The position numbers and the translations under genes are program-made. Under the pieces are notes generated by a model, which had not been told where the DNA came from, searched no databases, and saw nothing but the letters and a program-made list of their open reading frames with translations. A stretch of DNA of 64,000 nucleotides, taken from sequence record AP025670.1. The stretch is one strand, 5' to 3'. The stretch is from a plasmid. Of this stretch, positions 1 through 64,000 are shown in pieces (within the stretch, counting starts at the first letter, position 1; every line of letters begins with the position of its first letter).

Positions 1-835
1 GCGGGATGACTTGACTCCGGTAGAGATTGCCGAGGCGTTAAACCTGTTTATTGAAGAAGGTTGGAAGCAAAAGGATATTGCTGATCGGCTCGGTAAGAAT
101 ATCACTTTCGTATCTACGCATCTGTCGTTGCTCAAGCTACCTGACTGTGTGCGTGAGTTATACGATAATGAAGTATGTTCTGATACAGAGACCTTGAATA
201 ACCTTCGTCTCTTGTTCGATCTGAATGAAGAAAGATGTCGCGCCGTCTGCGCGGTGGCTATGTCTGACGGGATTACTCGTAAACAAAGCCGTGAGCTGCT
301 GAATGATGCCAAACGTATCAAAGACGAAATGGAAAAAGGCCCACTGACTGGCTCCCACCAGAATGATGAGCTTGGCGCTGGCAACACCGACGAGCAATCC
401 CTCAACTCGGGTGGGGATGGTACGTCGGAACAAACCGGGAATGACGACCTGAACCTTGCCCAGGAGGAACTGGAAGGGGGTAAAAATTCCAATGGTCAGG
501 ACGATGATGACGAAGACCCTTTGCGTGATGAAGAGGGTGAGCACAAAGATCCTGTCAAGCAGCCAGATAACAGCGGCAAGGACAAAGATGAAGAAGGCGG
601 TGATGCTCTTCCTCCTCTGCCGAAGGACAAGGAATGGAAGAACGTCCGGGCTGACAGTTTGATTTTTGCTGTCAACGTTAACCTGGATGGCGAGACCAAA
701 CGTGGAGTCATCATGACCGACCGTGTTGCTCTGGTTCCGTCTACTGTCTGGGTTAAAACGCTCGATGGCGAAGGCAAGGAAAAGCATGTTCATGTGCCTG
801 TGTCAGACATTGAACTCCTGAGTGTCGAAGGCTAA
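1..835 (+). CDS. ParB/KorB-like DNA-binding protein, 5'-truncated by the window edge. Has a ParB-type HTH (EIAEALNLF..QKDIADRLGKNITFVSTHLSLLKLP) followed by a long acidic D/E/G-rich low-complexity tail.
   Basis: ORF track 11..835 runs in frame to position 1 with no start codon. HTH motif recognised by eye. Confidence 0.5.
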   Translation, partial: RDDLTPVEIAEALNLFIEEGWKQKDIADRLGKNITFVSTHLSLLKLPDCVRELYDNEVCSDTETLNNLRLLFDLNEERCRAVCAVAMSDGITRKQSRELLNDAKRIKDEMEKGPLTGSHQNDELGAGNTDEQSLNSGGDGTSEQTGNDDLNLAQEELEGGKNSNGQDDDDEDPLRDEEGEHKDPVKQPDNSGKDKDEEGGDALPPLPKDKEWKNVRADSLIFAVNVNLDGETKRGVIMTDRVALVPSTVWVKTLDGEGKEKHVHVPVSDIELLSVEG

Positions 836-877
836 TAAAGGAGGCCCAGCCAGAGAGGTTGGGCCTGTCAAGAACAG

Positions 878-1156
878 GTGAATATGAAGATCTCACAGGA
901 CATGAAAAGAAAATTTGCTTTGGTGAATGCCCTGTCTAAAACGGAGAAGCCAAGTCTCCAAGACCTTCACAAGGCAACAAATATTCCTGAATCAACGATC
1001 AAGAGACAGTTGTCTGCCCTGCGTGATGAGTTCGGAATGAATATCTTGTTCGTCAGGGAGTCTACCGGCGAACGAGGTGCCACCGGCTACTACATGCTGA
1101 CAGACTGGGGGATCTTAGACAGGTCTTCGTTCTTGAACCGGTACGGAAAACTGTAA
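878..1156 (+). CDS. Small putative DNA-binding (HTH) protein, 92 aa.
   Basis: Compact ORF immediately downstream of the ParB-like gene. 'ESTIKRQLSALR' looks like a recognition helix. A rho-independent terminator follows. Confidence 0.4.
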   Translation: MNMKISQDMKRKFALVNALSKTEKPSLQDLHKATNIPESTIKRQLSALRDEFGMNILFVRESTGERGATGYYMLTDWGILDRSSFLNRYGKL

Positions 1157-1183
1157 GGTGCCATAGAGCAGCGCATTGAATGC

Positions 1184-1210
1184 AAAACCCGCCAATCGGC
1201 GGGTTTTTTT
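1184..1210. terminator. Bidirectional rho-independent terminator (CCCGCCaatcGGCGGG + T7, A-run on the other side).
   Basis: GC stem-loop flanked by an A-run and a T-run, sitting between convergent genes. Confidence 0.6.
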
Positions 1211-1844
1211 ATGCTGCCACGGTAGCGGCGGTTGCTGGAGGTTTTTCGGCGTAGTAGGCGATGTTCTTGGTTCGTCTGCTAAGGGTGTCTATGCCGACGA
1301 TACTCAGCGTTTTGGGAGTGGTATTGCGGGACTCGAAATAATGGAATAGCTGGATCATGCAGCACTTCACCATCAACGGATCGATGTCTTCCAGGTAGAT
1401 TGAGGCTTCTCTCAATGCTTCGGGACCGTGGTTCTCGATCAGGTTTTCCATCCAGTGAATGGCGTTGATGCCAGAACCACAGCAGGGCTCATAAAAGTCT
1501 GCCGAAGACTGTGAGCCAACAATGAGTGACATCAAGCGGCCAATCTCTGGAGGAGTGGGGAAGTAATTGGTGCCCTTCTTGTGGAAGCCAGACATGCTTA
1601 GGACGTAACCCAAAACATCGCTGGTGGGGTCGCGCTTAATGGCGGCAGACAGGACGTGAGAGAGCTCGAAGGCGACCGGCTGAAGTTCTTCCGGGATCTC
1701 CTCCTTGGCTGGGTATAGGCCAGTCTGCAAGTATGCCCACTGGTCAATAAAGGCCTCAACAAACCGAGATGTGCCCATTCTGTATCGGGACTGCTCGATG
1801 AGAGATAAAGCCTTGGATGTAAGTTGCTGTGTTTCTGGTGACAT
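1209..1844 (-). CDS. Short N6-adenine DNA-methyltransferase-like protein (about 211 aa) with motif X-like 'TNYFPTPPEIGRLM' and AdoMet motif I 'FYEPCCGSGINAI'. No clear NPPY/F catalytic motif, so it may be truncated or an atypical orphan MTase.
   Basis: Motifs read from the translation. Start chosen at the internal Met (MSPETQQ), which has GGAG 6 nt upstream. Confidence 0.5.
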   Translation of the reverse strand: MSPETQQLTSKALSLIEQSRYRMGTSRFVEAFIDQWAYLQTGLYPAKEEIPEELQPVAFELSHVLSAAIKRDPTSDVLGYVLSMSGFHKKGTNYFPTPPEIGRLMSLIVGSQSSADFYEPCCGSGINAIHWMENLIENHGPEALREASIYLEDIDPLMVKCCMIQLFHYFESRNTTPKTLSIVGIDTLSRRTKNIAYYAEKPPATAATVAA

Positions 1845-1935
1845 AAGCGCTCCAGTTTGTTCTGACGAAACATTCAAGAGGTAGAAACGAAGAACCCCGC
1901 CGAAGCGAGGTTCTTTGCTTTCCTGCCTGATCGCC

Positions 1936-2079
1936 TTAATGCCGAAGCAAAGACGTCTTGATAAAGTCGGGGCAACCGGACATTTCCCGGTCGATGAAGT
2001 CCTGACGTTTCGCCAGCGGCCATTTCATGAACGCCGCGAGCGGGATGCGCTTATTCGTGTTAGTATTGCCTTGCAGCAT
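1936..2079 (-). CDS. Small 47-aa ORF (MLQGNTNTNKRIPLAAFMKWPLAKRQDFIDREMSGCPDFIKTSLLRH) upstream of the methylase gene. Below the ORF-track length cutoff.
   Basis: Strong SD (TAAGGAG, 8 nt spacing) before the ATG. Co-oriented with the downstream MTase-like gene. Confidence 0.3.
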   Translation of the reverse strand: MLQGNTNTNKRIPLAAFMKWPLAKRQDFIDREMSGCPDFIKTSLLRH

Positions 2080-2388
2080 AACAAAGCTCCTTAATTGCTT
2101 GATTGTGTTGTAAGGGCTGCAACGAAGGTCGAAGAGCGATGCGGCCCTTATTTATGATTATTACAGCATCATAAAATAATATCAAGAGACAATAAAACGA
2201 TACCAAGAAACAAAACTTTCACATGTGAAAGTCTCCCCGCTGTCCACCTCGCACACTCCAAACGCCCAAATAACTTGTCTATCTGCCCAAAATGGGCGCG
2301 TAAGCGTCCGATAGAAAGTAATTGTTAGTGAGATATTGACTACACGGAATATGGCTATATCATAGAATCATAAAATGATGCTGTAAAA

Positions 2389-2775
2389 GTGATATGTATG
2401 CCAAAGCAAGCAAATCATCTCCGTTTGAAGAAACCTTGCGCCAACTGTCCATTCCGGAAGGAGGGCGCTATCGAGCTGGCCCCTGGGCGATTAGAAGGCA
2501 TCATCAACGACATCGTTGAAAACGACATGACGACGTTTCATTGCCACAAGACCGTGCATTCAAAGTCAGGTGGTGAATGGGATGAAGAGGGTAACTATGC
2601 ACCTTCGGGACAAGAGTCGATGTGTGCCGGTGCTGCGGCTTACTTGATGAAAATAGGCAGGCCGACAGTGGCTATGCGAATTGCCTTTGCGTTTGGTGAT
2701 GCAAAGGTGTCCGACTGGGACGAAGCTCAAGAGCTGGTTATCGAGCCTTTGGTACAAGGGGACCGAAATGAGTAA
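2389..2775 (+). CDS. Hypothetical Cys-containing protein (CANCPF.., HCHKTVH), 128 aa. First gene of a long same-strand block.
   Basis: ORF track; no recognisable family. Confidence 0.4.
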   Translation: MICMPKQANHLRLKKPCANCPFRKEGAIELAPGRLEGIINDIVENDMTTFHCHKTVHSKSGGEWDEEGNYAPSGQESMCAGAAAYLMKIGRPTVAMRIAFAFGDAKVSDWDEAQELVIEPLVQGDRNE

Positions 2776-3049
2776 GCGATATGCGGTAGTGCCGCATCCG
2801 AAACTGAAACGAGAGTACAAAGGTCGGCTGGTCAGAACTACTCGGGTACTAAAAAACGGCTGGGGGTTGATCCCTCTAGGGGCTGTGGCAACGGTCACGC
2901 ATCAGTCTCCCAAGGGATCAGAGCTGACCTTTGAACCATGCGACTGCTGCGGCCTGAAAGCCATTATCAGTCATGTAAGCATGGACTCCATTGAATTTAT
3001 CGAACCGATTACTGAGGAAGAAGATGGACGAGAACAAGCTCAACATTGA
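2768..3049 (+). CDS. Hypothetical small protein (MSKRYAVVPHPKLK...).
   Basis: Internal ATG of ORF 2681..3049 preceded by GGGGA. Overlaps the upstream stop, suggesting translational coupling. Confidence 0.35.
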   Translation: MSKRYAVVPHPKLKREYKGRLVRTTRVLKNGWGLIPLGAVATVTHQSPKGSELTFEPCDCCGLKAIISHVSMDSIEFIEPITEEEDGREQAQH

Positions 3050-3698
3050 AACGGTCGATGGGCACAACGAGCTGGTAGTCAGCTTTTTGTCCAGAATGGT
3101 AAGCCTGAGTGACGAGGAAAAGCAGACAGTATTGTCCTGCCTTCCGGACACCGGCAAACAAACAATCACCCAGCTCTATGAGGCGCTGCGTTCTCAAGGG
3201 CACCAGGATCTTGCAGAGAAAGTCGAACCATACCTCCAGCAGGGGGTGTTTGGGCCGATCTTCGATAACGCCAAGTCCAAGGTGTTCGTTCGGGACGAAG
3301 CGCCTTTTTTCCTCATGGATGAAAATCCTTTGAACTGGGATGACGCTAAAGCATTCAATCGCCTACGTATGAGTACGGCCTGTGTTCTTGGCCGTGGCGG
3401 CTGGACTATCGGTGAGCGCTTTGATGACCGCTTTGATACCGAGGTGGGCGGAACACAGCTTATCGTCACCCAGTCACTCAACGAAAAAGGTGAGATTGAA
3501 GGAGGACTTCCTACCTCGATGTCGCTGAATGACTTTGCTGAGTTCCCTAAACAGCCAAGGCCTCCTCAAATAGTCGATTACCAGGAAGACAAGCGATACA
3601 CGCTTGAGGAAGCGGAAGCTATCCCTGAGCTCGCACCAGTGGTTCAGCGTCTGAAAGAGCGCATCGAAGAGTATGAGGAGAGAAGAGCCCATGATTGA
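3024..3698 (+). CDS. Hypothetical protein, about 224 aa.
   Basis: ATG preceded by GAGGAAGAAG; ORF track 2991..3698. Confidence 0.5.
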   Translation: MDENKLNIETVDGHNELVVSFLSRMVSLSDEEKQTVLSCLPDTGKQTITQLYEALRSQGHQDLAEKVEPYLQQGVFGPIFDNAKSKVFVRDEAPFFLMDENPLNWDDAKAFNRLRMSTACVLGRGGWTIGERFDDRFDTEVGGTQLIVTQSLNEKGEIEGGLPTSMSLNDFAEFPKQPRPPQIVDYQEDKRYTLEEAEAIPELAPVVQRLKERIEEYEERRAHD

Positions 3699-4197
3699 CC
3701 TGACATGCCGCCTCTGTGCTGGTTCCGGTGTTTATGACTTTTCCCCTTCCAAAGAAACCTGCGGTATGTGCCAAGGGCATGGGAAATTTGCTGACGCCAA
3801 AGCAATGCTGGTGGCTGCCATCGAGCTGGCAAAGAAGCAACGCGAGCCGGTCATTGAGGTGGTAATGGGGTTGGTGCTCCAGGGTGTGGATGTTAGAGGG
3901 AAGGAGCCTGGAGAGCGGTTCAAGGCTGCTCAGGCCTTTAACGCCCCAGGGCACAACCTATTACGATACGGGTGGGATGCTTGGGAGCTCTATGCCCTAC
4001 ATGAGGGTGTAAGTCCAGAACTTGCATCGCTTGGCCGAAGTGTGATGCGCGAGTGGCATAGCCATTCATGGGGCCGGTTCAGTGGAGAGGTAGGCTTTAA
4101 CGCCGCCGAGATCATGATCAAACAGGCCAAAGACAACCCAGAAAAAGCAGAAGAGCGCTGGGCGTTCCTGCTTAGTGAAGAATGGATGGTGGAATAA
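3691..4197 (+). CDS. Stand-alone DnaJ-type zinc-finger protein with two CxxCxGxG repeats (CRLCAGSG, CGMCQGHG).
   Basis: Motif read directly from the translation. The start overlaps the upstream stop. Confidence 0.5.
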   Translation: MIDLTCRLCAGSGVYDFSPSKETCGMCQGHGKFADAKAMLVAAIELAKKQREPVIEVVMGLVLQGVDVRGKEPGERFKAAQAFNAPGHNLLRYGWDAWELYALHEGVSPELASLGRSVMREWHSHSWGRFSGEVGFNAAEIMIKQAKDNPEKAEERWAFLLSEEWMVE

Positions 4198-4514
4198 TTG
4201 TCGTGACAGAACAAACCAATAAGAAATTGATGCTGGATGAGTCTCCAGATATGCCCCTGCAATTCAAGTGGAGAAAGTTTGGTGGTGCGATTTTTACTGC
4301 CACGCAAACAATGGAGCACGTCAAGGAAGGACGTAAGCTCGGGCCGACTCCAGCAGGGATGCTACCTCAAGAAGTGTGGCTGAACCGCCTGATCGCTATG
4401 GAAGAAACCCTGCCACGAGGGAAGTTTTTTGACAGATTCCGCCGCCGCGACAAAAACGAGCAGTATGACTTGGCCGCCGATCATCTCCGTCTTGTCGGAC
4501 AGAAAAAGCTATAG
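4182..4514 (+). CDS. Hypothetical protein, 110 aa.
   Basis: ORF track, same-strand operon context. An alternative GTG start at 4203 is possible. Confidence 0.4.
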   Translation: MDGGIIVVTEQTNKKLMLDESPDMPLQFKWRKFGGAIFTATQTMEHVKEGRKLGPTPAGMLPQEVWLNRLIAMEETLPRGKFFDRFRRRDKNEQYDLAADHLRLVGQKKL

Positions 4515-4522
4515 GGGGATAG

Positions 4523-5023
4523 ATGAAAGCCCAGGCATACCCACCATCAGTCATTCGTAAAGGCGCTGTGTTGTACGCAGCCCTTTATTACATCTCTGAT
4601 GATGATAAAGCAAAGGTCGAGGTTACAGAGTGGATAGTTCGCTCTATTCAGAAACGACGCAACTCAACCAGCGATCAACGCTATGTCAATCTTGCCCAAA
4701 AGTTAGATGGGATTACGTGGGGGAAAAGGTCACGGAAGAATGGGGACTTTGGTTGGTTGCCATCTATACCGAGCTGGTGCTTGAAGCAGTTCCGGGAAGG
4801 TGGCGAATTGCCTTTTGGCGTTTATACGACTCGACTGGCCGCTCTCAAGTTTGCGAAAGTCAGCTTGCAGGAAGAGGTCCAATATTGCGAGGCCGAGCTG
4901 AAAAAGCCTCAGACAGAAGAGGATACTCAGGAACTCCAAGAGGAGCTGGCGGAGAACCAGAGACTTCTGAAAGCTGCTGGAGCAATGGTGAAGCGCGAGC
5001 AAAACAAGAAGAAAAGAGGTTGA
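4523..5023 (+). CDS. Hypothetical protein, 166 aa, with a charged coiled-coil-like C-terminus.
   Basis: GGGGGA RBS; ORF track. Confidence 0.5.
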   Translation: MKAQAYPPSVIRKGAVLYAALYYISDDDKAKVEVTEWIVRSIQKRRNSTSDQRYVNLAQKLDGITWGKRSRKNGDFGWLPSIPSWCLKQFREGGELPFGVYTTRLAALKFAKVSLQEEVQYCEAELKKPQTEEDTQELQEELAENQRLLKAAGAMVKREQNKKKRG

Positions 5024-5026
5024 CCA

Positions 5027-6454
5027 ATGTTACCGATCGTCTCCCCCTCCGTAGTAACCAAACAACTTGCGTTCAATCGAGTAGGCGATAAACGCAAGGT
5101 TAGGGTTTCGTCCAACTTTTTGGATGTTATGGGGTTCAAGCCAGGTATGGGCATCGCCGTTGAGCCAGGGGAGGGGATGGGCGGTTTTTCGGTGATCCCG
5201 GCGACCGATGAACTACAGACACACCAGGTTTATCAGCGCCGGTATCAACCAAAGAGTCGCTCCAACAACCCGCTGGAAACCGTTATTGAGTTTTCTGGAC
5301 AAGGGCTCATAGATAAGTGCTTCCCTCGCTATACAGAGCGTTTCCACGTCGAAATGCGAAAAGGCCGAGTAGTCTTCACTCCTGTCGCAAACAGAGCCTT
5401 TGCCATTGCTGATCGGTTCAGAAAAACCAGCCCTTTCCGTGCCTTTGTGGCATTGACTGGCGGGGTAGACATTCATGTTATGGAAGCGCTTGGCTGGAAG
5501 GCTGAGATTGTTTTGGAGCATCGTCCAGTTGAAGCCAGAGACAGAGCATCCGGGCGGAACCTGAGTGAAGTACATGCGCTCAATACGCTGGTTAACAGCT
5601 CCCCGCGTATCCTGCTGAATGAAGACATTCATCACCTGGAGCTGGATCGCCTTGGAGCCTTGCTGGCGGAGTGCCCACCAATTGGTTTGGCCCATTACTC
5701 GTTGGGGTGTGATGACCACTCAAACGCCAAAAGTCCAAGGGACAAAGAGCGTTCTCTTGAAGATCTCTCCACCATGCTCGACATGGTTTACCCGGCCCTA
5801 AAACAGATCGAGGTCGTGAACCCTGCCGTAGTGCTGGTGGAAAACGTCCCGAACTTCAAAGCATCCGGAGCTGGGGCGATGATGGGAACGACACTGCGGC
5901 GGATGGGGTACTTCCTCACTGAGATGGTCTTGAACGGTCTGAATTTCGGCGCTTACCAGGGGCGAGAACGCTATTACATGGTGGCGTCGGTATTCCCTGG
6001 GTTCGTTCCACCGAAACCTGAGCAGAGAGCTGGTGGACGATTGTGGCCGGTGATCGAGAAGCACCTCGGGGATTGTGCAGACGTCACAGCGTTGAAGTCA
6101 ATTCAGGCCAGAGAGTCAACTTCTCGCAGGATGCCTGCGTTCTTGACGAGAGAAAGCACCAGTTGCCCGACCATCCTCAAGTCTCAGGATCGTGGGGTAA
6201 AGGATGCAGTGTACATCCAAGACGGTGGCCGCATTTACAAGCCATCGGTCGATCTGGTTCAGGAGTTGATGTCGATACCTGATAGCTTTGATGTTTCGTG
6301 GATGGCAAAAGAACAAGCGACAGAAACGCTTGGGCAGAGTGTGGATTACAGATTGCATTCAGCGGTCATGGCCGCAGTTCGGGATCACCTGAATGTGAAT
6401 TGCGGTCGCCATACCGTGGTGCAGCACGGTATCAGAAGTAAGGAAGGGAAATAA
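5027..6454 (+). CDS. AbrB/MazE-like N-terminal domain fused to a C5-cytosine DNA-methyltransferase-like domain. It has ENV (VLVENVPNF) and QxRxR (AYQGRERYYMV) motifs but an atypical motif IV ('ECPPIG' instead of the canonical PCQ).
   Basis: Motifs recognised in the translation. The N-terminal 'VRVSSNFLDVMGFKPGMGIAVEP' resembles a swapped-hairpin AbrB fold. Confidence 0.5.
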   Translation: MLPIVSPSVVTKQLAFNRVGDKRKVRVSSNFLDVMGFKPGMGIAVEPGEGMGGFSVIPATDELQTHQVYQRRYQPKSRSNNPLETVIEFSGQGLIDKCFPRYTERFHVEMRKGRVVFTPVANRAFAIADRFRKTSPFRAFVALTGGVDIHVMEALGWKAEIVLEHRPVEARDRASGRNLSEVHALNTLVNSSPRILLNEDIHHLELDRLGALLAECPPIGLAHYSLGCDDHSNAKSPRDKERSLEDLSTMLDMVYPALKQIEVVNPAVVLVENVPNFKASGAGAMMGTTLRRMGYFLTEMVLNGLNFGAYQGRERYYMVASVFPGFVPPKPEQRAGGRLWPVIEKHLGDCADVTALKSIQARESTSRRMPAFLTRESTSCPTILKSQDRGVKDAVYIQDGGRIYKPSVDLVQELMSIPDSFDVSWMAKEQATETLGQSVDYRLHSAVMAAVRDHLNVNCGRHTVVQHGIRSKEGK

Positions 6455-7110
6455 TGGCAGTCATTTACTACGGCGAGGGAACCCATGACGCCGGTTTCGT
6501 CGGGTTCCGTGTCGCACGAACAGTTGGGGTGGCGGATGATTACCGGCAGGAATACTTCTCCTTGAGAGAGTATTCCTACGCAACAGCTCACCGGCTGGCC
6601 TACAGCTTGGACCGAAAGTGGGAAGCTGAGGCAGAAGAGGTGAAGCGTCAGAATAAGACTTGTAAGCGGCGACGCAACTCCGGGCCAAACATCATTGCTG
6701 AGGGGCTGAGGGCTTATATCAGCATTGAGAACCGGAGCCGGATGGGGGTGAAGAGAACCTACTTCGCGCCTTGTTTTCTCGTCACAAAGCCAGGCTACGG
6801 CAATGGGGATATTGCTTTCAGGATTTCCACTCATGGCTACGCAGAAGCCTACGAAAAGGCGGTGGAAAAATATTGTGAGATCCATGATTTGACGGATGAG
6901 CAGTATGTTGAGTTGCTTGACCGTATGCCGAGTACAGAGGTGTTCACTGGATACCTGCTGAATGCTCTTTTAATGCGCGGCCATCGCGCTACAAAAGCTG
7001 AAATACTGAGTAAGCTGGGGGCTGAGAAGAATGAAGAGGACATTGCCAATGGCAAAGGGAAAAGCGGCCAGAACAGAGTGCGTTGCCCAGAGTATCGGTG
7101 GGCGCAATAA
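6454..7110 (+). CDS. Hypothetical protein, 218 aa.
   Basis: GGAAGGGAAA RBS; TAATG overlap with the upstream gene. Confidence 0.5.
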   Translation: MAVIYYGEGTHDAGFVGFRVARTVGVADDYRQEYFSLREYSYATAHRLAYSLDRKWEAEAEEVKRQNKTCKRRRNSGPNIIAEGLRAYISIENRSRMGVKRTYFAPCFLVTKPGYGNGDIAFRISTHGYAEAYEKAVEKYCEIHDLTDEQYVELLDRMPSTEVFTGYLLNALLMRGHRATKAEILSKLGAEKNEEDIANGKGKSGQNRVRCPEYRWAQ

Positions 7111-7312
7111 CAGCGCCACCAGCTTTTGGGACCGTATTTTAACAGTTGAGGAGACGGCCACACTCATTGGTGTCAGGATCTCTGAGCTCAAAGACTCGGT
7201 GCGCTATCAGAAACCTCTGAAAGGGAAGGTAGCTCCAGAAGTCCACTCGGTATCAGGAACTGGGAAACTGTTTTTTGATGGGCGATCCATTAAATCGTTC
7301 ATAGAGGGCTAA
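7049..7312 (+). CDS. Small putative HTH protein (ILTVEETATLIGVRISELKD).
   Basis: Overlaps the 3' end of the previous gene in another frame; start uncertain. Confidence 0.3.
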   Translation: MAKGKAARTECVAQSIGGRNNSATSFWDRILTVEETATLIGVRISELKDSVRYQKPLKGKVAPEVHSVSGTGKLFFDGRSIKSFIEG

Positions 7313-7315
7313 CTG

Positions 7316-7534
7316 GTGGATCTGGATCAAAAGCAAGAACCGTGGATCAGCGTCAACGACAAAATGCCGGTCGTCGGTGTGCCTGTTCATTGCCAGCTTA
7401 AAGGATGTTGGTCGGGCAAAATTGTTGAGTACGACTTGATCCATGTTCAGGAAGATGATTGTTCGTGGCGAACGGCGGACGACAACTCGGAAGTCAGCTA
7501 TGACTTCGATGTCATCACCTGGAGACCTATTTAG
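7316..7534 (+). CDS. Hypothetical small protein, 72 aa.
   Basis: ORF track only. Confidence 0.3.
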   Translation: MDLDQKQEPWISVNDKMPVVGVPVHCQLKGCWSGKIVEYDLIHVQEDDCSWRTADDNSEVSYDFDVITWRPI

Positions 7535-7627
7535 GTTTGGGAGTCTTGCATTATCCGGCGGTTATTGCCGTGAAAATACGGATGTTCAAACCATGTTTTA
7601 TAGCAACACCTCCTTGGGGGCGGAATT

Positions 7628-8245
7628 ATGTTTTTTGATAACAAAGTAGAATCTCACTCGCTCGTAATGGGAGCCAGCGGGAAGGGTAAATCGGTCTTGT
7701 CCGAACAAGTGCGGAAAAATGCGAGGCTGCGCGGTGATCTGCTGGTGGATACTGAAATGTACCGTGAAGGTCGAGGGTTGAAACCATACGAGCATGAGTA
7801 CGCTCGTCGCTTAGTTCTGGGGCTAAGTGGACCGTTGCCGCGTGAACTGCGTGGGAAGCCGGTGACGGTTATCTCTGATGTGTCCAGGCCAAAAAAGGTA
7901 AAGCGTCAGCCAAAGCAATTTGTTAAGACCGTGAATGGCATAACCCTTGAACGCCAATTGGTGGCCGATGCAAGAGAACAGTTGGAAATGCAAACAGGCG
8001 TCTGGCTCAAACAACCTCAGCTCATCGAGCTGATGGAAGAGTCGGGCATAGACGAAACTCTGGCCGATTTTGGTGAGGCTGAAACACAGATCCGAGAAAT
8101 GCTGGCGGATGCGTTGGCGATGAAACTGGTAGGGCGCTCATGGCCCAAGTGTGGAGCCCTCTATAACGCGGCAGAAAAGTCCGACGTTAACTTTTCCTCC
8201 GAGCTTGATGCTGCGGCCAAAGAAGCTGGATACATGGTTCGCTAA
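7628..8245 (+). CDS. P-loop NTPase-like protein (Walker A 'GASGKGKS').
   Basis: Walker A motif near the N-terminus; GGGGGCGGA RBS. Confidence 0.5.
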   Translation: MFFDNKVESHSLVMGASGKGKSVLSEQVRKNARLRGDLLVDTEMYREGRGLKPYEHEYARRLVLGLSGPLPRELRGKPVTVISDVSRPKKVKRQPKQFVKTVNGITLERQLVADAREQLEMQTGVWLKQPQLIELMEESGIDETLADFGEAETQIREMLADALAMKLVGRSWPKCGALYNAAEKSDVNFSSELDAAAKEAGYMVR

Positions 8246-8452
8246 ATGGGATTTGGTGTGGACAAGATAGATCGGCAAAGTTGGCTCGTTAAATTCAGAC
8301 GAGCGAAGTGTCAGGACACTTTAGACACGATGCGGGATGCGGCCATTCGCAACTATGAAGGGAATATTCGTGTTATCGCGGATATTGTATTGGCCCATGA
8401 GGCGAGAGAGACAGAAATTGAAAAAGGGATGTTTTGTCGAATAGTTAGATAG
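8246..8452 (+). CDS. Hypothetical small protein, 68 aa.
   Basis: ORF track; starts at the stop of the upstream gene. Confidence 0.3.
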   Translation: MGFGVDKIDRQSWLVKFRRAKCQDTLDTMRDAAIRNYEGNIRVIADIVLAHEARETEIEKGMFCRIVR

Positions 8453-8478
8453 CGTTGATGGGCTATCAGGTGGTGATT

Positions 8479-8763
8479 ATGAAAAAGAGAATACTTCATC
8501 TGCCCGTAAAAAAGATTTACTTCGATCAGATTAAGTCTGGAGAAAAGCCAGATGAATATCGCCTCGTTACAGACTACTGGATAAAAAGGCTTGAAGGGCG
8601 TGATTATGATGAAGTCCATGTTAAATGTGGCTACCCAAAGGCTGGAGATATGTCAAGGGTAGAAATTCGCCCCTGGCGTGGCTTCTCAAGAATTTACATA
8701 ACGCACCCGCACTTTGGGCCTGACCAAGTAGAGGTTTTTGCTATACATCTCAGCTTGCGATGA
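8479..8763 (+). CDS. ASCH-domain protein (KKIYFDQIKSGEK...EYR).
   Basis: ASCH-like N-terminal signature. The internal ATG with a GGTGGTGA RBS is preferred over 8455. Confidence 0.5.
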   Translation: MKKRILHLPVKKIYFDQIKSGEKPDEYRLVTDYWIKRLEGRDYDEVHVKCGYPKAGDMSRVEIRPWRGFSRIYITHPHFGPDQVEVFAIHLSLR

Positions 8764-8869
8764 GATGTCAACGATAAACAATTTGACCGAAAAGGGCAGT
8801 TTGGCATACCGAAATACGGTGCCTCTTAATGGTTATATTATTGCGTCATAACCAAAAGGAGAGGCACTG

Positions 8870-9637
8870 ATGAAGCTCATAAAAATATCTTTATTGTCAA
8901 TAGTTCTCGCTGGCTGCGCCAGCAAGGCTCCTACAGTTCTCACGAACCCAGATCCAAGTCTTTCACCAAAGGAAGTTGCTTACCATGCTATTGGTAAGGA
9001 GTTAGTTGAAACTCCGCTTAAAATGCCAGAGTCTGGCGTTGACACTGGGGGGATTTATATATACAGAGTTCCCTTCGAGCAGGAAGGAGAAATCTCAATA
9101 AAAAGGTCATTTGCCGAACACTGCTTTAGTGCTGGCGGCCAAATTGTTGATGGGGCAATAGGGTTTGCCTGTGAAGCGCCAGATCATGGCGTTCTTTACT
9201 CGTACCAAACAAAATGGAACAACAAACTAAACAAGTTGGATTTGTTTATTTATTTCGTCCGTGGGTGGAACTTTAGTGATCCTGTTTATATTAAATACGC
9301 AAAGGAGAAGATGGCTAATTTCAGATCAGGCGTTGCGATGGTGAAGGCAGGTAATGTTAGGTATGAACAACAAAAAACAAATGAAGCAGCAATGTCTATG
9401 TTGAGCGACTATAACAAAGAGCGCCCTCTGATCGAATCCATAGGTGCAAGGATATGTATGAATGTGAACGGGGTCCCTGTTTATGGCATTTCTCAAGGAA
9501 CAGTTGGGCGAGACGGTAATATTCAAATACAAATTGCTCGCGTGAACAGTTTTGTTCCGGTGGCATACAAAAATCAGAGGTTGATACCTGGTGTTCTCAT
9601 CATAGATTCAGGGATTAACTGGAAGATGTGCGATTAG
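8870..9637 (+). CDS. Lipoprotein (signal 'LSIVLAGC'), 255 aa.
   Basis: Lipobox LAGC; strong AAAAGGAGAGG RBS. Confidence 0.6.
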   Translation: MKLIKISLLSIVLAGCASKAPTVLTNPDPSLSPKEVAYHAIGKELVETPLKMPESGVDTGGIYIYRVPFEQEGEISIKRSFAEHCFSAGGQIVDGAIGFACEAPDHGVLYSYQTKWNNKLNKLDLFIYFVRGWNFSDPVYIKYAKEKMANFRSGVAMVKAGNVRYEQQKTNEAAMSMLSDYNKERPLIESIGARICMNVNGVPVYGISQGTVGRDGNIQIQIARVNSFVPVAYKNQRLIPGVLIIDSGINWKMCD

Positions 9638-9665
9638 AGAACCGGGGCCGATGGCCCCGTTATTA

Positions 9666-10154
9666 TTACTTGCTGAAACTTGAACAATTGAGGTGGGATA
9701 GTGCTTGTTCGTAGCTGCCTTTTTTGTTCGTCTTACGCAGTTCCACCAGCTCAACAATCACTGGGCTTAAAGCCAGAGATTGGGGCTCCCAGACGCGCTT
9801 GCATTTGACCGCCATGTTGGCATTTACGTCTGTAACAACGTAGAGAAACTCAGGCGCTTCTTTCAATGTCCCCAGGCCCTTTGCCATATCCACAGCCTCA
9901 GAGTTCTTATAGCTTCGAGTAAAGCTCAGCTCGTCTTGGGGAATGTAGCTGGCAGTCGCCGCAGCCAAACCTGACGCCATGCCTTTACCTGCGCTTTTTG
10001 CAATGGCCGAGCTGGTAGCTAGAGTTGGCATGATGGCCTGGCCCATTTGGCTGGCGGATGCCGCCGCCAAGCCAGAGGCGATGTTCTTCCCTGCATCTTC
10101 GGCAATGGCTGAGCTGGTGGTGAGCATCGCAGTTAAAATGATTGTTCCAAACAT
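9666..10154 (-). CDS. Hypothetical protein with an N-terminal TM/signal segment and two tandem Ala/Ser-rich repeats (SSAIA..AGK..ASGLAAA). Immediately downstream of topB.
   Basis: The internal Met (MFGTIILT) with a GAGGAA RBS is preferred. The repeat is visible in the translation. Confidence 0.4.
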   Translation of the reverse strand: MFGTIILTAMLTTSSAIAEDAGKNIASGLAAASASQMGQAIMPTLATSSAIAKSAGKGMASGLAAATASYIPQDELSFTRSYKNSEAVDMAKGLGTLKEAPEFLYVVTDVNANMAVKCKRVWEPQSLALSPVIVELVELRKTNKKGSYEQALSHLNCSSFSK

Positions 10155-10168
10155 ACTTAATTCCTCTA

Positions 10169-12361
10169 TCAATCCATAAAGTCCGATTTTTTGAAGGGCA
10201 TAGTGCCTTTGCAATCGGGATAGGCGGTGCAGCCCCAGAACTTAGACGCTCGCTTCTTGCCTGGTGCTTTTCCTTTCCTGAGACGCATCGGGCTACCGCA
10301 ATCTGGGCAGTCTGGACAATCCTCAGCCGCGATACGCTTCTCGGGTTTCCCTCGGTTGTCTGGGAACGTCTTCTTGCAAGCCTCGTTCTGGCAGCCCCAG
10401 AAAAAACCGTTCTTCCCTTTGATCCGGTGCATCTCTCCACCGCAGTTGAAGCATTCGTGTGAAGGAGGCTTCGCGCCCTCGAAGGCTTTAGCCATCGCGC
10501 CACCTTCTTTGGTCAGAACCGGTGCGGCCACTTTGAGCTGCTCAACCATTTGGCAGATCCAGGAGGAAATCTGCTTCATGAAGACAGACATGTTCCCGGA
10601 GCCGGAGGCAACTTTCTCAAGCTCCTGTTCCCAAGCCGCAGTCATGCCGGGTGATTTGATGGCTGGTGGAAGCACTGCGATAAGCGCATGAGCCTTATCA
10701 GTTGCAAGCAGTACCTTTTTCTGGCGTTTGAAGTAGCCTTTATCAACAGCGCCCTGGATGATGCTTGCGCGTGTTGCTGGAGTGCCTAAACCGGCTGTGT
10801 CTTTGAGAATTTGCTTGAACTTCTCCTCAGTCACGAACCGGGCAATGTTCTCCATCGCGGCAAGCAATGTGGCTTCGGTGAAGTGCGGTGCTGGCCGCGT
10901 CATTTTGTTTGCCAGCTCGGCACCATTAAGCAAAGCGGGTTCGCCCTGGCTAACCCTGGGGAGCTTCTCTTGTTCAACCGGCGCGTCGGTGTCTTCCCCC
11001 TCGTCCTTGGGACTGCTTTCACTATCAGAAGCAAACAAAACCTTCCAGCCTTGTTTGGCAGGTGTCTTACCAGAGGCCGCAAAGAGGTGACGCCCACACT
11101 GCACCTCGATGGAGGTTTTGGTGAACTCGAACTCGCTGTAGAACTGCGCGATGTAGAAACGACGGATGGCGTCGTAAAGATTGAACTCGATCTCAGACAT
11201 GGCACTGATGTCTGTTCTGGCCGGTGTTGGGATGATCGCGTGGTGCGCGGTCACTTTGGCGTCATTGAATACCCTGGCCTTGCGATGAGGATCTGCGCCA
11301 GCCACCAGCCCAGAGACGTTCTGATCGGACAAAATGAGCGCCTGGAGAATGTCCGGAATGTCTTCCTTTTGGCTCTCGGGTAGATAACGACTGTCAGTAC
11401 GAGGGTAGGTGGTCGCTTTGTGCGTCTCGTACAGAGCTTGAGCTGCATCCAGTACCTGCTGAGCGGTGTATCCCCATCGTTTGCTTGCGTATTGTTGCAG
11501 CGACGTTAGATCGAAGGGGAGGGGGGCTGACTCTTTACCTGGTTTGGTTTCTGCTTTGCTGATAACAGCATTGGCACCATTGACCTGGGAGGCTACCTGC
11601 TCGGCATAGGCCTTATTGACGCACCGGCCTTGCTCGTCACTGCACTCTTCTGGTGGTATCCATTGGGCGGCAAACTGTCCATTCTGTACGGACACGTTCA
11701 CACCCAGAGTCCAGTATGGTGAGGGGGTGAAACCGGCGATCTCTCGGTCCCGTTGACAAACAAGAGCGACGGTTGGGGTGATAACCCTGCCAACGTGAAG
11801 AGTGTGGTTGAAGCCGACATCTCGGGCCAGCACTGTGTAGAGGCGGCTCACGTTCATGCCTACCAACCAGTCAGCGCGTTGCCGTGCCAATGCGGCGTAG
11901 TAGAGTGAGACCGTATCCTTGCCATCCTTTACGTTGTTCAGCGCTTTCTTGATGCTTGACTCATCGAGAGCCGTCAAACAAACCCGGCGAATAGGGCCAG
12001 AGTAGCGGAATCGATCCAGAAGCGAACGGGCGATAGCCTCACCTTCGCGGTCGTAGTCCGTTGAGATGTAGATGGTGCTCGCCTTTTTGACCAGTCCCTC
12101 AACAATTTTGTACTGTTTGAACGCACTCTTGCGAACGTTGTACCGCCATGACTCTGGTGCAATAGGGAGGGTCTCCAGTGACCATGACTTGTAGCGTTCG
12201 TCATAATCGTCTGGCATATACAATTCCAGCAGGTGGCCGAACGCCCACGTAATAACGCGGTTTCCTCCATCATGGAGAAATCCATCACCTCGTTGGGAGG
12301 CCTTCATTACGCCAGCCAAATCTTTGGCCTGAGAAGGCTTCTCGCAGATATAAAGGTCCAT
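10169..12361 (-). CDS. topB: DNA topoisomerase III (plasmid TopB) with C-terminal zinc ribbons.
   Basis: N-terminal Toprim 'MDLYICEKPSQAKD', a type IA topoisomerase core, and C-terminal CxxC..CxxC zinc-ribbon repeats. GAGGAG RBS. Confidence 0.9.
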   Translation of the reverse strand: MDLYICEKPSQAKDLAGVMKASQRGDGFLHDGGNRVITWAFGHLLELYMPDDYDERYKSWSLETLPIAPESWRYNVRKSAFKQYKIVEGLVKKASTIYISTDYDREGEAIARSLLDRFRYSGPIRRVCLTALDESSIKKALNNVKDGKDTVSLYYAALARQRADWLVGMNVSRLYTVLARDVGFNHTLHVGRVITPTVALVCQRDREIAGFTPSPYWTLGVNVSVQNGQFAAQWIPPEECSDEQGRCVNKAYAEQVASQVNGANAVISKAETKPGKESAPLPFDLTSLQQYASKRWGYTAQQVLDAAQALYETHKATTYPRTDSRYLPESQKEDIPDILQALILSDQNVSGLVAGADPHRKARVFNDAKVTAHHAIIPTPARTDISAMSEIEFNLYDAIRRFYIAQFYSEFEFTKTSIEVQCGRHLFAASGKTPAKQGWKVLFASDSESSPKDEGEDTDAPVEQEKLPRVSQGEPALLNGAELANKMTRPAPHFTEATLLAAMENIARFVTEEKFKQILKDTAGLGTPATRASIIQGAVDKGYFKRQKKVLLATDKAHALIAVLPPAIKSPGMTAAWEQELEKVASGSGNMSVFMKQISSWICQMVEQLKVAAPVLTKEGGAMAKAFEGAKPPSHECFNCGGEMHRIKGKNGFFWGCQNEACKKTFPDNRGKPEKRIAAEDCPDCPDCGSPMRLRKGKAPGKKRASKFWGCTAYPDCKGTMPFKKSDFMD

Positions 12362-12594
12362 TAAGCAGCTCCTCTCATCTTTGATTCCAGATTCGCCAGC
12401 TCAGCCCAGCTTTGGGCCAGACCTTTGACTTCGGGGTAGTCTCTGGAGAGGTTTTCGAGGACTCCAGAAATGACATAGGCCGCTTCGCGGGAATTACCCC
12501 TCGAACCGGCCTCCTGGAGCATGATTGATAAAGCGTCGAAGAGCTCAGCCTTACGGCTTGGCTCTGTCTGGTTTCTTATTTCAGAGCTTTGCAT
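12361..12594 (-). CDS. Hypothetical 77-aa protein, translationally coupled (TAATG) to topB.
   Basis: Its stop overlaps the topB start. Confidence 0.4.
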   Translation of the reverse strand: MQSSEIRNQTEPSRKAELFDALSIMLQEAGSRGNSREAAYVISGVLENLSRDYPEVKGLAQSWAELANLESKMRGAA

Positions 12595-13193
12595 GGGTTC
12601 ACCACTGAATAGGGACGCACGGACTCGCGCACAATGCGGCGATCTGCGTCAGTTACAGCCTGGCTGGTGCAAAAGTGCGTCCAGGCATTCAGATAATCTT
12701 GATAGGTGTGGGTAGGTGGTATGCAGCCGGTTACAACATCCTTGGGGATGTTTGTAGTCCCCTCGGCTTCCACAAAGCGCCAATCGTGCTCGTCCATACC
12801 TTTGCCGCCATCGCAATAGCGTTCCCAGCGTGACAACTCGTACAGCGAGTAGCCTTTGCCTTTATTCATGGACTTGAAGGTATTGATGGCTTCGTTCACA
12901 TCCCCGTGCTGCTTGATCCCTGCTGGAGTTTTATCTGAACCAGCGGAGTCATCTTTGACCTTGTTCATCGTTGCGCTGACATTACCGTCGCCCAGCACAT
13001 GGATATAACCAGGTTGACGTAATGCAGCACCACCGCGCCCCATGTTGTCCCATGCCATCGACAGTTCCCGGCTAACTCGGGCAGGTTTGTCATTTTCGGC
13101 AGGGGCAGTCTGGGGCTGAGGCTTTTGCTCGGGGGCGTTAGAGGCACACCCGGCCAGAATTGCCACTCCCAGAATTGCTATCAGTTGTCTCAT
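12576..13193 (-). CDS. Lipoprotein (MRQLIAILGVAILAGC...), about 205 aa.
   Basis: The internal Met with a GAGGAA RBS gives a classic lipobox. Confidence 0.5.
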   Translation of the reverse strand: MRQLIAILGVAILAGCASNAPEQKPQPQTAPAENDKPARVSRELSMAWDNMGRGGAALRQPGYIHVLGDGNVSATMNKVKDDSAGSDKTPAGIKQHGDVNEAINTFKSMNKGKGYSLYELSRWERYCDGGKGMDEHDWRFVEAEGTTNIPKDVVTGCIPPTHTYQDYLNAWTHFCTSQAVTDADRRIVRESVRPYSVVNPCKALK

Positions 13194-13316
13194 CGTGTCG
13201 TTCCTCATCAAAAATTGTCGATGAGCCCATTCTAAAAGGGGGGGGATGGAAAGCTGGTTTCTCAAACTGCCCAAATTGGACAGATAGGCGTGTGTGCGAT
13301 CTAAAGGTGTTTTGAG

Positions 13317-14759
<1,443 letters not shown>

Positions 14760-14815
14760 TCAGATTGACACTCTATCATTGATAGGGATATATTCCAACT
14801 CTATCAATGATAGGG
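14760..14815. promoter_or_regulatory. Divergent tet promoter region with two tetO palindromes (ACTCTATCATTGATAGGGA and ACTCTATCAATGATAGGGA).
   Basis: Operator palindromes between tetR and tetA. Confidence 0.7.
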
Positions 14816-14836
14816 AATTAACACAGGATCTGAAAA

Positions 14837-16021
14837 ATGAATAAACCCGCTGTCATCGCGCTGGTGATTACACTGCTGGACGCGATGGGAATTGGTCTGA
14901 TCATGCCGGTATTACCGTCACTGCTGCGGGAATATCTCCCGGAAGCGGATGTGGCAAACCATTACGGCATTCTGCTGGCGCTGTATGCGGTGATGCAGGT
15001 CTGTTTTGCTCCGCTGCTGGGCAGATGGTCAGATAAGCTGGGGCGCAGACCGGTGCTGCTGTTATCCCTGGCGGGTGCCGCGTTTGATTACACACTGCTG
15101 GCACTGTCCAATGTGCTGTGGATGTTGTATCTCGGGCGGATTATCTCCGGGATCACTGGTGCCACCGGCGCGGTTGCGGCTTCGGTAGTGGCGGACAGCA
15201 CGGCGGTCAGCGAGCGTACCGCCTGGTTCGGCCGTCTCGGTGCGGCCTTTGGTGCCGGGCTGATTGCCGGGCCGGCTATCGGCGGACTGGCGGGGGATAT
15301 CTCACCGCATCTGCCGTTTGTCATTGCGGCAATACTGAATGCCTGCACCTTTCTGATGGTCTTTTTTATCTTTAAACCGGCGGTACAGACAGAAGAAAAA
15401 CCGGCGGAGCAGAAACAAGAAAGCGCAGGTATCAGCTTTATCACACTGCTTAAACCTCTGGCGCTGTTGCTGTTTGTCTTTTTTACCGCGCAGCTTATCG
15501 GGCAGATCCCGGCCACTGTCTGGGTATTGTTTACGGAGAGCCGCTTTGCCTGGGACAGCGCGGCGGTCGGTTTTTCACTGGCGGGACTCGGGGCGATGCA
15601 TGCACTGTTTCAGGCGGTGGTTGCCGGGGCGCTGGCAAAACGGCTGAGTGAGAAAACCATTATTTTCGCCGGATTTATTGCCGATGCCACCGCGTTTTTA
15701 CTGATGTCTGCTATCACTTCCGGATGGATGGTGTATCCGGTCCTGATCCTGCTGGCAGGCGGCGGAATTGCACTGCCTGCATTGCAGGGCATTATCTCTG
15801 CCGGGGCATCGGCGGCAAATCAGGGAAAACTACAGGGTGTGCTGGTCAGCCTGACCAATCTGACCGGCGTGGCGGGCCCGCTGCTGTTTGCTTTTATTTT
15901 CAGTCAGACACAGCAGAGTGCGGACGGTACGGTGTGGCTGATTGGCACGGCACTGTACGGTCTGCTGCTGGCAATCTGTCTGCTGATCAGAAAACCGGCA
16001 CCGGTGGCGGCCACCTGCTGA
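14837..16021 (+). CDS. tetA(D): Tetracycline efflux MFS transporter TetA class D.
   Basis: 394-aa 12-TM protein 'MNKPAVIALVITLLDAMGIGLIMPVLPSLLREY...', divergent from tetR(D). Confidence 0.9.
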   Translation: MNKPAVIALVITLLDAMGIGLIMPVLPSLLREYLPEADVANHYGILLALYAVMQVCFAPLLGRWSDKLGRRPVLLLSLAGAAFDYTLLALSNVLWMLYLGRIISGITGATGAVAASVVADSTAVSERTAWFGRLGAAFGAGLIAGPAIGGLAGDISPHLPFVIAAILNACTFLMVFFIFKPAVQTEEKPAEQKQESAGISFITLLKPLALLLFVFFTAQLIGQIPATVWVLFTESRFAWDSAAVGFSLAGLGAMHALFQAVVAGALAKRLSEKTIIFAGFIADATAFLLMSAITSGWMVYPVLILLAGGGIALPALQGIISAGASAANQGKLQGVLVSLTNLTGVAGPLLFAFIFSQTQQSADGTVWLIGTALYGLLLAICLLIRKPAPVAATC

Positions 16022-16117
16022 CCGGCGCTATACGGGAGAGCATAAAAATGTGTGGGGTATCCCTTTAATCAATTAATATGATCGTTCTCGTATTGATTGT
16101 GACTAAGAGGAAAAATC

Positions 16118-16699
16118 ATGTCTGTCTATAAGGTCAAAGTGGCTATTCGAGATATTAGCCCGATGATTTGGCGACGTTTTCGTGTTCACAGTGACATGTC
16201 ACTTGGCGCTTTCCATTTTCTCCTGCAATTTGCATTTGGTTGGGATAATGGTCACCTTCATTCCTTTCATATTCATGGCAAAGACTACGGTATTAGCTAT
16301 GAAGGTGGATTGAGCTTTTATGATAATCCTTGGGCAATTTCGCTTGCCTCATTTCAGTTTGAAAATCGCGATAAATTTACTTATGAATATAATTTTTACC
16401 GACATTGGTTATTAGATATCCGTATTGAAGCAATTGAATCAAAAGGAAATAAAACCACGCCATTTTGTCTTGGTGGCGAAGGAATGCCCGATGCTACCGC
16501 ATATGATGAAACCGAAGCCACGATTAAACTTTTAGAAGCCATAGCAGAAAGTAATGACTACACGACCTGGGCAGATATTCAGGAGTTTATCGATGAATAC
16601 AACCGAGTCAAATTTAACCGCCAACGCCTCAATCAGTTATTAAAGCGTTATGATTTTGACACTCCGAACTATTCACAAGGCTTAGATTGGACTCTCTAA
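16118..16699 (+). CDS. pRiA4b ORF-3-like family protein (193 aa).
   Basis: 'MSVYKVKVAIRDISPMIWRRFRV...' resembles the plasmid pRiA4b ORF3 domain family; assignment from memory. Confidence 0.45.
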   Translation: MSVYKVKVAIRDISPMIWRRFRVHSDMSLGAFHFLLQFAFGWDNGHLHSFHIHGKDYGISYEGGLSFYDNPWAISLASFQFENRDKFTYEYNFYRHWLLDIRIEAIESKGNKTTPFCLGGEGMPDATAYDETEATIKLLEAIAESNDYTTWADIQEFIDEYNRVKFNRQRLNQLLKRYDFDTPNYSQGLDWTL

Positions 16700-16779
16700 A
16701 GGTATACTTTTACGTAAATAGAGATCTCTGTCCTTAAATTGTCTCTAAAGGTGGTATAAATTGGGGTTTAGAGAGTATT

Positions 16780-17373
16780 ATGAAAACCTCTATAACCTTT
16801 ATGGATTATTCTATGATTTATGCTTACATTCGTATCAGTTCTGCTGAGCAGAATTCCGCACGACAAGAAATTGCGATTCAAAATTCAGGTTATAAAGTCA
16901 AAACCGTTTTTACTGATATTGCCAGCGGCAAAGATACGCATCGACCCAATTTACAACAATTATTAGCGTTACTCGTATCTGGAGATATGTTAATTGTTCA
17001 TTCTATTGATCGTTTATGCCGTAATATGATGGATATGTGTTATTTAACGTTAGATCTGAAACAGCGAGGAGTTTCACTAATTTTTCTCAAAGAAAATATT
17101 TGCTTTTCAGCGAATGAAAACAATCCATTACAAGAGCTTCAATTGCATATGATGTCCGCATTTAGTCAATTTGAACGAGCGCTAATTAGGGAACGCCAAG
17201 CGGAAGGAATTGCGGCTAAAAAACATCGAGGGGAACAAACGGGGCGCCCTCCTGCAGATAAGCGTAAGGTTGTCATGGTTGATGAATTAAAAGCGAAAGG
17301 CATTCGTCTTAAATTAGCCTGCGATAACGTTGGAATAGGTGTTTCAACTTACTATAAGTTAAGGAAAAAATAA
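16780..17373 (+). CDS. Serine recombinase (resolvase/invertase family) with a C-terminal HTH.
   Basis: 'YAYIRISSAEQNSARQ' catalytic-serine motif and 'DRLCRN' core. An alternative start at 16813 is possible. Confidence 0.7.
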   Translation: MKTSITFMDYSMIYAYIRISSAEQNSARQEIAIQNSGYKVKTVFTDIASGKDTHRPNLQQLLALLVSGDMLIVHSIDRLCRNMMDMCYLTLDLKQRGVSLIFLKENICFSANENNPLQELQLHMMSAFSQFERALIRERQAEGIAAKKHRGEQTGRPPADKRKVVMVDELKAKGIRLKLACDNVGIGVSTYYKLRKK

Positions 17374-17394
17374 TCCATTAACTTTGGAGGTCGT

Positions 17395-18786
17395 ATGATG
17401 AAGATCGTAGTGACAGTAAAGGTTATACACGATGATGGTTCCGCCTATCAAGAAACCTTATTGACGTTACAGAAAACCGCCGAACAAGGTGAACCTTTGG
17501 GGTTATCCCTTAACGAATCAAAGATATTACTCAATAGTACTCAATTAGCCATTATACAGGCCCAAAGCCAATCCTACATGCAAGCGCATCGAGAATGCCC
17601 ACTCTGTCATCAACGTCGTCAAATAAAAGATCATCAGACCCGCCATTATCATACTTTATTTGGCGTCATTCCGATTAAAGGGCTTCGGCTTTACCGCTGT
17701 CGCTGTGAGACAAATAATACAAAATCAGTGAGTTTGCTCAGTGAATGGCTACCCGAAAATACCCATCCCGAACTAAAATATATTGAAGCTAAATGGGCGT
17801 CATTGATGTCTTATGATCTTACCGTCGATAGATTAAAAGATATTTTACCGATCAATAACGCGCTAAATGCTTCCACAGTACGTAATCACTTAATCAGCGT
17901 CGCTAAACGGCAAGAAGCTGAGTTAGCCGAGCAACCCGATTTTCTCGATAAATTCGCTTATGACAATAAGCAGTTGCCTCGTCCAGGAAAACCGATGGTG
18001 ATTGGGTTTGATGGTGGTTACGTCCGAGATTGCCATAACCGAAAAAACAATTTTGAAATCATTACAGGAAAAGCTTACGCTGAAAACCTTCAAGCAAAAC
18101 GGTTTGGCTATGTTCACACATTTGAAAACAACCCAAGAAAACGCTTGCTTTCTGTACTTAATGCTCAAGGAATGCAAACGAACCAACAGATATCATTTTT
18201 GTCGGATGGGGCTGATAATTTGAGAATGATGCAAATCGGTATTTATCCCGAGGCCGAGCATATTTTAGATTGGTTTCATATTAGTATGCGCCTAACAGTG
18301 CTTAACCAGTGTGCTAAAGGTCTTGGCTCACAATCCTCAGGGATTGGTATAGAATTAAGAGATTTACTTGAAAAAACAAAATGGTACTTATGGCATGGTA
18401 ATGTCGATGAGGCGTTAGATAAGCTAGATAGTTGTTTATATATTTGTGATGAAGAAGAAGATAGCCAAGTTTATAAAAACAGTAAAAAAATGGTACGGTA
18501 TTTAGGGGAAGTGATAACTTATATTGATAATAACCAAGCTATGATCCCAAATTATGGGGAACGGTATCGCTATGGTGAACCCATTTCAACGGCATTTGTG
18601 GAATCAACAGTAAATGAAGTTATTGCAAAACGAATGGCAAAAAAACAGCAAATGCAGTGGAGCCAAGAAGGCGCACATTATCTTTTACAAACCCGAGTGG
18701 CCGTTTTAAATGATGAATTAGAGGGCATCTTTTACCGTTGGTATCCTAAACTAAGTAGCACTAAGTTAGATACAATGGCTGCGTAA
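17395..18786 (+). CDS. Transposase-like protein (463 aa) with an ISL3-type zinc-finger signature (CPLCHQRRQIKDH...LRLYRCRCE).
   Basis: Zn-finger motif recognised by eye. Size and position inside an inverted-repeat-bounded unit support a transposase, but the family is unverified. Confidence 0.45.
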   Translation: MMKIVVTVKVIHDDGSAYQETLLTLQKTAEQGEPLGLSLNESKILLNSTQLAIIQAQSQSYMQAHRECPLCHQRRQIKDHQTRHYHTLFGVIPIKGLRLYRCRCETNNTKSVSLLSEWLPENTHPELKYIEAKWASLMSYDLTVDRLKDILPINNALNASTVRNHLISVAKRQEAELAEQPDFLDKFAYDNKQLPRPGKPMVIGFDGGYVRDCHNRKNNFEIITGKAYAENLQAKRFGYVHTFENNPRKRLLSVLNAQGMQTNQQISFLSDGADNLRMMQIGIYPEAEHILDWFHISMRLTVLNQCAKGLGSQSSGIGIELRDLLEKTKWYLWHGNVDEALDKLDSCLYICDEEEDSQVYKNSKKMVRYLGEVITYIDNNQAMIPNYGERYRYGEPISTAFVESTVNEVIAKRMAKKQQMQWSQEGAHYLLQTRVAVLNDELEGIFYRWYPKLSSTKLDTMAA

Positions 18787-18818
18787 ATACCCCACACATT
18801 TTTATGCTCTCGCTATAC

Positions 18819-18856
18819 GGGGTCTGACGCTCAGTGGAACGAAAACTCACGTTAAG
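18819..18856. repeat. Tn3-family 38-bp terminal inverted repeat (GGGGTCTGACGCTCAGTGGAACGAAAACTCACGTTAAG), left end.
   Basis: Exact Tn3/Tn2 IR sequence. Confidence 0.9.
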
Positions 18857-21800
18857 CAACGTTTTCTGCCTCTGACGCCTCTTTTAATGGTCTCAGATGT
18901 CCTTTGGTCACCAGTTCTGCCAGCGTGAAGGAATAATGGCCGAGCATATTGATATGTCCGTGGCAAAGCGGGGAGAGGCGTGCGATATCTTCATCATTCA
19001 GTGTTTCACCCTGCGCCCGGAGATGATCCAGGGCTGCCTGCATATAAATAGTGTTCCATAACACGACGGCGTTAGTGACCAGCCCCAGTGTGCCCAGTTG
19101 ATCTTCCTGACCGTCGGTATATCGTTTTCTTATCTCACCTTTTTGACCGTGACAGATGGCTCTGGCAACGGCATGGCGACTTTCTCCCCGATTAAGCTGG
19201 GTCAGAATGCGCCGGCGGTAATCTTCATCATCAATATAATTAAGCAGATACAGCGTTTTGTTGATGCGCCCCACTTCAATGATTGCCTGAGTCAGTCCGG
19301 AAGGACGTTCACTTTTCAGCAATGAACGGACCAGCACTGAAACCTGTACTTTGCCCAGCTTCAGGGAGCCAGCGGTCCGGATCATTTCGTCCCACTGAAG
19401 GACTATTTTTCGGGGATCTGATTGCCCTCTGGCAATATCATTCAGCACGCCATAGTCGGCATCATGGTCCATTCGCCAGAAAACCGAAGCACCGGCATCA
19501 GCCAGGCGTGGAGAAAACTGGTATCCCAGCAGCCAGAAAAGGCCAAAGACAAGTTCGCTGGCACCTGCTGTATCGGTCATAATTTCGGTTGGATTCAGCC
19601 CGGTCTCCTGTTCCAGAAGACCTTCCAGCACAAAGATAGAGTCCCTCAGCGTCCCCGGTATAACGATGCCATGAAAGCCGGAATACTGATCGGACACAAA
19701 GTTGTACCAGGTGATCCCTCTGTTATTACCAAAGTATTTGCGGTTCGGTCCGGCATTGATTGTTCTGACTGGCGTAACAAAGCGCATTCCATCTGCAGAT
19801 GCCACTTCTCCTCCACCCCATATCTGTGCCAGTGGCAGCGTTGCCTGAAAATCAACCAGTCTGGCATTAGCGCTGGTGATAGTTTCAGCCCGCAGATAGT
19901 TCGCTTTTGTCCAGTTCAGCCGGTGTCGGGTCAGTGCAGGAACATTTGATCTGATCAGTGGTTCCAGACCGATATTGCAGGCTTCAGCCATCAGCACGGC
20001 GCTGATGCTGACGGGCAGATCATCAACTCTGGCACTGGCTTCACTAGCATGGAAAAACTCATCAGCAAATCCGGTATGGGCGTTAATTTCGAGCAGCAAC
20101 TCCGTTAAATCCACCGGAGGGAGTAGATCACTGATCATTTTGCTCAGTCGTTTCAGACTGTCCGGCTCATCAAGACTGGCGAGGGGAGAAATTGTCAACC
20201 GGGGCTTCGGGCCAGAAACATCGAGTTCGACAGCCTCATTTTCGCAAAGACGTGCAGCAACCTGTCTGTAACGACTATCAAGCTGATGACCCAGAGATTT
20301 TATTGCTTCCTGCGGGTCTGTCGGGTGCCCCAAAGAACGATAAACCTTAATCCGGTTTGCCTGCCAGTCAGCACCCTGTAGTAATCTTGCACGAGGATCT
20401 CCCCACCGGTTACTGCCGGTAACGTAGACATCCCTCCGCCTCAGACTATCCTGCAGTTTACTGAGAAAGCAGAGCGTGTATCCCCTGCGGGTGATATGTT
20501 TTTCCTTGTTAATCACCAGCCGTTTCCATGACCGACTGATAATTTCCGTTGGTGCGTCGTCAAAAAACTGCCGCCGTGAGCTGAACTCCCGGCTGAGGTA
20601 GTCACAGGCATTCAGAGTGGTAACCCCGGCAGGTGCGGATGAAAATTTAACGGTATTCAGCAGATGGGGCAGGAAACGACGAACGCGCCCGTACTGCTCC
20701 ACCATTTCTTCATGAAAATTATCGTCTGAGGGCCGGGCAATTTCACGGACAAGCGTGATGATTTCAGCCAGCTTTTGCCTTGGGATGTAGCTGAACACCT
20801 CAGCACGAATCGATTCGTCCGGTGTTTCTTCTTTCAGCAGGTACGAACATGCGCTGGCGAGCGCCAATGCAGATTTATCCAGATCCTTCAGCGAGCGGAG
20901 CCGTTTTTTCTGCCCAATCTTTCTGGCGTCACGGATGATAACGGCCAGCATGGCGTCCAGAACGTCCAATGCATCATCCAGCGCCAGCGTTTCCCATGCA
21001 AGGACAAAGGCAACCAGAACCGCCATCCTTTTCTGCGGTGACATCCTGGCAATATTGAACACCGAAGTCATACCAGCATAACGTGCGAGATTTTTCAGGC
21101 GCACAGCCGGGAGTGTACTCAGGTTTTCAGCATGCAGGCCAAAATCGTTCAGAGTTTTCCAGCGTTCAATTGCTTCATTAAACGCCGGACCACTGATGGT
21201 CACAGGGCCCTTTTTCAGTGATTCCAGTAAAGACAGGCGGCTGCAATCAGTTGGCCCCAGCAGCATCTCCAGCTGTGAACGCTGTTCGGCTGACGGTATC
21301 AGTGCCAGTTTGTTCCACAGGCGCAACGTCGCCTTTTCCCTTACCTCTGAAATCAACCGGGTCAGCGTAGTGGCTCCGGGGAGAATAATACGATGTTGCA
21401 TAAGCCACCCTGTCGCCAGATCGAAAAGCAGGCCAGGACGTTCGTTGCTTATCCAGCTCCGGGTATATAAAAGACGGGTAAGGCGAAATGTCCAGGGCCA
21501 GGCAAATTCACGATACTGATAGTGCTGACGTATCAGCGCTGCATGCTCACGGCGGGTATTTTCCCTCTGACCGTATTCTGCAAGAACGGTGATATCACGA
21601 ATCCCGAGCTGTCTGGCGGTAAAATGCCGGACGCCGGAAGGAATATGATTCATATCGGTGAGGAAGGTGCCCAGAAAACGGACACATCCAATTTGCAGGG
21701 CAATGCCCAGACGGTTGTGATCACCTCTGCTTTTTCCGATAAATTCCTTGTCTGCTTCATCAAGGTGAAAATATCGTGCCAGCTGAAGCTCATCCGGTTC

Positions 21801-21857
21801 ACCGGTGAATCTGCCATAGCTTTCAGTCTGCTCAGTGGTCAGAAAGTCAACGGGCAT
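18852..21857 (-). CDS. tnpA: Tn3 transposase TnpA (1001 aa, MPVDFLTTEQTESYGRF...).
   Basis: Characteristic Tn3 TnpA N- and C-termini. The internal Met corresponding to the canonical start is used. Confidence 0.9.
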   Translation of the reverse strand: MPVDFLTTEQTESYGRFTGEPDELQLARYFHLDEADKEFIGKSRGDHNRLGIALQIGCVRFLGTFLTDMNHIPSGVRHFTARQLGIRDITVLAEYGQRENTRREHAALIRQHYQYREFAWPWTFRLTRLLYTRSWISNERPGLLFDLATGWLMQHRIILPGATTLTRLISEVREKATLRLWNKLALIPSAEQRSQLEMLLGPTDCSRLSLLESLKKGPVTISGPAFNEAIERWKTLNDFGLHAENLSTLPAVRLKNLARYAGMTSVFNIARMSPQKRMAVLVAFVLAWETLALDDALDVLDAMLAVIIRDARKIGQKKRLRSLKDLDKSALALASACSYLLKEETPDESIRAEVFSYIPRQKLAEIITLVREIARPSDDNFHEEMVEQYGRVRRFLPHLLNTVKFSSAPAGVTTLNACDYLSREFSSRRQFFDDAPTEIISRSWKRLVINKEKHITRRGYTLCFLSKLQDSLRRRDVYVTGSNRWGDPRARLLQGADWQANRIKVYRSLGHPTDPQEAIKSLGHQLDSRYRQVAARLCENEAVELDVSGPKPRLTISPLASLDEPDSLKRLSKMISDLLPPVDLTELLLEINAHTGFADEFFHASEASARVDDLPVSISAVLMAEACNIGLEPLIRSNVPALTRHRLNWTKANYLRAETITSANARLVDFQATLPLAQIWGGGEVASADGMRFVTPVRTINAGPNRKYFGNNRGITWYNFVSDQYSGFHGIVIPGTLRDSIFVLEGLLEQETGLNPTEIMTDTAGASELVFGLFWLLGYQFSPRLADAGASVFWRMDHDADYGVLNDIARGQSDPRKIVLQWDEMIRTAGSLKLGKVQVSVLVRSLLKSERPSGLTQAIIEVGRINKTLYLLNYIDDEDYRRRILTQLNRGESRHAVARAICHGQKGEIRKRYTDGQEDQLGTLGLVTNAVVLWNTIYMQAALDHLRAQGETLNDEDIARLSPLCHGHINMLGHYSFTLAELVTKGHLRPLKEASEAENVA

Positions 21858-22578
<721 letters not shown>

Positions 22579-22689
22579 TACGCCTATTTTTATAGGTTAA
22601 TGTCATGATAATAATGGTTTCTTAGACGTCAGGTGGCACTTTTCGGGGAAATGTGCGCGGAACCCCTATTTGTTTATTTTTCTAAATAC

Positions 22690-22722
22690 ATTCAAATATG
22701 TATCCGCTCATGAGACAATAAC
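22690..22722 (+). promoter_or_regulatory. blaTEM P3-type promoter (-35 TTCAAA, -10 GACAAT).
   Basis: Standard bla upstream sequence 'TTCAAATATGTATCCGCTCATGAGACAATAACCCTG'. Confidence 0.6.
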
Positions 22723-22748
22723 CCTGGTAAATGCTTCAATAATATTGA

Positions 22749-23621
<873 letters not shown>

Positions 23622-23641
23622 CTGTCAGACCAAGTTTACTC

Positions 23642-24461
23642 GGCACTGTTGCAAAGTTAGCGATGAGGCAGCCTTTTGTCTTATTCAAAGGCCTTACATT
23701 TCAAAAACTCTGCTTACCAGGCGCATTTCGCCCAGGGGATCACCATAATAAAATGCTGAGGCCTGGCCTTTGCGTAGTGCACGCATCACCTCAATACCTT
23801 TGATGGTGGCGTAAGCCGTCTTCATGGATTTAAATCCCAGCGTGGCGCCGATTATCCGTTTCAGTTTGCCATGATCGCATTCAATCACGTTGTTCCGGTA
23901 CTTAATCTGTCGGTGTTCAACGTCAGACGGGCACCGGCCTTCGCGTTTGAGCAGAGCAAGCGCGCGACCATAGGCGGGCGCTTTATCCGTGTTGATGAAT
24001 CGCGGGATCTGCCACTTCTTCACGTTGTTGAGGATTTTACCCAGAAACCGGTATGCAGCTTTGCTGTTACGACGGGAGGAGAGATAAAAATCGACAGTGC
24101 GGCCCCGGCTGTCGACGGCCCGGTACAGATACGCCCAGCGGCCATTGACCTTCACGTAGGTTTCATCCATGTGCCACGGGCAAAGATCGGAAGGGTTACG
24201 CCAGTACCAGCGCAGCCGTTTTTCCATTTCAGGCGCATAACGCTGAACCCAGCGGTAAATCGTGGAGTGATCGACATTCACTCCGCGTTCAGCCAGCATC
24301 TCCTGCAGCTCACGGTAACTGATGCCGTATTTGCAGTACCAGCGTACGGCCCACAGAATGATGTCACGCTGAAAATGCCGGCCTTTGAATGGGTTCATGT
24401 GCAGCTCCATCAGCAAAAGGGGATGATAAGTTTATCACCACCGACTATTTGCAACAGTGCC
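23642..24461 (-). mobile_element. IS26 copy 2 (820 bp). No target-site duplication (flanks GTTTACTC and GACTCAGG).
   Basis: Exact IS26 IRs. Confidence 0.95.
23694..24398 (-). CDS. tnpA: IS26 transposase.
   Basis: Identical to the other copies. Confidence 0.95.
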   Translation of the reverse strand: MNPFKGRHFQRDIILWAVRWYCKYGISYRELQEMLAERGVNVDHSTIYRWVQRYAPEMEKRLRWYWRNPSDLCPWHMDETYVKVNGRWAYLYRAVDSRGRTVDFYLSSRRNSKAAYRFLGKILNNVKKWQIPRFINTDKAPAYGRALALLKREGRCPSDVEHRQIKYRNNVIECDHGKLKRIIGATLGFKSMKTAYATIKGIEVMRALRKGQASAFYYGDPLGEMRLVSRVFEM

Positions 24462-24829
24462 GACTCAGGGGCAAAGATTCTGTCTCAGTAAATCAGGCTC
24501 TTACCGACAAATTCCTGAGTTTACCGTCAGAACTCAGAAAATCACTGACATGGGACAGAGGAATGGAACTGGCCAGACATCTAGAATTTACTGTCAGCAC
24601 CGGCGTTAAAGTTTACTTCTGCGATCCTCAGAGTCCTTGGCAGCGGGGAACAAATGAGAACACAAATGGGCTAATTCGGCAGTACTTTCCTAAAAAGACA
24701 TGTCTTGCCCAATATACTCAACATGAACTAGATCTGGTTGCTGCTCAGCTAAACAACAGACCGAGAAAGACACTGAAGTTCAAAACACCGAAAGAGATAA
24801 TTGAAAGGGGTGTTGCATTGACAGATTGA
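24462..24829 (+). pseudogene. 3' fragment of an IS30-family transposase gene (..VYFCDPQSPWQRGTNENTNGLIRQYFPKK..), truncated at the 5' end by IS26.
   Basis: Conserved IS30-family integrase C-terminal motif. The reading frame continues from inside IS26. Confidence 0.6.
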
Positions 24830-24852
24830 ATCTACAGCGGCTTTTTTTAATA

Positions 24853-25152
24853 TGTCCCGTTCGTCTGTAACCCGCTTCAGCTCTTTCTGGAGACGGCGGA
24901 TCTCGGCCTGAGCATCTGACTGTTCTTTATTAATGGAAGGATCCGGACCGTACATCTTTATCCAGGCGTAAAGGCTGTGGGTGGTGATATCGAGACGTGT
25001 TGCAACGCTGGCAACAGAATAACCGCGATCAACAACCTGTTTGACTGCTTCAGTTTTAAACTCTTCGGGATAACGCTTACCGCTCATGGGCACCTCTCTT
25101 TAAGCCATCTTAAATGACTCTGAGGTGTCTGTTAAACCCGTGGCGATTCAAG
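24853..25152 (-). pseudogene. Left end of an IS3-family element: orfA N-terminus (MPMSGKRYPEEFKTEAVKQVVDRGYSVASVATRLDIT...LKKAA) plus a terminal IR ending TGA at about 25152. orfB is missing and is replaced by the IS30-family sequence.
   Basis: HTH orfA signature with a leucine zipper. The frame degenerates below about 24853. Confidence 0.6.
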
Positions 25153-25397
25153 AGAAAGAACATTCTGAATTCATCCGCCAGTTCATCCGGGAATGGCTCT
25201 GGCAGGCAGTGCCCGCAGTCATACATGACCGACCTGATAACGTCTGGCCTTCTTCGCTCAGTAACGTTTTGTGTCCAGGACGTCAGTCTTCACAGCTGTC
25301 AAATCAACGCTATTTCATAAGGCGGCTCACGTTTTTATGTCATGAGCCGCGCTTTTCCGGCTGGAACGTTCCACCCACTCGGTCACTGTGATTTAAT

Positions 25398-25416
25398 ATG
25401 CTAAACCGGTTTAATT
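25398..25416. promoter_or_regulatory. Putative ScrR (LacI-family) operator palindrome TAAACCGGTTTA in the scrK promoter.
   Basis: Near-perfect palindrome, repeated twice more upstream of scrY. Confidence 0.5.
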
Positions 25417-25441
25417 AAGTTTAGCTTTGGAGGGTTTTAGC

Positions 25442-26365
25442 ATGAATGCAAAAGTTTGGGTTCTGGGCGACGCGGTGGTGGACCTGCTGCCGGAGAGCGA
25501 AGGGCGCCTGCTGCAGTGCCCTGGAGGCGCGCCGGCTAACGTGGCGGTAGGGGTTGCCCGCCTTGGCGGCAACAGCGGATTTATCGGCCGCGTCGGCGGT
25601 GACCCGTTTGGCCGCTACATGCGTCATACCCTGCAACAGGAGCAGGTCGACGTCAGCCATATGTATCTCGACGATCAGCACCGCACGTCCACTGTGGTCG
25701 TCGACCTTGACGACCAGGGGGAACGCACCTTTACCTTTATGGTACGCCCCAGCGCGGACCTGTTCCTGGTTGAAGAAGACCTGCCACAGTTTGCCGCCGG
25801 ACAGTGGTTGCACGTCTGCTCCATCGCGCTCAGCGCCGAGCCCAGCCGTAGCACTACCTTCGCGGCGATGGAGAGCATCAGGTCTGCCGGCGGTCGGGTC
25901 AGCTTTGACCCTAATATTCGTCCCGATCTCTGGCAGGATCAGGCTTTGCTGCTAGCCTGCCTCGATCGCGCTTTGCACATGGCCAACGTGGTAAAGCTAT
26001 CGGAAGAGGAGCTGGTCTTCATCAGCAGCAGTAATGATTTAGCATACGGAATCGCCAGCGTAACGGAGCGCTATCAGCCAGAATTGCTACTGGTGACCCG
26101 GGGCAAAGCGGGGGTGCTTGCCGCGTTTCAGCAGAAGTTTACCCATTTCAACGCCCGGCCTGTGGCCAGCGTGGACACCACCGGCGCGGGAGACGCATTT
26201 GTCGCCGGACTGCTCGCCAGCCTTGCGGCTAACGGGATGCCAACGGACATGACCGCACTGGAACCGACACTCACGCTTGCACAGACCTGCGGCGCCCTGG
26301 CCACCACAGCCAAAGGTGCGATGACCGCCTTGCCTTATCAGCGCGATCTCAACCGTCAGTTTTAA
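25442..26365 (+). CDS. scrK: Fructokinase ScrK (ROK/PfkB sugar kinase).
   Basis: 'MNAKVWVLGDAVVDLLPE..GGAPANVAVGVARLGG' N-terminus and 'DTTGAGDAF' motif. GGAGGG RBS. Confidence 0.85.
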   Translation: MNAKVWVLGDAVVDLLPESEGRLLQCPGGAPANVAVGVARLGGNSGFIGRVGGDPFGRYMRHTLQQEQVDVSHMYLDDQHRTSTVVVDLDDQGERTFTFMVRPSADLFLVEEDLPQFAAGQWLHVCSIALSAEPSRSTTFAAMESIRSAGGRVSFDPNIRPDLWQDQALLLACLDRALHMANVVKLSEEELVFISSSNDLAYGIASVTERYQPELLLVTRGKAGVLAAFQQKFTHFNARPVASVDTTGAGDAFVAGLLASLAANGMPTDMTALEPTLTLAQTCGALATTAKGAMTALPYQRDLNRQF

Positions 26366-26412
26366 TCCTTAAAGCCGCTTTGCGCGGCTCACTTTGTTGC
26401 ATGCATCACATT

Positions 26413-26430
26413 TATTAAACCGGTTTAGCA
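26413..26430. promoter_or_regulatory. Second ScrR operator-like palindrome (TTAAACCGGTTTAG).
   Basis: Palindrome in the scrK-scrY intergenic region. Confidence 0.5.
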
Positions 26431-26472
26431 TATTTGTTTTAAGAAAAACAAAGGTCGGGCTTAACATAGCGC

Positions 26473-28048
<1,576 letters not shown>

Positions 28049-28183
28049 CGGCTTACGCCTGATGACAGGAATAGCCGGGGGTCAGAGCATCTTTGTCACC
28101 CCGGACTCAACTAAGACGCAGAAAAAGCGCTCCCGTGAACGCGGGACGACAACATAAAAATGTTTAAGCCTTAAGAGGGTACT

Positions 28184-29554
28184 ATGGATTTTGAACAGAT
28201 TTCCTGCTCGCTGCTTCCGCTTCTTGGAGGCAAAGAAAATATCGCCAGCGCCGCGCACTGCGCCACGCGCCTGCGCCTGGTGCTGGTCGATGATTCGCTG
28301 GCCGACCAGCAGGCCATCGGCAAAGTTGAAGGGGTGAAGGGCTGTTTTCGTAATGCCGGACAGATGCAGATTATTTTCGGCACCGGGGTGGTAAATAAGG
28401 TCTACGCTGCCTTTACTCAGGCGGCGGGTATTAGCGAATCCAGCAAATCGGAAGCCGCCGACATCGCGGCAAAAAAGCTCAATCCGTTCCAGCGCATCGC
28501 CCGCCTGCTATCAAACATCTTCGTGCCGATAATCCCTGCCATCGTCGCCTCTGGTCTGCTGATGGGCCTGCTGGGAATGGTCAAAACATACGGCTGGGTT
28601 GACCCGGGCAACGCCATCTACATCATGCTGGATATGTGCAGCTCGGCGGCATTTATCATTCTGCCGATTCTGATTGGCTTTACCGCCGCCCGCGAATTCG
28701 GCGGTAATCCTTATCTCGGCGCGACGCTTGGCGGCATTCTGACTCATCCAGCGCTGACTAACGCCTGGGGCGTGGCCGCGGGTTTCCACACCATGAACTT
28801 TTTCGGCTTCGAAATTGCCATGATCGGCTATCAGGGTACGGTGTTCCCGGTACTGCTGGCAGTATGGTTTATGAGCATCGTTGAGAAGCAGTTGCGTCGC
28901 GCAATCCCCGATGCCCTGGATTTGATCCTGACGCCGTTCCTGACGGTGATTATATCCGGTTTTATCGCCCTGTTGATTATCGGCCCGGCCGGTCGCGCAC
29001 TGGGCGACGGTATCTCGTTTGTCCTCAGCACCCTGATTAGCCACGCCGGCTGGCTCGCCGGGTTACTGTTTGGCGGTCTCTATTCAGTTATCGTCATTAC
29101 CGGTATTCATCACAGCTTCCATGCGGTTGAAGCCGGGTTGCTGGGCAATCCCTCCATCGGCGTCAACTTCCTGCTGCCGATTTGGGCGATGGCCAACGTC
29201 GCTCAGGGCGGAGCCTGTCTGGCGGTGTGGTTCAAAACCAAAGATGCAAAAATTAAAGCCATTACTCTGCCCTCGGCGTTTTCCGCCATGCTGGGCATCA
29301 CCGAGGCGGCGATTTTTGGTATTAACCTGCGCTTTGTGAAGCCATTTATTGCGGCGCTGATTGGTGGTGCGGCGGGCGGCGCATGGGTGGTATCTGTACA
29401 CGTCTACATGACCGCGGTCGGCTTGACAGCGATCCCCGGCATGGCCATCGTGCAGGCCAGTTCGCTGTTGAACTACATTATCGGGATGGTTATCGCCTTT
29501 GGCGTCGCCTTTACGGTCTCCCTGGTTTTGAAATACAAAACGGACGCTGAATAA
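28184..29554 (+). CDS. scrA: PTS sucrose-specific EIIBC component ScrA.
   Basis: EIIB cysteine motif 'AAHCATRLRLV' followed by a polytopic EIIC domain. Confidence 0.9.
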   Translation: MDFEQISCSLLPLLGGKENIASAAHCATRLRLVLVDDSLADQQAIGKVEGVKGCFRNAGQMQIIFGTGVVNKVYAAFTQAAGISESSKSEAADIAAKKLNPFQRIARLLSNIFVPIIPAIVASGLLMGLLGMVKTYGWVDPGNAIYIMLDMCSSAAFIILPILIGFTAAREFGGNPYLGATLGGILTHPALTNAWGVAAGFHTMNFFGFEIAMIGYQGTVFPVLLAVWFMSIVEKQLRRAIPDALDLILTPFLTVIISGFIALLIIGPAGRALGDGISFVLSTLISHAGWLAGLLFGGLYSVIVITGIHHSFHAVEAGLLGNPSIGVNFLLPIWAMANVAQGGACLAVWFKTKDAKIKAITLPSAFSAMLGITEAAIFGINLRFVKPFIAALIGGAAGGAWVVSVHVYMTAVGLTAIPGMAIVQASSLLNYIIGMVIAFGVAFTVSLVLKYKTDAE

Positions 29555-30954
29555 TGTCTCTTCCATCACGACTGCCTGCGATTTTGCAGGCCGTAATGCA
29601 GGGCCAGCCGCGCGCGCTGGCCGATAGCCACTATCCGCGCTGGCACCATGCGCCGGTCACCGGGCTGATGAACGACCCCAACGGCTTTATCGAATTTGCC
29701 GGACGCTATCATCTGTTTTATCAGTGGAACCCGCTCGCCTGCGATCATACGTTTAAGTGCTGGGCGCACTGGAGTTCCATCGATCTGCTGCACTGGCAGC
29801 ATGAGCCCATTGCGCTGATGCCGGACGAAGAGTATGACCGTAACGGCTGCTACTCCGGCAGCGCGGTGGATAACAACGGTACGCTTACCCTGTGCTATAC
29901 CGGCAACGTGAAGTTTGCCGAGGGAGGGCGAACCGCCTGGCAATGCCTGGCAACGGAAAACGCTGACGGCACCTTCCGCAAAATCGGTCCGGTCCTGCCG
30001 CTGCCGGAGGGCTACACCGGCCACGTGCGCGACCCAAAAGTCTGGCGACACGAAGACCTGTGGTACATGGTGCTGGGCGCGCAGGATCGGCAAAAGCGCG
30101 GCAAGGTGCTGCTGTTCAGCTCTGCGGATCTCCATCAGTGGACGAGTATGGGTGAAATCGCCGGCCACGGCATCAATGGCCTCGACGACGTCGGCTATAT
30201 GTGGGAGTGCCCGGATCTTTTTCCACTCGGCGACCAGCATATTCTAATCTGCTGTCCGCAGGGGATTGCCCGTGAGGAAGAGTGCTACCTGAACACCTAC
30301 CCGGCAGTATGGATGGCGGGCGAGTTTGATTACGCTGCTGGCGCTTTCAGACACGGCGAACTGCACGAACTGGACGCCGGGTTTGAGTTCTACGCCCCGC
30401 AAACCATGCTTACCAGTGATGGCCGTCGTCTGCTGGTCGGCTGGATGGGCGTGCCGGAGGGCGAAGAGATGCTTCAGCCGACCCTGAACAACGGCTGGAT
30501 CCATCAGATGACCTGCCTGCGTGAGCTGGAGTTTATCAACGGTCAGCTCTATCAGCGTCCGCTACGGGAACTGAGCGCCCTGCGCGGTGAAGCGAACGGC
30601 TGGTCGGGGAACGCCCTGCCGCTGGCACCGATGGAAATCGATTTGCAAACCCGCGGGGGCGATATGTTGAGCCTCGATTTTGGCGGCGTATTAACCCTTG
30701 AGTGCGATGCCAGCGGACTCCGCCTGGCCCGACGCAGTCTCGCCAGTGACGAGATGCATTATCGTTACTGGCGCGGAAACGTCCGCTCGCTGCGTGTTTT
30801 CATCGACCAGTCGAGCGTGGAGATTTTCATAAACGGCGGTGAAGGGGTGATGAGCAGCCGCTACTTCCCGGCCTGCTCCGGTCAGCTAACATTCTCCGGC
30901 ATCACGCCGGACGCATTCTGCTACTGGCCGCTGCGAACTTGCATGGTAGAATAA
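29554..30954 (+). CDS. scrB: Sucrose-6-phosphate hydrolase ScrB (GH32 invertase).
   Basis: '[21 protein letters not shown]' GH32 motif, 'RDP' and 'EC' catalytic motifs. Confidence 0.9.
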
Positions 30955-30983
30955 GCGTTTTGCTTCAGGCTCATGGCGTCGTA

Positions 30984-31988
30984 ATGAAAACCAAACGCGT
31001 AACCATTAAAGATATAGCCGAACAGGCTGGCGTCTCCAAAGCGACCGCCAGCTTGGTACTGAATGGTCGTGGCAAGGAGCTGCGCGTGGCGCAGGAAACG
31101 CGTGAGCGCGTACTGTCGATTGCCCGTAAGCATCACTATCAGCCAAGCATTCATGCCCGCTCGCTGCGCAACAACCGCAGCCACACCATCGGGCTGGTGG
31201 TGCCGGAGATCACCAACCACGGCTTTGCGGTCTTTGCCCATGAGCTGGAGATGCTGTGCCGCGAGGCGGGCGTCCAGCTGTTGATCTCTTGTACTGATGA
31301 AAACCCCGGTCAGGAGAGCGTGGTGGTCAATAATATGATTGCCCGCCAGGTCGACGGGATGATCGTCGCTTCCTGTATGCACAACGATGCCGACTATCTC
31401 AAACTCAGCCAACAGCTGCCAGTGGTGCTGTTTGACCGGTGCCCCAATGAAAGCGCGCTGCCGCTGGTAATGACCGATTCGATTACCCCAACGGCGGAAC
31501 TGATTTCCCGCATCGCGCCTCAGCATAGCGATGAGTTCTGGTTTTTAGGCGGTCAGGCGCGTCTGTCGCCCTCCCGCGATCGTCTGACCGGGTTCACGCA
31601 GGGTTTGGCTCAGGCGGGTATTGCCCTGCGTCCGGAATGGGTGATCAACGGCAATTACCACCCCAGCTCCGGCTATGAGATGTTTGCCGCACTCTGCGCG
31701 CGCCTTGGGCGGCCGCCTAAGGCGCTATTCACCGCCGCCTGCGGGCTGCTCGAAGGGGTTCTGCGCTATATGAGCCAGCACCATTTACTCGATTCCGATA
31801 TTCATCTGACGAGCTTTGACGATCACTATCTTTATGATTCGCTGTCGCTGCGTATCGACACTGTCCAGCAGGATAATCGCCAGCTGGCCTGGCACTGCTA
31901 CGATCTGATAAGCCAGCTGATCGAGGGCGATACGCCCGAAACGCTACAACGCTACCTGCCCGCAACGCTGCAGTTTCGGCATCAGTAA
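30984..31988 (+). CDS. scrR: LacI-family sucrose operon repressor ScrR.
   Basis: N-terminal HTH '[23 protein letters not shown]' and a periplasmic-binding-fold core. Confidence 0.85.
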
Positions 31989-32421
31989 TAACTGAGTATT
32001 TTTGAATAGCGACGCTGGATGCCGATTGGTCTGAACGGCCCGGCGATCGCCGGGCATACCATTGGCGCCGGCATCGTGCTGGTAACGACCATATTAGGGC
32101 GTTTGAGCAGTTGCCTGGCCTCACGCAGGGAGACTGGATTAACTGACCGCTGACAAAATGCCTGACAATGACAGTCCGTTTTGTGCCAGATATAGTCATT
32201 CACACCCTGAGAGTTACACTTTTAAGTGATTCAGGGTATGCGCTTATTGGTTACGAATATTGTGCCAGAATCATGTGATTCGATGATTGCCGCTTTGCTT
32301 TCGAGCCAGTAAGTGCTCCACGTTCGCTAACGAATACTCAGGGCATGCAGAAAAACTGCTGACTATATTTCTTTCGAAGAGCGTGGAATGCATACCAATC
32401 CCCGATAAAAAGGAGTTGGTG

Positions 32422-32931
32422 ATGACTGCGAAAGATCAGTTTGCTGCTCATGTTGGTTTGGACTGGGCGGATAAAAAACACGATGTCTGCGTTCAGTTTA
32501 AAAACGGTGATCGCATATTCCATGTGATTGAACATACGCCTGAGGCACTTGATATCTGGCTCAATGAGTTACACCAGAGGGCGAAAGGCAGGATTGCTAT
32601 TGCCGTTGAGCTGAAGAAAGGCCCGGTGGTGTATGCACTCCAGAAGTACCCATTTGTCACAGTTTTTCCAGTACACGCGTTGTCACTGGCCCGCTACCGA
32701 CAGGCTTTCTGGCCCAGCGGCGCGAAGGATGATCCGCAGGATGCTGAGCTGGCATTAGACCTGATGCTACGTTATCCCCACAAGATAAAAGCCATTGAAG
32801 CCGACAATCCGGATATCCGATTACTCCAGCAATTAGTTGAGCAGCGCCGACTGCTGGTCGAAGACAAGCGTCGCTTTGTTAATCGGCTCATCAATACGCT
32901 TAAGCAGTATTACCCTCAGCCCCTGGGGTAA
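32422..32931 (+). pseudogene. N-terminal about 170 aa of an IS110-family transposase (DEDD domain, 'VGLDWADKKHDVCV'), truncated at the 3' end by the IS1 insertion.
   Basis: IS110-family N-terminal signature with an AAAGGAG RBS. The ORF terminates at the IS1 IRL. Confidence 0.55.
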
Positions 32932-33151
32932 TGCTGCCAACTTACTGATTTAGTGTATGATGGTGATTTTAAGGTGCTTGCGTGGCTTCCATTTCCATCA
33001 GATGTCCTTCCTGCTCCGCTACTGAAGGCGTAGTGCGTAACGGCAAAAGCACTGCCGGACATCAGCGCTATCTCTGCTCTCATTGCCGTAAAACATGGCA
33101 ACTACAGTTCACTTACACCGCCTCTCAGCCCGGTACGCACCAGAAAATCAT
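32927..33151 (+). mobile_element. insA: IS1 left-end fragment: IRL GGTAATGCTGCCAACTTACTGAT plus insA' ([56 protein letters not shown]), truncated by IS26.
   Basis: Near-identical to the canonical IS1 IRL and InsA N-terminus. Confidence 0.85.
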
Positions 33152-33971
33152 GGCACTGTTGCAAAGTTAGCGATGAGGCAGCCTTTTGTCTTATTCAAAG
33201 GCCTTACATTTCAAAAACTCTGCTTACCAGGCGCATTTCGCCCAGGGGATCACCATAATAAAATGCTGAGGCCTGGCCTTTGCGTAGTGCACGCATCACC
33301 TCAATACCTTTGATGGTGGCGTAAGCCGTCTTCATGGATTTAAATCCCAGCGTGGCGCCGATTATCCGTTTCAGTTTGCCATGATCGCATTCAATCACGT
33401 TGTTCCGGTACTTAATCTGTCGGTGTTCAACGTCAGACGGGCACCGGCCTTCGCGTTTGAGCAGAGCAAGCGCGCGACCATAGGCGGGCGCTTTATCCGT
33501 GTTGATGAATCGCGGGATCTGCCACTTCTTCACGTTGTTGAGGATTTTACCCAGAAACCGGTATGCAGCTTTGCTGTTACGACGGGAGGAGAGATAAAAA
33601 TCGACAGTGCGGCCCCGGCTGTCGACGGCCCGGTACAGATACGCCCAGCGGCCATTGACCTTCACGTAGGTTTCATCCATGTGCCACGGGCAAAGATCGG
33701 AAGGGTTACGCCAGTACCAGCGCAGCCGTTTTTCCATTTCAGGCGCATAACGCTGAACCCAGCGGTAAATCGTGGAGTGATCGACATTCACTCCGCGTTC
33801 AGCCAGCATCTCCTGCAGCTCACGGTAACTGATGCCGTATTTGCAGTACCAGCGTACGGCCCACAGAATGATGTCACGCTGAAAATGCCGGCCTTTGAAT
33901 GGGTTCATGTGCAGCTCCATCAGCAAAAGGGGATGATAAGTTTATCACCACCGACTATTTGCAACAGTGCC
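33152..33971 (-). mobile_element. IS26 copy 3 (820 bp). No target-site duplication.
   Basis: Exact IS26 IRs; flanks AAAATCAT and GATTATTT. Confidence 0.95.
33204..33908 (-). CDS. tnpA: IS26 transposase.
   Basis: Identical copy. Confidence 0.95.
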   Translation of the reverse strand: MNPFKGRHFQRDIILWAVRWYCKYGISYRELQEMLAERGVNVDHSTIYRWVQRYAPEMEKRLRWYWRNPSDLCPWHMDETYVKVNGRWAYLYRAVDSRGRTVDFYLSSRRNSKAAYRFLGKILNNVKKWQIPRFINTDKAPAYGRALALLKREGRCPSDVEHRQIKYRNNVIECDHGKLKRIIGATLGFKSMKTAYATIKGIEVMRALRKGQASAFYYGDPLGEMRLVSRVFEM

Positions 33972-33973
33972 GA

Positions 33974-34363
33974 TTATTTTTGTGCGGCCACAATAAGCAG
34001 AGATTGCAGGGCAGCTCTGTCAGAGTTTCGGATCGCCCTGTCGAGGATAGTTTCCTGTCCATCATCTGCCCAGGCTTCAACATGATAATTTGACCATACG
34101 TTACGTTCAGTCGAAGGCAGACGGTCATCGGGTTCAATGTGGAGTGTGGGGGTACACTCTATGTCTGAAAGATAGGGCTTTGCGACATCGCCATCCGTAA
34201 TGCCGTTGACCCGTCCACCACAGTGATCAGCAATTACCCGCCCTATATCCAGCATGAAGGCCTGGTGCGCCTCACGGGAGTCAAGTTCACCCAGCAGTTC
34301 AGGTTTAATAAGAAGACCGGTTACGATTTCAGCCAGTTCATTGGGTAATATTTGCTTTGTCAT
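33974..34363 (-). CDS. Hypothetical 129-aa protein. The 3' end abuts the IS26 boundary and may be truncated or fused.
   Basis: GAGG RBS; the stop lies 3 bp from the IS26 IR. Confidence 0.4.
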   Translation of the reverse strand: MTKQILPNELAEIVTGLLIKPELLGELDSREAHQAFMLDIGRVIADHCGGRVNGITDGDVAKPYLSDIECTPTLHIEPDDRLPSTERNVWSNYHVEAWADDGQETILDRAIRNSDRAALQSLLIVAAQK

Positions 34364-34428
34364 AATGCCTCACAAAATAGACAGATCAGTACAGAAGAGT
34401 GGAGGGAGAATGCCCGGACCAAAGAGAG

Positions 34429-35187
34429 TCACATGACGTTCAGGTACGATTTCATCACCCGGAACTCATCAGGAGTGATTGGTTTCATACTGGATTTTTT
34501 GATGGCAGAGCCAGAACTAAATTGTATCCCTCCTTCGGCATCTTTTTCCCCACCATCGCGATAGTTAAGCTGAATCTCATCATACCTATGCGCTGCATTA
34601 ACGCTGTTCGGGCAACGCAATATAAACGATACTGGATATTCAAGCTCACCGACGACCTCTGTAAATTCACAAAAGAAGTAATTCATCTTCTCGGCGAAAG
34701 CGGTTCGTTCAGCCTCCAGAAAATTGTGTAGACCTGTCCACCGGATGAAATCCTTACTCACGACACAGGCAGCGCCTCCAAACCCGTCAGGCCTTTTTAA
34801 GTTACTGCATGTAAAAGCAATTTTGAACTCTATCAATTCGTTCCTGTCAAATGCAATAAGTGCCGCCTGAGCAAACAGCGCACCATGTTCAGAATTGAAA
34901 TCACCGAGATCACTGTTAATAAGAAAACCTTCAGGGCATTTTTCCCCATCAAAATGCCAGTCCAGGTCTTCAGGAATATCTGCAACATTTCTGAATGGAT
35001 GGTTCAGGACACAGTGACGTACAATAATCTCCATTTCTGACAGGCCGTTTGTGTTATCACATGAAATGAGTTTTTGAATAAAACTATCATCCGGTTCAAA
35101 CAATTCATTCATTGCCTCAAGTAATATATCAGCTTGAGTAGGATTTGCTTCAATAAGACAAGCACATTCTGAATAAAAGTCAGCCAT
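34429..35187 (-). CDS. Hypothetical 252-aa protein (MADFYSECACLIEANPTQADILLEAMNELF...).
   Basis: ORF track (internal Met). Co-oriented with the downstream 129-aa gene. Confidence 0.45.
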   Translation of the reverse strand: MADFYSECACLIEANPTQADILLEAMNELFEPDDSFIQKLISCDNTNGLSEMEIIVRHCVLNHPFRNVADIPEDLDWHFDGEKCPEGFLINSDLGDFNSEHGALFAQAALIAFDRNELIEFKIAFTCSNLKRPDGFGGAACVVSKDFIRWTGLHNFLEAERTAFAEKMNYFFCEFTEVVGELEYPVSFILRCPNSVNAAHRYDEIQLNYRDGGEKDAEGGIQFSSGSAIKKSSMKPITPDEFRVMKSYLNVM

Positions 35188-35419
35188 GATAAACCTCATA
35201 TCTGTTTAGATGAGTACGGTCGATTAGGAGTAAGACCATCATACTAAACCAAACCGGCTCATCAAGGGGGTATTTCCACCGGAAGCAATAATAATCAAGG
35301 TCAGATTCATAAATTCTGGATAATAATAGCCACCCCCTTAAATGGTACAAGAAACCCTTGAAAACGGTGAGAAATATTGGGCTTGCAAAATTTAGTTTTT
35401 CTGATTGAAGCTTTGTATT

Positions 35420-36151
35420 CTATCCAGTTTTATATATAAGAGATAATGGTAGCGCCGAAAAACAGACGTTAAACTCCATAATTGTAATAGTGCTAAGAAC
35501 ATAATCAATCTCGTCCAGCAATTCAGCCAGTGTGTAACACCAAATATAGTCCTTTCTGTATGAAGTTATCCAGAATGATGACCACCATTCCTTAATCAGC
35601 AGGTAAATATGATTAGTTGTAAGTCCTTGTCCATGGGTATCGTTTCGCCACTCTTCTAACCAGCGTTTATGTTGACCTGGAACACAGAAAGACAAGTAAA
35701 GCCTGGATTTTGCAACGTTAATTTCAAGTTGATATTTCAATAGGTTAGATTCTTTCTTTGTCAGGCGATCCACCCTTTGATCATGAATCCGGTCACGGTG
35801 TTCGCGGCGCTGAAAAACCCTGTTCTGTAACTCCGGGAACATGGAAACTGCCAGAGACCAGGAAAGAGGGAGAATAAAACACTCTCCACGAGATTCAATC
35901 AGAATATCGATAGCACGCAGGTATTCAACTTTAGTTGCTTCGCCACGAACAAATGGATCGTAACTCGAATCGACCTTTCTCAAGTCATTCGAGCTAATTT
36001 GCGATTTACCTGTAAGTTCTTTAAAAAAGGCTTTGACGTAGGCCAGTTCTCCTGTTTTCCGTCCCAAAGCTCTGCGATTCTCCACAGAAGAAATAGAAGC
36101 CATTGCACATCGCTGGAAAGGGTTAATCGGGACAAGCGTGGAAGATTTCAT
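35420..36151 (-). CDS. PsiA-like protein (plasmid SOS-inhibition protein A family), a paralogue of 48939..49661.
   Basis: Same length, and colinear similarity to the second copy (ALVP(L/I)N..QQCAM..YAKAFF.E.TGK..RGEATK..Y.RAID.IIESRG). PsiA assignment is from memory of the family. Confidence 0.45.
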   Translation of the reverse strand: MKSSTLVPINPFQRCAMASISSVENRRALGRKTGELAYVKAFFKELTGKSQISSNDLRKVDSSYDPFVRGEATKVEYLRAIDILIESRGECFILPLSWSLAVSMFPELQNRVFQRREHRDRIHDQRVDRLTKKESNLLKYQLEINVAKSRLYLSFCVPGQHKRWLEEWRNDTHGQGLTTNHIYLLIKEWWSSFWITSYRKDYIWCYTLAELLDEIDYVLSTITIMEFNVCFSALPLSLIYKTG

Positions 36152-36410
36152 TAATTACCATCCTTAGAGAATAGGAAGCACATAAAGACATATTATCAGT
36201 AATTATTTCACTTGCCAGTACCTATTTATATAATAGTGCTTATGAATAATTTTCAAAAACATTTAATATTTTTCGGAGTCAACTTCAAACATGAGAAAGC
36301 AACTTTTAGCACACCCATAAACTGGAAGCATATAAAAACAGTGAGCAAAGGGAGGGTTAAAGCAATTACTAAGCCTTACATGAAAGGCTTAGTAAAGGAA
36401 ATCAGGGATA

Positions 36411-37013
36411 TTACTTAGTGATACAGCTTTCAACTAGTGAAGCAATGAATTTTCTTTCTGCATAACATCCTTTCATTGATTGCGGATCAAAAACAATATT
36501 ATCAGCTTCGACATAGCGTAGCCTGTGGTATACAGACAAACGCGCTTCATTCCTTTTATGCTCTTCAAGTACCGGGGTGTAATCATGATCGGTCATTCCT
36601 ATAACAAAGAAAGCACAAATGACAGATAGTCCAATGATAAAGAAGGGAGCATGTTCCAGGAAAGAAGACATTGTTTTAGATACGTTTACGTCAAAAATAT
36701 CAACAACAGCATTACTGAATAAGGTAATAATTATAAGTAAAAACATTACACCGATAACACAGGAAATCCGGAGGACCATTTTTGTGTTGTCAGGCTCAGC
36801 AGTAACTTCATCAGGTGGTGCAAAGACAGTGGAACGAGTCGTCTTCTGCATTTCCGAACCGGCATAACCTCCGCCTCCCAGAATAACAGAGTCTCCCGAA
36901 ATGCCGCCCCCCAGTACTGAACCTGATCGTTCAGTGGTTGAAGTTTCCTTCAGATAAAGGGAGTGCAAAGGGATCCCGTCAGTTGGTGAATAATGAACTT
37001 TCATGATAGTCAT
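36411..37013 (-). CDS. Hypothetical membrane protein (Gly-rich N-terminus, one TM).
   Basis: ORF track; hydrophobic segment 'VIGVMFLLIIITLF'. Confidence 0.4.
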   Translation of the reverse strand: MTIMKVHYSPTDGIPLHSLYLKETSTTERSGSVLGGGISGDSVILGGGGYAGSEMQKTTRSTVFAPPDEVTAEPDNTKMVLRISCVIGVMFLLIIITLFSNAVVDIFDVNVSKTMSSFLEHAPFFIIGLSVICAFFVIGMTDHDYTPVLEEHKRNEARLSVYHRLRYVEADNIVFDPQSMKGCYAERKFIASLVESCITK

Positions 37014-37173
37014 AGTAAGGCTCCTGATTATTGATACTTTTATAGTACTGTGAGCCTGAGGACAATTTTTCCTTTAAAAGGGTGAAATCGCTTTTTAACA
37101 ATTTTTTTTACCGGGCACGAAAGGATAAAAACCGTAGTTGTCCTGCAAAAGCATCCAATTATGGAAAAACTAT

Positions 37174-37993
37174 GGCACTGTTGCAAATAGTCGGTGGTGA
37201 TAAACTTATCATCCCCTTTTGCTGATGGAGCTGCACATGAACCCATTCAAAGGCCGGCATTTTCAGCGTGACATCATTCTGTGGGCCGTACGCTGGTACT
37301 GCAAATACGGCATCAGTTACCGTGAGCTGCAGGAGATGCTGGCTGAACGCGGAGTGAATGTCGATCACTCCACGATTTACCGCTGGGTTCAGCGTTATGC
37401 GCCTGAAATGGAAAAACGGCTGCGCTGGTACTGGCGTAACCCTTCCGATCTTTGCCCGTGGCACATGGATGAAACCTACGTGAAGGTCAATGGCCGCTGG
37501 GCGTATCTGTACCGGGCCGTCGACAGCCGGGGCCGCACTGTCGATTTTTATCTCTCCTCCCGTCGTAACAGCAAAGCTGCATACCGGTTTCTGGGTAAAA
37601 TCCTCAACAACGTGAAGAAGTGGCAGATCCCGCGATTCATCAACACGGATAAAGCGCCCGCCTATGGTCGCGCGCTTGCTCTGCTCAAACGCGAAGGCCG
37701 GTGCCCGTCTGACGTTGAACACCGACAGATTAAGTACCGGAACAACGTGATTGAATGCGATCATGGCAAACTGAAACGGATAATCGGCGCCACGCTGGGA
37801 TTTAAATCCATGAAGACGGCTTACGCCACCATCAAAGGTATTGAGGTGATGCGTGCACTACGCAAAGGCCAGGCCTCAGCATTTTATTATGGTGATCCCC
37901 TGGGCGAAATGCGCCTGGTAAGCAGAGTTTTTGAAATGTAAGGCCTTTGAATAAGACAAAAGGCTGCCTCATCGCTAACTTTGCAACAGTGCC
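37174..37993 (+). mobile_element. IS26 copy 4 (820 bp), opposite orientation to copies 1-3. No target-site duplication.
   Basis: Exact IS26 IRs; flanks AAAACTAT and TGATTAAT. Confidence 0.95.
37237..37941 (+). CDS. tnpA: IS26 transposase.
   Basis: Identical copy. Confidence 0.95.
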   Translation: MNPFKGRHFQRDIILWAVRWYCKYGISYRELQEMLAERGVNVDHSTIYRWVQRYAPEMEKRLRWYWRNPSDLCPWHMDETYVKVNGRWAYLYRAVDSRGRTVDFYLSSRRNSKAAYRFLGKILNNVKKWQIPRFINTDKAPAYGRALALLKREGRCPSDVEHRQIKYRNNVIECDHGKLKRIIGATLGFKSMKTAYATIKGIEVMRALRKGQASAFYYGDPLGEMRLVSRVFEM

Positions 37994-38336
37994 TGATTAA
38001 TGCCGCGATAAGCACCAAAGCTATTATTGCTCGTCACTTCCATTCAAATTAATTACGCCACATGTTTCAGTAAATGGGAAAGGCAAGAAAACCAACCCCC
38101 TTCTCTAAACATCACATTCTTTCAGCAAAAGGGACTTACTTAATCTGGATAAGACTGACCAAAGAATTAACGGTGCGAGAAAGTTAGCACCCGATTGCTC
38201 GCCGTTATCTTCAATTCAAAGAGAGAGAAATAAATAACAGATTGATTCCCGCCTCACTATTCGACCCCTTATTCCGCCATGAGACAATTTCATTATCTGA
38301 ACGACACGTTAATGCAATTAAACCGGAGCTAAAACC

Positions 38337-38975
38337 ATGTCCTTATCTGCAAAATATATTTACGCCACTGCCAAAGTTTCTATGTCTCACGTACTGGATC
38401 AGAACGCATTCTTCGACATCGCGTTTAACGAAAACACGGAGTACGTCTACTCGGGCATCAACAAAAGCATCATCGTGAATCTGGACGCTGCCGGGAAAGA
38501 CTGGGAAAGCATTGAGGCCAGACTGCTTAATGACGGATGGAGCACTGAGCGTTTTCCGGGGCTGCTCGGCATCTTTCAATCGCTCGTTGCCCAGCGGATC
38601 GCCTGCGTGGAGTTCCATGAACATCACCCTAAAATGCAGTGGCATAACTGGTTCACCCCGGAGACATTCATGGAAGTAAAACCCATCGGTTACGATAAGC
38701 CTCTCTTTGCCTATAAAGAACTGCCGGACGAACAGCAGAAGCAGGCCAACAAATTAATGGTAGTCGTTTCCCCTGAAACGCTAACCGACAAGGTTTTTGC
38801 GGTCGTAGGCAACGGTCGAGTCGTGAAGGTAGATGGCTTGTACGAGATGGTGCGGGAGCCGGATGAAATTAAACCCGACTATGACCGACTGATTTTTACC
38901 CCAACCAAAGAGCGGCTGGTGCTGAAAGTGAATAAAGATAAAGACACAGTTAACATCGCAATGATTATGAGCTGA
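38337..38975 (+). CDS. Hypothetical 212-aa protein, driven by a TTCGAC-N17-GACAAT promoter at 38260-38288.
   Basis: ORF track; promoter motif shared with the leading-region genes. Confidence 0.5.
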   Translation: MSLSAKYIYATAKVSMSHVLDQNAFFDIAFNENTEYVYSGINKSIIVNLDAAGKDWESIEARLLNDGWSTERFPGLLGIFQSLVAQRIACVEFHEHHPKMQWHNWFTPETFMEVKPIGYDKPLFAYKELPDEQQKQANKLMVVVSPETLTDKVFAVVGNGRVVKVDGLYEMVREPDEIKPDYDRLIFTPTKERLVLKVNKDKDTVNIAMIMS

Positions 38976-39184
38976 TAACCTGTCCCGGCTGTTTGTTGAC
39001 CGATCACACATTTTCATTTCGATACATTCCAAATGAAAACAGAGAGCAATCAGCCCAAGTTTCCGGCACCTGCACATACCGGCTCAATTCGATAAGAATG
39101 ATAACGTTGAGACAGGGACAAACTTGCTTTGTGCCTGTTGAGAGGTTGACCGAGCCGGAGAACGGCGCTGGTAAGATACCCCAC

Positions 39185-39670
39185 CTAACTGATCCGGCTG
39201 ATAGCTACGGACTGACGCAACACGGCCAGCACATCACTGACTGATATCTGCCATGCAGCTGCCTGACGTCGGATAATAAAAACGCCTAACTCAATTCGCT
39301 GATTATGACTAAGCATGTGCTGAATAGTCGTTCCCCCTTCGGAGATGATCAGCATAACGCCTTTAGCATCGTTATTGTGGACTTTCAGACCCTTGTTTTT
39401 TTTCGTACCGTGATAGCTCACATCAAGCGTTTTTTGCAGGCCAAAAAGCAACTCGCATAGCCCGGTCAGTTCATCCTTCGAGAGCTGGAGATAGATTTTG
39501 TTTGCCCAGTCTGCCGAGCTGTCGATTATTTTTGCCATCTCAACATTCACGGTCAGTTCACTGGTTTTTTCTTTTTTAGTGTACTGCACACTGAGGGCAG
39601 TACATTTGCTTGCGTCACGCTGATTATCCCCATAAAACTTAATGGCTTCTTCGAATTTATTTTCGCCCAT
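39185..39670 (-). CDS. Hypothetical 161-aa protein.
   Basis: ORF track. Confidence 0.4.
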   Translation of the reverse strand: MGENKFEEAIKFYGDNQRDASKCTALSVQYTKKEKTSELTVNVEMAKIIDSSADWANKIYLQLSKDELTGLCELLFGLQKTLDVSYHGTKKNKGLKVHNNDAKGVMLIISEGGTTIQHMLSHNQRIELGVFIIRRQAAAWQISVSDVLAVLRQSVAISRIS

Positions 39671-39819
39671 TTTCTTTACTCCTTTACCGTTTTGTGTCTA
39701 TTTTCCCACACAGACATGTCATACCGAACGCCTTTGCCGAGTGTTCTAAGCTAAATTCATGAATAATATGGGATTGCCTATTTTTTTTCGGGGCTATCTT
39801 TTGCTGGTGGATTGCGGAT

Positions 39820-39930
39820 CAAAAGGTGTCTGCTGAGGGGAAGGTATGTCATTCATTACTCCCACGGAACAGTAGAAGAGGATTTATCCTTCATTTTTCC
39901 CCGTAAAAGGTGTCCGCTGAGGGGAAACTC
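39820..39930. repeat. Two inverted-orientation iteron copies (AAAAGGTGTC[T/C]GCTGAGGGGAA) about 85 bp apart.
   Basis: Reverse complement of the CCCCTCAGCACACACC iteron with one mismatch. Confidence 0.6.
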
Positions 39931-39984
39931 GTCGGAAATACCCCGATTTTGTCCTCTTTTTTTCTGTTTGAGCATTATTTAATC

Positions 39985-40440
39985 GAATCTTCCCCCCAGC
40001 ACACACCGCAAATTTAGTTAGTCATTGATTTATATAGACTTTACTAAACAACAATATTTGAGGCAAGTCCGACGAGCAGGACGAAAAACCCCCCTGACAC
40101 ACACCATTCACGATCCGGGTAATGCACAGCGCACAGAAATGTTTAAAAAAGAAGCAAATTAGGAGGGGGATTTATCAGGAATTCCCGTCAAACCCCTTGG
40201 CACACACCGAACGAAAGCCAATTCCTTCCCCCTGACACACACTTTACCGGTGATAATTACGCCCCGTGATACTCACTCGGAGGGAAAACCACCAATTTTC
40301 CCCCTGACGCACACCTTGCCAGTGGCATTCCCCCCTGACACACACCTTGCCAGAGAGGCGATCAGTTCCCCCTGACACACACCTTTGCAATGACTGTTAA
40401 CCCCCCTGACACACACTTTTCATTGACAGCCAAACCACAG
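39985..40440. repeat. Array of eight direct iterons (consensus CCCCCTGACACACACC, period about 33-40 bp) downstream of repA.
   Basis: Repeats read directly: CCCCCCAGCACACACC, CCCCCTGACACACACC x5, CCCTTGGCACACACC, CCCCTGACGCACACC. Confidence 0.75.
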
Positions 40441-40446
40441 GCACAC

Positions 40447-41313
40447 TTATTCGTTGATTACACTTAGCTTTGGACTTCGCTTGTGAATGATGAGGTAATT
40501 CTCTTGTCCTTTTTTCACCATAGAAGCGTCCAAATAGCCGATATCTATCAGCTTAGTAATCGCTTTTTTGATGATTCGATTCTGTTCTTTAACCTGACTG
40601 ATCAGAGACAACCTTTCACGTAGGCGTTCAAAAGAGATAGGAGCCGGGTTACTTGGAAGGCTTGCAAGGAAGGTATACAGGGCTTGTGCAACTTCTAGAC
40701 GTGGAAGGGCTTTTATTGCATGTAGTTGAAGAACAACACGATAATCAAAGTAGTATAACTCCCATAATCGCTCGTCTGCTTCCAGTTCCACAACGTCTGT
40801 ATCGGCATTGAAATAGGCTATCTTTATGAGGCCGGTATGATATGCAGATTGTGAATCTTTGCCTCGCTTAAATGAGATCGATTTCCCCCTGATTTTACGA
40901 AGCGATTCATCTATATGCGCTCTCAGTTTCTTGTCCAGTTTTTTACCGGGGAAACCACAATCTTTTGCGAACTCAGAAAACTTTAGTTTGATGCGGTTTG
41001 ACGAAATCCCGTACTTGCTGAACGCTTTGACTATGCCGATCCACACCTTGAAATCAGTATCCATATCAAGACGTTCACCAGTGATTTTTATGTCAGTAAA
41101 CCCCTCAAGTCTTGCAAATTCAAAGGTAGAACTTAATTCACTGACATCAATCATCGGGCTGTAGTCAGATGACCTTGATGGTTTAGGCACAAACAGGCCA
41201 AGGCGCATAAAGGCCACTGGTTGAATTGTATTCAGTTCATTAACTGTTAATGGTTTTTGTTTTTCTTCCGTGTTACCAAATAACACATCAGATATAACTA
41301 GTTGAGTTTCCAT
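40447..41313 (-). CDS. repA: Iteron-type replication initiation protein (Rep_3 family, RepFIB-like), 288 aa.
   Basis: Flanked by iterons on both sides. Winged-helix Rep_3-like sequence; the internal Met (METQLVISDV) is chosen because upstream in-frame codons run through the iterons. Confidence 0.8.
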   Translation of the reverse strand: METQLVISDVLFGNTEEKQKPLTVNELNTIQPVAFMRLGLFVPKPSRSSDYSPMIDVSELSSTFEFARLEGFTDIKITGERLDMDTDFKVWIGIVKAFSKYGISSNRIKLKFSEFAKDCGFPGKKLDKKLRAHIDESLRKIRGKSISFKRGKDSQSAYHTGLIKIAYFNADTDVVELEADERLWELYYFDYRVVLQLHAIKALPRLEVAQALYTFLASLPSNPAPISFERLRERLSLISQVKEQNRIIKKAITKLIDIGYLDASMVKKGQENYLIIHKRSPKLSVINE

Positions 41314-41334
41314 AATAAAATAATTCCCCCCCAC

Positions 41335-41470
41335 GTAAATGCTACGATTGTGGAAAAGTATCACATTTTCCCCGTGACGCCCACCTTTTTTCCCCTCAGC
41401 ACACACCCAAATCCCCGTAACACACACTTTCTTCCCCTCAGCACACACCTTTTTCCCCTCAGCACACACC
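41335..41470. repeat. Five direct iterons upstream of repA (CCCCGTGACGCCCACC, CCCCTCAGCACACACC x3, CCCCGTAACACACAC).
   Basis: Read directly from the sequence. Confidence 0.75.
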
Positions 41471-41509
41471 GAAAAACGTTGTAAGCCTTGTGGCAGTAAG
41501 GCTACAGAC

Positions 41510-41590
41510 CACGGGGATCTTTTTGGTTTTATCTGGATCTCTCTATGGATCTATTATTGGATCTACACGGTGGATATGTGGATAACTTTA
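41510..41590. other. Putative oriV core: four GATC sites spaced about 12 bp apart (41516, 41536, 41548, 41560) and a perfect DnaA box TGTGGATAA (41577-41585).
   Basis: Motifs read from the sequence, adjacent to the iterons. Confidence 0.5.
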
Positions 41591-41692
41591 AATGATGGTA
41601 ATGTGGAGGAATATCTGACGCGCTACGCTTGTCCAACCGCTGCCGGGCAATGAAAGGTAAACCCATTCATTACCCGACAACGGTTCCCGGAA

Positions 41693-41971
41693 CTACCCCA
41701 AAGCCATCGGTTCTAACCGTAAGTATACAGTTTCATAGATAAATTTAAGAAGTCCGTTGAAGTATACGCGTTGATGCTTATCTGCTGCCCCTGTAGCCTG
41801 ATCGATTAATACCTCCAGACCGTTCTTAGGCTGATTAAGTGAGACATTATTTAGTAGATTATATTGCTCAACGAATCCATCTGTACCAATAGCCTCTATC
41901 ACTATCAATCTGAAAGCAGGATCTCTCAACAGAGCCAGTTCATGAGGTGTATAGATTTTGATGATTTTCAT
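41693..41971 (-). CDS. Hypothetical small protein (MKIIKIYTPHELALLRDPAF...).
   Basis: Internal Met with an AAAGGGAA RBS. Confidence 0.35.
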   Translation of the reverse strand: MKIIKIYTPHELALLRDPAFRLIVIEAIGTDGFVEQYNLLNNVSLNQPKNGLEVLIDQATGAADKHQRVYFNGLLKFIYETVYLRLEPMALG

Positions 41972-42217
41972 CTGAGTTTGTTCCCTTTCTGGTAAGACAG
42001 GTTTATCGAACCGCATCAGAATACATCTGATAAGCTTTGTCTTCTGGTAGTTCAGCCAGAAAAACAAGGATACCTCCGTTTTTCTTCCAAATATTTTTAT
42101 AAATATTTGATTTATCGGCTATAGAATTTAAGTCTTTAACGTTAATGTGAATAGCGAGGCAGGAGATGAGAGGCTATAGCGCGATCCTTCGGTAAACGCT
42201 CTGTTTGCCTGTCATGA

Positions 42218-42874
42218 TTATTTCAAAACGCTACTCAGGAAATGAATAGCCGGACGGTACACAGGGAATGACATAGCCCACAAGGCCGCGCACATACAGA
42301 AGAACGAGACAAAATACGATATCTTTGTCCAGTAGGTGAAAACCACCAGCGCCTGACGCCCTCTGCCCTTTACAACGAATCGCAGCAGGCTAACAGCGGT
42401 TGTGACAATGAGAAAAATAACTTCCGGCAGAGAGAACAGCGTCAGACCCAGCAACAACATGTCGCTTTTCGTATCATAAAAAAGCAATTTTGCCATTTTA
42501 GGGTCAACATCTACCAGTTTCCCATAAACAGGTTCATTAGCCACAGAAGCCTCTGTATCGCTCTGTATGAGGCGCTTTAGATCTTCCCTACCCATACCTG
42601 CTAAATCAGCTGTCATGTACTCTATGTAGCGCATATGCGCCTTATCGTTCGTTCCGGGCACGTTAACCAGTAATGCCGTGGTATCCGGCTTTTCCCTGTC
42701 CCGTATCACAGATACCCAGTTGGTATTGTAAGGGGCGACCCGAGAGGCCATGAGGTAGACACGTAAATCATCACTACGAGTGACGGCCTGACTACCTATA
42801 ACTGCGATGAACACCATGACTATCAGTGTTAGCCAGTAGCTCCAGAAAAACCATTTAGATAATCTTGATGCCAT
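42218..42874 (-). CDS. Hypothetical membrane protein (N- and C-terminal TM segments), 218 aa.
   Basis: ORF track; hydrophobicity. Confidence 0.45.
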   Translation of the reverse strand: MASRLSKWFFWSYWLTLIVMVFIAVIGSQAVTRSDDLRVYLMASRVAPYNTNWVSVIRDREKPDTTALLVNVPGTNDKAHMRYIEYMTADLAGMGREDLKRLIQSDTEASVANEPVYGKLVDVDPKMAKLLFYDTKSDMLLLGLTLFSLPEVIFLIVTTAVSLLRFVVKGRGRQALVVFTYWTKISYFVSFFCMCAALWAMSFPVYRPAIHFLSSVLK

Positions 42875-42891
42875 TCCATTCCCCGACAGTT

Positions 42892-43254
42892 TTAGCGGTG
42901 TGCGTACTGGTTGTTCACCCTCTTTTTGTTGGTGCTTTTAGCGAGTTTCTTCCTGTATTTCACATGAGAATTTCGGGATATGCAGGTGATCAGCGTTGAT
43001 TGACATACAACAAATATAAACCAATTAGTGAAGAAATATTTTCTCTCTTCTTTGCACTCATAATACATTGACGTGACGCGCATAAACTCAGTGAGGATAA
43101 TATCCACCCCCCTCACCTCTTCGGTGAAGAGCTGCGCCTTTGATAATTCTTCCAGTAATCCATAGGTGCCACGGAAACCACGCTCTTTCCATCGTTCCTG
43201 AGCGTGCCGGGTAATGACGAGTGTATTGACATCGAGAAAGCTATTTTCGTGCAT
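42892..43254 (-). CDS. Hypothetical 120-aa protein, driven by a TTCGAC promoter module at about 43311.
   Basis: ORF track; promoter motif. Confidence 0.4.
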   Translation of the reverse strand: MHENSFLDVNTLVITRHAQERWKERGFRGTYGLLEELSKAQLFTEEVRGVDIILTEFMRVTSMYYECKEERKYFFTNWFIFVVCQSTLITCISRNSHVKYRKKLAKSTNKKRVNNQYAHR

Positions 43255-43406
43255 GAATGAACCCTCTTAACGTGTAGTAATGATTAAAAGGCTAACACCG
43301 CACGGAAAGGGGTCGAATAGGATATCGGTTAAAAAATATACAGTTAAGAGTTAAAGAAAAACCGCCGATTAAGCGGTCTTGTTTGGGTATCTTTAGGATA
43401 GGGAGT

Positions 43407-43685
43407 CTATGCCTTTTTTCGTTCTTCAATAACGAATTCAGCGGCACATACCAGCGTTTCATGAGTGATACCATAGTTAGCATCATGTGAGCTGATCGCA
43501 TGTTTCAGGGCATCACGAGCAATTTCATCACTAATCTCTTCATTGTTAAAATCTTGTACAGCAGCTTTGACATCATCGGAATGCCAGATAATTGTACCAA
43601 TCTGTTCATCTTGATTTTTGTATTGAGAAAGATGAGCGATGATTTCTTTAACTGTACCGTACATAGTGATCTCCTGATTTTTCAT
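43407..43685 (-). CDS. Hypothetical 92-aa acidic protein.
   Basis: ORF track; TTCGAC promoter module at about 43775. Confidence 0.45.
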   Translation of the reverse strand: MKNQEITMYGTVKEIIAHLSQYKNQDEQIGTIIWHSDDVKAAVQDFNNEEISDEIARDALKHAISSHDANYGITHETLVCAAEFVIEERKKA

Positions 43686-43855
43686 TTAGGACAGCGGTTG
43701 CGTTTAGCTCTGGCTGTCATTGATTGTTTGTATCAGTCTTGCTGATGTAGTTATTTTCCCACGGAGGTAAGGGCGGTCGAATAGTCAAAAGCAAAATAGT
43801 TTTATAAAAAAAAACCGCATTGGGCGGGCTTATTTTTGGTGCTGTAGGAATGTAG

Positions 43856-44368
43856 TCAGAAGGTTTTCATGACAGACCCACAGCACGGGCATATCTTGCT
43901 TTGTCCTTCCTCAGTTAATACCCTTAAAAGTATTTTTCTCAAAATCCCCCATAGGCACAGACGAACGAGAGTAATGGAGATTGCAAAGCATCCGCCGTAC
44001 CCTACCGCCGCGTTAGTGATAACAGAGTAGTATTCCTCCCCTATTACCTCTTTTGCCAGTGGCTCCGCTTTCAGGGCGTTAACAGTAACCATGTAAAAAA
44101 AGCGCAGGTGTTCGGCAAGGTACACAGCAGTAACAAAAATGATAATTGTTACCGTGGCCTGAACGAACACGAGCCGGTTAATGCCGTGGCGAAGTTCCAT
44201 TATCAGCGCCAGCATGAGCGATCCAGAAAAGGCCAACTCAAGCGGAAAGGGCTTTTGCAATCCTGAAAGGTAGATGGTCAGCTCATGAAAGAAAAGGGCG
44301 CAGCCTCCCGCGCTTAACCCCACCAGCAGAAAACCACGCCAATATGCTTTAAATGAAAAATTCTTCAT
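43856..44368 (-). CDS. Hypothetical polytopic membrane protein with a C-terminal CPCCGS motif, 170 aa.
   Basis: ORF track. Confidence 0.4.
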   Translation of the reverse strand: MKNFSFKAYWRGFLLVGLSAGGCALFFHELTIYLSGLQKPFPLELAFSGSLMLALIMELRHGINRLVFVQATVTIIIFVTAVYLAEHLRFFYMVTVNALKAEPLAKEVIGEEYYSVITNAAVGYGGCFAISITLVRLCLWGILRKILLRVLTEEGQSKICPCCGSVMKTF

Positions 44369-44378
44369 AGGCTCAGGC

Positions 44379-45029
44379 TCAATTGCTGAGAGAGTTAATC
44401 GTTACTTCGGGTTCATCGCCCAGTTCAATCATATTACCGAAGCCGTTCAGCAGGACAGGTCTGCCGTTCTGAATGGTGGCATGGGTTCGCCACCCTTCCC
44501 CGCCGTTCTCCCCCCAGCGGGCTAACCCCTCCGAGTCCATCTCTTGCTCACTGGCAAAGAAGGTTGCGCCGGGCAGCTTTTCAGCTGACAGATTAATGGT
44601 TGGATCAGCCAGCACACAGATACCGTTTTGCGTCATGAAGTACATGAGGCGTTCTGCCTTTTGCTCACAGCTGATAACAAAGCCGTTAGGCATGAGACGC
44701 GTTGTTTTGCTCGTGACGCAGATCAGATTATCCACCTTCTCACACCCTGCCATTAGCAGTATTTTCACATCAGCGGAAACATACACCTCGAGCAGCGCAG
44801 ACAGTACATCTGCTTGCTCAGGGATGTTGGCAGTAAGTGTTTTGGTTTTCCCGGCCACATCGGTATCGACAGAGGAATGGGTCATAATCTCTCTCAGTAC
44901 CACGCTGCCCGGCGATTCTGGGTCAATCCATGAATCGGACGGGTTAGGCCGTGACAGAGCGCTTATCCATGCTGAGGGAGCGTTACCGTCAAAAGTGAAG
45001 GTGAGGGTTGCCGTGCTATTAGAAGACAT
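44379..45029 (-). CDS. Hypothetical 216-aa protein.
   Basis: ORF track; TTCGAC-N17-GATAAT promoter at about 45129. Confidence 0.45.
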   Translation of the reverse strand: MSSNSTATLTFTFDGNAPSAWISALSRPNPSDSWIDPESPGSVVLREIMTHSSVDTDVAGKTKTLTANIPEQADVLSALLEVYVSADVKILLMAGCEKVDNLICVTSKTTRLMPNGFVISCEQKAERLMYFMTQNGICVLADPTINLSAEKLPGATFFASEQEMDSEGLARWGENGGEGWRTHATIQNGRPVLLNGFGNMIELGDEPEVTINSLSN

Positions 45030-45254
45030 AGTGATTTCCTCCAGTGTGGATGCTGCGAGCTATTACGATTAGCCTCGATATGATTACAAGGTGTTATGCG
45101 ATAAAAATTATCCCATGAGCACCATAGGGGTCGAAGATTTTGAGAGATGAAATTCGAAAGAGATTTACAGGATTTCAAGATGAAATCTAGCCTTGTTAAT
45201 CACTAAAATCAGTAACTTAAACGAAAAGTCATTACAGGATAATTAGAGATAAAA

Positions 45255-45282
45255 AAACCCGGATTAACCGGGTTTAGAAGGT
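45255..45282 (-). terminator. Rho-independent terminator of the par operon (CCCGGTTAATCCGGG + T7 on the minus strand).
   Basis: Stem-loop plus T-run immediately after the parB stop. Confidence 0.65.
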
Positions 45283-45299
45283 TTCCAAAATCAGACAGG

Positions 45300-46286
45300 T
45301 TAACTATCTTCTTCGATGACAGACCGGATAAACGCGTCAATTTTTTCATGGGCTTCTTTGCTGATGCGACTGAACTCATACGTAAACTTTCGCGCTCTGG
45401 TATCTGATTTTTTACGCGCGTATTTACGCTTATCGTCATACTCTTTTAGCGTTTCAAAAACAGGTTTTTCTATTACCGGCTTGTTTTCCAGCGTTGAGAA
45501 ATTGCTTTCAAAAAGCTTCATAACGCGTTCTTTGTAAAGGTCTGGTTGCAGGGACTCTTTTTCTAATTCTTTTGCTGCAAGAACGACATTCGCTACGAGG
45601 GTATCTATATCAATCTTTTTTTTCTCTGCCTGAATAGAAATATTCAGAAGAATTTTATAATCAGCGAATACCAGCAACGACTGAATAGGGAAAACAGAAA
45701 CCATCTTTTCGGGAACTGTTGCAGCCTGAATGGCACGGGAAACGGCAGCGGTAGACATGTTTTGCCGTTCCGCAATATCCTTCTGCGTTATACCCTGATC
45801 ACGCATAGCGATGAGAGTCATCCCTACTTCACGGATGTTATGCTCTTTTGCTGTCTGTATCTCAGCTGCGAGCTGGCGGGCTTCTTCGGCGGTCATCTCA
45901 CTTTTAGTGTACATAACCCGGAGGCCAACACCACAAAGTAATGCAGCTGCACGACGGCGTGACCCATCAAGGATTTCAATCCGCCCTTCCACCAGCCGAC
46001 CAATGGCAGGAAAGAACTGTTGGTTTTGCAGTGTACTGGTGATGTCTGCAAGGGATTCCTGTGTCAGAGCGTTTTGGTCACGCCCGTTAATTTTGGGGTC
46101 AACGTAGGTGCGAGTTTCAACCTGCTCGGCTGTGATAGTCTCAGTTTGAAACATAACCTTTCTGCCTGATTTCAGGACAAAGCGGAGACTCTCGCCAGAG
46201 GCAGCGGATAATGGAACGTTAATCCCGGAAAGAGGTGATTCGCTAAATGTTCTTCCGAGAACTTCTCTTGGTTTTTTCTGGGTCAT
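45300..46286 (-). CDS. parB: Partition protein ParB/SopB family (centromere-binding), 328 aa.
   Basis: ParB-box-like 'GRLVEGRIEILDGSRRRAA', HTH 'ITQKDIAERQNMSTAAVSRA'. Start overlaps the parA stop. Confidence 0.8.
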   Translation of the reverse strand: MTQKKPREVLGRTFSESPLSGINVPLSAASGESLRFVLKSGRKVMFQTETITAEQVETRTYVDPKINGRDQNALTQESLADITSTLQNQQFFPAIGRLVEGRIEILDGSRRRAAALLCGVGLRVMYTKSEMTAEEARQLAAEIQTAKEHNIREVGMTLIAMRDQGITQKDIAERQNMSTAAVSRAIQAATVPEKMVSVFPIQSLLVFADYKILLNISIQAEKKKIDIDTLVANVVLAAKELEKESLQPDLYKERVMKLFESNFSTLENKPVIEKPVFETLKEYDDKRKYARKKSDTRARKFTYEFSRISKEAHEKIDAFIRSVIEEDS

Positions 46287-47488
46287 GCGGCACCCCTCAA
46301 TAGCTCAATACGGTCAAACACGGCACGGGAAAAGTCCTCAGCTGCAACACGGGCGGCTCTTAGTGCATCCTGACTGCCTGCATACGTTTGAGGGTTCGCG
46401 CTGATTACGGTGTCAAATGATTCTCCGCAGCGTTCAAACCCCTCCAGACGAGGGAGTGTGGCATCGAGCATATCCGCGCCAAAAACATCTCTCGCAAAAC
46501 TATGTGTCTTTTTGTGGTCATCTTTATTTGAGACTTTCGACATATAGCCGACATTGGCGATAATTTTGCTTGGTAAACCGGAGTCCTCCAGCATCTGAAT
46601 CAGCTCAGGCAGTCGAGTGAGGTATTTCAGTGTTGAGTGGAAATCCACTTGCGGAGGCGGTACAGGGGTCATCAGCATGTGACTTGCCGCTAAAGTATTA
46701 ATCAGGAACGGATCTAAATGAGGGCCGGTATCCACAAAAATGAAATCGTAGTCGTCGCTGATTTTGTCGATGATATTCTCATTTAGAACGTTGTGCTCGT
46801 TCATGCCCGGAAGGTACTGGCTGCATAGAGATGACCAGCGAGAGGCGATAAACGCATCTTCTATTGATGCAGGGATGATATCAACGCCCGGCACGATAGA
46901 AGGCTTAACGAACTCATTCAGAATTTCTTCACGGGTCAGGTCTTTATTGAGCATGGCCTGAGCACTGGAATTATCGACAGTACCGATACTATGGTGATGG
47001 TTCAGGAACATGGTTGAGGACGATTGAGGGTCGAGGTCAATAACAAGGATGCGCAAGTTTTCATGCAGCAAGGTGGGATGGGTACGCATACCATGCGCCA
47101 TCGTCACGGTGGATACGGTTTTTGAAACCCCGCCTTTCAGGTTAACAACAAAAATAACGAACGCTTTTCCGCGCTTTTCCCGGTAGGTTTTTATACCCCG
47201 GTGCGCATAGATATCGCTGATGTTCTGAATGGTCATAGCATACTGAGTGGCAACGCCCCCATGACGTTTTCCGAACTGATAACCATTTGCCTCCATTTCC
47301 TCAACGGCATTATCTACAGCGCGTTTGGTCAGGTGCGGCATTTTTACGACGGCGGCTTTTGAATACGTTTTATAGAACTCCGTCTGGTCAAGCTCATCCC
47401 TTTTAGATTGGATCTGGTCGGTGAGCCAGTTAAGCATGATGCTGGCACGCTTACCCGTGTCCAACAATCTGTCAAAATTATCTGACAT
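46283..47488 (-). CDS. parA: Partition ATPase ParA/SopA (type Ia, long N-terminal HTH extension).
   Basis: Deviant Walker A 'NLKGGVSKTVSTVTMA'. The internal Met (MSDNF) with a GGGG RBS is preferred. Confidence 0.85.
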   Translation of the reverse strand: MSDNFDRLLDTGKRASIMLNWLTDQIQSKRDELDQTEFYKTYSKAAVVKMPHLTKRAVDNAVEEMEANGYQFGKRHGGVATQYAMTIQNISDIYAHRGIKTYREKRGKAFVIFVVNLKGGVSKTVSTVTMAHGMRTHPTLLHENLRILVIDLDPQSSSTMFLNHHHSIGTVDNSSAQAMLNKDLTREEILNEFVKPSIVPGVDIIPASIEDAFIASRWSSLCSQYLPGMNEHNVLNENIIDKISDDYDFIFVDTGPHLDPFLINTLAASHMLMTPVPPPQVDFHSTLKYLTRLPELIQMLEDSGLPSKIIANVGYMSKVSNKDDHKKTHSFARDVFGADMLDATLPRLEGFERCGESFDTVISANPQTYAGSQDALRAARVAAEDFSRAVFDRIELLRGAA

Positions 47489-47587
47489 ATGAACCCCTTT
47501 GATGTGTTGTTTTTTTAGGATTATATCAGAAATATCGACACGTTCTAGTTTTTGCAAAACTACAAACAACATCATACGCAGGAAAAA

Positions 47588-47735
47588 CGGTCATTCAGAT
47601 GTTATACAACCATCATTAGAGGCTTATATAACATCTATTTAAGTGTCATTTGAATGTCATTTGAGTGTCATTAAAGGGTGATATGAGCTTTGTTTGACTG
47701 TCATTCGGATGTCAATTAGACGTCATTCAGACGCA
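47588..47735. repeat. Seven copies of heptamer GTCATT(C/T) in direct orientation upstream of parA. Putative par operator or centromere-like site.
   Basis: GTCATTCAGATG, GTCATTTGAATG, GTCATTTGAGTG, GTCATTAAAGG, GTCATTCGGATG, GTCAATTAGACG, GTCATTCAGACG. Confidence 0.5.
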
Positions 47736-47883
47736 AAATCGAACATCCGTTAAGTGCTATTGATAAGCAAACCATGAGTAATGGTATGATTTTGTTTGCT
47801 ATTTGTTGTGATATGTTCTTTCTGTGTGCTGCTACTTCTATCCCTTGCCTTTCTGGTAAAACTGATATTTTAAGGCGTAGCAT

Positions 47884-48207
47884 TCACGCCTGAAAGAATG
47901 CTTTCTTTAAGAACAGGTAAAAACGTCCACCAGCATCAAACATGCACAGATTTTCTTCAATGAATTTTTCAACTTTTTCCGTTGGTGCGGTCTGATAATG
48001 ACGGATCAGACGCAGCTTATTTGAGAGCGCACGTATGCGGTTTGGGTTATGGCTGATGCGAGAATGAATACTGCTGGTTGCAGCACAGGACACCGCGAGA
48101 GCCAATTCGGTCTTATAGGCAGCTGCTTCACAGGCGACAACCTGAGTACGGGCAGTAGCCTTTGCTGAGGGGCTGAGGTCTTGATAGTAATTAAGTGTAT
48201 CAATCAT
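47884..48207 (-). CDS. Hypothetical 107-aa protein.
   Basis: ORF track. Confidence 0.4.
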   Translation of the reverse strand: MIDTLNYYQDLSPSAKATARTQVVACEAAAYKTELALAVSCAATSSIHSRISHNPNRIRALSNKLRLIRHYQTAPTEKVEKFIEENLCMFDAGGRFYLFLKKAFFQA

Positions 48208-48379
48208 TATTTATTTTTCCTTAACCAGAAACCATGTTGTGACAATCCACTCGGGTATTGCATTTTTTCTTGGATTGATTTTATCACTGGCAAAGAGATG
48301 CCGAAGCGAACAGGGGGATAGAGTGCTTAACAGAGATGGCTGTATGCGTTGTGATGTGACCGGGGATATGTTCAGGCAC

Positions 48380-48503
48380 AAAAAAACCCGATACGGGATC
48401 GGGTTAATTTGTCTCTAAATGAGAGGGATAAAATTATTTCATCTGCAATGTACTGGTGAGGTAATTGCTGATGTTTACTACGTACTGTCAGTACCTGCCA
48501 ACT
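48380..48503 (-). ncRNA. Candidate antisense sRNA (about 120 nt). Minus-strand promoter -35 TTGACA (48534-48539) and -10 TAATCT (48510-48515), with a terminator CCCGATCCCGTATCGGG + T7 at 48380-48403. Its 5' end is complementary to 48695-48713 in the opposite-strand mRNA 5'UTR.
   Basis: Promoter and terminator read from the sequence; 18/19 complementarity to the downstream target. Confidence 0.3.
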
Positions 48504-48787
48504 GATTAAAGATTACCCCCTTATCGTTATTTATGTCAACCGAAATACTTCGAGGGGGGAGCGGGCAAGGTATAATATTCTCAGTAGGCAGATTGTGTAT
48601 CTGCGGTATGTCTCAGGTTTGATGGGTTACGACGCAGGTTTCCATCCCGATCAGAAACAGGTGGTGCTGTCTGATTTGCTTCAACCTGAGAGTGCTGTCA
48701 GTTCCTGCCAACTACAGGTGCGCGGGGTGATGGGAAACCCAAAAGCAATCGCTCCGATGGCACACTCTCCATCAAAGGAGAGAACGA

Positions 48788-48883
48788 GTGGTAACTCTGG
48801 CAACTATCCTGCTGGTTTTGCAGATTGTGCATATCAGCTTGCAGATTATCGTTGTGATCAAGCAACTGACCCGTAGCCGGTAG
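48788..48883 (+). CDS. Candidate type I toxin: 31-aa hydrophobic peptide (M)VTLATILLVLQIVHISLQIIVVIKQLTRSR with a GTG start, at the 3' end of a promoter-to-terminator transcript (-10 TATAAT 48571-48576; terminator 48909-48937).
   Basis: AAGGAG 7 nt upstream of the GTG. Single TM-like helix with a basic C-terminus, a long structured 5'UTR and an intrinsic terminator. Confidence 0.3.
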   Translation: MVTLATILLVLQIVHISLQIIVVIKQLTRSR

Positions 48884-48908
48884 TGATGGTGAAGGGAACT
48901 TGAAACAA

Positions 48909-48937
48909 GGCAGAGGCTGACCCCCTCTGCCTTTTTC
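48909..48937 (+). terminator. Rho-independent terminator (GGCAGAGGctgacccCCTCTGCC + T5), also positioned at the psiA 3' end.
   Basis: Stem-loop plus T-run. Confidence 0.55.
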
Positions 48938-48938
48938 G

Positions 48939-49661
48939 TTATGCCGGTAGTGCCAGAGGAAGGGCTGAGCGACACAGGCACAGGTCGCGCTCGCTAGATG
49001 TGCTTATCACGTAATCCAGTTCATTAAGCAGGTCATACAGGGTATCGCACCAGCGCCAGTCTGTAGGGGCAGAAGCAATCCAGAATGCACCCCACCAGCG
49101 AACCAGTATATTTCTAAGTTCCCAGTCACTGACACCAGCCATTTCTAATTCGTCTCGCCAGTGAGCCAGCCACGCCTTATGTTCCCCCGGCAGGCAAAAT
49201 TGCAAACCTACCCATACCGCACTTTGGGCATTTTCAGACGCAGACATTTCTTCGCGTTTTTGTTTTTGCTCGCGGCGGGCACTCCGGGCAGTGGCGATTT
49301 TCTCCCGATGACTTATTCGCTGATGCTCACCAGACTGGACAGCCGGGAACATAGCAGTGATAACCGCTTTTGACAGGGGGATGATCCACGTTTTCCCCCT
49401 GCTTTCTATTATCGTGTCGATAGCCCGTATGTAGTCGGTCTTTGTGGCTTCTCCCCGGTAGCTGGGGTTATATGCCGGGTCAACCTGTCGCACATGAGCG
49501 GACGTGATCCCCGCCTTCCCCGTGAACTCACGGAAAAAGGCTTTTGCATAGGGATATTCGCCTAGTGAACGCCCGGCTTCTGTCCGGGCTTCAATGTAGG
49601 CAATGGCAGACATGGCGCACTGCTGGAGTCGGTTTAGAGGTACAAGCGCGGTGGAAGCCAT
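48939..49661 (-). CDS. psiA: PsiA-like protein (plasmid SOS inhibition protein A family), 240 aa.
   Basis: Family assignment from recalled PsiA features (about 239 aa, leading-region context). Paralogue of 35420..36151. Confidence 0.5.
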   Translation of the reverse strand: MASTALVPLNRLQQCAMSAIAYIEARTEAGRSLGEYPYAKAFFREFTGKAGITSAHVRQVDPAYNPSYRGEATKTDYIRAIDTIIESRGKTWIIPLSKAVITAMFPAVQSGEHQRISHREKIATARSARREQKQKREEMSASENAQSAVWVGLQFCLPGEHKAWLAHWRDELEMAGVSDWELRNILVRWWGAFWIASAPTDWRWCDTLYDLLNELDYVISTSSERDLCLCRSALPLALPA

Positions 49662-50176
49662 TACGACACCACTGATTCATTTTTGCGGTTAGCAGTGGCA
49701 GATTCCCCGCGCCCTGCTCTGCCGGGCGGAACGTCTGTGGCAAGATGCCCGTGACCTGAGCGCGAAAGCAGTTCCAGAAAGTCAGTGTCAAACGTCGTGT
49801 CTACTCGGATATTTGTTAAAAACTCCAGACGGAAAGTTTCGTTCTTATAATCGCCCGCACATAAAAACCCGCCTTCCTGTATCAAGAATCTTGTCTGGCA
49901 ATTCAGGTCTTGCTGTCCCTCAATGAACAAGGACAGATCCGAAGGGATGTAGACAGGAAGCCCGAGCCACTCAGAAACAAAGCAGCGCCCTTTCAGCCCA
50001 TAGGTATTGTGTGGTCTGTAGAAGAACGGGAATAGCTTTTGTACTAACTCGCCGGTACGCGGGTCGTTAAATGTCAGGAACACACCAAAAGGCCCGGATT
50101 TAAGTACCTCGATAGCCTCCAGCATTGTCAGGGATACAACGTGCTGAGGATAATTCAGGCGGATGGTGTTAGTCAT
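49661..50176 (-). CDS. Hypothetical 171-aa protein in the psiB position (ATGA overlap with psiA). No recognisable PsiB similarity.
   Basis: Operon position only. Confidence 0.35.
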   Translation of the reverse strand: MTNTIRLNYPQHVVSLTMLEAIEVLKSGPFGVFLTFNDPRTGELVQKLFPFFYRPHNTYGLKGRCFVSEWLGLPVYIPSDLSLFIEGQQDLNCQTRFLIQEGGFLCAGDYKNETFRLEFLTNIRVDTTFDTDFLELLSRSGHGHLATDVPPGRAGRGESATANRKNESVVS

Positions 50177-50447
50177 TGCTGATGTGCTCCTGAGTGGTGT
50201 AACTCTTTTTTTCGCCGGGGATTGTATCGAGCTTGTTTAGCTCTGCATCGTAGATAATCGCATCACCGGTCGCTGATTCGTGACTACTGATAAGGCTGTA
50301 GCCGACCGTCTGTAACTCTTCGTACCGATAGTCAGCTATATGCTGTGAGTAGGCTGTTCCCCACGAACTATTGTTGCGCTCTTCAAAGCGTGAGGCGCGG
50401 TAGTGCTGTTTTAGAAATTCGTAATGCTGTTCTGGCGTAACCATCAT
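50169..50447 (-). CDS. Hypothetical 92-aa protein.
   Basis: ORF track; TTCGAC-N17-GATAAT promoter at about 50509. Confidence 0.4.
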   Translation of the reverse strand: MMVTPEQHYEFLKQHYRASRFEERNNSSWGTAYSQHIADYRYEELQTVGYSLISSHESATGDAIIYDAELNKLDTIPGEKKSYTTQEHISND

Positions 50448-50521
50448 TCCCCCCGGAGATGTCTGTTTTATCTGAGATGAATTATCTCACGGGGGTAAAG
50501 GGGGTCGAATAGAGAGGGGAG

Positions 50522-50947
50522 TTAAAAAATCATGACGGGCAAATCTGGATCAGCGACAAACATCTCAACGACGAGTTTCATTGCATCCTCACGCACAGGA
50601 CACCACGGCGTATCTGTCGGGGTAATGTAGTATTCAGGCTTCCCATCATCTGACCACAGGATGTGCTCGATATGCGCGGTCGTGTAATGATTCTGGTATG
50701 TGCCGAAGCAATGGACGTGATCCCCGACTTTAAATTTTGTTTCTGTCCCTGCTGGTGGGAATTGAGCAAGCACAAGATTATTAGCGGGATACCACTCATC
50801 ATCACAGTCAGCCCGCGTCACCCGGTACATATCAAGCCCATTTTCCTGAACTATCTCTACAACTGTTTTCAGGCCATAGCAACGGCCAACATAACGCTCT
50901 CTCAGGTAACAAAAGACCAGACTGCCTATCTCTATTTTCTCGTTCAT
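50522..50947 (-). CDS. Hypothetical 141-aa protein.
   Basis: ORF track; promoter module at about 51011. Confidence 0.45.
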   Translation of the reverse strand: MNEKIEIGSLVFCYLRERYVGRCYGLKTVVEIVQENGLDMYRVTRADCDDEWYPANNLVLAQFPPAGTETKFKVGDHVHCFGTYQNHYTTAHIEHILWSDDGKPEYYITPTDTPWCPVREDAMKLVVEMFVADPDLPVMIF

Positions 50948-51044
50948 TCACCCTTCCTTCTCTGCTTGTTCTGTTACAACAGATTATCTCATCCAAAGTA
51001 AGGGGGTCGAACAGGTGAAGGGATCATAAACAGAAAGTTAAAGT

Positions 51045-51740
51045 TCAGTCTTCAAAGCGACGAACGTATTCAGGACAATCCCAGTGAGCGCATCCGTCGA
51101 AATCATAGGGATTTAATTGCCAGTGGATTTTGCCACATCCCGGACAGTTCCATCGAACCTTACCCGTGAAGTTCGCTTTGCGGCGATTCTCACGCTTTAA
51201 CCACCCCGGCATAACCAACCCTTTAGACTGAATCATCGTCCGGCGGTTAAGGGCATCCACCGCAAACGTCCGGCGCTTAACGACATCTGCAACGGTAAAG
51301 GGTAGCCAGATAGTATCATCGCGGCTCAGGTCAGGCTTACTGTAGATTTTGGCGCGTTCAAAGTCTGTTACTGGGGCACCATCAGCACACAACCAGTACA
51401 GGTCATTACCATCCCAGCGGGATTTTTTAAAGCCAACATATTGCTCGCATCCTTCCACCAGCATTGTTTCAGCCGGGACGTTCTGGCAATCAACGTGATA
51501 AACAGAAAGGGCGCTTATACAGTGCAGGGATACGGGTAAATCAAACGAGCGGGCATGATCCCAATACTTCTGCGCCTCTTCCTTAGTGAACGTGTGCGCT
51601 TTATCAATATTAGTGGTGTAACCTGCGCCATCAACACAATGAAACGACATATTGCTGCCCACGGTGTCTCGCAGCGAAGCCATTAAAAACGTATGGTTGC
51701 CCATTTCCCCATCCTTACATTTGTTCTGAATTTGAGTCAT
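51045..51740 (-). CDS. Hypothetical 231-aa protein with a C-terminal zinc ribbon (CPGCGKIHW...CAHWDCPEY).
   Basis: ORF track; promoter module at about 51771. Confidence 0.45.
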   Translation of the reverse strand: MTQIQNKCKDGEMGNHTFLMASLRDTVGSNMSFHCVDGAGYTTNIDKAHTFTKEEAQKYWDHARSFDLPVSLHCISALSVYHVDCQNVPAETMLVEGCEQYVGFKKSRWDGNDLYWLCADGAPVTDFERAKIYSKPDLSRDDTIWLPFTVADVVKRRTFAVDALNRRTMIQSKGLVMPGWLKRENRRKANFTGKVRWNCPGCGKIHWQLNPYDFDGCAHWDCPEYVRRFED

Positions 51741-52127
51741 TGATTATGGCATCCGTTGATAACGGGTCGAAGACGCTAAACGATAAAAGACTCATCGCAA
51801 TGATTCTTGGAACCCTAAAGGGGTGGCGGTCGCGTCAACCTTTTCCCCGAAAATTAAACCCCCCGACCGGGAAACAACCGACCTCGCCACTTGGCGCAGG
51901 TCAAAAGAAAAATAAAAGGGTAATGTTTTTGTTCCCATTACCCTGAACGATCAGCGTCGTGGACGCGTGTCGTTGTCCCATGCCGAAGGTTATCACCTCG
52001 GCTATGAGAACATCGTTATCACGACATTGCTACGCACTTTCGGAATGACACAATCTCGCTTTTAAAAGGCAAAAAAAAACAGAACGCTTTGCCCTGTTTT
52101 TGCATTTATTTCTGACGGGTGTTTTTC

Positions 52128-52493
52128 TTAGTAACGACGGCGATTAACCCATGCAATGATGAAACCACTCAGGATTATCACGAGAAAGATAAGGAATTGA
52201 TAACTTCCCTCCCCATACCAAGGACGTTCAGAGAACATTCTCATTTGACGCGCAGCCCCGACAACAGAGCCGAACTGTTCTTTGTCAGCCGCATAGTTGA
52301 GAAGGGGAAGTAACCCAATATAGGCTAACGCTGCTGTTACTGTGTTAACGACTGCTGGAGATAAAAAATCATTTAAAAATGAGTGTCTGCTCATGTGATA
52401 GTAGACGAACAGAGCAATAGCAGCCCCCCAGATAACAATCGAGAAGATTGTTGCGGTGTAAAATTTCATATTATCAATAAGGTTGTCGAACAT
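52128..52493 (-). CDS. Hypothetical small membrane protein (3 TM), 121 aa.
   Basis: ORF track; hydrophobicity. Confidence 0.4.
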   Translation of the reverse strand: MFDNLIDNMKFYTATIFSIVIWGAAIALFVYYHMSRHSFLNDFLSPAVVNTVTAALAYIGLLPLLNYAADKEQFGSVVGAARQMRMFSERPWYGEGSYQFLIFLVIILSGFIIAWVNRRRY

Positions 52494-52529
52494 GTGTTTT
52501 CCTTCTCCAATTTTAAAACCAAGTAAATG

Positions 52530-52823
52530 TCAGTCGTTTTCTGCTGCTTTTGCTATGCAGGATTCATGTGCATAAACCCCGCCGTAGGTATGCTCAATGT
52601 AGACAGTACCATTGGCGCGTACCATTTCCCTCCCCACGCGGGAATGAAAAGCTTCCGTCATATGCTGATCGCAAATCTCACAGTTACCGAGATGAGCGCT
52701 GCTTAGCCGGGTAGTTCTGGTGATACGAACGAGTTTCCCAGTATGGCGCGGCACCATCCGGCGCACAGAGGGCAGGGTAGAGGTATTATCGGTCGAGATT
52801 ATTGGGGCGTTAGGCGTTGTCAT
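52530..52823 (-). CDS. Hypothetical 97-aa protein (CEICDQH...HESC).
   Basis: ORF track. Confidence 0.4.
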   Translation of the reverse strand: MTTPNAPIISTDNTSTLPSVRRMVPRHTGKLVRITRTTRLSSAHLGNCEICDQHMTEAFHSRVGREMVRANGTVYIEHTYGGVYAHESCIAKAAEND

Positions 52824-52828
52824 TACTC

Positions 52829-53206
52829 TTATCCTTCTTTTGCTTCTTCTGCTGCGATCTCATCATCAATTTTCATGAGTATTCTGGCGAACTCCCTTTC
52901 AAGCTCACGGCGCAATGCACCCAGAGCACGCTTACGACTGGAGTATAGAGAGATACCATCACGAGACACGCCACCAAACGTGTTCGCTGGTGGTGGGGCT
53001 TTGCCCTCGCCATGCTTTGACCGGGTAGACCATGCTGTTTTAATCGAAATCATGCTTTCAGTAAAAGATGGTTTTCTGTAATCGTACCCAGTTATCAACT
53101 CGCTTCCCGGTGCCAGATCCTTAGAAGTAGGATGGTCAGTGAAGCGCAGGGCGCGATAGCTCCGGGCTTCTTCAAACGCTTCTTTCTCTTTCTTATTCAT
53201 TGCCAT
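52829..53206 (-). CDS. Hypothetical protein about 125 aa (MAMNKKEKEAFEEAR...).
   Basis: Internal Met with a GGGGGGAG RBS; promoter module at about 53264. Confidence 0.4.
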   Translation of the reverse strand: MAMNKKEKEAFEEARSYRALRFTDHPTSKDLAPGSELITGYDYRKPSFTESMISIKTAWSTRSKHGEGKAPPPANTFGGVSRDGISLYSSRKRALGALRRELEREFARILMKIDDEIAAEEAKEG

Positions 53207-53404
53207 GACAGGCTCCCCCCCATCGTCTGTAAAGTACAGAAAGGCTAACATGTCAACGAAGGGGGCCGAAGCGTTTCAGAGGAAATAACAGGTGAAATTT
53301 ACAGGATTTCACGATGAAATCCGATAGATTAATTACTTTAAATCAGTTAGTTACGATTGTTTTCATTACAGGATAAATCATCGCGTCAATTACGGCATAG
53401 TCAG

Positions 53405-53686
53405 TCATGGCCGATCCTTCATTTCATCCGGGTCTTCAATAGCAGCAAGTTGTTGCGGTGTTCTGTAGTCGCCACTCCATCCTATCCAGACAGATGGATC
53501 CCCTTCATTGGTCAACTCTTTGTTTCCATCTAAGCTGTCAGGAGAACGACGCTGTACAGTTTTACATGCTTTCACCAGATCAGCTTCTGCAACGTATGCC
53601 GAACATATGGTTTCATACCCGGCGATAACAACCTCTGAATCCTGATCATAATCTTGCAATAATTTAATAAGTTCTTTTACTTTCAT
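53405..53686 (-). CDS. Hypothetical 93-aa protein (MKVKELIKLLQDYDQD...).
   Basis: Internal Met with an AAGG RBS. Confidence 0.4.
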   Translation of the reverse strand: MKVKELIKLLQDYDQDSEVVIAGYETICSAYVAEADLVKACKTVQRRSPDSLDGNKELTNEGDPSVWIGWSGDYRTPQQLAAIEDPDEMKDRP

Positions 53687-53767
53687 TGCCTTAACCTTTC
53701 TCGATATTTGATGCATTAATAAGTTGTGTCTGCTCAACACAGTCTATAACGAATATTTTTGTCCATG

Positions 53768-54511
53768 TTAGTTATTGATGTACCGGTTAAGATCGGCGCG
53801 GGTAATGGAGTAGATATACTGCCATCCCTCGCCGTGGGCTGTAGCATAATCCAACTCAGGCAATACGGCATACCTTGAGTTGAATTGCAGGAAGTGTGCC
53901 AGCTCATGAGCCACCAGCGCTTTGACATGATTTAGGCGGTTCAGCGAAAAGAAACAGCCTATTAAGGGGGATTGGCGAACGTGCTGGTACTCCCAAAAGG
54001 TGTATCCGAAGTAGTCGGACTCAGGGCGATACAGATATCCCGGCGAAATGGTTATCCGGTTACGACTACCCCATGAAGTTTTTGTGTGCCAGCGTGTCCT
54101 GATTTTCGGGGCCGGGCCAGTGTACTGATGACTCTTGCGAAATCGCGACAGCAGGTGCCCGGCGTAAAACTCCACCAGCGACTCTACATGCTCAATTCTC
54201 TTTTGCCCGAAGTTCGCTATGACTGCATCCCGCGCCTCTCTCGCACCATTGCTTTTCAGTGGTACAGCTGGTGGCATTTTGAGGTCGATAACATCGAAGT
54301 GAAATTCATCTTCAAAGTCACCTTCCGGGGTATCAAGGTGAACGATCACCTCGTTAAGCGGCCCGTAGCGCTCAAGCAGGGCTGGGATACTCTTCACCTC
54401 CCGGCTATCAAGCAAATCATCCGCGCCGGGCACATCGAGCCAGAGAAAGCTGCCTTTCGGGATTGTTCTGTACTGCCTGATGTTGCTGGCAATAGCCTGA
54501 TGGATACTCAT
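53768..54511 (-). CDS. Putative zinc metallopeptidase-like protein (HExxH: 'LVAHELAHFLQF'), 247 aa.
   Basis: HExxH motif near the C-terminus; family unverified. Confidence 0.45.
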   Translation of the reverse strand: MSIHQAIASNIRQYRTIPKGSFLWLDVPGADDLLDSREVKSIPALLERYGPLNEVIVHLDTPEGDFEDEFHFDVIDLKMPPAVPLKSNGAREARDAVIANFGQKRIEHVESLVEFYAGHLLSRFRKSHQYTGPAPKIRTRWHTKTSWGSRNRITISPGYLYRPESDYFGYTFWEYQHVRQSPLIGCFFSLNRLNHVKALVAHELAHFLQFNSRYAVLPELDYATAHGEGWQYIYSITRADLNRYINN

Positions 54512-54514
54512 GAA

Positions 54515-54943
54515 TTAGTTCTCCGGTGTTGCTGACAGACTATCAGCAGGCCAGCATTCATCAATGCGCTCATGCAGGCAGATAAACACACTGTTATCTG
54601 CCATTAGCACAAAATCCAATTCGTTAGCAGTATCCTCTTTAGTCAAAACACGTTTGAGAAACACTGGTTCGCCATTGAACATGACTAACGTCCGAGTCGG
54701 CATATCGATCTGCTTTTCATAACCGACAATAGCGACCTGACTCGTCTGAGGAATACGTGCAACTTCCTCACGGATACCTTGCGGCTGATAATCTTCATTA
54801 TCCGTTAACGACAGGATATTGAAGTAATCGGGATCGCTTGTCAGCTTTTCGTTTGTGGTACTCAAAAAAACAAATGCAGTTGCAATGAGCAGTACAACAC
54901 TGAGAACAAATGACCATTCCTTGATGTTTTTTTTCATGCTCAA
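54515..54943 (-). CDS. Hypothetical exported protein (N-terminal signal/TM), 142 aa.
   Basis: ORF track; hydrophobic N-terminus 'WSFVLSVVLLIATAFVFL'. Confidence 0.4.
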   Translation of the reverse strand: MSMKKNIKEWSFVLSVVLLIATAFVFLSTTNEKLTSDPDYFNILSLTDNEDYQPQGIREEVARIPQTSQVAIVGYEKQIDMPTRTLVMFNGEPVFLKRVLTKEDTANELDFVLMADNSVFICLHERIDECWPADSLSATPEN

Positions 54944-55368
54944 TCCCTTATCTGCATTGTCTTTGCTGCTGATTTCCCGGCATCAGTTAGTTTAACCGGG
55001 TAGAAAGTGGTTCGGCTTTTCTCACCCTCGCAGGCGTATGCCACCAGCCCGAGACGCAAAAGCACAGGGATAGACGGTGCGGCGATGTCATTTGTTACGA
55101 ACCGGGTTCTGATACATGGCCTACACTCCAAAGCCTTTTTACCGTCCCCCCTTAGCTTGTACGACGCCCCACTGGATAGACGACGCAGCGTGTAAATTTG
55201 CGCGTTACTCAGCTGTTTCACGGATAAGCCTCTGGATTTCTTTTTTAGCCAGCTGGCGAGCACGATGCTTGTCTGCACGCATGACATCACCGTAGGCATT
55301 GCCTTTTCGGTATCCGCGACGACGGCACTTATGACAGGTACAGCCATTAACAGAATAGGATTGACCAA
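54940..55368 (-). CDS. Uncertain ORF with a TTG start. A different frame from an ATG near 55373 encodes a 57-aa basic Cys-rich peptide (MEPFGQSYSVNGCTCHKCRRRGYRKGNAYGD...) with a GGGGG RBS.
   Basis: ORF track plus manual reading of the overlapping frame. Confidence 0.25.
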   Translation of the reverse strand: MVNPILLMAVPVISAVVADTEKAMPTVMSCVQTSIVLASWLKKKSRGLSVKQLSNAQIYTLRRLSSGASYKLRGDGKKALECRPCIRTRFVTNDIAAPSIPVLLRLGLVAYACEGEKSRTTFYPVKLTDAGKSAAKTMQIRD

Positions 55369-55442
55369 ATGGTTCCATGTTTACCCCCCGATTAACATGA
55401 CAGGCTGGTGGAGCGGTTCAGGCCACCAGCCATAGGACTGTT

Positions 55443-55961
55443 TTAGTCCTGATTGAAATTATGTTGCAGCCCGTAAGTTTCCCGCAGGAATTGAAGTTGC
55501 GCTTCCAGATCATTAATGCGCTTTTGTTGCACGTTCCACGCCAACCCGACGTTGGTACACACATCCGGGTCTTTAGCGTGGCAATGCGGGCAATGTATGC
55601 CGTATTCATCACTGACTTGGTTTCCTTCATAGGATTCATAGCTGGGATACACGGCAAGGCAGCTGGGGCACTCAACGATATGGGCCTCTCCCTTATAATC
55701 ATCAGACACATAGCGATGTAAAAACCCTGCATTGGTATTGCGCTTCTCAAAATCGTTTTGCGTATCGCTTTCAGATTTAGACTTAGCTTCTCCTTCTCCG
55801 GGCTTGAATGCTTTCCTCAGTACCTGCAACGGAGGAAGGACAGCCGCAGAGTCAGAGTTATCTTCATCGTTATCAAAAATGATATCGGTGCCCTGATCAA
55901 CGTTAGCGTTTAGCCAGTCGATCATCACATCCAGCGCTTGTAATGGGGTTAATGCAGACAT
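55443..55961 (-). CDS. Hypothetical 172-aa acidic protein with CxxC..CxxC (zinc-ribbon-like).
   Basis: ORF track; promoter module (TTCGGC) at about 56017. Confidence 0.45.
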   Translation of the reverse strand: MSALTPLQALDVMIDWLNANVDQGTDIIFDNDEDNSDSAAVLPPLQVLRKAFKPGEGEAKSKSESDTQNDFEKRNTNAGFLHRYVSDDYKGEAHIVECPSCLAVYPSYESYEGNQVSDEYGIHCPHCHAKDPDVCTNVGLAWNVQQKRINDLEAQLQFLRETYGLQHNFNQD

Positions 55962-56054
55962 CTTTTGCCTCTCAATTCGTCGTTTAATAAAACTATTAAA
56001 ACATCCGTTCCGGGGAGGCCGAAGTCATCCGGGGGTAAAAAATCTCACACAGGG

Positions 56055-56609
56055 TCATTTATTTTTCATTCGCCAGAACAGGGCCGCGAGGCAACGAAGG
56101 TTGTCGTGTTGCCTTGTCAGCTTCTTGGCGTAACGACGATGGTGGGGAGCGCTTTGCTGGATAAGCCCGCTCTCAATGAGCCGGATGATGAGGCGGCATT
56201 TCCATACAGAATGTATCGCGTTGGTAATGATGGCCATCCCTGATACGACCACTAGCACAAGGCCCGAAAGTTCCGGGTACACAGGGCACACCACCGCATA
56301 GACGAAAAACAGTTTTAGGTTCGTCACTCCAGCAGAGTACAGTACCACCGCAGGCTCACTGACCGACGCGCTGAGCGCGTGACTGTCTGCATTCAATATC
56401 TGTCTTAACGTCAGAAGTACCGAAGGGATCACGCAGAAGAGCATTAGGCCCGCGCCTGTAAAAATGAGAGCAATAGATTGCCCGAGGAATCCATTCATGA
56501 TTAACCCATACATAACGTCAAATTCGCTGCATACAGAGTTAACACAGGGTAGGGCAAGGTCGAAGTATCTGGCTGGTGGGTGAGGCCGTACCGGGCGATA
56601 CAGCCTCAT
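56055..56609 (-). CDS. Hypothetical polytopic membrane protein, 184 aa.
   Basis: ORF track; hydrophobicity. Confidence 0.4.
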   Translation of the reverse strand: MRLYRPVRPHPPARYFDLALPCVNSVCSEFDVMYGLIMNGFLGQSIALIFTGAGLMLFCVIPSVLLTLRQILNADSHALSASVSEPAVVLYSAGVTNLKLFFVYAVVCPVYPELSGLVLVVVSGMAIITNAIHSVWKCRLIIRLIESGLIQQSAPHHRRYAKKLTRQHDNLRCLAALFWRMKNK

Positions 56610-56620
56610 TTAAAGGGGTA

Positions 56621-56950
56621 CTACGACTGGTCTGCGATTTCCTCAGCCAATTCGGTTGCCGCGATCAGGGCATCTTCAAGGTTATTGGTGTTATCAGAGA
56701 TAACGTCCCAGCCGCTATTGCCGTAAACGAGATGTACCCAGCCTACATGCTTACCATCACTGTCGTAGGCGTAAAGAAACTCTTCATCAGTAGAGAACAT
56801 TGCTTCCATGATGCTGCTAACGTTGTCTGTTACCTCCGTTACCAGTTCTTCACCGTCATAAACGGCGATACCGAATCCGGCATCCACCAGCCCCTGAGCC
56901 GCAGTTTCTACAATCCGGCGTTCAACAATTTGTTTTTCCTGAATATCCAT
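56621..56950 (-). CDS. Small highly acidic protein, 109 aa. Possible DNA-mimic or anti-restriction-like role (speculative).
   Basis: ORF track; D/E-rich composition. Confidence 0.4.
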   Translation of the reverse strand: MDIQEKQIVERRIVETAAQGLVDAGFGIAVYDGEELVTEVTDNVSSIMEAMFSTDEEFLYAYDSDGKHVGWVHLVYGNSGWDVISDNTNNLEDALIAATELAEEIADQS

Positions 56951-57051
56951 TGCTGCATCCTTTGATGTCAGTTAGTGAGTCGGTGAAACTTTTTACGCGA
57001 TGACAAATCCCCCCTACCTGTTAGGCAGTAAGGGGGGGAGGGGATAGGGAT

Positions 57052-58119
57052 TCAAGCCGCTCCTGTTTCGGTGGCTGTGTTATCTTCGCCAGCATCAGCA
57101 TCAGCATCAGTATCTGTTTTCTGATTTGCTTCATACTGCTCAAGGATAGCCAGCAGCATTCGGGCAGCATCAGCCGGGATATTAATGCTCACATCATCCG
57201 GGTCTTTCGTGTCTTCCGTTTTCACACGTTCGATCTGCAAACGGATTTGATTGCTGGCTGGCAGCAGAGAGGTGAAGGTTTCACGGATAGCCTTTGGTTT
57301 CACGGTGACTTTTTTAGACTTCACAAAACGCGCCGTAACCTTGTCCTTACCTGCTTTCTTCGCTTCACCCAGAGAGGCCATCAGCTCTTCGTAAACGTTA
57401 CGCTCAGTGCCCTTGCACTCCACCAGCAGGTTGATAGCGACGTCAGCAGAAACTTTGTCCTCGCGAACCAACTCCTTAACGTTTTCCTCTGCCTCAACCA
57501 GAATTAGAGAGCGGCGAACGGTCTGGATGTTATTACCTGAGCCCGCCGCTATTTCTTCAATGGAGAGATTCCAGCCACGAAGACGACGGAAACCTTCTGC
57601 ACGTTCGATAGGTTTCAGAGCCAGTCCCTGAGCGCTCTTGAGCATCTCAAACACTTCACCGGCAGAGTTACCTGTGTATTCTTCAATCGGCAGTGAAGCA
57701 ATCTTCGCACCAGCTTGAATCGCAGCCATCAGGCCAGCAAAACGGTGGTGCCCGTCAATGATCTTGAGTCGCGTCACGCCATTAAGAATAACGGCTTTAA
57801 CCAAGATTGGTGGGATTCGATCCCCACGCATCCACATCCCTTTGAACATTTCCACCTGCTCAAGATTGAGGTTGCGCAGGTTAAAACCGACTTCAACATA
57901 CAGCCATGCAGGAGAAACGTTGTACCCGTTGTTACGTCCCACACTGGCCTCATCAAACAGAACGGTAGAATTTTCCTTTTTCACTTTCGCCAACAAATCG
58001 CTGATCTGACGAAGTGAAGTAGGTTTTTTTTCCATTTCCGCCATTTTTACTGCCAGCTCACCCAAAGCTGAGTTGTCCTGAGATTTAACAAAAATTTCCT
58101 GTACGTTGATGTCGCTCAT
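57052..58119 (-). CDS. ParB-like nuclease domain protein (ParB/Srx N-terminal domain with 'IIDGHHRFAG'), typical of leading regions.
   Basis: Motif in the translation; acidic C-terminal tail. Confidence 0.65.
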   Translation of the reverse strand: MSDINVQEIFVKSQDNSALGELAVKMAEMEKKPTSLRQISDLLAKVKKENSTVLFDEASVGRNNGYNVSPAWLYVEVGFNLRNLNLEQVEMFKGMWMRGDRIPPILVKAVILNGVTRLKIIDGHHRFAGLMAAIQAGAKIASLPIEEYTGNSAGEVFEMLKSAQGLALKPIERAEGFRRLRGWNLSIEEIAAGSGNNIQTVRRSLILVEAEENVKELVREDKVSADVAINLLVECKGTERNVYEELMASLGEAKKAGKDKVTARFVKSKKVTVKPKAIRETFTSLLPASNQIRLQIERVKTEDTKDPDDVSINIPADAARMLLAILEQYEANQKTDTDADADAGEDNTATETGAA

Positions 58120-58394
58120 TGTCTTGCCTCCGATGCGGTTAAAAAATGTTTTGTGTGTGTTGCTGTAGTTCTAGTAAACCACGCTGCCGACAGAGGTCGA
58201 ATAGCAAAACTGAAAAAAAACGTTTTTTATTCACTTTTTTTTCAATCCCAGAAGCGACGGGCTCAACAGGCAGATTTGATGAAGAAAAAGCGAAAATGGC
58301 GATAAAAAAAAGACCGCTATCAAAAAAGAAAGCGATCTCAATGAATAAAAACTGTTTTTCTAACCCCGCAACAATGACACGCTGGGGATACACT

Positions 58395-58685
58395 TTACTT
58401 TTCTTTCTGCATCATAACGGCAAGTTGTCGCACTACAGCACGCAGGGCCGCATCATCAGCGATCACCGGGGGAAGGCCAGCCACAATACTGTCAGAGGCG
58501 TAGATGTTGCCGTGCCACTCAAGCTGGTGGCCTGACACCTGATAGCTGAATAGCCACTCGCTTTCCTCTTCAAGTTCCCAGAAGCACAGCAATGTCCCAT
58601 CATCATGCCCGATGCCTTCGGAAAAGGTCAGATCGATACCCCGGCTTTTTGCCATATTGTGAGTCGTTTTGCTGATAGTGAACAT
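58395..58685 (-). CDS. Hypothetical 96-aa protein.
   Basis: ORF track; TTCGAC-N16-GATAAT promoter at about 58741. Confidence 0.4.
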   Translation of the reverse strand: MFTISKTTHNMAKSRGIDLTFSEGIGHDDGTLLCFWELEEESEWLFSYQVSGHQLEWHGNIYASDSIVAGLPPVIADDAALRAVVRQLAVMMQKEK

Positions 58686-58874
58686 GCTTTACCCCGTACT
58701 GTGAGCTACTGTTTGATAAAACAATTATCTCACGCTTTCGGGAGTGTCGAAGTCTAAGGAAAACCATCAAGATGAGGGGGAGGGAGTGGGGTAGATACCG
58801 AGGGGGCGAACATAAAGTGATGTACGCCCTTTGAGTATTATGCGTATTCTAACAGCTTCAATAACACTTTTTCG

Positions 58875-59189
58875 TTAAGCGCCCATAGAACGTTCATAGG
58901 CTTGTTCTCTTCTCAGTTCATTTTCAATACGCGCATCTCTACGCAGTTCCACAAGCTTACGTTTCTCCGCAAAGTTCATACGGGACACGTCCGGCAGTTT
59001 AACCGACCCACGGCCTTTACAGACGCTACAAGTGACATCAAACCGACCATCCATGTAGTTCTGACGGTCTTCAAGATCCCATTCGTTCCACTCGCTTGCC
59101 GTAATGCCATTAGCAAACGCCTCATGGCCCGTTTTGCCTTCGCCATCGCAGTTACCGCAGATAGCCCAATAGTAGTGAGAAAACTCCAT
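58875..59189 (-). CDS. Hypothetical Cys-rich 104-aa protein (CGNCDGEGK..CSVCKGRG; DnaJ-like CxxCxGxG pair).
   Basis: ORF track; motif reading. Confidence 0.45.
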   Translation of the reverse strand: MEFSHYYWAICGNCDGEGKTGHEAFANGITASEWNEWDLEDRQNYMDGRFDVTCSVCKGRGSVKLPDVSRMNFAEKRKLVELRRDARIENELRREQAYERSMGA

Positions 59190-59496
59190 ACAACCCCCAT
59201 AGAAACGTTATCTGAGCAATACCTTTACTTTGGCACGTATGTCTGCCAGTTCGTTTACACTGACCGTGGACGTCATGGTGGATTCGACAACCCCACCAGC
59301 AGGGAAACTATTCTATGACTATTCAGAGGAAGGCCGAAGCCCGGTAATACCTACAATAAGGTAAATATCCACGGATCTGAATACTGTAAGTTAAGGCAAA
59401 GGTGCGCTGAATAGCAAAGAGGGAGTATTCAATACCCCAGAGTCAGGGGAAGAAGCACCGCCAATTGAGGGCCAGACAGGATAAAGAGGAAGTCGG

Positions 59497-60012
59497 TTAT
59501 TCTAATCCCTGCGAGTACAGCTGATATCTGCATTCACGTTTGAAGTGCTCAGGCTCACCGAGATAAATAAACCATGCACGGCTTATCTTTAGTTCACTGG
59601 CTACGCTGATAGCGTCATCCAGTCTTTGTATCGCAAAAGCCACGCCGCGATTTTTGAACTCATCAGCACACGCTAAGAGACTGTCTTTGTCGAAATATAT
59701 TGTCTCGTCTATACCCACTGGGCCAGCAGGCACATATTCGGTACTGAACATAGCGGGCATTTCCCAGTCCTGAGCAACCATCAGCTCTCGTGCATCGGTC
59801 ACGCGTCCGGGAAGGGCACTGTTCAGCATGAGTGATTTACCCACCCCCGGCTGTCCAACCAGAAACACCGGGATACCCATTCGCACAGAAAACCGGATAG
59901 CGATATCTAGCAAGCGACGTTTCAGCGCCATCTTGTTGCTGAACTGCTTGTAATTTACCCGTGGCATGTTCACCACATGGAATTTCGCATCTTTCACACA
60001 AATTGTACGCAT
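59497..60012 (-). CDS. P-loop NTPase-like protein (GQPGVGKS), about 171 aa.
   Basis: Walker A motif. The internal ATG (MRTICVKD) is preferred over the long alternative-start ORF. Confidence 0.45.
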   Translation of the reverse strand: MRTICVKDAKFHVVNMPRVNYKQFSNKMALKRRLLDIAIRFSVRMGIPVFLVGQPGVGKSLMLNSALPGRVTDARELMVAQDWEMPAMFSTEYVPAGPVGIDETIYFDKDSLLACADEFKNRGVAFAIQRLDDAISVASELKISRAWFIYLGEPEHFKRECRYQLYSQGLE

Positions 60013-60291
60013 CGCAAAACACCCCTCTGACAGTATCGCCCGCCACCGTTCTCGTGGGCCGCATGGTAAAACGAGATATTTTACCTTAATGAGAACCCTA
60101 ACGACAGACATCCAGCCCTTATCACTGTTTACCAACACACTACCGATGCACGGTAAGTGCGGTATGTACGACTGACGCGCTACGCTTGTCCAACCGCTGC
60201 CGGGCAATGAAAGATGATTCCATTCATTACCCGTCAACGGTTCCCTAATTACCCCTCAATCAACCCGCGCATACCCGCAACGTAAGCTTTT

Positions 60292-61014
60292 TCAGCCTTG
60301 ATCAGTTTCATCAGTCACCTTCTGATTAAGTCCCAGAACGGCATCAGCCAGTACCCGTGGGTCTGCACCGCGCTGGTGGAGCATCATGGCAAAAACGGCA
60401 ATGTCTTCAAACGTACCCGCGTTACCTTTCAGCAAATGAGCCACCAGCTGCTCTGCCAGCAGCGTATCACTGCAATGCGTCCGGGACTCCCAGCCACCGC
60501 GCCCCTTAGCCCGTGACTTTGCCAGCTTCGCCTTACATGCCATAGCAAACGCATCAAAACAGATATCATCGCTATGCTGTACCCGGCGAGTAACACCATC
60601 AGAAGTTACTGTGTCACTTTTTGAATTCGAGATAATCGTTAGCAAACGCGAGATAACCGCAGAAGAACGGGCCGCATATTCAGAAACCGAGACATCAGTA
60701 CCGGTGTCCATGCCATCGAGCTCAAAACGCAGGTCGATTGTGTCACAGTCAATGTCACCATGATCGAGACTGCCTATCTGTTCCAAAACAAACAGGCATT
60801 GTCGGGCTTCATTCAGACACGCCAAATCAAGGGCTGGTGGAGGGGCATAAGCTGTCTTTACCAGAATGCGCTTTTCCCACTTCTCCGGGTCATGCAGGGG
60901 AGTATGAAACTCCGCCTCGCTCACCTCGACCCATTCAGCCTGTTCTTTAGAGCCATCAAGAAGGCGCACCTGAAAAACAGCACCAGCCACAGACTCAATT
61001 TTTTGTTCAGTCAT
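60292..61014 (-). CDS. Hypothetical 240-aa protein.
   Basis: ORF track. Confidence 0.45.
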   Translation of the reverse strand: MTEQKIESVAGAVFQVRLLDGSKEQAEWVEVSEAEFHTPLHDPEKWEKRILVKTAYAPPPALDLACLNEARQCLFVLEQIGSLDHGDIDCDTIDLRFELDGMDTGTDVSVSEYAARSSAVISRLLTIISNSKSDTVTSDGVTRRVQHSDDICFDAFAMACKAKLAKSRAKGRGGWESRTHCSDTLLAEQLVAHLLKGNAGTFEDIAVFAMMLHQRGADPRVLADAVLGLNQKVTDETDQG

Positions 61015-61031
61015 ATCCCCCCCGGATAAAA

Positions 61032-61469
61032 CTATTTTTCAGTGGTGATCGCTATAACGAAAGGTACATCGGGCGTGCCTTTAGTTTCTGAGTTCTCAAT
61101 GACAAACCCAGTTTCCCACACGCCATTTGCGCCGTATTCGCGCTCACTGCTCTCGTCTTCCGGCAGCACCTTAAAAACGCCCCGCGCCAGCTCTTCCTGT
61201 TCCTCAGTAAGAGCAACGTAGCAGTTGTTCTCATGGATACATAAGCTGCCATCTGCATGACGCAGGATTACCATGTCTGATCCGAACTGACCGACCTTAC
61301 GACGCACCTGCACACAGAACCCCACCCGGTTACTTACTGGCAAGCTGTTTGGCCCGGTAATGACAAACTGCCCAAAAGCTGGATGAGATGACGTGCGTAT
61401 CATCCGGCTCCAGTCCATATTCGCGCCAATACTGGTAAGAATGTTCACAGCATCCTCGTTATCCATCAT
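61032..61469 (-). CDS. Hypothetical 145-aa protein.
   Basis: ORF track. Confidence 0.45.
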   Translation of the reverse strand: MMDNEDAVNILTSIGANMDWSRMIRTSSHPAFGQFVITGPNSLPVSNRVGFCVQVRRKVGQFGSDMVILRHADGSLCIHENNCYVALTEEQEELARGVFKVLPEDESSEREYGANGVWETGFVIENSETKGTPDVPFVIAITTEK

Positions 61470-61702
61470 TCTGATTTCCCCCCCATTTTATATCTTAGTC
61501 ACTGCCAAAAGCATCGTAGTAGGCGACGTCTACAGGCGTACCTGCATTGTAGGTATCTTCCCAGCCGCTACTTTCACCCACGCTGTCACCGTTAAGCTCA
61601 GCAATCAGGCTCAGCTGCTCAAACCATTCCTCAAAAGAGCTCGTGGCTTTTGTCGATGCAAAATCAGCCATATACTTTCTCTCTCGTTTTGTTGGGCCAG
61701 TG

Positions 61703-62623
61703 TCAGACAGACACCAGCGTTTTCACTTCTTCTTTCCCGAAAGCCTTGCACGTCAGCTCAGCTGATTCGCCAGCAAGAGCCGGGGCTTTCCATTTGATGA
61801 ACACGGTATTACCACGCGTTAAGATCTCAGCACCTTCCAGTTTGCATTCCGGTGCCTTAGTTTCACCACTGCGGGTAGCCTTTACCGTAAAGACCCATGC
61901 CACACCAGCGGTCAGGTTTTTCGGCATGTCATAGCGAAACTCTACTGGTGGGCTATCACTGGCCTGTACATCAGAAATATCAACTCCGGCTGATTTCAGC
62001 TCGTTCAGGGCCACTTCCCGGCTTTCACCCACACTTTCCTGCTCATGGATTTGCTGCTGGATCCACGCTTTATCACTTGAGGACAGAGATGAGGCATGAC
62101 TATTACTGCTGCTCAACATCCAGTACATCATCGCGAGCGTTGTCCAGTCAGTACCGCTACGCTTGCGCTCATCAATTATGGAGCTCACTTTCTCAGGTGG
62201 GGCTTTTGTCCCGATGTACGAAGCACTTCGCCCCGACGTACCGGAAAACTTTTGAGAAGAATTATCTCGGGCTGAAAATGCGGCCGGATTTTCTTTTGTG
62301 CCAATTTTGCCTTTGTTCTCCACCAGCTTCGCGCCACTGATGCTTTTCTTCGCCACCGGACTGCTTGCGGCTGAGGGCTCATTCTTTACGCCGCTTCCCG
62401 TCGCTGTAGATTCGGCACTGGTTTTATTGCTGCTGCTGGCGTTGTTTTTGCTGCTGGAGCTGCTGCTGGGCGAGGATGAAGGTTTGCTATAGCTGGATGA
62501 CGATTTGTAGGATGAACGATACGAACTCTTGTAGCTGGATTTATAGCCAGCCTCCACTGAGAAGGATAGAGCCAATAACAAACTGAAAAGACCGATCACC
62601 ATTTTGCTGATTTTGCCGTACAT
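61703..62623 (-). CDS. Secreted protein with a signal peptide followed by (S-S-Y-K/R) repeats and a poly-Ser low-complexity region, then a globular C-terminal domain; 306 aa.
   Basis: Signal 'MVIGLFSLLLALSFSVEA'; 'GYKSSYKSSYRSSYKSSSSYSKPSSSPSSSSSS'. Confidence 0.5.
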   Translation of the reverse strand: MYGKISKMVIGLFSLLLALSFSVEAGYKSSYKSSYRSSYKSSSSYSKPSSSPSSSSSSKNNASSSNKTSAESTATGSGVKNEPSAASSPVAKKSISGAKLVENKGKIGTKENPAAFSARDNSSQKFSGTSGRSASYIGTKAPPEKVSSIIDERKRSGTDWTTLAMMYWMLSSSNSHASSLSSSDKAWIQQQIHEQESVGESREVALNELKSAGVDISDVQASDSPPVEFRYDMPKNLTAGVAWVFTVKATRSGETKAPECKLEGAEILTRGNTVFIKWKAPALAGESAELTCKAFGKEEVKTLVSV

Positions 62624-62822
62624 GATTTCTCTCTCATTTCGTGGGCGCTGGTGCCCGTTAGTCTATGCAATGATTAAAACGCTAACACCCGGTGGCACCA
62701 TGTCGAATAGCATAATAAACAATTATTTTCGCAGCGCAGGCCACAGAAACAGGGGGGGGAAGGTAACAGAAACCCGCGCTGGTGGCGGGTAGATGGATGG
62801 CTGCATAACTGCATAATACGGC

Positions 62823-63191
62823 TCAGACGGTTAAAAGTGTTTTCGTCCAGTGCTTATCCGGTTGAACATTACTGACGATAAGGCACATCCTTGAATCAGC
62901 CACCAGCGAACCATACCAGATAGTGTGGCCGCACTTTGGATGATCACGAAAACCCCACCAGTCAAAATTTGAATCAGCTACGACAAAATTCACCCATGCA
63001 GGAATTGAATAGGCTACACCTTGGATACAGACCTGCTTCTTACCTTCTGAAATGCGAAGCGGCGTTTTCTCGCCGGGGCAATCATCAGATCGACAAGCAG
63101 CCTCATCATCATAGACACGACCACAATGCTCGCAGGTAAAGGGTAAGATAGGTGCAGACTCAAGAATTTCAGTGGTCAGTGGCTGGTTCAT
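62823..63191 (-). CDS. Hypothetical 122-aa protein (MNQPLTTEILESAPILPFTCEHCGRVYDDEAACRSDDCPGE...).
   Basis: Internal Met with an AAGGAG RBS is preferred to the long TM-like N-terminal extension. Confidence 0.45.
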   Translation of the reverse strand: MNQPLTTEILESAPILPFTCEHCGRVYDDEAACRSDDCPGEKTPLRISEGKKQVCIQGVAYSIPAWVNFVVADSNFDWWGFRDHPKCGHTIWYGSLVADSRMCLIVSNVQPDKHWTKTLLTV

Positions 63192-63449
63192 CGGTGATAG
63201 CTCCTTAATCATATAGTGTATGATTAAGATAGCATGAGCCCGCAATACCTCGAAGAGTGAGCAAAGGCTATACGGGCCAAAGTTAGTACGGCATACCCAT
63301 AGGGTAAGGGTAGTTTGGTAGTAAACGACTATGAGGGTAAGGGTAAGCTTGTAAGAAATCACCCGGAGGGTAAGAGAAAGTTGGCAGGATAAAGCTATTA
63401 GGGCTCAGGGTAGCTGATGCAAGGCTGGTGGCCTCGCATCAGAAATTAA

Positions 63450-63764
63450 TTAATGCTCTTGCGCGTTCTGCTGCTGTTCGTTCGACTCACCGTACAAGAC
63501 GATCCCGGATGTATCGATTTGGTTTTCTAACTGGCGCAGATCATAATTGCTCTGTAGCCGTAACCAAAACTCAGGCGTACTCCCCAGTGCCGCAGCAATA
63601 CGAATCGAAAGAGAAGGGGTCAACGCAGTTTTCCCCGCAAGTAGACGGGATACGGTTGCTGGTGTAACACCAATATTGTGAGCAAAACGACGACCACTCA
63701 CTCCCATATCCTCTAAATCGCGGGCTATCATCTCACCCGGATGTGAAACCTTGAATTGTCTCAT
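63450..63764 (-). CDS. higA: HigA-like antitoxin (XRE-family HTH).
   Basis: '[21 protein letters not shown]' HTH. Located downstream of the toxin gene with stop/start overlap (higBA order). Confidence 0.7.
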
Positions 63765-64000
63765 TAGTGATAATCCTCATAATTTAAAATGTAAGCATCA
63801 CCGTTAATGAACTGAAAAGTAATGCGCCAATTCGCCCGGACAGTGATAGACCAGTAACCTTCCCGATCCCCCTTTAATGGATGTAATTTGTAAATCTGGC
63901 GGTTTAGTTCACCAATCTCTGTCGCTGTATCGATGGCCTGCAAACGGTCATTGATTCTGTCTACATCTTGCGCAGGCACACCAGAAGTAACACCCTTTTC
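63764..64000 (-). CDS. higB: HigB-like toxin (RelE/ParE superfamily 'plasmid maintenance system killer'). The N-terminus is cut by the window edge.
   Basis: '[40 protein letters not shown]'. The reading frame continues past position 64000. Confidence 0.7.

Follow-up and report, generated by a model that had tools for sequence, protein, structure and literature searches.

Tn6368, an ISKpn19-like element of the ISKra4 family, lies complete between tetA(D) and a Tn3 end, and very likely prefers, like ISKpn19, the tips of Tn3-family inverted repeats

Tn6368 was named in plasmids of Providencia rettgeri in 2017 and 2022 (PMC5554438; PMC9431670), and a 9-bp duplication, ctaaggagc, has been published for it (PMC9431670). 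A catalogue of 2014 places a layout such as that of Tn6368 in the ISAzba1 group of the ISKra4 family (PMC3942029). Table S1 of that work (Guerillot et al. 2014) lists ISKpn19 in the ISAzba1 group as 'pRiA4b_ORF-3, S Recomb', gives ...CTCTC ends for ISAfe13, ISAra2 and ISKpn19, and enters 0 as the group's direct-repeat length; an analogy to Tn3-family transposons is also drawn there (PMC3942029). A separate group of elements associated with Tn3-family termini, IS4321/IS5075 of the IS1111 family, uses a seeker-RNA-guided DEDD transposase and inserts inside the repeat, in one orientation, with no duplication and at Tn21-type repeats only (PMC11187229 and general knowledge).

We analysed a 64,000-nucleotide stretch of plasmid record AP025670.1 (the window), in which a three-gene segment stands between tetA(D) and the 38-bp inverted repeat of a Tn3-type transposon. 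This segment is a complete copy of the already named Tn6368, so the element itself is not new: it is 100% identical over 2776/2776 bp to the copies in KX832928 and AP025671, the two records whose papers use the name Tn6368. The first-pass annotation had held it to be unassignable to any named IS, a view that its identity with Tn6368 and its structural likeness, as a twin, to ISKpn19 overturn. The AP025671 copy is flanked by ctaaggagc, in agreement with the published duplication (PMC9431670), and in KX832928 two inverted copies flank a toxin-antitoxin/repA segment downstream of blaNDM-1, again as published. Full-length copies occur in Providencia and Moellerella plasmids. A search of E. coli complete genomes gave no match and thus no further contexts. 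The features of the window copy are collected in Table 1.

Table 1. Features of the Tn6368 copy and its insertion site (window coordinates)
Feature	Position	Strand	Details
Complete Tn6368 (ISKpn19-like, ISKra4 family)	16036..18811	+	100% end-to-end match to nine plasmid copies
Left 9-bp target-site duplication copy, GCTATACGG	16027..16035	.	First 7 nt are native sequence from downstream of tet(D)
Left terminal inverted repeat, GAGAGCATAAAAATGTGTGGGGTAT	16036..16060	+	Homologous to ISKpn19 repeats GAGAGCATGAAAAACCTCGGGGCAGC
Passenger gene 1, PRiA4_ORF3 (MM3350-like), 193 aa	16118..16699	+	PF07929, E 3e-32
Dyad site A, TCTCTAAAGGTATACTTTTACGTAAATAGAGA, candidate recombinase binding or res subsite	16693..16724	.	
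Dyad site B, TCTCTAAAGGTGGTATAAATTGGGGTTTAGAGA, candidate recombinase binding or res subsite	16742..16774	.	
Passenger gene 2, small serine recombinase (resolvase type), 197 aa	16780..17373	+	PF00239 Resolvase, E 4e-38, residues 13-152
ISKra4-family (Mutator/IS256-like) DDE transposase (predicted fold), 463 aa, N-terminal CxxC...CxC zinc-binding motif	17395..18786	+	
Right terminal inverted repeat	18787..18811	-	100% complementary to left repeat
Right 9-bp target-site duplication copy, GCTATACGG	18812..18820	.	18819-18820 shared with Tn3 inverted repeat
38-bp inverted repeat, tnpA end of Tn3/Tn2, GGGGTCTGACGCTCAGTGGAACGAAAACTCACGTTAAG, intact target	18819..18856	+	

The full 2776-bp unit recurs at 100% identity from end to end in nine other plasmids, KX832928 and AP025671 among them, in differing contexts, so its repeats are true termini and not a chance match. 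The search for the unit elsewhere, proposed in the first pass, thereby revealed both the duplications and the termini, and the notion of a discrete transposable unit bounded by inverted repeats between tetA(D) and the Tn3 repeat was borne out. Its limits required correction. The span had been given as 16023-18818, and resolves into the element proper, at 16036-18811, and the two 9-bp duplications at 16027-16035 and 18812-18820. The right end had been placed exactly at the Tn3 inverted repeat; as this repeat starts at 18819, the right duplication copy shares its first two G residues and the element stops 7 nt short of it. The inverted repeats, described as having a 24-bp perfect core, are real and perfectly complementary, only they are 25 nt long and the second pair of coordinates was off by one. 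Ends moved one base outward, to take in the frequent flanking G and C, were rejected for Tn6368, as the terminal base would then vary between copies. The closing GG of the left duplication copy is a copy of the Tn3 repeat tip, and the tnpA, tnpR and blaTEM reading frames of Tn3 come after the 38-bp repeat.

Homology to the native tet(D) downstream region ends at GCTATAC, exactly at the start of the Tn3 inverted repeat. A reconstructed empty site, made by removing the element and one 9-bp repeat, matched 11 Citrobacter plasmids at 100% identity and 100% coverage; the tetA(D)-Tn6368 junction was not found in the plasmid collection. Because the tetA(D)-Tn3 junction exists without Tn6368 in these 11 plasmids, Tn3 came first and Tn6368 then inserted cleanly: Tn3/Tn2 already stood 12 bp past the tetA(D) stop codon before Tn6368 arrived, and the earlier proposal that the unit replaced the tet(D) downstream genes falls with this. 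Tn6368 entered the 9 bp GCTATACGG that straddle the Tn3 repeat tip, leaving the repeat intact. The local history can be read exactly, from tet(D) module to Tn3/Tn2 to Tn6368, and IS26 encloses the entire block.

Between tetA(D) and the Tn3 repeat we confirmed three co-oriented genes. The Pfam matches of the first two (Table 1) agree with their initial naming as pRiA4b-ORF3-like and serine recombinase. The PRiA4_ORF3 protein also matches PDB entry 2i1s (E 1.7e-10), and its gene has an equivalent position in ISKpn19 and in metagenome relatives. An alternative start of the recombinase at Met12 (16813) is possible, and a 186-aa product is given in some contig annotations. For the third protein the length of 463 aa and the zinc-finger cysteines stood, while the ISL3 affiliation did not, and the protein belongs to the ISKra4 family: it scores 381.1 bits against NCBIfam model NF033572 transpos_ISKra4 (residues 22-441; cut-off 205 bits). 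An ISL3-type transposase was rejected, with no ISL3 model among the NCBIfam/Pfam matches and the ISKra4 model well above its cut-off. Cysteines C68, C71, C102 and C104 are invariant across 34 homologues, as are D206, D292-W-F-H295 (D292-x2-H295), E403 and E408, and D271 is conserved in at least 90% of them. A sequence search against PDB chains gave no meaningful match, and a fold search was therefore needed. The AlphaFold2 model, of moderate confidence (pLDDT 70, and below 50 in segment 391-419 with the candidate E), has a beta1-3/alpha/beta4/alpha/beta5 core with D206 in strand 1 and D271 just past strand 4. Its top Foldseek match is the ISCth4 transposase 6xg8 of the IS256 family (E 8e-6), in keeping with the DDE fold that had been sought for this protein. 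The transposase is thus, by its predicted structure, a Mutator-type DDE enzyme with an RNase-H-like core and conserved D, D and E.

Assignment to the ISKra4 family agrees with the NF033572 score and with the predicted Mutator-type DDE core bearing a C/D-x2-H signature; assignment to the ISAzba1/ISKpn19 clade agrees with the PRiA4_ORF3 gene, with a serine recombinase, inside the terminal repeats and with the ...GCTCTC ends that Tn6368 and ISKpn19 share. That a recombinase should accompany a DDE transposase had been thought unusual, but work of 2014 had already reported this combination for the clade (PMC3942029). The suggestion of a small unit transposon or an ISL3/ISNCY-like element with passengers was right about passengers beside a transposase and wrong about the family. 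The listed direct-repeat length of 0 does not agree with what we observe, as exact 9-bp duplications flank eight copies (one is ISKpn19, the other seven are Tn6368 or variants of it). We read the listed 0 as reflecting rearranged copies, primary insertions presumably making 9 bp.

The placement seen in the window is repeated elsewhere. We compiled 15 independent junctions, 11 events for Tn6368 and its variants and 4 for ISKpn19, and in 14 of the 15 a gap of 8 bp separates the element from the GGGG tip of a Tn3-family inverted repeat, the element being on the outer side; in the window the gap is 7 bp. The targeted repeats comprise at least 9 different sequences, including those of Tn3, Tn1721-like, the Tn21 tnp end, the Tn21 mer end, Tn5393-like and four others, and both element orientations occur. 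All copies with an intact 9-bp duplication (8/8) are at Tn3-family tips, and CCCC at that offset was seen in 9 flanks against about 0.2 expected by chance, among 55 distinct flanks. Many Tn6368/ISKpn19 copies have neither a duplication nor an adjoining Tn3 repeat; we attribute these to later rearrangement, which is not proven for every case. Flank swapping between copies is visible at four loci. Exact-protein look-ups of the ISKpn19 transposase returned mostly one qnrS1 context, on short contigs. From these flanking sequences, it is very likely that the preference of Tn6368/ISKpn19 for Tn3 tips is real. The searchable literature held no description of such targeting by these elements, and we put at about one in two the chance that the preference is both real and not already described elsewhere, as in ISfinder, TnCentral or subscription journals.

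The same flanks could arise from a preference for a short motif (two A/T positions and then consecutive G residues) with no recognition of the inverted repeat, given that Tn3-family ends are common in resistance plasmids. A G adjoins the element end in 63-69% of the flanks of relatives, with the two bases before it A/T-rich; Tn3-family ends carry just this arrangement, their GGGG being preceded by an A/T-rich 5-bp duplication; and past the GGGG the targeted repeats have little sequence in common. However, by our estimate roughly 200 WWGGGG sites are expected in 100 kb, both strands counted, whereas a plasmid has few Tn3-family tips, and yet all eight duplication-proven insertions are at tips and none of the duplication-flanked copies was seen at a run of G outside a Tn3-family repeat. 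We consider the short motif by itself an unlikely account, and favour a preference for the repeat tips. We also sought relatives in species-representative genomes and in a metagenome scan with the end motif, filtering chance matches by tblastn; these scans gave many diverse relatives and many chance matches. In the metagenome scan CCCC at 7-9 bp was found in 0/49 distinct true flanks of distant relatives, and almost none of the two-ended distant relatives had duplications. As the signature is not seen in these relatives, the targeting is not shown beyond the Tn6368/ISKpn19 clade.

The two upstream genes might be inert cargo caught between the repeats, the transposase alone being of consequence. 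Transposase-only relatives of 1486 bp and 1561 bp exist, another relative is without the recombinase, and PF07929 is without an assigned function. Against this, Tn6368, its 92-95% variants, ISKpn19 and a third enterobacterial element all keep the two genes intact and in one order; metagenome relatives with transposases sharing about 42-45% identity with the ISKpn19 enzyme also have both, there with the recombinase in the opposite orientation. The PRiA4_ORF3 clade is monophyletic (PMC3942029), and a conserved DNA motif lies between the two genes. Inert cargo seems to us improbable. The motif is seen at dyad site A, where ISKpn19 carries the related GTCTATAAAGGTATACGTTTTC despite 55% protein identity. 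Dyad site B lies immediately upstream of the recombinase start codon and is retained in the 95% variant; the 92% variant has a left-arm substitution (TCTCTT) and has lost the exact dyad. The serine recombinase probably acts on these two candidate sites just upstream of its own gene, where it would resolve cointegrates or dimers, or swap flanks between copies, and PRiA4_ORF3 may be a conserved accessory factor that might serve regulation or target choice. Counting against this role of the recombinase, IS256-type enzymes act by copy-out-paste-in, for which a resolvase is not obviously required. The two copies in p06-1619-NDM were examined for the shared 9-mers that an intramolecular replicative inversion between them would give, and these were absent.

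That Tn3-family transposons instead insert at a fixed distance from resident Tn6368/ISKpn19 ends is highly improbable: adjacency alone is silent on the order of arrival, and Tn3-family elements are highly mobile, but in 8 cases the 9-bp duplications flank the ISKra4-type element and include the outermost 1-2 nt of the Tn3-family repeat, which must therefore have been in place beforehand, and the tet(D)-Tn3 junction of the window occurs without Tn6368 in 11 plasmids. Equally hard to credit is the idea that a small unit transposon, or an ISL3/ISNCY-like element as yet uncharacterised, came in and displaced the genes downstream of tet(D), for although the transposase has a CxxC...CxC motif, passenger genes do lie inside the unit, and those downstream genes are truly missing (the native neighbour gene was identified), the protein matches the ISKra4 and not an ISL3 model, the element is already named and catalogued, and the truncation point is the Tn3 repeat, which pre-exists without the element and refutes the displacement.

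We hold with high confidence that 16036-18811 of the window is an intact Tn6368, a small ISKra4-family element of the ISAzba1/ISKpn19 clade, inserted preferentially at a pre-existing Tn3 tip. In the mechanism that we propose, the Mutator/IS256-like DDE transposase would recognise the 25-bp terminal repeats and integrate via cuts staggered by 9 bp, a stagger that the duplications show directly. The position is not arbitrary: comparison of the copies shows Tn6368 and ISKpn19 to favour, in either orientation, a site separated from the GGGG tip by 8 bp on its outer side, or by 7 bp in the case of the window, so that the duplication takes in 1-2 nt of the inverted repeat. The PRiA4_ORF3 protein perhaps helps the transposase to direct primary insertions to almost any Tn3-family repeat tip. 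Such an insertion would leave the host transposon intact, with the 9-bp duplication overlapping the tip, and copies elsewhere that are without a duplication would be secondary rearrangements.

The practical value of the analysis is correct annotation, the segment being Tn6368 and not an unknown hybrid. If these elements do seek out the outer margin of Tn3-family ends, they would have a harmless landing site on most resistance plasmids; this would account for their constant association with Tn3-family remnants and qnrS1 and help to explain the build-up of Tn6368, and of ISKpn19 beside qnrS1, in resistance regions. It would also provide a rule for reconstructing the histories of such regions and a tractable example of how a bacterial transposase of the Mutator type selects its target, and would correct the listed absence of direct repeats for the ISAzba1/ISKpn19 clade.

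The closest described relatives are the Tn6368 copies of P. rettgeri p06-1619-NDM and pNR1418-2, with the same sequence, repeats, three genes and 9-bp duplication length as the window copy and only the insertion site differing. ISKpn19 (ISKra4 family, ISAzba1 group; 2851 bp; common beside qnrS1) has the same gene order of PRiA4_ORF3, serine recombinase and 463-aa transposase, and both elements have terminal repeats GAGAGCAT(A/G)AAAA...GGGG. ISKpn19 likewise has a 9-bp duplication and inserts 8 bp outside Tn3-family tips. The two transposases are 55% identical with no DNA similarity by megablast, the ISKpn19 repeats are imperfect (22/26) whereas those of Tn6368 are a perfect 25 bp, and the hosts differ, Enterobacteriaceae for ISKpn19 and Morganellaceae for Tn6368. 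The IS256 family (ISCth4, 6xg8) gives the top structural match, within the shared Mutator superfamily of DDE enzymes, but with a sequence identity of 12-13%, and IS256 elements are without passenger genes. Tn3-family unit transposons resemble Tn6368 in that a serine resolvase and a candidate res region accompany a DDE transposase; the Tn6368 transposase is of unrelated type (463 aa, Mutator-like and with no PF01526 match, against about 1000 aa), the terminal repeats are 25 bp as opposed to 38 bp, and the duplication is 9 bp as opposed to 5 bp. IS4321/IS5075 share with Tn6368 and ISKpn19 a site-specific association with the 38-bp terminal repeats of the Tn3 family. Tn6368/ISKpn19 differ from this IS1111-type pattern in having a predicted DDE, Mutator-like enzyme and in that they land immediately beyond the tip, facing either way, duplicate 9 bp, leave the repeat intact and use many repeat sequences. 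They would be site-specific hunters of Tn3-family ends, a second, mechanistically distinct class of repeat-targeting elements beside the RNA-guided IS4321/IS5075.

Three ORFs occupy the interval from the tetA(D) stop codon to the Tn3 tnpA gene. The first-pass annotation was right in describing a repeat-bounded unit with three co-oriented genes, since the ORFs are framed by a perfect inverted repeat with a 9-bp direct repeat, GCTATACGG, immediately outside it. Together these repeats correct the boundaries from 16023-18818 to 16036-18811 and define a mobile unit of 2776 bp, the right-hand 9-mer including the first two G of the Tn3 terminal inverted repeat (IR) because of where that IR starts. 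They show that the terminal repeats delimit the unit and that integration duplicates 9 bp. The unit has a G+C content of 38.6%, compared with 56% for the tet(D) segment and 50% for Tn3.

Coordinates of features in the window and copies with junctions at Tn3-family tips
Feature	Position or copies	Remark
tetA(D) stop codon	16021	
ORF 1 (PRiA4_ORF3)	16118-16699	co-oriented with ORFs 2 and 3
ORF 2 (serine recombinase)	16780-17373	co-oriented with ORFs 1 and 3
ORF 3 (transposase)	17395-18786	co-oriented with ORFs 1 and 2
Inverted repeat pair	16036-16060, 18787-18811	25 nt, perfect
Direct repeat GCTATACGG	16027-16035, 18812-18820	9 bp, immediately external to inverted repeats
Tn3 IR	start 18819	38 bp
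Dyad-symmetric sites A and B	16693-16724, 16742-16774	TCTCTA(AA) arms; directly upstream of recombinase gene
IS26 copies (4)	13317-14136, 23642-24461, 33152-33971, 37174-37993	located by their 14-bp terminal repeats
Tip junctions, Tn6368 and variants	window, L004, L005, L008 right side, L009, L011, L024, L239, L242, L244, L245	
Tip junctions, ISKpn19	L015, L016, L236, L237	

The unit had been thought unassignable to a named IS; it is 100% identical over its full 2776 bp to Tn6368, found in nine plasmids of Providencia rettgeri and Moellerella wisconsensis and one Klebsiella IncC plasmid. Variants of 92-95% identity are present in five further plasmids, and complete E. coli genomes yielded no Tn6368. 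The search for the unit in other contexts that had been proposed thus recovered end-to-end copies, among them one in pNR1418-2 (AP025671) bounded on both sides by CTAAGGAGC, the 9-bp target-site duplication (TSD; ctaaggagc) reported for Tn6368 in 2022 (PMC9431670). In p06-1619-NDM (KX832928) two inverted copies enclose a segment with toxin-antitoxin genes and repA directly downstream of blaNDM-1, the arrangement described by Marquez-Ortiz et al. (PMC5554438), where the element was registered as Tn6368. Tn6368 is therefore a real mobile element whose name and architecture were previously published.

The view that this unit displaced the tet(D) downstream genes did not hold. At the native tet(D) locus the sequence is ...TGACCGGCGCTATAC|AGGCAGCG... 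and runs on into a dehydrogenase gene; window homology to it ends after GCTATAC, at the start of the Tn3 IR. We rebuilt the empty site as a 600-nt query by removing Tn6368 and keeping one 9-mer copy, and this tetA(D)-Tn3 junction matched 11 Citrobacter plasmids over its entire length with 100% identity. No tetA(D)-Tn6368 junction was found in the plasmid collection. Tn3/Tn2 thus removed the downstream genes, and Tn6368 is a later, clean insertion. The first two IS26 copies bracket tetR(D), tetA(D), Tn6368 and a truncated Tn3 with blaTEM, a block resembling an IS26 pseudo-compound transposon or translocatable unit. IS26 truncates Tn3/Tn2 a few bases past the blaTEM stop (window 23621-23655: ...taactgtcagaccaagtttactc|GGCACTGTTGCAAA), so the right-hand repeat and the 5-bp duplication of Tn3/Tn2 can no longer be checked. 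The backbone (window 40000-60000), which encodes RepB, ParB, PsiA and many hypothetical proteins, is 99-100% identical to P. rettgeri and P. huaxiensis plasmids, e.g. NZ_OL908907.1, indicating derivation from a Providencia-type plasmid, the usual Tn6368 host.

Comparing the flanks of all retrievable copies of Tn6368, its variants and its structural twin ISKpn19 shows that the insertion site is not arbitrary: the element targets the position immediately outside a Tn3-family end. In 14 of 15 independent junctions, 8 bp separate the element end from the GGGG tip of the Tn3-family IR outside which it lies; in the window, the fifteenth, the spacing is 7 bp. The left end faces the repeat in seven junctions and the right end in eight. 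The targeted repeats comprise at least nine distinct sequences (Tn3, Tn1721-like, Tn21 tnp end, Tn21 mer end, Tn5393-like and four others), the majority backed by a neighbouring Tn3-type tnpA or mer gene. In 55 distinct flanks CCCC occurs nine times at the tip offset, against about 0.2 expected by chance. An intact 9-bp duplication is present in eight copies, one of them split across two plasmids (right flank in L008, left flank in L227 copy 2); all eight are at Tn3-family tips, and in all eight the duplication takes in the first one or two repeat bases, so the repeat preceded the element. Copies away from tips lack duplications. Most repeat-free flanks terminate in A/T-A/T-G, as would be expected of the distal side of an insertion at a tip. 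The targeted repeats have little in common apart from GGGG and an A-rich stretch, which points to recognition either of a general repeat architecture or of a bound protein. We found no mention of tip targeting in the searchable literature; what gives the element follow-up value is that Tn6368 and ISKpn19 appear to home to Tn3-family ends.

Four copies on Providencia plasmid and chromosomal contigs (L003, L019, L020, L024) display all four pairings of two left flanks with two right flanks; a matching 9-bp pair is seen in L024 alone. This indicates natural shuffling of flanks by recombination between Tn6368 copies, either homologous or recombinase-mediated. In the right flank of a 92% variant (L012, NZ_CP123368.1) a GGGGTTAATGG... 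sequence starts at a distance of 5 bp instead of 8 bp from the end of the element, TTCAGG is common to both flanks with a one-base offset, and nearby annotations include no Tn3-type gene; an atypical tip insertion, or a degraded one, could account for this. Where ISKpn19 occurs in its widespread setting next to qnrS1 (L016, L033-L035, L229-L234), its right end lies within a truncated Tn3-family resolvase gene and the left flank differs among plasmids, L016 having a Tn3 repeat at 8 bp, which suggests an original tip insertion followed by adjacent deletions.

Distant relatives with the same end motif occur in Photorhabdus, Xenorhabdus, Photobacterium and Morganella genomes and in 49 distinct metagenome flanks. 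Neither these genomes nor the metagenome flanks carry the tip signature, duplications are almost absent, and direct-repeat length is tabulated as 0 for the ISAzba1 group (Guerillot et al. 2014, PMC3942029); the preference is thus demonstrated for Tn6368 and ISKpn19 on plasmids only. Seven metagenome relatives (L116, L159, L217, L135, L145, L184, L199) have GAGAGCATRAAAA-N5-GGGG in common. Layouts among relatives comprise the transposase alone (~1.5 kb), PRiA4_ORF3 plus transposase (2.1 kb), and three genes with a divergently transcribed recombinase (2.8 kb). Two distant relatives (L029, 2605-5430; L145, 335-3156) have short direct repeats, TATTT and AATCCT, only when both element ends are extended by one base (G...C); about 0.3 such matches are expected by chance, and distant clade members may have different ends or duplication length.

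The transposase reaches 381 bits with the NCBIfam ISKra4 model (cut-off 205) and has no ISL3 match in that search, so the earlier suggestion of an ISL3-like element is replaced. C68, C71, C102, C104, D206, D292-x2-H295, E403 and E408 are invariant in 34 homologues, and D271 is conserved in at least 90% of them. With regard to the suggested check of the 463-aa protein for a DDE fold, the AlphaFold2 model (pLDDT 70) has an RNase-H-like core with D206 on the first strand and D271 directly past the fourth. Its top match in the PDB is ISCth4, an IS256-family transposase (E 8e-6), consistent with PMC3942029, which assigns ISKra4-type enzymes to the Mutator superfamily. We infer that the transposase is a DDE enzyme of Mutator/IS256 type whose N-terminal part forms a zinc-binding, DNA-binding domain. 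The ORF 1 product falls in Pfam PRiA4_ORF3 (E 3e-32) and is probably a conserved accessory factor; the sole relative with a solved structure is the uncharacterised MM3350-like protein 2i1s. ORF 2 encodes a small serine recombinase (Resolvase domain, E 4e-38), for which the dyad sites are candidate sites; acting there, it would resolve cointegrates or dimers, or exchange flanks. An 11-residue N-terminal extension precedes MIYAYIRISS (window 16780-16815), and several public annotations give a 186-aa product starting at the second ATG (16813), a start that would leave dyad site B farther upstream. Transposition itself might involve a circular form, as in IS256, or cointegrates; a replicative inversion test on p06-1619-NDM was negative.

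ISKpn19 (2851 bp) has an identical gene order, a 463-aa transposase, homologous repeats GAGAGCATGAAAAACCTCGGGGCAGC and a related dyad motif at the equivalent position, the two transposases being 55% identical. Guerillot et al. 2014 (PMC3942029) placed it in the 'ISAzba1 group' with the annotation 'pRiA4b_ORF-3, S Recomb' and proposed that the recombinase resolves cointegrates. The combination of recombinase and DDE transposase, considered unusual in the first-pass annotation, was therefore already catalogued.

Follow-up and report, generated by a model that had tools for sequence, protein, structure and literature searches.

The DNA analyzed here (AP025670.1), a 64,000-nt stretch of a plasmid referred to as the window, consists of IncT backbone (Rts1) and accessory DNA. 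Between 42 and 64 kb, 21 intergenic gaps are 50 nt or longer, and 15 of these contain a short promoter-like motif, which we call the TTCG box. Its sites there are in gene orientation, with the start codon 22 to 120 nt 3' of the end of the -10 hexamer. The window holds 16 such modules, namely, the 13 listed in an earlier sequence-only reading and further copies at 48305, 56564 and 63254, the last one degenerate; its 38 kb of accessory DNA gave no box match. The modules are given below as box, spacer length, extended -10 (in parentheses) and -10 hexamer.

38257-38288, plus strand: predicted promoter upstream of ORF 38337-38975; CTA-TTCGAC-N17-(ATGA)-GACAAT; 30.5 bits.
43289-43320, minus strand: predicted promoter upstream of ORF 42892-43254; CTA-TTCGAC-N17-(GTGT)-TAGCCT; sub-class with TTTAATCATT extension.
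43753-43784, minus strand: predicted promoter upstream of ORF 43407-43685; CTA-TTCGAC-N17-(GTGG)-GAAAAT.
45107-45138, minus strand: predicted promoter upstream of ORFs 44379-45029 and 43856-44368; TTCGAC-N17-(ATGG)-GATAAT; directly downstream of a P1-type parS-like site.
48278-48308, minus strand: predicted promoter upstream of ORF 47884-48207 (the added 48305 copy); TTCGGC-N16-(GTGA)-TAAAAT; TGATAAAAT.
50481-50512, minus strand: predicted promoter upstream of the operon 50169-50447, 49661-50176 and psiA (48939-49661); CTA-TTCGAC-N17-(GTGA)-GATAAT; best matrix match.
50983-51014, minus strand: predicted promoter upstream of ORF 50522-50947; TTCGAC-N17-(ATGA)-GATAAT.
51743-51774, minus strand: predicted promoter upstream of ORF 51045-51704; TTCGAC-N17-(ATGC)-CATAAT.
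53242-53273, minus strand: predicted promoter upstream of the operon 52829-53206, 52530-52823 and 52128-52493; TTCGGC-N17-(ATGT)-TAGCCT; preceded by a second parS-like site.
55995-56026, minus strand: predicted promoter upstream of ORF 55443-55961 and downstream genes; TTCGGC-N17-(ATGT)-TTTAAT.
56536-56567, minus strand: weak member (the added 56564 copy) upstream of ORF 56055-56513; TTCGAC-N17-(GTGT)-TAACTC, a weak -10; only 13.9 bits.
58173-58204, minus strand: predicted promoter upstream of the ParB/KorB-like gene 57052-58119; TTTTGCTA-TTCGAC-N17-(GTGG)-TTTACT; A6-N-T8 tract directly upstream.
58724-58754, minus strand: predicted promoter upstream of ORF 58395-58685; TTCGAC-N16-(GTGA)-GATAAT.
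59310-59341, minus strand: predicted promoter upstream of ORF 58875-59189; TTCGGC-N17-(GTCA)-TAGAAT; no TG extension; 120-nt leader.
62679-62710, minus strand: predicted promoter upstream of the operon 61703-62623 and following genes; CTA-TTCGAC-N17-(GTGT)-TAGCGT.
63226-63257, minus strand: degenerate member (the added 63254 copy) upstream of ORF 62823-63212; TTCGAG-N17-(ATGC)-TATCTT; the ortholog in pECTOK-001_1 has a canonical CTATTCGGCC box.

All 13 copies listed earlier were recovered, 12 of them at the positions given and the one assigned to 58735 about 11 nt away, with GTCGAA at 58746-58751. The sub-family extension was also found, as GTGTTAGCCTTTTAATCATT, at 43279-43324, 53232-53277 and 62669-62714. 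Calling the copies near-identical was nevertheless an overstatement, as only about 12 + 10 nt are conserved. Each copy has an A/T tract on its 5' side, followed by the box, (c)TA-TTCG(A/G)C-C(cc) (IncT form cTATTCGACCcc), a spacer, and RTGn, an extended -10 directly before the -10 hexamer nAnAAT. The spacer between box and hexamer is usually 17 and sometimes 16 nt long and variable in sequence, and the G+C-rich block ascribed to it is not conserved. Neither is the CCCCC tract invariant, C being found at +6 in 26/29, at +7 in 17/29, at +8 in 19/29 and at +9 in 15/29 of the Rts1 sites.

In the information profile of these 29 sites, the box extends from -3 to +9, the A/T tract lies ∼15 to 20 nt upstream, and G/A-T-G precedes a -10 hexamer in which A2 and T6 are nearly invariant. 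The box contains ∼16 bits and TTCG occurs in 29/29 sites, both values being inflated since the matrix itself selected the sites. Nearly half of the -10 hexamers begin with G rather than T. A generic scanner read four copies as TCGACC-16-GATAAT, and these were its only sigma70-like matches with a TG extension. No dyad symmetry or second half-site was seen in the TTCG core, which has only 6 to 7 conserved bp, and nowhere in Rts1 do two boxes form an inverted pair. The layout supports the earlier proposal that the copies are promoter modules, and it is from this layout that we infer promoter activity.

We then scanned the 217-kb Rts1 with the matrix trained on the window copies (threshold, ≥18 bits) and obtained 30 sites, versus 0.2 in shuffles. 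About 15 of these fall outside the matrix-building sequences, at 70 to 128 kb, 188 kb and 191 kb, with ssb and dinG among their genes. The bare 10-mer GGGGGTCGAA with one mismatch was only weakly above chance (8 versus 3.3). Family members occupy both strands all round the plasmid. The motif is thus not special to the region beside oriT, and the description of these promoters as leading-region elements is not supported. The genes behind them include most non-transfer backbone operons, among them psiA and its neighbors, the ParB/KorB-like gene, ssb, dinG and an operon with the ParM-like, Orf249 and setDC genes, as well as many genes without assigned function. No TTCG box was found at the tra operons of Rts1, which share another motif, CAAAACG(T/A)CCnnTTTTT; the plasmid therefore has at least two promoter classes. 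Judged by its sequence features, the motif is a real marker of ∼30 putative promoters, apparently ordinary double-stranded ones, over the whole IncT (Rts1-type) backbone.

Comparison of ten orthologous promoter pairs between the window and the diverged plasmid pECTOK-001_1 showed that TTCG was kept at 100% (40/40 positions), RTG at 93% and the -10 hexamer at 88%, versus 32% for upstream, 39% for spacer and 42% for downstream sequences, indicating selection rather than shared descent. The pECTOK type box is cTATTCGGCC, and TTCGGCC occurs there at 19 sites (3.8 expected). Extending the proposed motif search to other relatives revealed variant boxes, TTCGTCA(C/G)C, in two more distant lineages: TTCGTCAGCGG in pPROV046 and a Morganella contig, and TTCGTCACCTG in pRHBSTW and a Kluyvera contig, where 41 kb contain at least 13 sites in gene orientation. 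Four plasmid lineages have a box-type promoter before the ParB/KorB-like gene. The box was absent from IncC and from other elements with a more distant ParB-like homolog. Such lineage-specific variants point to a co-evolving reader.

The conservation of the modules goes beyond the usual demand of sigma70, as had been noted earlier; with TTCG invariant, a dedicated reader is a reasonable assumption. No homolog of a sigma factor, one of the two readers suggested at that time, was found in Rts1. We tentatively favor, at slightly below an even chance, extended -10 promoters of the sigma70 type in which the -35 box is recognized by a factor of the plasmid lineage, probably a repressor. With its sigma70, host RNA polymerase would transcribe from the modules as ordinary double-stranded promoters, with the UP-like A/T-rich tract, RTGn and nAnAAT as the presumed sigma70 elements. 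TTCG-N-C, non-canonical at the -35 position, would be the docking site of a backbone-encoded factor co-regulating the whole set of ∼30 promoters. This factor would most likely be a repressor sitting on the -35 region, so that in a naive cell the promoters of the entering plasmid would fire with host polymerase alone and later be turned down, a scheme modelled on KorA/KorB in IncP and ArdK/CUP in IncN. We infer repression rather than activation here, although the sequence fits either. Almost no array protein has a Pfam, NCBIfam or PHROG function, and our search for the regulator among them yielded no candidate. The short core without dyad, too, counts against a factor, being short by the standards of classical repressor operators.

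Some of the conservation could reflect plain sigma70 recognition, since sigma70 region 4 reads T-35, G-33 and C-31 directly, as seen in the structure of region 4 with -35 DNA, and the core read with a 16-nt spacer, TCGNCN, keeps these positions of TTGACA. It is rather doubtful that the promoters are simply constitutive, with no dedicated factor, TCGACC or TCGTCA serving as a moderate -35 (3 to 4 of 6 matches) in a form inherited from one ancestral promoter and kept suboptimal because the UP-like tract and extended -10 already provide strength. The scanner reading and the failure to find a sigma homolog, palindrome or regulator would fit this. However, extended -10 promoters require no -35, yet TTCG is strictly kept while adjoining bases are randomized. 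The C-for-T "defect" persists in over 60 sites from lineages with just 45 to 60% identity between their backbone proteins, whereas mere tuning would spread defects over different positions. Box flanks are moreover uniform within a lineage and different between lineages, and gene conversion would need more than 12 bp. It is unlikely, too, that a plasmid protein at the box replaces or remodels the contacts of sigma70 region 4 in a MotA/AsiA- or class II-like manner, an arrangement that would provide the plasmid with a -35 code of its own and a timed program of expression. The rigid distance to the -10, the short, asymmetric and stringently conserved box at the place of the -35 hexamer, the sigma70-type -10 and TGn, the frequent G at the start of the hexamer and the lineage-specific variants are all consistent with such an activator. 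But TGn with TAAAAT or GATAAT should function without one, and a naive recipient can be expected to require psiA and its neighbors, ssb and the ParB-like gene immediately, ahead of any plasmid activator. No candidate was found, and the SetCD-like activator of the plasmid appears to use the other box, at the tra operons.

The earlier suggestion of Frpo-like single-stranded promoters, folded on the transferred strand and driving early leading-region expression, is highly improbable. Like Frpo/ssi of F, the array lies near oriT (and mobI) beside psi-type and ParB-like genes typical of leading regions, and its genes share a uniform orientation. However, the motif-bearing gaps (74 to 423 nt), several of which (74, 93 and 97 nt) are too short for a hairpin pairing both -35 and -10, folded at only -0.06 to -0.15 kcal/mol/nt, most z values lying between +0.8 and -2 (median near -1). 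Control gaps of the F leading region, including one upstream of ssb where Frpo is reported, reached -0.23 to -0.27 kcal/mol/nt by the same folding, with z between -5.6 and -7.3. The motif-bearing gaps contained no long inverted repeats, their spacer hairpins were at chance level, and no sequence similarity to the F leading region was detected. Furthermore, array genes point away from oriT and F leading genes toward it; thus, either the coding strand is the transferred strand or the region enters last. The weak folding, the lack of inverted repeats and the opposite gene orientation contradict an Frpo-like function, as does the distribution of the family over both strands and the whole plasmid.

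Several known systems resemble the modules in part. In IncN (pKM101/R46), the plasmid-encoded repressor ArdK binds CUP elements via a ∼13-nt consensus, a known case of a plasmid repressor that binds repeated promoter-operator modules, and here, too, a promoter-containing element recurs before several genes for establishment and maintenance on a single plasmid. CUP elements are reportedly a small number of longer repeats found only in the leading region, unlike the TTCG family with its ∼12 + 10 shared nt and ∼30 copies; the TTCG core also lies exactly at the -35 position, and its ArdK-like reader is hypothetical. IncP plasmids (RK2/RP4) likewise have one operator at a fixed place in many backbone promoters, a placement that gives coordinated negative control by KorA/KorB, and a ParB/KorB-like protein is encoded here as well. 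KorA and KorB operators, unlike the TTCG box, are palindromes (12 to 13 bp). Rts1 shares the MOBH12 conjugation family with the SetCD/AcaCD elements (SXT/R391, IncA/C) and encodes FlhDC-like SetC/SetD homologs. Poor -35 regions adjoin SetCD boxes, too. SetCD boxes, however, are 19-bp class II activator boxes directly upstream of the -35 at transfer genes, unlike the TTCG box, which is missing from the tra operons of Rts1 and from IncC and present in a plasmid typed non-mobilizable. By analogy, the modules may also be likened to T4 middle promoters, where a short, asymmetric MotA box takes the place of the -35 and keeps a constant distance to a -10 of the sigma70 type, often with TGn; the two boxes are unrelated in sequence, and we found, and know of, no MotA or AsiA homolog here. 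The strictly conserved TTCGNC at the -35 position points to an undescribed, plasmid-wide set of genes that would be co-regulated.

All 13 copies of the promoter/operator-like module that a sequence-only reading had listed are present in the window, 12 of them exactly where they had been placed; the copy assigned to 58735 exists as well, though its position was off, with GTCGAA lying at 58746-58751. When all occurrences of TTCG(A/G)C in the window were listed, two extra copies came to light, at 48305 and 56564, and a degenerate copy, TTCGAG at 63254, was found by reading the sequence. In gene orientation the consensus is (c)TA-TTCG(A/G)C-C(cc), followed by a spacer, (G/A)TG-n and a -10 hexamer of the GATAAT, TAAAAT, TAGCCT or TTTACT type. 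The TTCGNC element, which occupies the -35 position and is referred to here as the box, is separated from the hexamer by 17 nt (16 in three window copies). Between 42 and 64 kb there are 21 intergenic gaps that measure 50 nt or more, and 15 of these carry a copy.

The bare 10-mer was barely enriched (8 occurrences versus 3.3 by chance). A two-block weight matrix was built from the 13 window copies (box block and extended -10 block, spacer ±1) and used to scan the complete sequence of Rts1, the IncT prototype plasmid. This motif search across a full plasmid, which the sequence-only reading had proposed, bore out the family: 30 sites reached at least 18 bits, compared to 0.2 in shuffled sequences, and at 14 bits the numbers were 36 and 2.1. 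About 15 strong sites lie outside the training region, among them Rts1 70882, 71422, 73178, 74016, 83056 (upstream of ssb), 88858 (upstream of dinG), 92760, 96448, 96952, 100538, 111972(-), 127875(-), 188314(-) and 191513. When sites of at least 16 bits were compared with the Rts1 gene tables, all but 3 of 32 were directly upstream of an annotated gene of the same orientation; the Rts1 sites 18861, 72541 and 140974 are intragenic and were removed from the set. Neither matrix matches above noise nor TTCG-box promoters were present in the window's 38 kb of accessory DNA, and no matrix site was found in front of the tra operons in the Rts1 scan. Given the matrix excess, the placement upstream of genes, the spread round Rts1 and the absence from accessory DNA, we conclude that the element is real and belongs to the whole IncT backbone, not to the oriT-proximal array of minus-strand genes at 42-64 kb.

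Over window positions 50000-59500 there is 100% identity both to Rts1, a Proteus vulgaris plasmid, and to some dozen plasmids of Providencia. By k-mer matching, 38001-41600 and 41651-64000 are collinear with Rts1 and correspond to its RepA/iteron region and to the last 22 kb of its record. In Rts1, the array extends about 6 kb beyond the window end, up to mobI. The experimentally defined oriT has mobI (orf252) on one side and a ParM-like gene (orf251) on the other, and all array genes are oriented away from oriT/mobI. Positions 1-38000 of the window are accessory DNA with IS26 copies, which are among the features at 13351-14150, 22761-24450, 26531-30954, 33201-33950 and 35420-36151. Accessory open reading frames have the lengths of blaTEM-1 and of a sucrose porin/PTS/hydrolase cluster in the annotation of a related plasmid, a match by length only, and a second, diverged psiA homolog is also found there.

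Several families of direct repeats of 17-26 nt (CCCCCTGACACACACC, CCCTCAGCACACACC) at 39990-41475 flank and overlap a Rep3-family initiator gene (40447-41469) and are presumed to be the iterons of the IncT replicon. A 74-nt repeat is present at 41615-41688 and 60172-60245 (93% identity), one copy adjoining the RepA iterons, and two copies are found in Rts1. It forms a 20-bp hairpin, with G-T/G-U pairs in the stem, on the minus (gene-sense) strand only (z = -4.1/-5.2, versus -1.9/-2.1 for the plus strand). A search of Rfam with this repeat gave no match; possible roles are a small RNA, a terminator or a signal for single-strand initiation (priming).

We derived an information profile from 29 Rts1 sites that had been picked by the matrix, so that box conservation in it is partly circular; the comparison of orthologous promoters described below is independent of the matrix. 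In this profile TTCG and the C two bases on are invariant, the base between them is A at 21/29 sites, and the next base is C at 26/29. Weaker signals came from the CTA preceding the box and the CC succeeding it (0.65-0.9 bit each), which contradicts the earlier claim of an invariant CCCCC, and from an A/T tract that precedes the box by 15-20 nt, each of its positions contributing about 0.6 bit. The TG of sigma70 extended -10 promoters is found at -15/-14, a single base before the hexamer (T at 27/29 sites and G at 26/29), as are A2 (27/29) and T6 (29/29) of the hexamer. At all window sites the hexamer ends 22-120 nt before the start codon, as befits a promoter, and terminator-like hairpins end several of the upstream units. 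A generic sigma70 scanner read four copies as TCGACC-16-GATAAT, and these were the sole TG-extended promoter-like matches in 20 kb; canonical sigma70-like matches were otherwise no more frequent than in shuffles. Sub-classes could be distinguished by GTGAGATAAT, by GTGTTAGCCTTTTAATCATT (seen already in the sequence-only reading and confirmed here) and by TAAAAT. Upstream of the ParB/KorB-like gene, the A/T tract takes the form A6-8 N3-5 T7-8 in all four plasmid lineages compared, and it looks like an UP element. Many spacers appear palindromic (CCCCTTTAGGGG, CCGTTATCAACGG), but their mean folding energy was -0.95, compared to -1.12 in shuffles, and 247 of 300 permutations were at least as good, so spacer hairpins were rejected.

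Individual promoters showed additional features. The RefSeq start codon of the gene at 52829-53251 is the ATG of the extended -10 region of its own promoter; this start is probably wrong, the true one being the ATG at about 53206, which has a good Shine-Dalgarno sequence and is preceded by GGGGGGAG. Directly after the -10 of the 51011 promoter lies TGTTGTAAC (50973-50981, minus strand), the putative core of a Tus-binding Ter site; Rts1 codes for two Tus-like proteins. At the best-scoring box promoter (Rts1 191513, at about 25640-25670 of the Rts1 stretch L001, and 2553 of the comparison stretch L012), the -10 and the start are overlapped by GATAATT-N5-7-ATTATC, a dyad of 19-21 bp that is conserved. 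According to our own count, its version in the diverged relative pECTOK fits the Fur-box consensus at 15/19 positions, and the dyad may be a second, promoter-specific operator.

Conservation was assessed in pECTOK-001_1, a 219-kb Escherichia coli plasmid with a MOBH relaxase, which has the gene order of the window and encodes proteins that are mostly 40-85% identical. Its orthologous gaps contain the same kind of promoter, mostly with TTCGGCC (19 pattern matches versus 3.8 expected). Ten orthologous promoter pairs were compared without gaps after anchoring on TTCG.

Identity between the window and pECTOK-001_1 in ten orthologous promoter pairs
TTCG: 100% (40/40)
RTG of the extended -10: 93%
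-10 hexamer: 88%
C of TTCG-N-C: 80%
CTA: 57%
Positions +6 to +9: 50%
Downstream 32 nt: 42%
Spacer: 39%
Upstream 37 nt: 32%

Conservation falls exactly on the promoter elements, with everything between them randomised, which is the mark of purifying selection on function and not of recent duplication. Architecture, position, orientation and this orthologous footprint on promoter elements together strongly support the identification of the elements as promoters.

More distant relatives were located via the ParB/KorB-like protein. The box variant was TATTCGTCAGCGG in pPROV046-PER and a Morganella contig, and cTTCGTCACCTG in pRHBSTW-00302_2 and a Kluyvera contig; for the latter variant, 41 kb contained at least 13 sites in gene orientation, and many of these lack the TG extension. 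The pattern was absent where the ParB-like protein is only 30-37% identical (IncC, pJPM35-1 and Proteus/Providencia/Erwinia contigs). An exact-pattern scan of 596 Gb of species-representative genomes gave 0 matches, a result that says nothing about breadth. TTCG-N-C is constant between lineages, whereas the next three to five bases are uniform within a lineage and different between lineages. A stretch of 12 bp is presumably below the length that gene conversion could homogenise, and the simplest account of the lineage-uniform flanks would thus be co-evolution of the box with a trans-acting reader.

The sequence-only reading had also suggested that the elements might be Frpo-like single-stranded-DNA promoters; an Frpo is described upstream of the ssb gene of F. 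This reading was rejected on folding, repeats, sequence similarity and gene orientation. Folded as DNA on both strands, the 15 motif-bearing gaps (74-423 nt) gave -0.06 to -0.15 kcal/mol/nt, weak folding that does not fit the long imperfect hairpin with base-paired -35 and -10 expected of an Frpo. Most z values were between +0.8 and -2, and the most negative (-4.5) belonged to a gap that also contains a terminator and a parS-like site. Gaps of the F leading region (413-479 nt, including those upstream of ssb and of the antirestriction gene), used as a positive control, gave -0.23 to -0.27 kcal/mol/nt with z values of -5.6 to -7.3. At 74, 93 and 97 nt, three of the window gaps could not accommodate a 30-nt promoter together with a complementary arm. 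No long inverted repeats were found, a blastn comparison of 15.5 kb of the F leading region with the window returned trivial 19-38 nt matches only, and an Rfam search for Frpo/ssi homology gave no family. Gene orientation speaks independently against this reading: an Frpo requires that the transferred strand be the template, that the element enter early and that the genes point toward oriT, as the F leading genes do, whereas the window array is oriented the opposite way. If the array entered first, the transferred strand would be the coding strand, and if that strand were the template, the array would enter last; early single-strand transcription is thus excluded, and we consider Frpo-like promoters highly improbable. 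The label "leading-region" that had been attached to these genes is not established, given that box promoters occur across the whole backbone.

Several plasmid proteins were considered as the putative factor that recognises the box. The SetCD-like activator (Orf246/247) was rejected because the box lies on the -35 itself and the tra promoters have a different motif. In SXT, the SetCD box is a 19-bp sequence immediately upstream of the -35 at transfer-gene promoters, unlike the TTCG box. In a Gibbs search of 17 upstream sequences of the tra region, four promoters were found to carry CAAAACG(T/A)CCnnTTTTT, a motif that no window promoter has. These copies, upstream of tra-region operons at Rts1 136540, 146611, 152114 and 159611(-), are probably sites of the SetCD-like activator; a hairpin-forming look-alike is present at 52075-52101 (minus strand), within the 423-nt gap that precedes the 51771 promoter. 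A plasmid typed as non-mobilizable carries a TTCGTCA-type box as well.

In P1, the parS site has a Box B hexamer adjoining inverted Box A heptamers. Two P1-type parS-like sites with the layout ATTTCAT-N2-TGAAAT-CCTGTA-A-ATTTCAC are present on the minus strand (45150-45205 and 53290-53332), one directly downstream of the P1-family parA-parB genes (46283-47575 and 45300-46286) and the other 8 kb off. Their Box B position is occupied by CCTGTA, not TCGACC, and recognition of the box by the P1-type ParB (45300-46286) via Box B was therefore rejected. Each site is immediately upstream of a TTCG-box promoter, so that ParB binding could silence these two promoters. A KorB/ParB-type operator, a palindrome of 13-16 bp, was also rejected, as the box has no dyad and no inverted box pair was found in Rts1 or in the comparison stretches L006 and L012.

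Orf249, the "SetR" of a 2024 study of Rts1, was described there as a SetR-like negative regulator of conjugation whose deletion raises transfer 400-fold. A box promoter precedes its operon (ParM-like gene, orf249, slt, setD, setC) in Rts1 as well as in pECTOK, and the operon leader contains about 12 TGAATGA repeats (28900-29110 of L001, about 5 kb past the window end in Rts1; 5690-5790 of L012). The protein is encoded after the ParM-like gene and has, by eye, an RHH-like N-terminus and a long, disordered low-complexity tail. Given these features and the leader repeats, Orf249 looks like a ParR binding a parC-like array, and the repeats are more likely its target than the box; loss of a ParR-type autorepressor would explain the reported rise in transfer. 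Its homologs are restricted to IncT and pECTOK-type plasmids and are missing from the TTCGTCA lineages, which also argued against Orf249 as the reader.

An alternative sigma factor was not detected: phmmer searches with RpoD, RpoE and FliA segments against all six-frame open reading frames of Rts1 gave no match below E = 2. Almost all box-driven genes lacked functional annotation in Pfam, NCBIfam, PHROGs and PDB sequences. The small basic proteins under box promoters gave no family or PDB signal, and single-sequence AlphaFold models of two such basic proteins were unusable (pLDDT of 44 for 47884-48207 and of 31 for 54940-55347). Among array proteins, Pfam assigned helix-turn-helix domains to ParA, ParB, the ParB-like protein and HigA only. 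The ParB/KorB-like gene is the sole gene with a box-type promoter in all four lineages, and this makes its product a candidate reader and nothing more.

How the box works can be read in several ways, of which repression by a plasmid protein acting on the box promoters is the one we favour, tentatively and with somewhat less than even confidence. The promoters look self-sufficient, with an UP-like tract, a TGn and a good -10, and a plasmid entering a new host would be expected to need the genes they drive straight away. Broad regulons of other plasmids are run by repression, as with KorA/KorB and with CUP, where the plasmid repressor ArdK binds repeated promoter-containing upstream elements; in IncT the repeated promoter elements are present and a repressor of them is putative. 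Plain sigma70 promoters are a rather unlikely explanation: with a 16-nt spacer the core TCGNCN retains the T, G and C of TTGACA, but this leaves unexplained why, in over 60 sites, the second-position C and the T before it are always the same, and it does not account for the lineage-specific flanks.

Activation or sigma appropriation, which we regard as slightly less likely again, would suit the rigid spacing and the short, asymmetric and stringent box, but fits the biology of establishment genes more poorly than repression does. In its fullest form, similarly doubtful, IncT-like plasmids would own a "-35 code": a backbone protein would recognise TTCG-N-C at a rigid 17 nt from a sigma70-type extended -10 and recruit or remodel host RNA polymerase by a MotA/AsiA-like or class II mechanism, with a specificity co-evolved in at least three lineages (ACC/GCC, TCAGCGG and TCACCTG). 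If so, about 100 kb of backbone genes would follow an orthogonal, timed transcription programme.

Full-text literature searches, with the 2002 Rts1 genome paper outside their reach, returned no description of the motif or of IncT promoter organisation, and the 2024 Rts1 study is limited to tra genes. In kind, the elements are a family of repeated promoter-operator units comparable to CUP or to the Kor operators; their form is new, with an invariant non-canonical -35 hexamer, about 30 copies round the plasmid and lineage-specific variants.

In Providencia, Proteus, Klebsiella and E. coli, IncT and related large MOBH plasmids are vehicles of resistance genes, including those for carbapenemases, and their backbone genes are mostly without known function or regulation. 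One promoter class before about 30 operons defines the operon structure of this backbone and predicts a regulon that is testable by a few reporter fusions, and the box sequence can serve as bait for fishing out the regulator. Whichever reading holds, repeated elements beside oriT are not all Frpo. If the box is an activator site, it would represent a rare plasmid-specific -35 code; if it is an operator, plasmid establishment and fitness cost could be influenced through its repressor.

Follow-up and report, generated by a model that had tools for sequence, protein, structure and literature searches.

Divergent-sRNA type I toxin-antitoxin systems (tisB, zorO, shoB and dinQ) have been described from E. 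coli and its close relatives only, with no plasmid homologues (PMC2887945, PMC11264685, PMC5367252). The literature regards the tisB/istR-1, dinQ/agrB and zorO/orzO pairs as non-homologous systems confined to chromosomes. In zorO/orzO, the antitoxin OrzO uses its 5' end to base-pair with 18 nt of the 174-nt 5'UTR of zorO; the full-length UTR is inhibitory while a processed form is active, and the sRNA binds a region that is exposed after processing and contains GGAGTG (PMC5397157, PMC11264685).

The window analyzed here, 64,000 nt of AP025670.1, is Rts1-like IncT DNA with 100% identity to NC_003905.1 and 11 further plasmids. Between parA and psiA lies a stretch of ~560 bp (48380-48940), unannotated as a module, which an earlier note read as a tisB/istR-like type I toxin-antitoxin locus. 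Each element named in that note was found in place on reading the sequence, and the proposal held in every computational test run, with the transcripts, toxicity and repression standing as predictions. Judged from the sequence, this is very likely a real type I toxin-antitoxin locus, and we consider it probable that 48380-48940 constitutes a self-contained module of the divergent-sRNA standby kind, with a peptide predicted to be toxic. A literature search found no description of Rts1 or IncT with a toxin-antitoxin system, or of Pantoea with a type I toxin, and a full-text search with the peptide strings returned no relevant paper. As far as the literature consulted goes, the locus would be the first plasmid-borne toxin-antitoxin system of the tisB/zorO/dinQ type.

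Predicted toxin gene, sRNA gene and their pairing

The putative toxin promoter lies on the plus strand at 48548-48576. Its -10 is the perfect hexamer TATAAT (48571-48576), as the earlier note had read it, and aligns with TATACT or TATAAT in every plasmid homologue; the -35 (~CTTCGA) is weak, with 2-3 of 6 consensus matches, and there is no LexA box. A generic promoter scan reported neither this promoter nor that of the sRNA, and the transcription starts of both RNAs were deduced from the promoter hexamers. With its start placed from the -10 and its end from the terminator, the predicted toxin mRNA is ~355 nt long (48583-48938, plus strand). Its leader is long, as proposed, at ~205 nt rather than the 210 nt originally given. 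A consensus fold of the mRNA from 11 homologues contains 69 pairs, 22 of which display compensatory changes.

The candidate toxin ORF (48788-48883, plus strand) consists of a GTG start and 31 codons specifying one hydrophobic helix with a basic tail, (M)VTLATILLVLQIVHISLQIIVVIKQLTRSR, and is preceded by the SD sequence AAGGAG (48775-48780), 7 nt 5' of the GTG at 48788; the strong SD and the GTG-initiated frame thus agree with what had been claimed. The 31-residue peptide has a GRAVY of 1.43 and a best 19-aa window of 2.49, resembling TisB, ZorO and DinQ. The SD is predicted to be sequestered in a hairpin (48765-48782, plus strand) in which the anti-SD CTCTCC (48765-48770) pairs with GGAGAG (48777-48782). 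In silico it is largely paired with or without 5' truncation (probability of being unpaired, 0.01-0.40), and a CTCC...GGAG hairpin at the SD is also found in tisB, zorO and dinQ. Farther upstream, a conserved 5'UTR hairpin (48650-48675, plus strand) carries AGGTGGTGCTG at 48659-48669 and occupies the place of the tisB standby pseudoknot region. A possible pseudoknot between the loop and downstream sequence, GGUGG with CCACC, was judged by eye. Beyond the ORF, the 3'UTR box GGAACTTGAA (48895-48904, plus strand) is almost invariant across homologues, and the intrinsic terminator already proposed for this side is present at 48907-48938 (plus strand), with a stem at 48907-48933 followed by a T run.

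A predicted antitoxin sRNA gene of ~124 nt occupies 48380-48503 on the minus strand; its 5' recognition segment is single-stranded and is followed by internal stem-loops and an intrinsic terminator. Its promoter (48510-48539, minus strand) had been called near-consensus, which is true of the TTGACA -35 (48539-48534) but not of the -10, TAATCT (48515-48510), which is present after an 18-nt spacer yet matches the consensus at just 3 of 6 positions. Aligned homologues have TTGAC(G/A/T) and TAATAT or TAAAAT at these positions. The position of the promoter predicts a start at ~48503. The sRNA terminator described earlier is likewise there (48380-48405, minus strand), with a stem at 48405-48385 and a T (U) run reaching 48380; it is conserved in homologues with G-C/A-U exchanges. 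Homologous sRNA genes occupy the same place in the aligned homologues, and 11 of the 15 consensus pairs of the sRNA show compensatory changes in a 25-sequence alignment. Of 61 genome loci searched with covariance model R1, which included the Rts1 sRNA itself, 55 have the sRNA opposite the toxin gene, with scores of 54-96 bits. On the Rts1 copy the same model matched exactly 48380-48503(-) but scored no more than 23.4 bits, since this sRNA is divergent in its middle and includes an extra hairpin.

The duplication of the sRNA 5' end within the toxin 5'UTR, also part of the original proposal, extends to 22 nt; the copies at 48482-48503 and 48692-48713 are 91% identical and separated by 210 nt. 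The 19-mer has exactly 2 matches in the 64-kb window, compared to 0.01 expected by chance. The upstream copy (48482-48503, minus strand) is the predicted recognition segment of the sRNA and is complementary to the downstream copy (48692-48713, plus strand), the predicted target site and candidate standby region, which is situated 62 nt 5' of the SD. RNAduplex predicts strong pairing between the two, at -38.7 kcal/mol over 22 nt, composed of 10 bp, one U:U mismatch and 11 bp including one G:U. With 21 bp over 22 nt and one mismatch, this duplex exceeds the length that is empirically sufficient for OrzO-zorO (PMC11264685). The geometry is that of tisB/istR-1, in which the 5' end of the sRNA pairs at a standby site ~100 nt before a sequestered RBS and beside a structured 5' element.

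Across the family, the direct repeat measures 15-27 nt and is positioned at ~-290 and ~-95 from the start codon. Repeat complementarity was observed at 53 of 54 analyzable genome loci and in 10/10 non-IncT plasmid copies examined. Although the repeat falls into at least 5 distinct sequence types among lineages, with sRNA types that include a CTTGTACCTGCTAACT-type and a CATGTATCGACTCG-type, the two copies within a locus always match. With the sRNA limited to its first 40 nt, the calculated energies of cognate or same-lineage duplexes ranged from -43 to -62 kcal/mol, compared to -23 to -42 kcal/mol for those with other lineages, and this was the case for every sRNA.

The 5'-terminal segment of the mRNA (48583-48615, plus strand) can pair with the target site as well, a predicted self-sequestration in the primary transcript. 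The mRNA 5' ends form two classes, one comprising Rts1 and the L003-L009 lineage and the other L010-L012, and each prefers target sites of its own class as calculated by RNAduplex, weakly so for L007. Thermodynamic prediction indicates that removal of 20-50 nt from the 5' end increases accessibility of the target site by >0.1 in 9 of 11 homologues; this in silico truncation opens the target site and not the SD. The three-way covariation of sRNA seed, target and mRNA 5' end is of direct relevance to the model of standby loading and processing.

Conservation and distribution

Homologues of the module, all unannotated, are present in 15 other plasmids and ~60 genomes, mostly Pantoea. The plasmid homologues share 69-77% DNA identity and come from Serratia, Mixta, Pantoea, Erwinia and Klebsiella. 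They reside in unrelated gene contexts, and the module therefore behaves as a mobile, self-contained unit. Apart from decayed or sRNA-less copies, the layout is common to all: a divergent sRNA gene, back-to-back promoters, a ~200-nt 5'UTR, a sequestered SD, a GTG-initiated ORF of 30 or 31 codons, and a terminator. At ~70% identity, ORF, repeat and promoters are all kept. The 31-codon length, GTG start and SD are retained in 10 of 11 fetched plasmid copies, the exception being the decayed copy L013, and likewise in genome copies of the plasmid type. A second subfamily has a 30-codon toxin ORF, and five residues are invariant in both (M1, V22, Q26, L27 and T28). Pairwise differences within the ORF number 363, 219 and 431 at codon positions 1, 2 and 3, respectively, with 222 synonymous versus 485 non-synonymous codon differences. 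This pattern is only mildly coding-like, and RNA structure could explain part of the ORF conservation.

The two diverged IncT plasmids provide a comparison on a shorter scale. Their 9 substitutions are all confined to the promoter spacers and proximal 5'UTR; the sRNA, hairpin, target, SD hairpin, ORF and terminators contain 0.

Chromosomal copies of the Pantoea type bear a LexA box in 44 of 44 modules, whereas no such box (CTGT-N8-ACAG, ≤1 mismatch) was found in 48380-48940 or in any plasmid copy. LexA control of the Rts1 copy was rejected on this ground. The Pantoea chromosomal subfamily occupies a fixed chromosomal site flanked by genes for a periplasmic-binding protein, a DUF2231 protein and a GSDH-family protein; no synteny of this locus with the E. 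coli tisB, dinQ or zor neighborhoods was found. For the E. coli island copies and four IMG/VR contigs, no neighboring cognate sRNA was found, and the island copies thus suggest that the ORF can persist without an adjacent antitoxin, possibly as a decayed copy.

Comparison with described type I systems

Searches with established family models assigned the locus to no described family. Neither Pfam nor NCBIfam matched the family peptides or the overlapping 93-aa ORF. An Rfam scan of 47000-50500 with E up to 10 gave chance-level, terminator-driven matches only (OrzO-P at 19.6 bits, a Trp leader and a betaproteobacterial sRNA), and at gathering thresholds 8 family loci yielded nothing, the zor/orz control locus alone being matched. 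When 1.84 billion representatives were searched by phmmer with the 31-aa peptide, 0 matches were obtained, which is uninformative for a query so short whose gene is uncalled. In generic terms, the locus combines a gene for a small (<60 aa) hydrophobic protein, the 31-codon ORF, with an adjacent RNA of extended complementarity to the toxin mRNA, the divergent sRNA.

The closest likeness is to tisB/istR-1. Both loci have a divergent sRNA whose 5' 20-odd nt would pair with the toxin leader at a long distance 5' of a sequestered SD, a primary-transcript 5' end that may mask the pairing site, a GGGUGGUGCCG hairpin just 5' of that site, and a peptide of ~30 aa with one helix and the core L-x-(L/I)-I-V-A-x-x-Q-L; the chromosomal Pantoea relatives share the LexA box too. 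Hhalign of the family to TisB gave P=8.6e-4 over 17 columns, and the nhmmer family DNA profile is collinear with tisB from LexA box to ORF (E=0.0092). R1 falls exactly on the annotated IstR-1 RNA (E=0.065). The earlier note considered the peptide unlike Hok, Ldr, TisB or Ibs. Neither HOK_GEF nor a TisB model matches it, but the core LQIIVA(I/L)xQLT resembles LKLIVAALQLL of TisB in the hhalign comparison. TIGR04459 and NF011340 failed to match four plasmid-type and two Pantoea chromosomal-type peptides with E up to 10, whereas TisB itself scores 60-70 bits; the Rfam scan at E up to 10 likewise gave no IstR match. The Rts1 copy further differs from tisB in lacking a LexA box, in its GTG start and in its plasmid location. 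Since the similarity to tisB/istR-1 is statistically marginal, common ancestry is probable, not proven. We regard the module family as related to tisB/istR-1 and not described before.

The module has the geometry of zorO/orzO as well. In the Rts1 module, GAGTGC lies directly 5' of, or overlaps, the target, and the two systems share the GGGTGGTGCTG motif (at -124 in zorO), a GCGCTCC..AAGGAG SD hairpin, and a lineage-variable seed, which would prevent cross-talk. The short collinear blocks are GGTGGTGCTG, GAGTGC and the GCGCTCC..AAGGAG hairpin. Unlike the Rts1 ORF, zorO has an ATG start and belongs to the chromosome, where it lies in the yehK-yehL region. The hhalign match to ZorO is weak (P=0.036), and the nhmmer plasmid-only profile is not significant, matching the terminator alone. 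The Rfam OrzO-P score of 19.6 bits (E=7.9) compares with a threshold of 60 and with 101.7 bits for the E. coli Nissle orz control.

Features in common with dinQ are a GTG-initiated small membrane toxin of the LexA type, the GGGTGGTGCCG motif (at -127 in dinQ), and divergent repeat-derived sRNAs, AgrA and AgrB, on whose annotated coordinates R1 falls; E values for IstR-1, AgrB and AgrA were 0.065-0.096. The peptide similarity is weak and non-collinear, however (P=0.0022), and nhmmer was not significant. In the shoB/ohsC pair, too, the sRNA is divergent and its 5' end is complementary over ~19 nt to a long 5'UTR, and nhmmer weakly matches the ORF in the right orientation (E ~0.09), but this pair lacks the RGGTGGWGCYG motif and encodes a different peptide.

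Like hok/sok, including flm of F, the module is plasmid-borne and combines a small membrane toxin with an antisense RNA, a primary transcript predicted to be inert and a probable role in plasmid stabilization. On the F plasmid, flm adjoins psiA in the leading region, a position similar to that of the Rts1 module. In contrast, Hok toxins are ~50 aa and have the mok leader ORF, Sok overlaps its target in cis, and activation proceeds via 3' processing. The Rts1 sRNA gene is divergent and lies wholly outside the mRNA, conservation is lacking for the overlapping 93-aa frame, and no match to HOK_GEF (Pfam) was found at the Rts1 module.

The motif RGGTGGWGCYG had 78 matches in 703 kb compared to 5.4 expected. 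For 69 of the 78, the distance from a family ORF is -139 to -128; among the remainder are E. coli zorO (-124), tisB (-155) and dinQ (-127), where the motif has the same position in the leader, which suggests an RNA element common to tisB, dinQ and zorO. We tentatively entertain the idea, somewhat short of an even chance, that tisB/istR-1, dinQ/agrB, zorO/orzO and the present family form one ancient mobile superfamily, in which the plasmid branch, Rts1 among it, would have lost LexA control and would act as a post-segregational killer in leading regions, and the Pantoea chromosomal branch would be its SOS-controlled counterpart.

Alternative readings and proposed mechanism

One alternative is that the ORF encodes an sRNA-regulated small membrane protein that is not a toxin, for example a transporter or membrane modulator with no role in addiction. 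A Pantoea chromosomal subfamily at a fixed site behind a LexA box would fit a stress-response effector equally well, and no toxin family model matches the peptide. Against this stands the double lock of sequestered SD, self-paired 5' end and dedicated sRNA, a hallmark of genes that are harmful when leaky. The peptide's size, hydrophobicity and charge pattern are those of TisB, ZorO and DinQ, with which it also has the 5'UTR element in common, and the module travels from plasmid to plasmid in one piece. We therefore regard a non-toxin function as unlikely.

It is similarly improbable that the family is functional while the Rts1 copy, owing to a weak toxin promoter or a defective sRNA, is an inactive or decaying passenger of the IncT backbone. 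The weak toxin -35, the 3/6 -10 of the sRNA, the divergent middle and low model score of the sRNA, and the U:U mismatch in the duplex are what such decay might look like, and clearly decayed copies exist elsewhere in the family (L013, L053 and L057). Nevertheless, ORF, SD, both terminators, hairpin, seed and target are all intact in Rts1, the substitutions separating the diverged IncT plasmids avoid these parts altogether, and the duplex is above the OrzO-zorO length noted above.

The only ORF annotated by RefSeq at the locus is an 84-aa "hypothetical protein" (48622-48876), a piece of the 93-aa ORF that the earlier note correctly placed out of the toxin frame. That this 84/93-aa protein (48595 or 48622 to 48876) is the real gene and the 31-codon ORF incidental is highly improbable. 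PGAP calls the 84-aa protein in IncT plasmids and a 9-member protein cluster of 84/93-aa calls exists, but the cluster is confined to IncT-type plasmids and the protein has no Pfam or NCBIfam match. Moreover, the frame is open upstream of the small ORF in just 3 of 10 homologues and is reduced to 34-42 codons in the other 7, while the conserved blocks of the region are the RNA elements and the small ORF. Finally, a chance constellation of promoter-, terminator- and repeat-like sequence, or a leading-region Frpo/ssi-like single-strand promoter, has a negligible probability despite the location beside psiA and the commonness of promoter-like hexamers, as the comparative data, with the whole architecture in >70 loci, covariation, and a repeat expected so rarely by chance, effectively refute it, and the Frpo/ssi-like variant was ruled out because the region is without a long inverted repeat.

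[quoted passage not shown] The plus-strand promoter (TATAAT, 48571-48576) would give rise to the ~355-nt mRNA, in which the SD would be locked by its local hairpin and the first ~30 nt would fold back onto 48692-48713; with both in place, the primary transcript is expected to be translationally inert. Processing of the 5' end, or refolding, would expose the target site beside the conserved GGUGGUGCUG hairpin, permitting distant (standby) loading of ribosomes and translation of the GTG-initiated 31-residue membrane peptide. The divergent ~124-nt sRNA (48503 to 48380), presumed constitutive, would pair through its first 22 nt with the target site and block translation, and cleavage of the target may follow. 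The likely payoff for the plasmid would be post-segregational killing or growth arrest of plasmid-free cells, or stabilization of the leading region.

If a conserved plasmid-borne relative of these systems is confirmed, the module represents a candidate plasmid-addiction function that has been wholly overlooked by annotation pipelines. Its carriers are clinically relevant IncT and IncF-like plasmids with NDM and OXA carbapenemases, and in IncT annotation the 31-aa ORF and an ncRNA gene should probably replace the 84-aa "hypothetical protein". The superfamily, if true, would be marked by a 5'UTR standby/pseudoknot element common to its members (TCCYGG...RGGUGGWGCYG), together with a hairpin at the SD and an sRNA derived from a repeat, and it would provide both a plasmid connection for the chromosomal trans-type toxins and a natural set of orthogonal seed-target pairs.

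Organization and annotation of the module in Rts1

We recovered from the window sequence every element that the earlier note had listed for its candidate tisB/istR-like locus between the parA-side genes and psiA. On the plus strand, a putative toxin -10 hexamer (TATAAT, 48571-48576) lies upstream of a Shine-Dalgarno (SD) sequence (AAGGAG, 48775-48780) positioned 7 nt 5' of the GTG that opens a 31-codon ORF (48788-48883), and a terminator stem follows at 48907-48933. On the minus strand, the predicted sRNA gene displays a -35 hexamer (TTGACA, 48539-48534), an 18-nt spacer, a -10 hexamer (TAATCT, 48515-48510) and a terminator stem (48405-48385). Since in both promoters a perfect hexamer is paired with a weak one, and a generic promoter scan listed neither of them, we treat the transcription starts as predicted positions. 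A 22-nt direct repeat of 91% identity occupies 48482-48503 and 48692-48713, 210 nt apart; the duplicated 19-mer described in the earlier note occurs exactly twice in the window, compared to 0.01 occurrences expected by chance. A second short direct repeat, identical at 12/13 positions, joins the mRNA 5' end (48588-48600, GCAGATTGTGTAT) to the ORF (48820-48832, GCAGATTGTGCAT). It is absent from homologues and is probably due to chance.

The plasmid Rts1 of Proteus vulgaris (NC_003905.1), of group IncT, and 11 further IncT plasmids, most of them found in Providencia, match the 700 bp surrounding the module at 100% identity. In two additional, diverged IncT plasmids the identity around the module was 98.7%, with nine differences from the window in 48380-48940. 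All nine substitutions (48520; 48560, 48561, 48565, 48566 and 48569; 48610; 48615; 48634) map to promoter spacers or the proximal 5'UTR, and none to the sRNA, hairpin, target, SD hairpin, ORF, 3' box or terminators. The single gene annotated in RefSeq between psiA and the parA-side 107-aa ORF encodes an 84-aa "hypothetical protein" (48622-48876, plus strand; RefSeq/PGAP, WP_172691630.1), which is a shorter form of the 93-aa out-of-frame ORF (WP_011039882.1) noticed earlier. This reading frame, which overlaps the 31-codon ORF in a different phase, is broken upstream of that ORF in 7 of 10 homologues and has no family match in Pfam/NCBIfam. Judged from these comparisons, it is most likely a mis-call restricted to IncT plasmids.

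Homologues on plasmids, chromosomes and islands

Sensitive blastn and tblastn searches identified 15 further plasmids, from Serratia, Mixta, Pantoea, Erwinia and Klebsiella, in which at least the 3' half of the module was recognisable (69-77% DNA identity). The module was never annotated in these plasmids, and its neighbours were unrelated (parM, umuC, repB, ABC transporters and integrases). Scanning a single genome per species for the module pattern yielded 61 more loci, mostly in Pantoea and many on chromosome-sized contigs. CP4-like islands of 31/5426 complete E. coli genomes carried a copy, as did four IMG/VR contigs with the E. coli island type. Alignment of the modules revealed a conserved order: minus-strand terminator, stem-loop, upstream repeat copy, sRNA -10 and -35, toxin -35 and -10 directly adjoining the sRNA promoter, a 5'UTR of ~185-227 nt with a conserved hairpin and the downstream repeat copy, SD hairpin, ORF, a conserved GGAACTTGAA box and terminator. 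The two divergent promoters stand back to back, and in several plasmid copies (e.g. locus L004, ~2400-2420) the sRNA -35 is enclosed by a perfect palindrome, TTGACGATATCGTCAA, that might be an operator.

The small ORF proposed in the earlier note proved to be conserved in homologous plasmid regions, retaining its length of 31 codons, its GTG start and its SD. An Erwinia sp. HDF1-3R plasmid (L013, ~2335-2600) carries a decayed copy with a frameshifted ORF. Here the sRNA gene is joined directly to the target site and both promoters are gone, as expected if the DNA separating the direct repeat copies had been deleted. In the Pantoea chromosomal subfamily the ORF is 30 codons long, (V)MELxxLxLDLxRVILQIIVALxQLTGxxx, and residues M1, V22, Q26, L27 and T28 are invariant in both subfamilies. 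The predicted peptide is a single hydrophobic helix with a basic tail, similar in hydropathy to TisB, ZorO and DinQ. Pairwise differences at codon positions 1, 2 and 3 numbered 363, 219 and 431, respectively, a mildly coding-like signal that fits a short hydrophobic ORF also lying within a structured RNA.

A LexA box (CTGT-N8-ACAG, with ACAT in 8) overlies the toxin promoter in 44/44 chromosomal Pantoea-type modules and in 0 plasmid copies, Rts1 included. Loci of this subfamily fall within L018-L078 (e.g. L036, ~3080-3600, and L049, ~5440-5920), and in the two whose flanks were scanned the upstream genes encode a periplasmic-binding protein, a DUF2231 protein and a GSDH-family protein. The Pantoea chromosomal subfamily, which annotation lists solely as a hypothetical protein, is probably an SOS-induced analogue of tisB.

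The island-type copies (E. coli CP4-like islands L015-L017, IMG/VR contigs L083-L086, and L059) have retained both the ORF and the 5'UTR target, CTGCTTGTACCTGCTAACT, and neither a divergent sRNA nor a second repeat copy was found near them. The E. coli and viral-contig copies have an ORF of 28 codons, shortened in frame, with an in-frame 9-nt deletion in those of E. coli. Because the most frequent specificity type among plasmids has a target identical to CTGCTTGTACCTGCTAACT, sRNAs made from plasmids could in principle recognise these copies.

sRNA-target covariation and predicted toxin mRNA structure

Of the 54 genome loci that could be analysed, 53 carried the repeat at ~-290 and ~-95 relative to the start codon, as did 10/10 non-IncT plasmid copies examined. 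Its conservation in homologous plasmid regions, on which the earlier proposal depended, extended to two copies per locus that always matched each other, even though the repeat itself is of at least five types: CTGTCAGTNCCTGCCAACT (Rts1), GCTGCTTGTACCTGCTAACT, CTGCATGTATCGACTCG, CAATTTCAGCAAGA and GCTCAGCACTC(T/C)(C/T)CACA. In RNAduplex calculations that used each sRNA's first 40 nt, mRNAs that were cognate or of the same lineage gave -43 to -62 kcal/mol, and those of other lineages -23 to -42 kcal/mol; the Rts1 duplex comprises 10 bp, one U:U mismatch and 11 bp (-38.7 kcal/mol). The predicted antisense RNA and its target thus covary across lineages. The sRNA consensus structure contains 15 pairs, 11 of them with compensatory changes, and a covariance model built from it located the sRNA opposite the putative toxin gene in 55/61 genome loci (54-96 bits). 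The Rts1 sRNA is an outlier, scoring 23.4 bits against this model and measuring 124 nt compared to 92-99 nt in relatives because of an extra small hairpin (~48413-48426, TCTCTAAATGAGAG on the plus strand) and a central stem-loop divergent from all relatives (both within 48406-48460, minus strand).

The consensus fold of 11 predicted toxin mRNAs comprises 69 pairs, 22 with compensatory changes. Its elements are a hairpin formed around GGUGGUGCUG, a long helix reaching into the target region, whose 5' half it takes in, and a local CUCC/GGAG helix in which the SD is sequestered. In every mRNA, complementarity to the target site spans the first 25-33 nt and shifts with target type, indicating a three-way covariation of seed, target and mRNA 5' end. 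In partition function calculations, in silico loss of 20-50 nt from the 5' end raised the target-site unpaired probability by >0.1 in 9/11 homologues (from 0.23 to ~0.45 in Rts1), while the SD remained paired. The +1 tisB transcript is inactive and the +42 form active, with a standby site and a 5' pseudoknot (PMC7708055); likewise, the full-length zorO UTR is inhibitory and the delta-28 form is active, with the exposed region serving as the OrzO binding site (PMC5397157, PMC11264685). The module mRNA may follow the same logic, with an inert full-length form and an active 5'-shortened form. We infer the processing and standby steps at the Rts1 locus from folding and from this analogy.

Relationship to known systems and proposed role

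We compared the family with the E. coli loci zor/orz (L079, E. coli Nissle), tisB/istR (L080), dinQ/agrAB (L081) and shoB/ohsC, of which the first three are described as non-homologous (PMC7708055). The family lacked a match to any curated model: its peptides gave zero matches in Pfam/NCBIfam, where TisB itself scores 60-70 bits, and Rfam OrzO-P scored 19.6 bits against the locus, below its threshold of 60 (genuine orz, 101.7 bits). The 11-nt motif RGGTGGWGCYG occurred 78 times in 703 kb searched, compared to 5.4 expected, with 69 of these located between -139 and -128 relative to start codons of the family. It is also found in zorO (-124), tisB (-155) and dinQ (-127), on the toxin strand and with TCCTGG upstream in each; L079, L080 and L081 all carry TCCTGG-N(5-9)-ACGGGTGGTGCYGT. 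The three loci share the CTCC/GGAG SD hairpin as well, and in tisB the ACGGGTGGTGCYGT motif coincides with the standby pseudoknot as placed in PMC7708055.

A profile of 54 family modules (nhmmer, 140-kb search) aligned collinearly with the tisB locus from LexA box through motif hairpin and SD hairpin to ORF (8.5 bits, E=0.0092), reached E=0.085 for shoB, and failed to match zor. Against the family peptide alignment, hhalign returned P=8.6e-4 for TisB (LKLIVAALQLL vs LQIIVAIxQLT), 2.2e-3 for DinQ and 0.036 for ZorO. The family sRNA model matched IstR-1 (L080 519-600, minus strand) and AgrA and AgrB (L081 1062-1145 and 1290-1376, plus strand) at their annotated coordinates with 21.7-22.5 bits (E 0.065-0.096), which hints at a common sRNA architecture. 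Each of the motif, nhmmer, hhalign and sRNA-model signals is weak alone; taken in combination, they point to a probable distant kinship with tisB, dinQ and zor. The case for homology consists of marginal statistics and one highly specific common motif. The family cannot be assigned to any of the three.

Plasmid-type peptides were absent from a collection of 15 billion proteins, in which the Pantoea-type peptide appears solely as "hypothetical protein", and we found no description of the locus in the literature. According to reviews and surveys, no divergent-sRNA type I system is known outside E. coli and its close relatives, and none has plasmid homologues (PMC2887945, PMC11264685, PMC5367252). 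We therefore rate the family as new within the known divergent-sRNA type I toxin-antitoxin class, with a notable plasmid-borne location. With imperfect promoters and an atypical sRNA, the module could be weaker in Rts1 than elsewhere in the family. In the F plasmid, the hok-like flm locus adjoins psiA, providing a precedent for the position of the module. By analogy with type I systems of plasmids, the module would be expected to serve in post-segregational killing or plasmid stabilisation.
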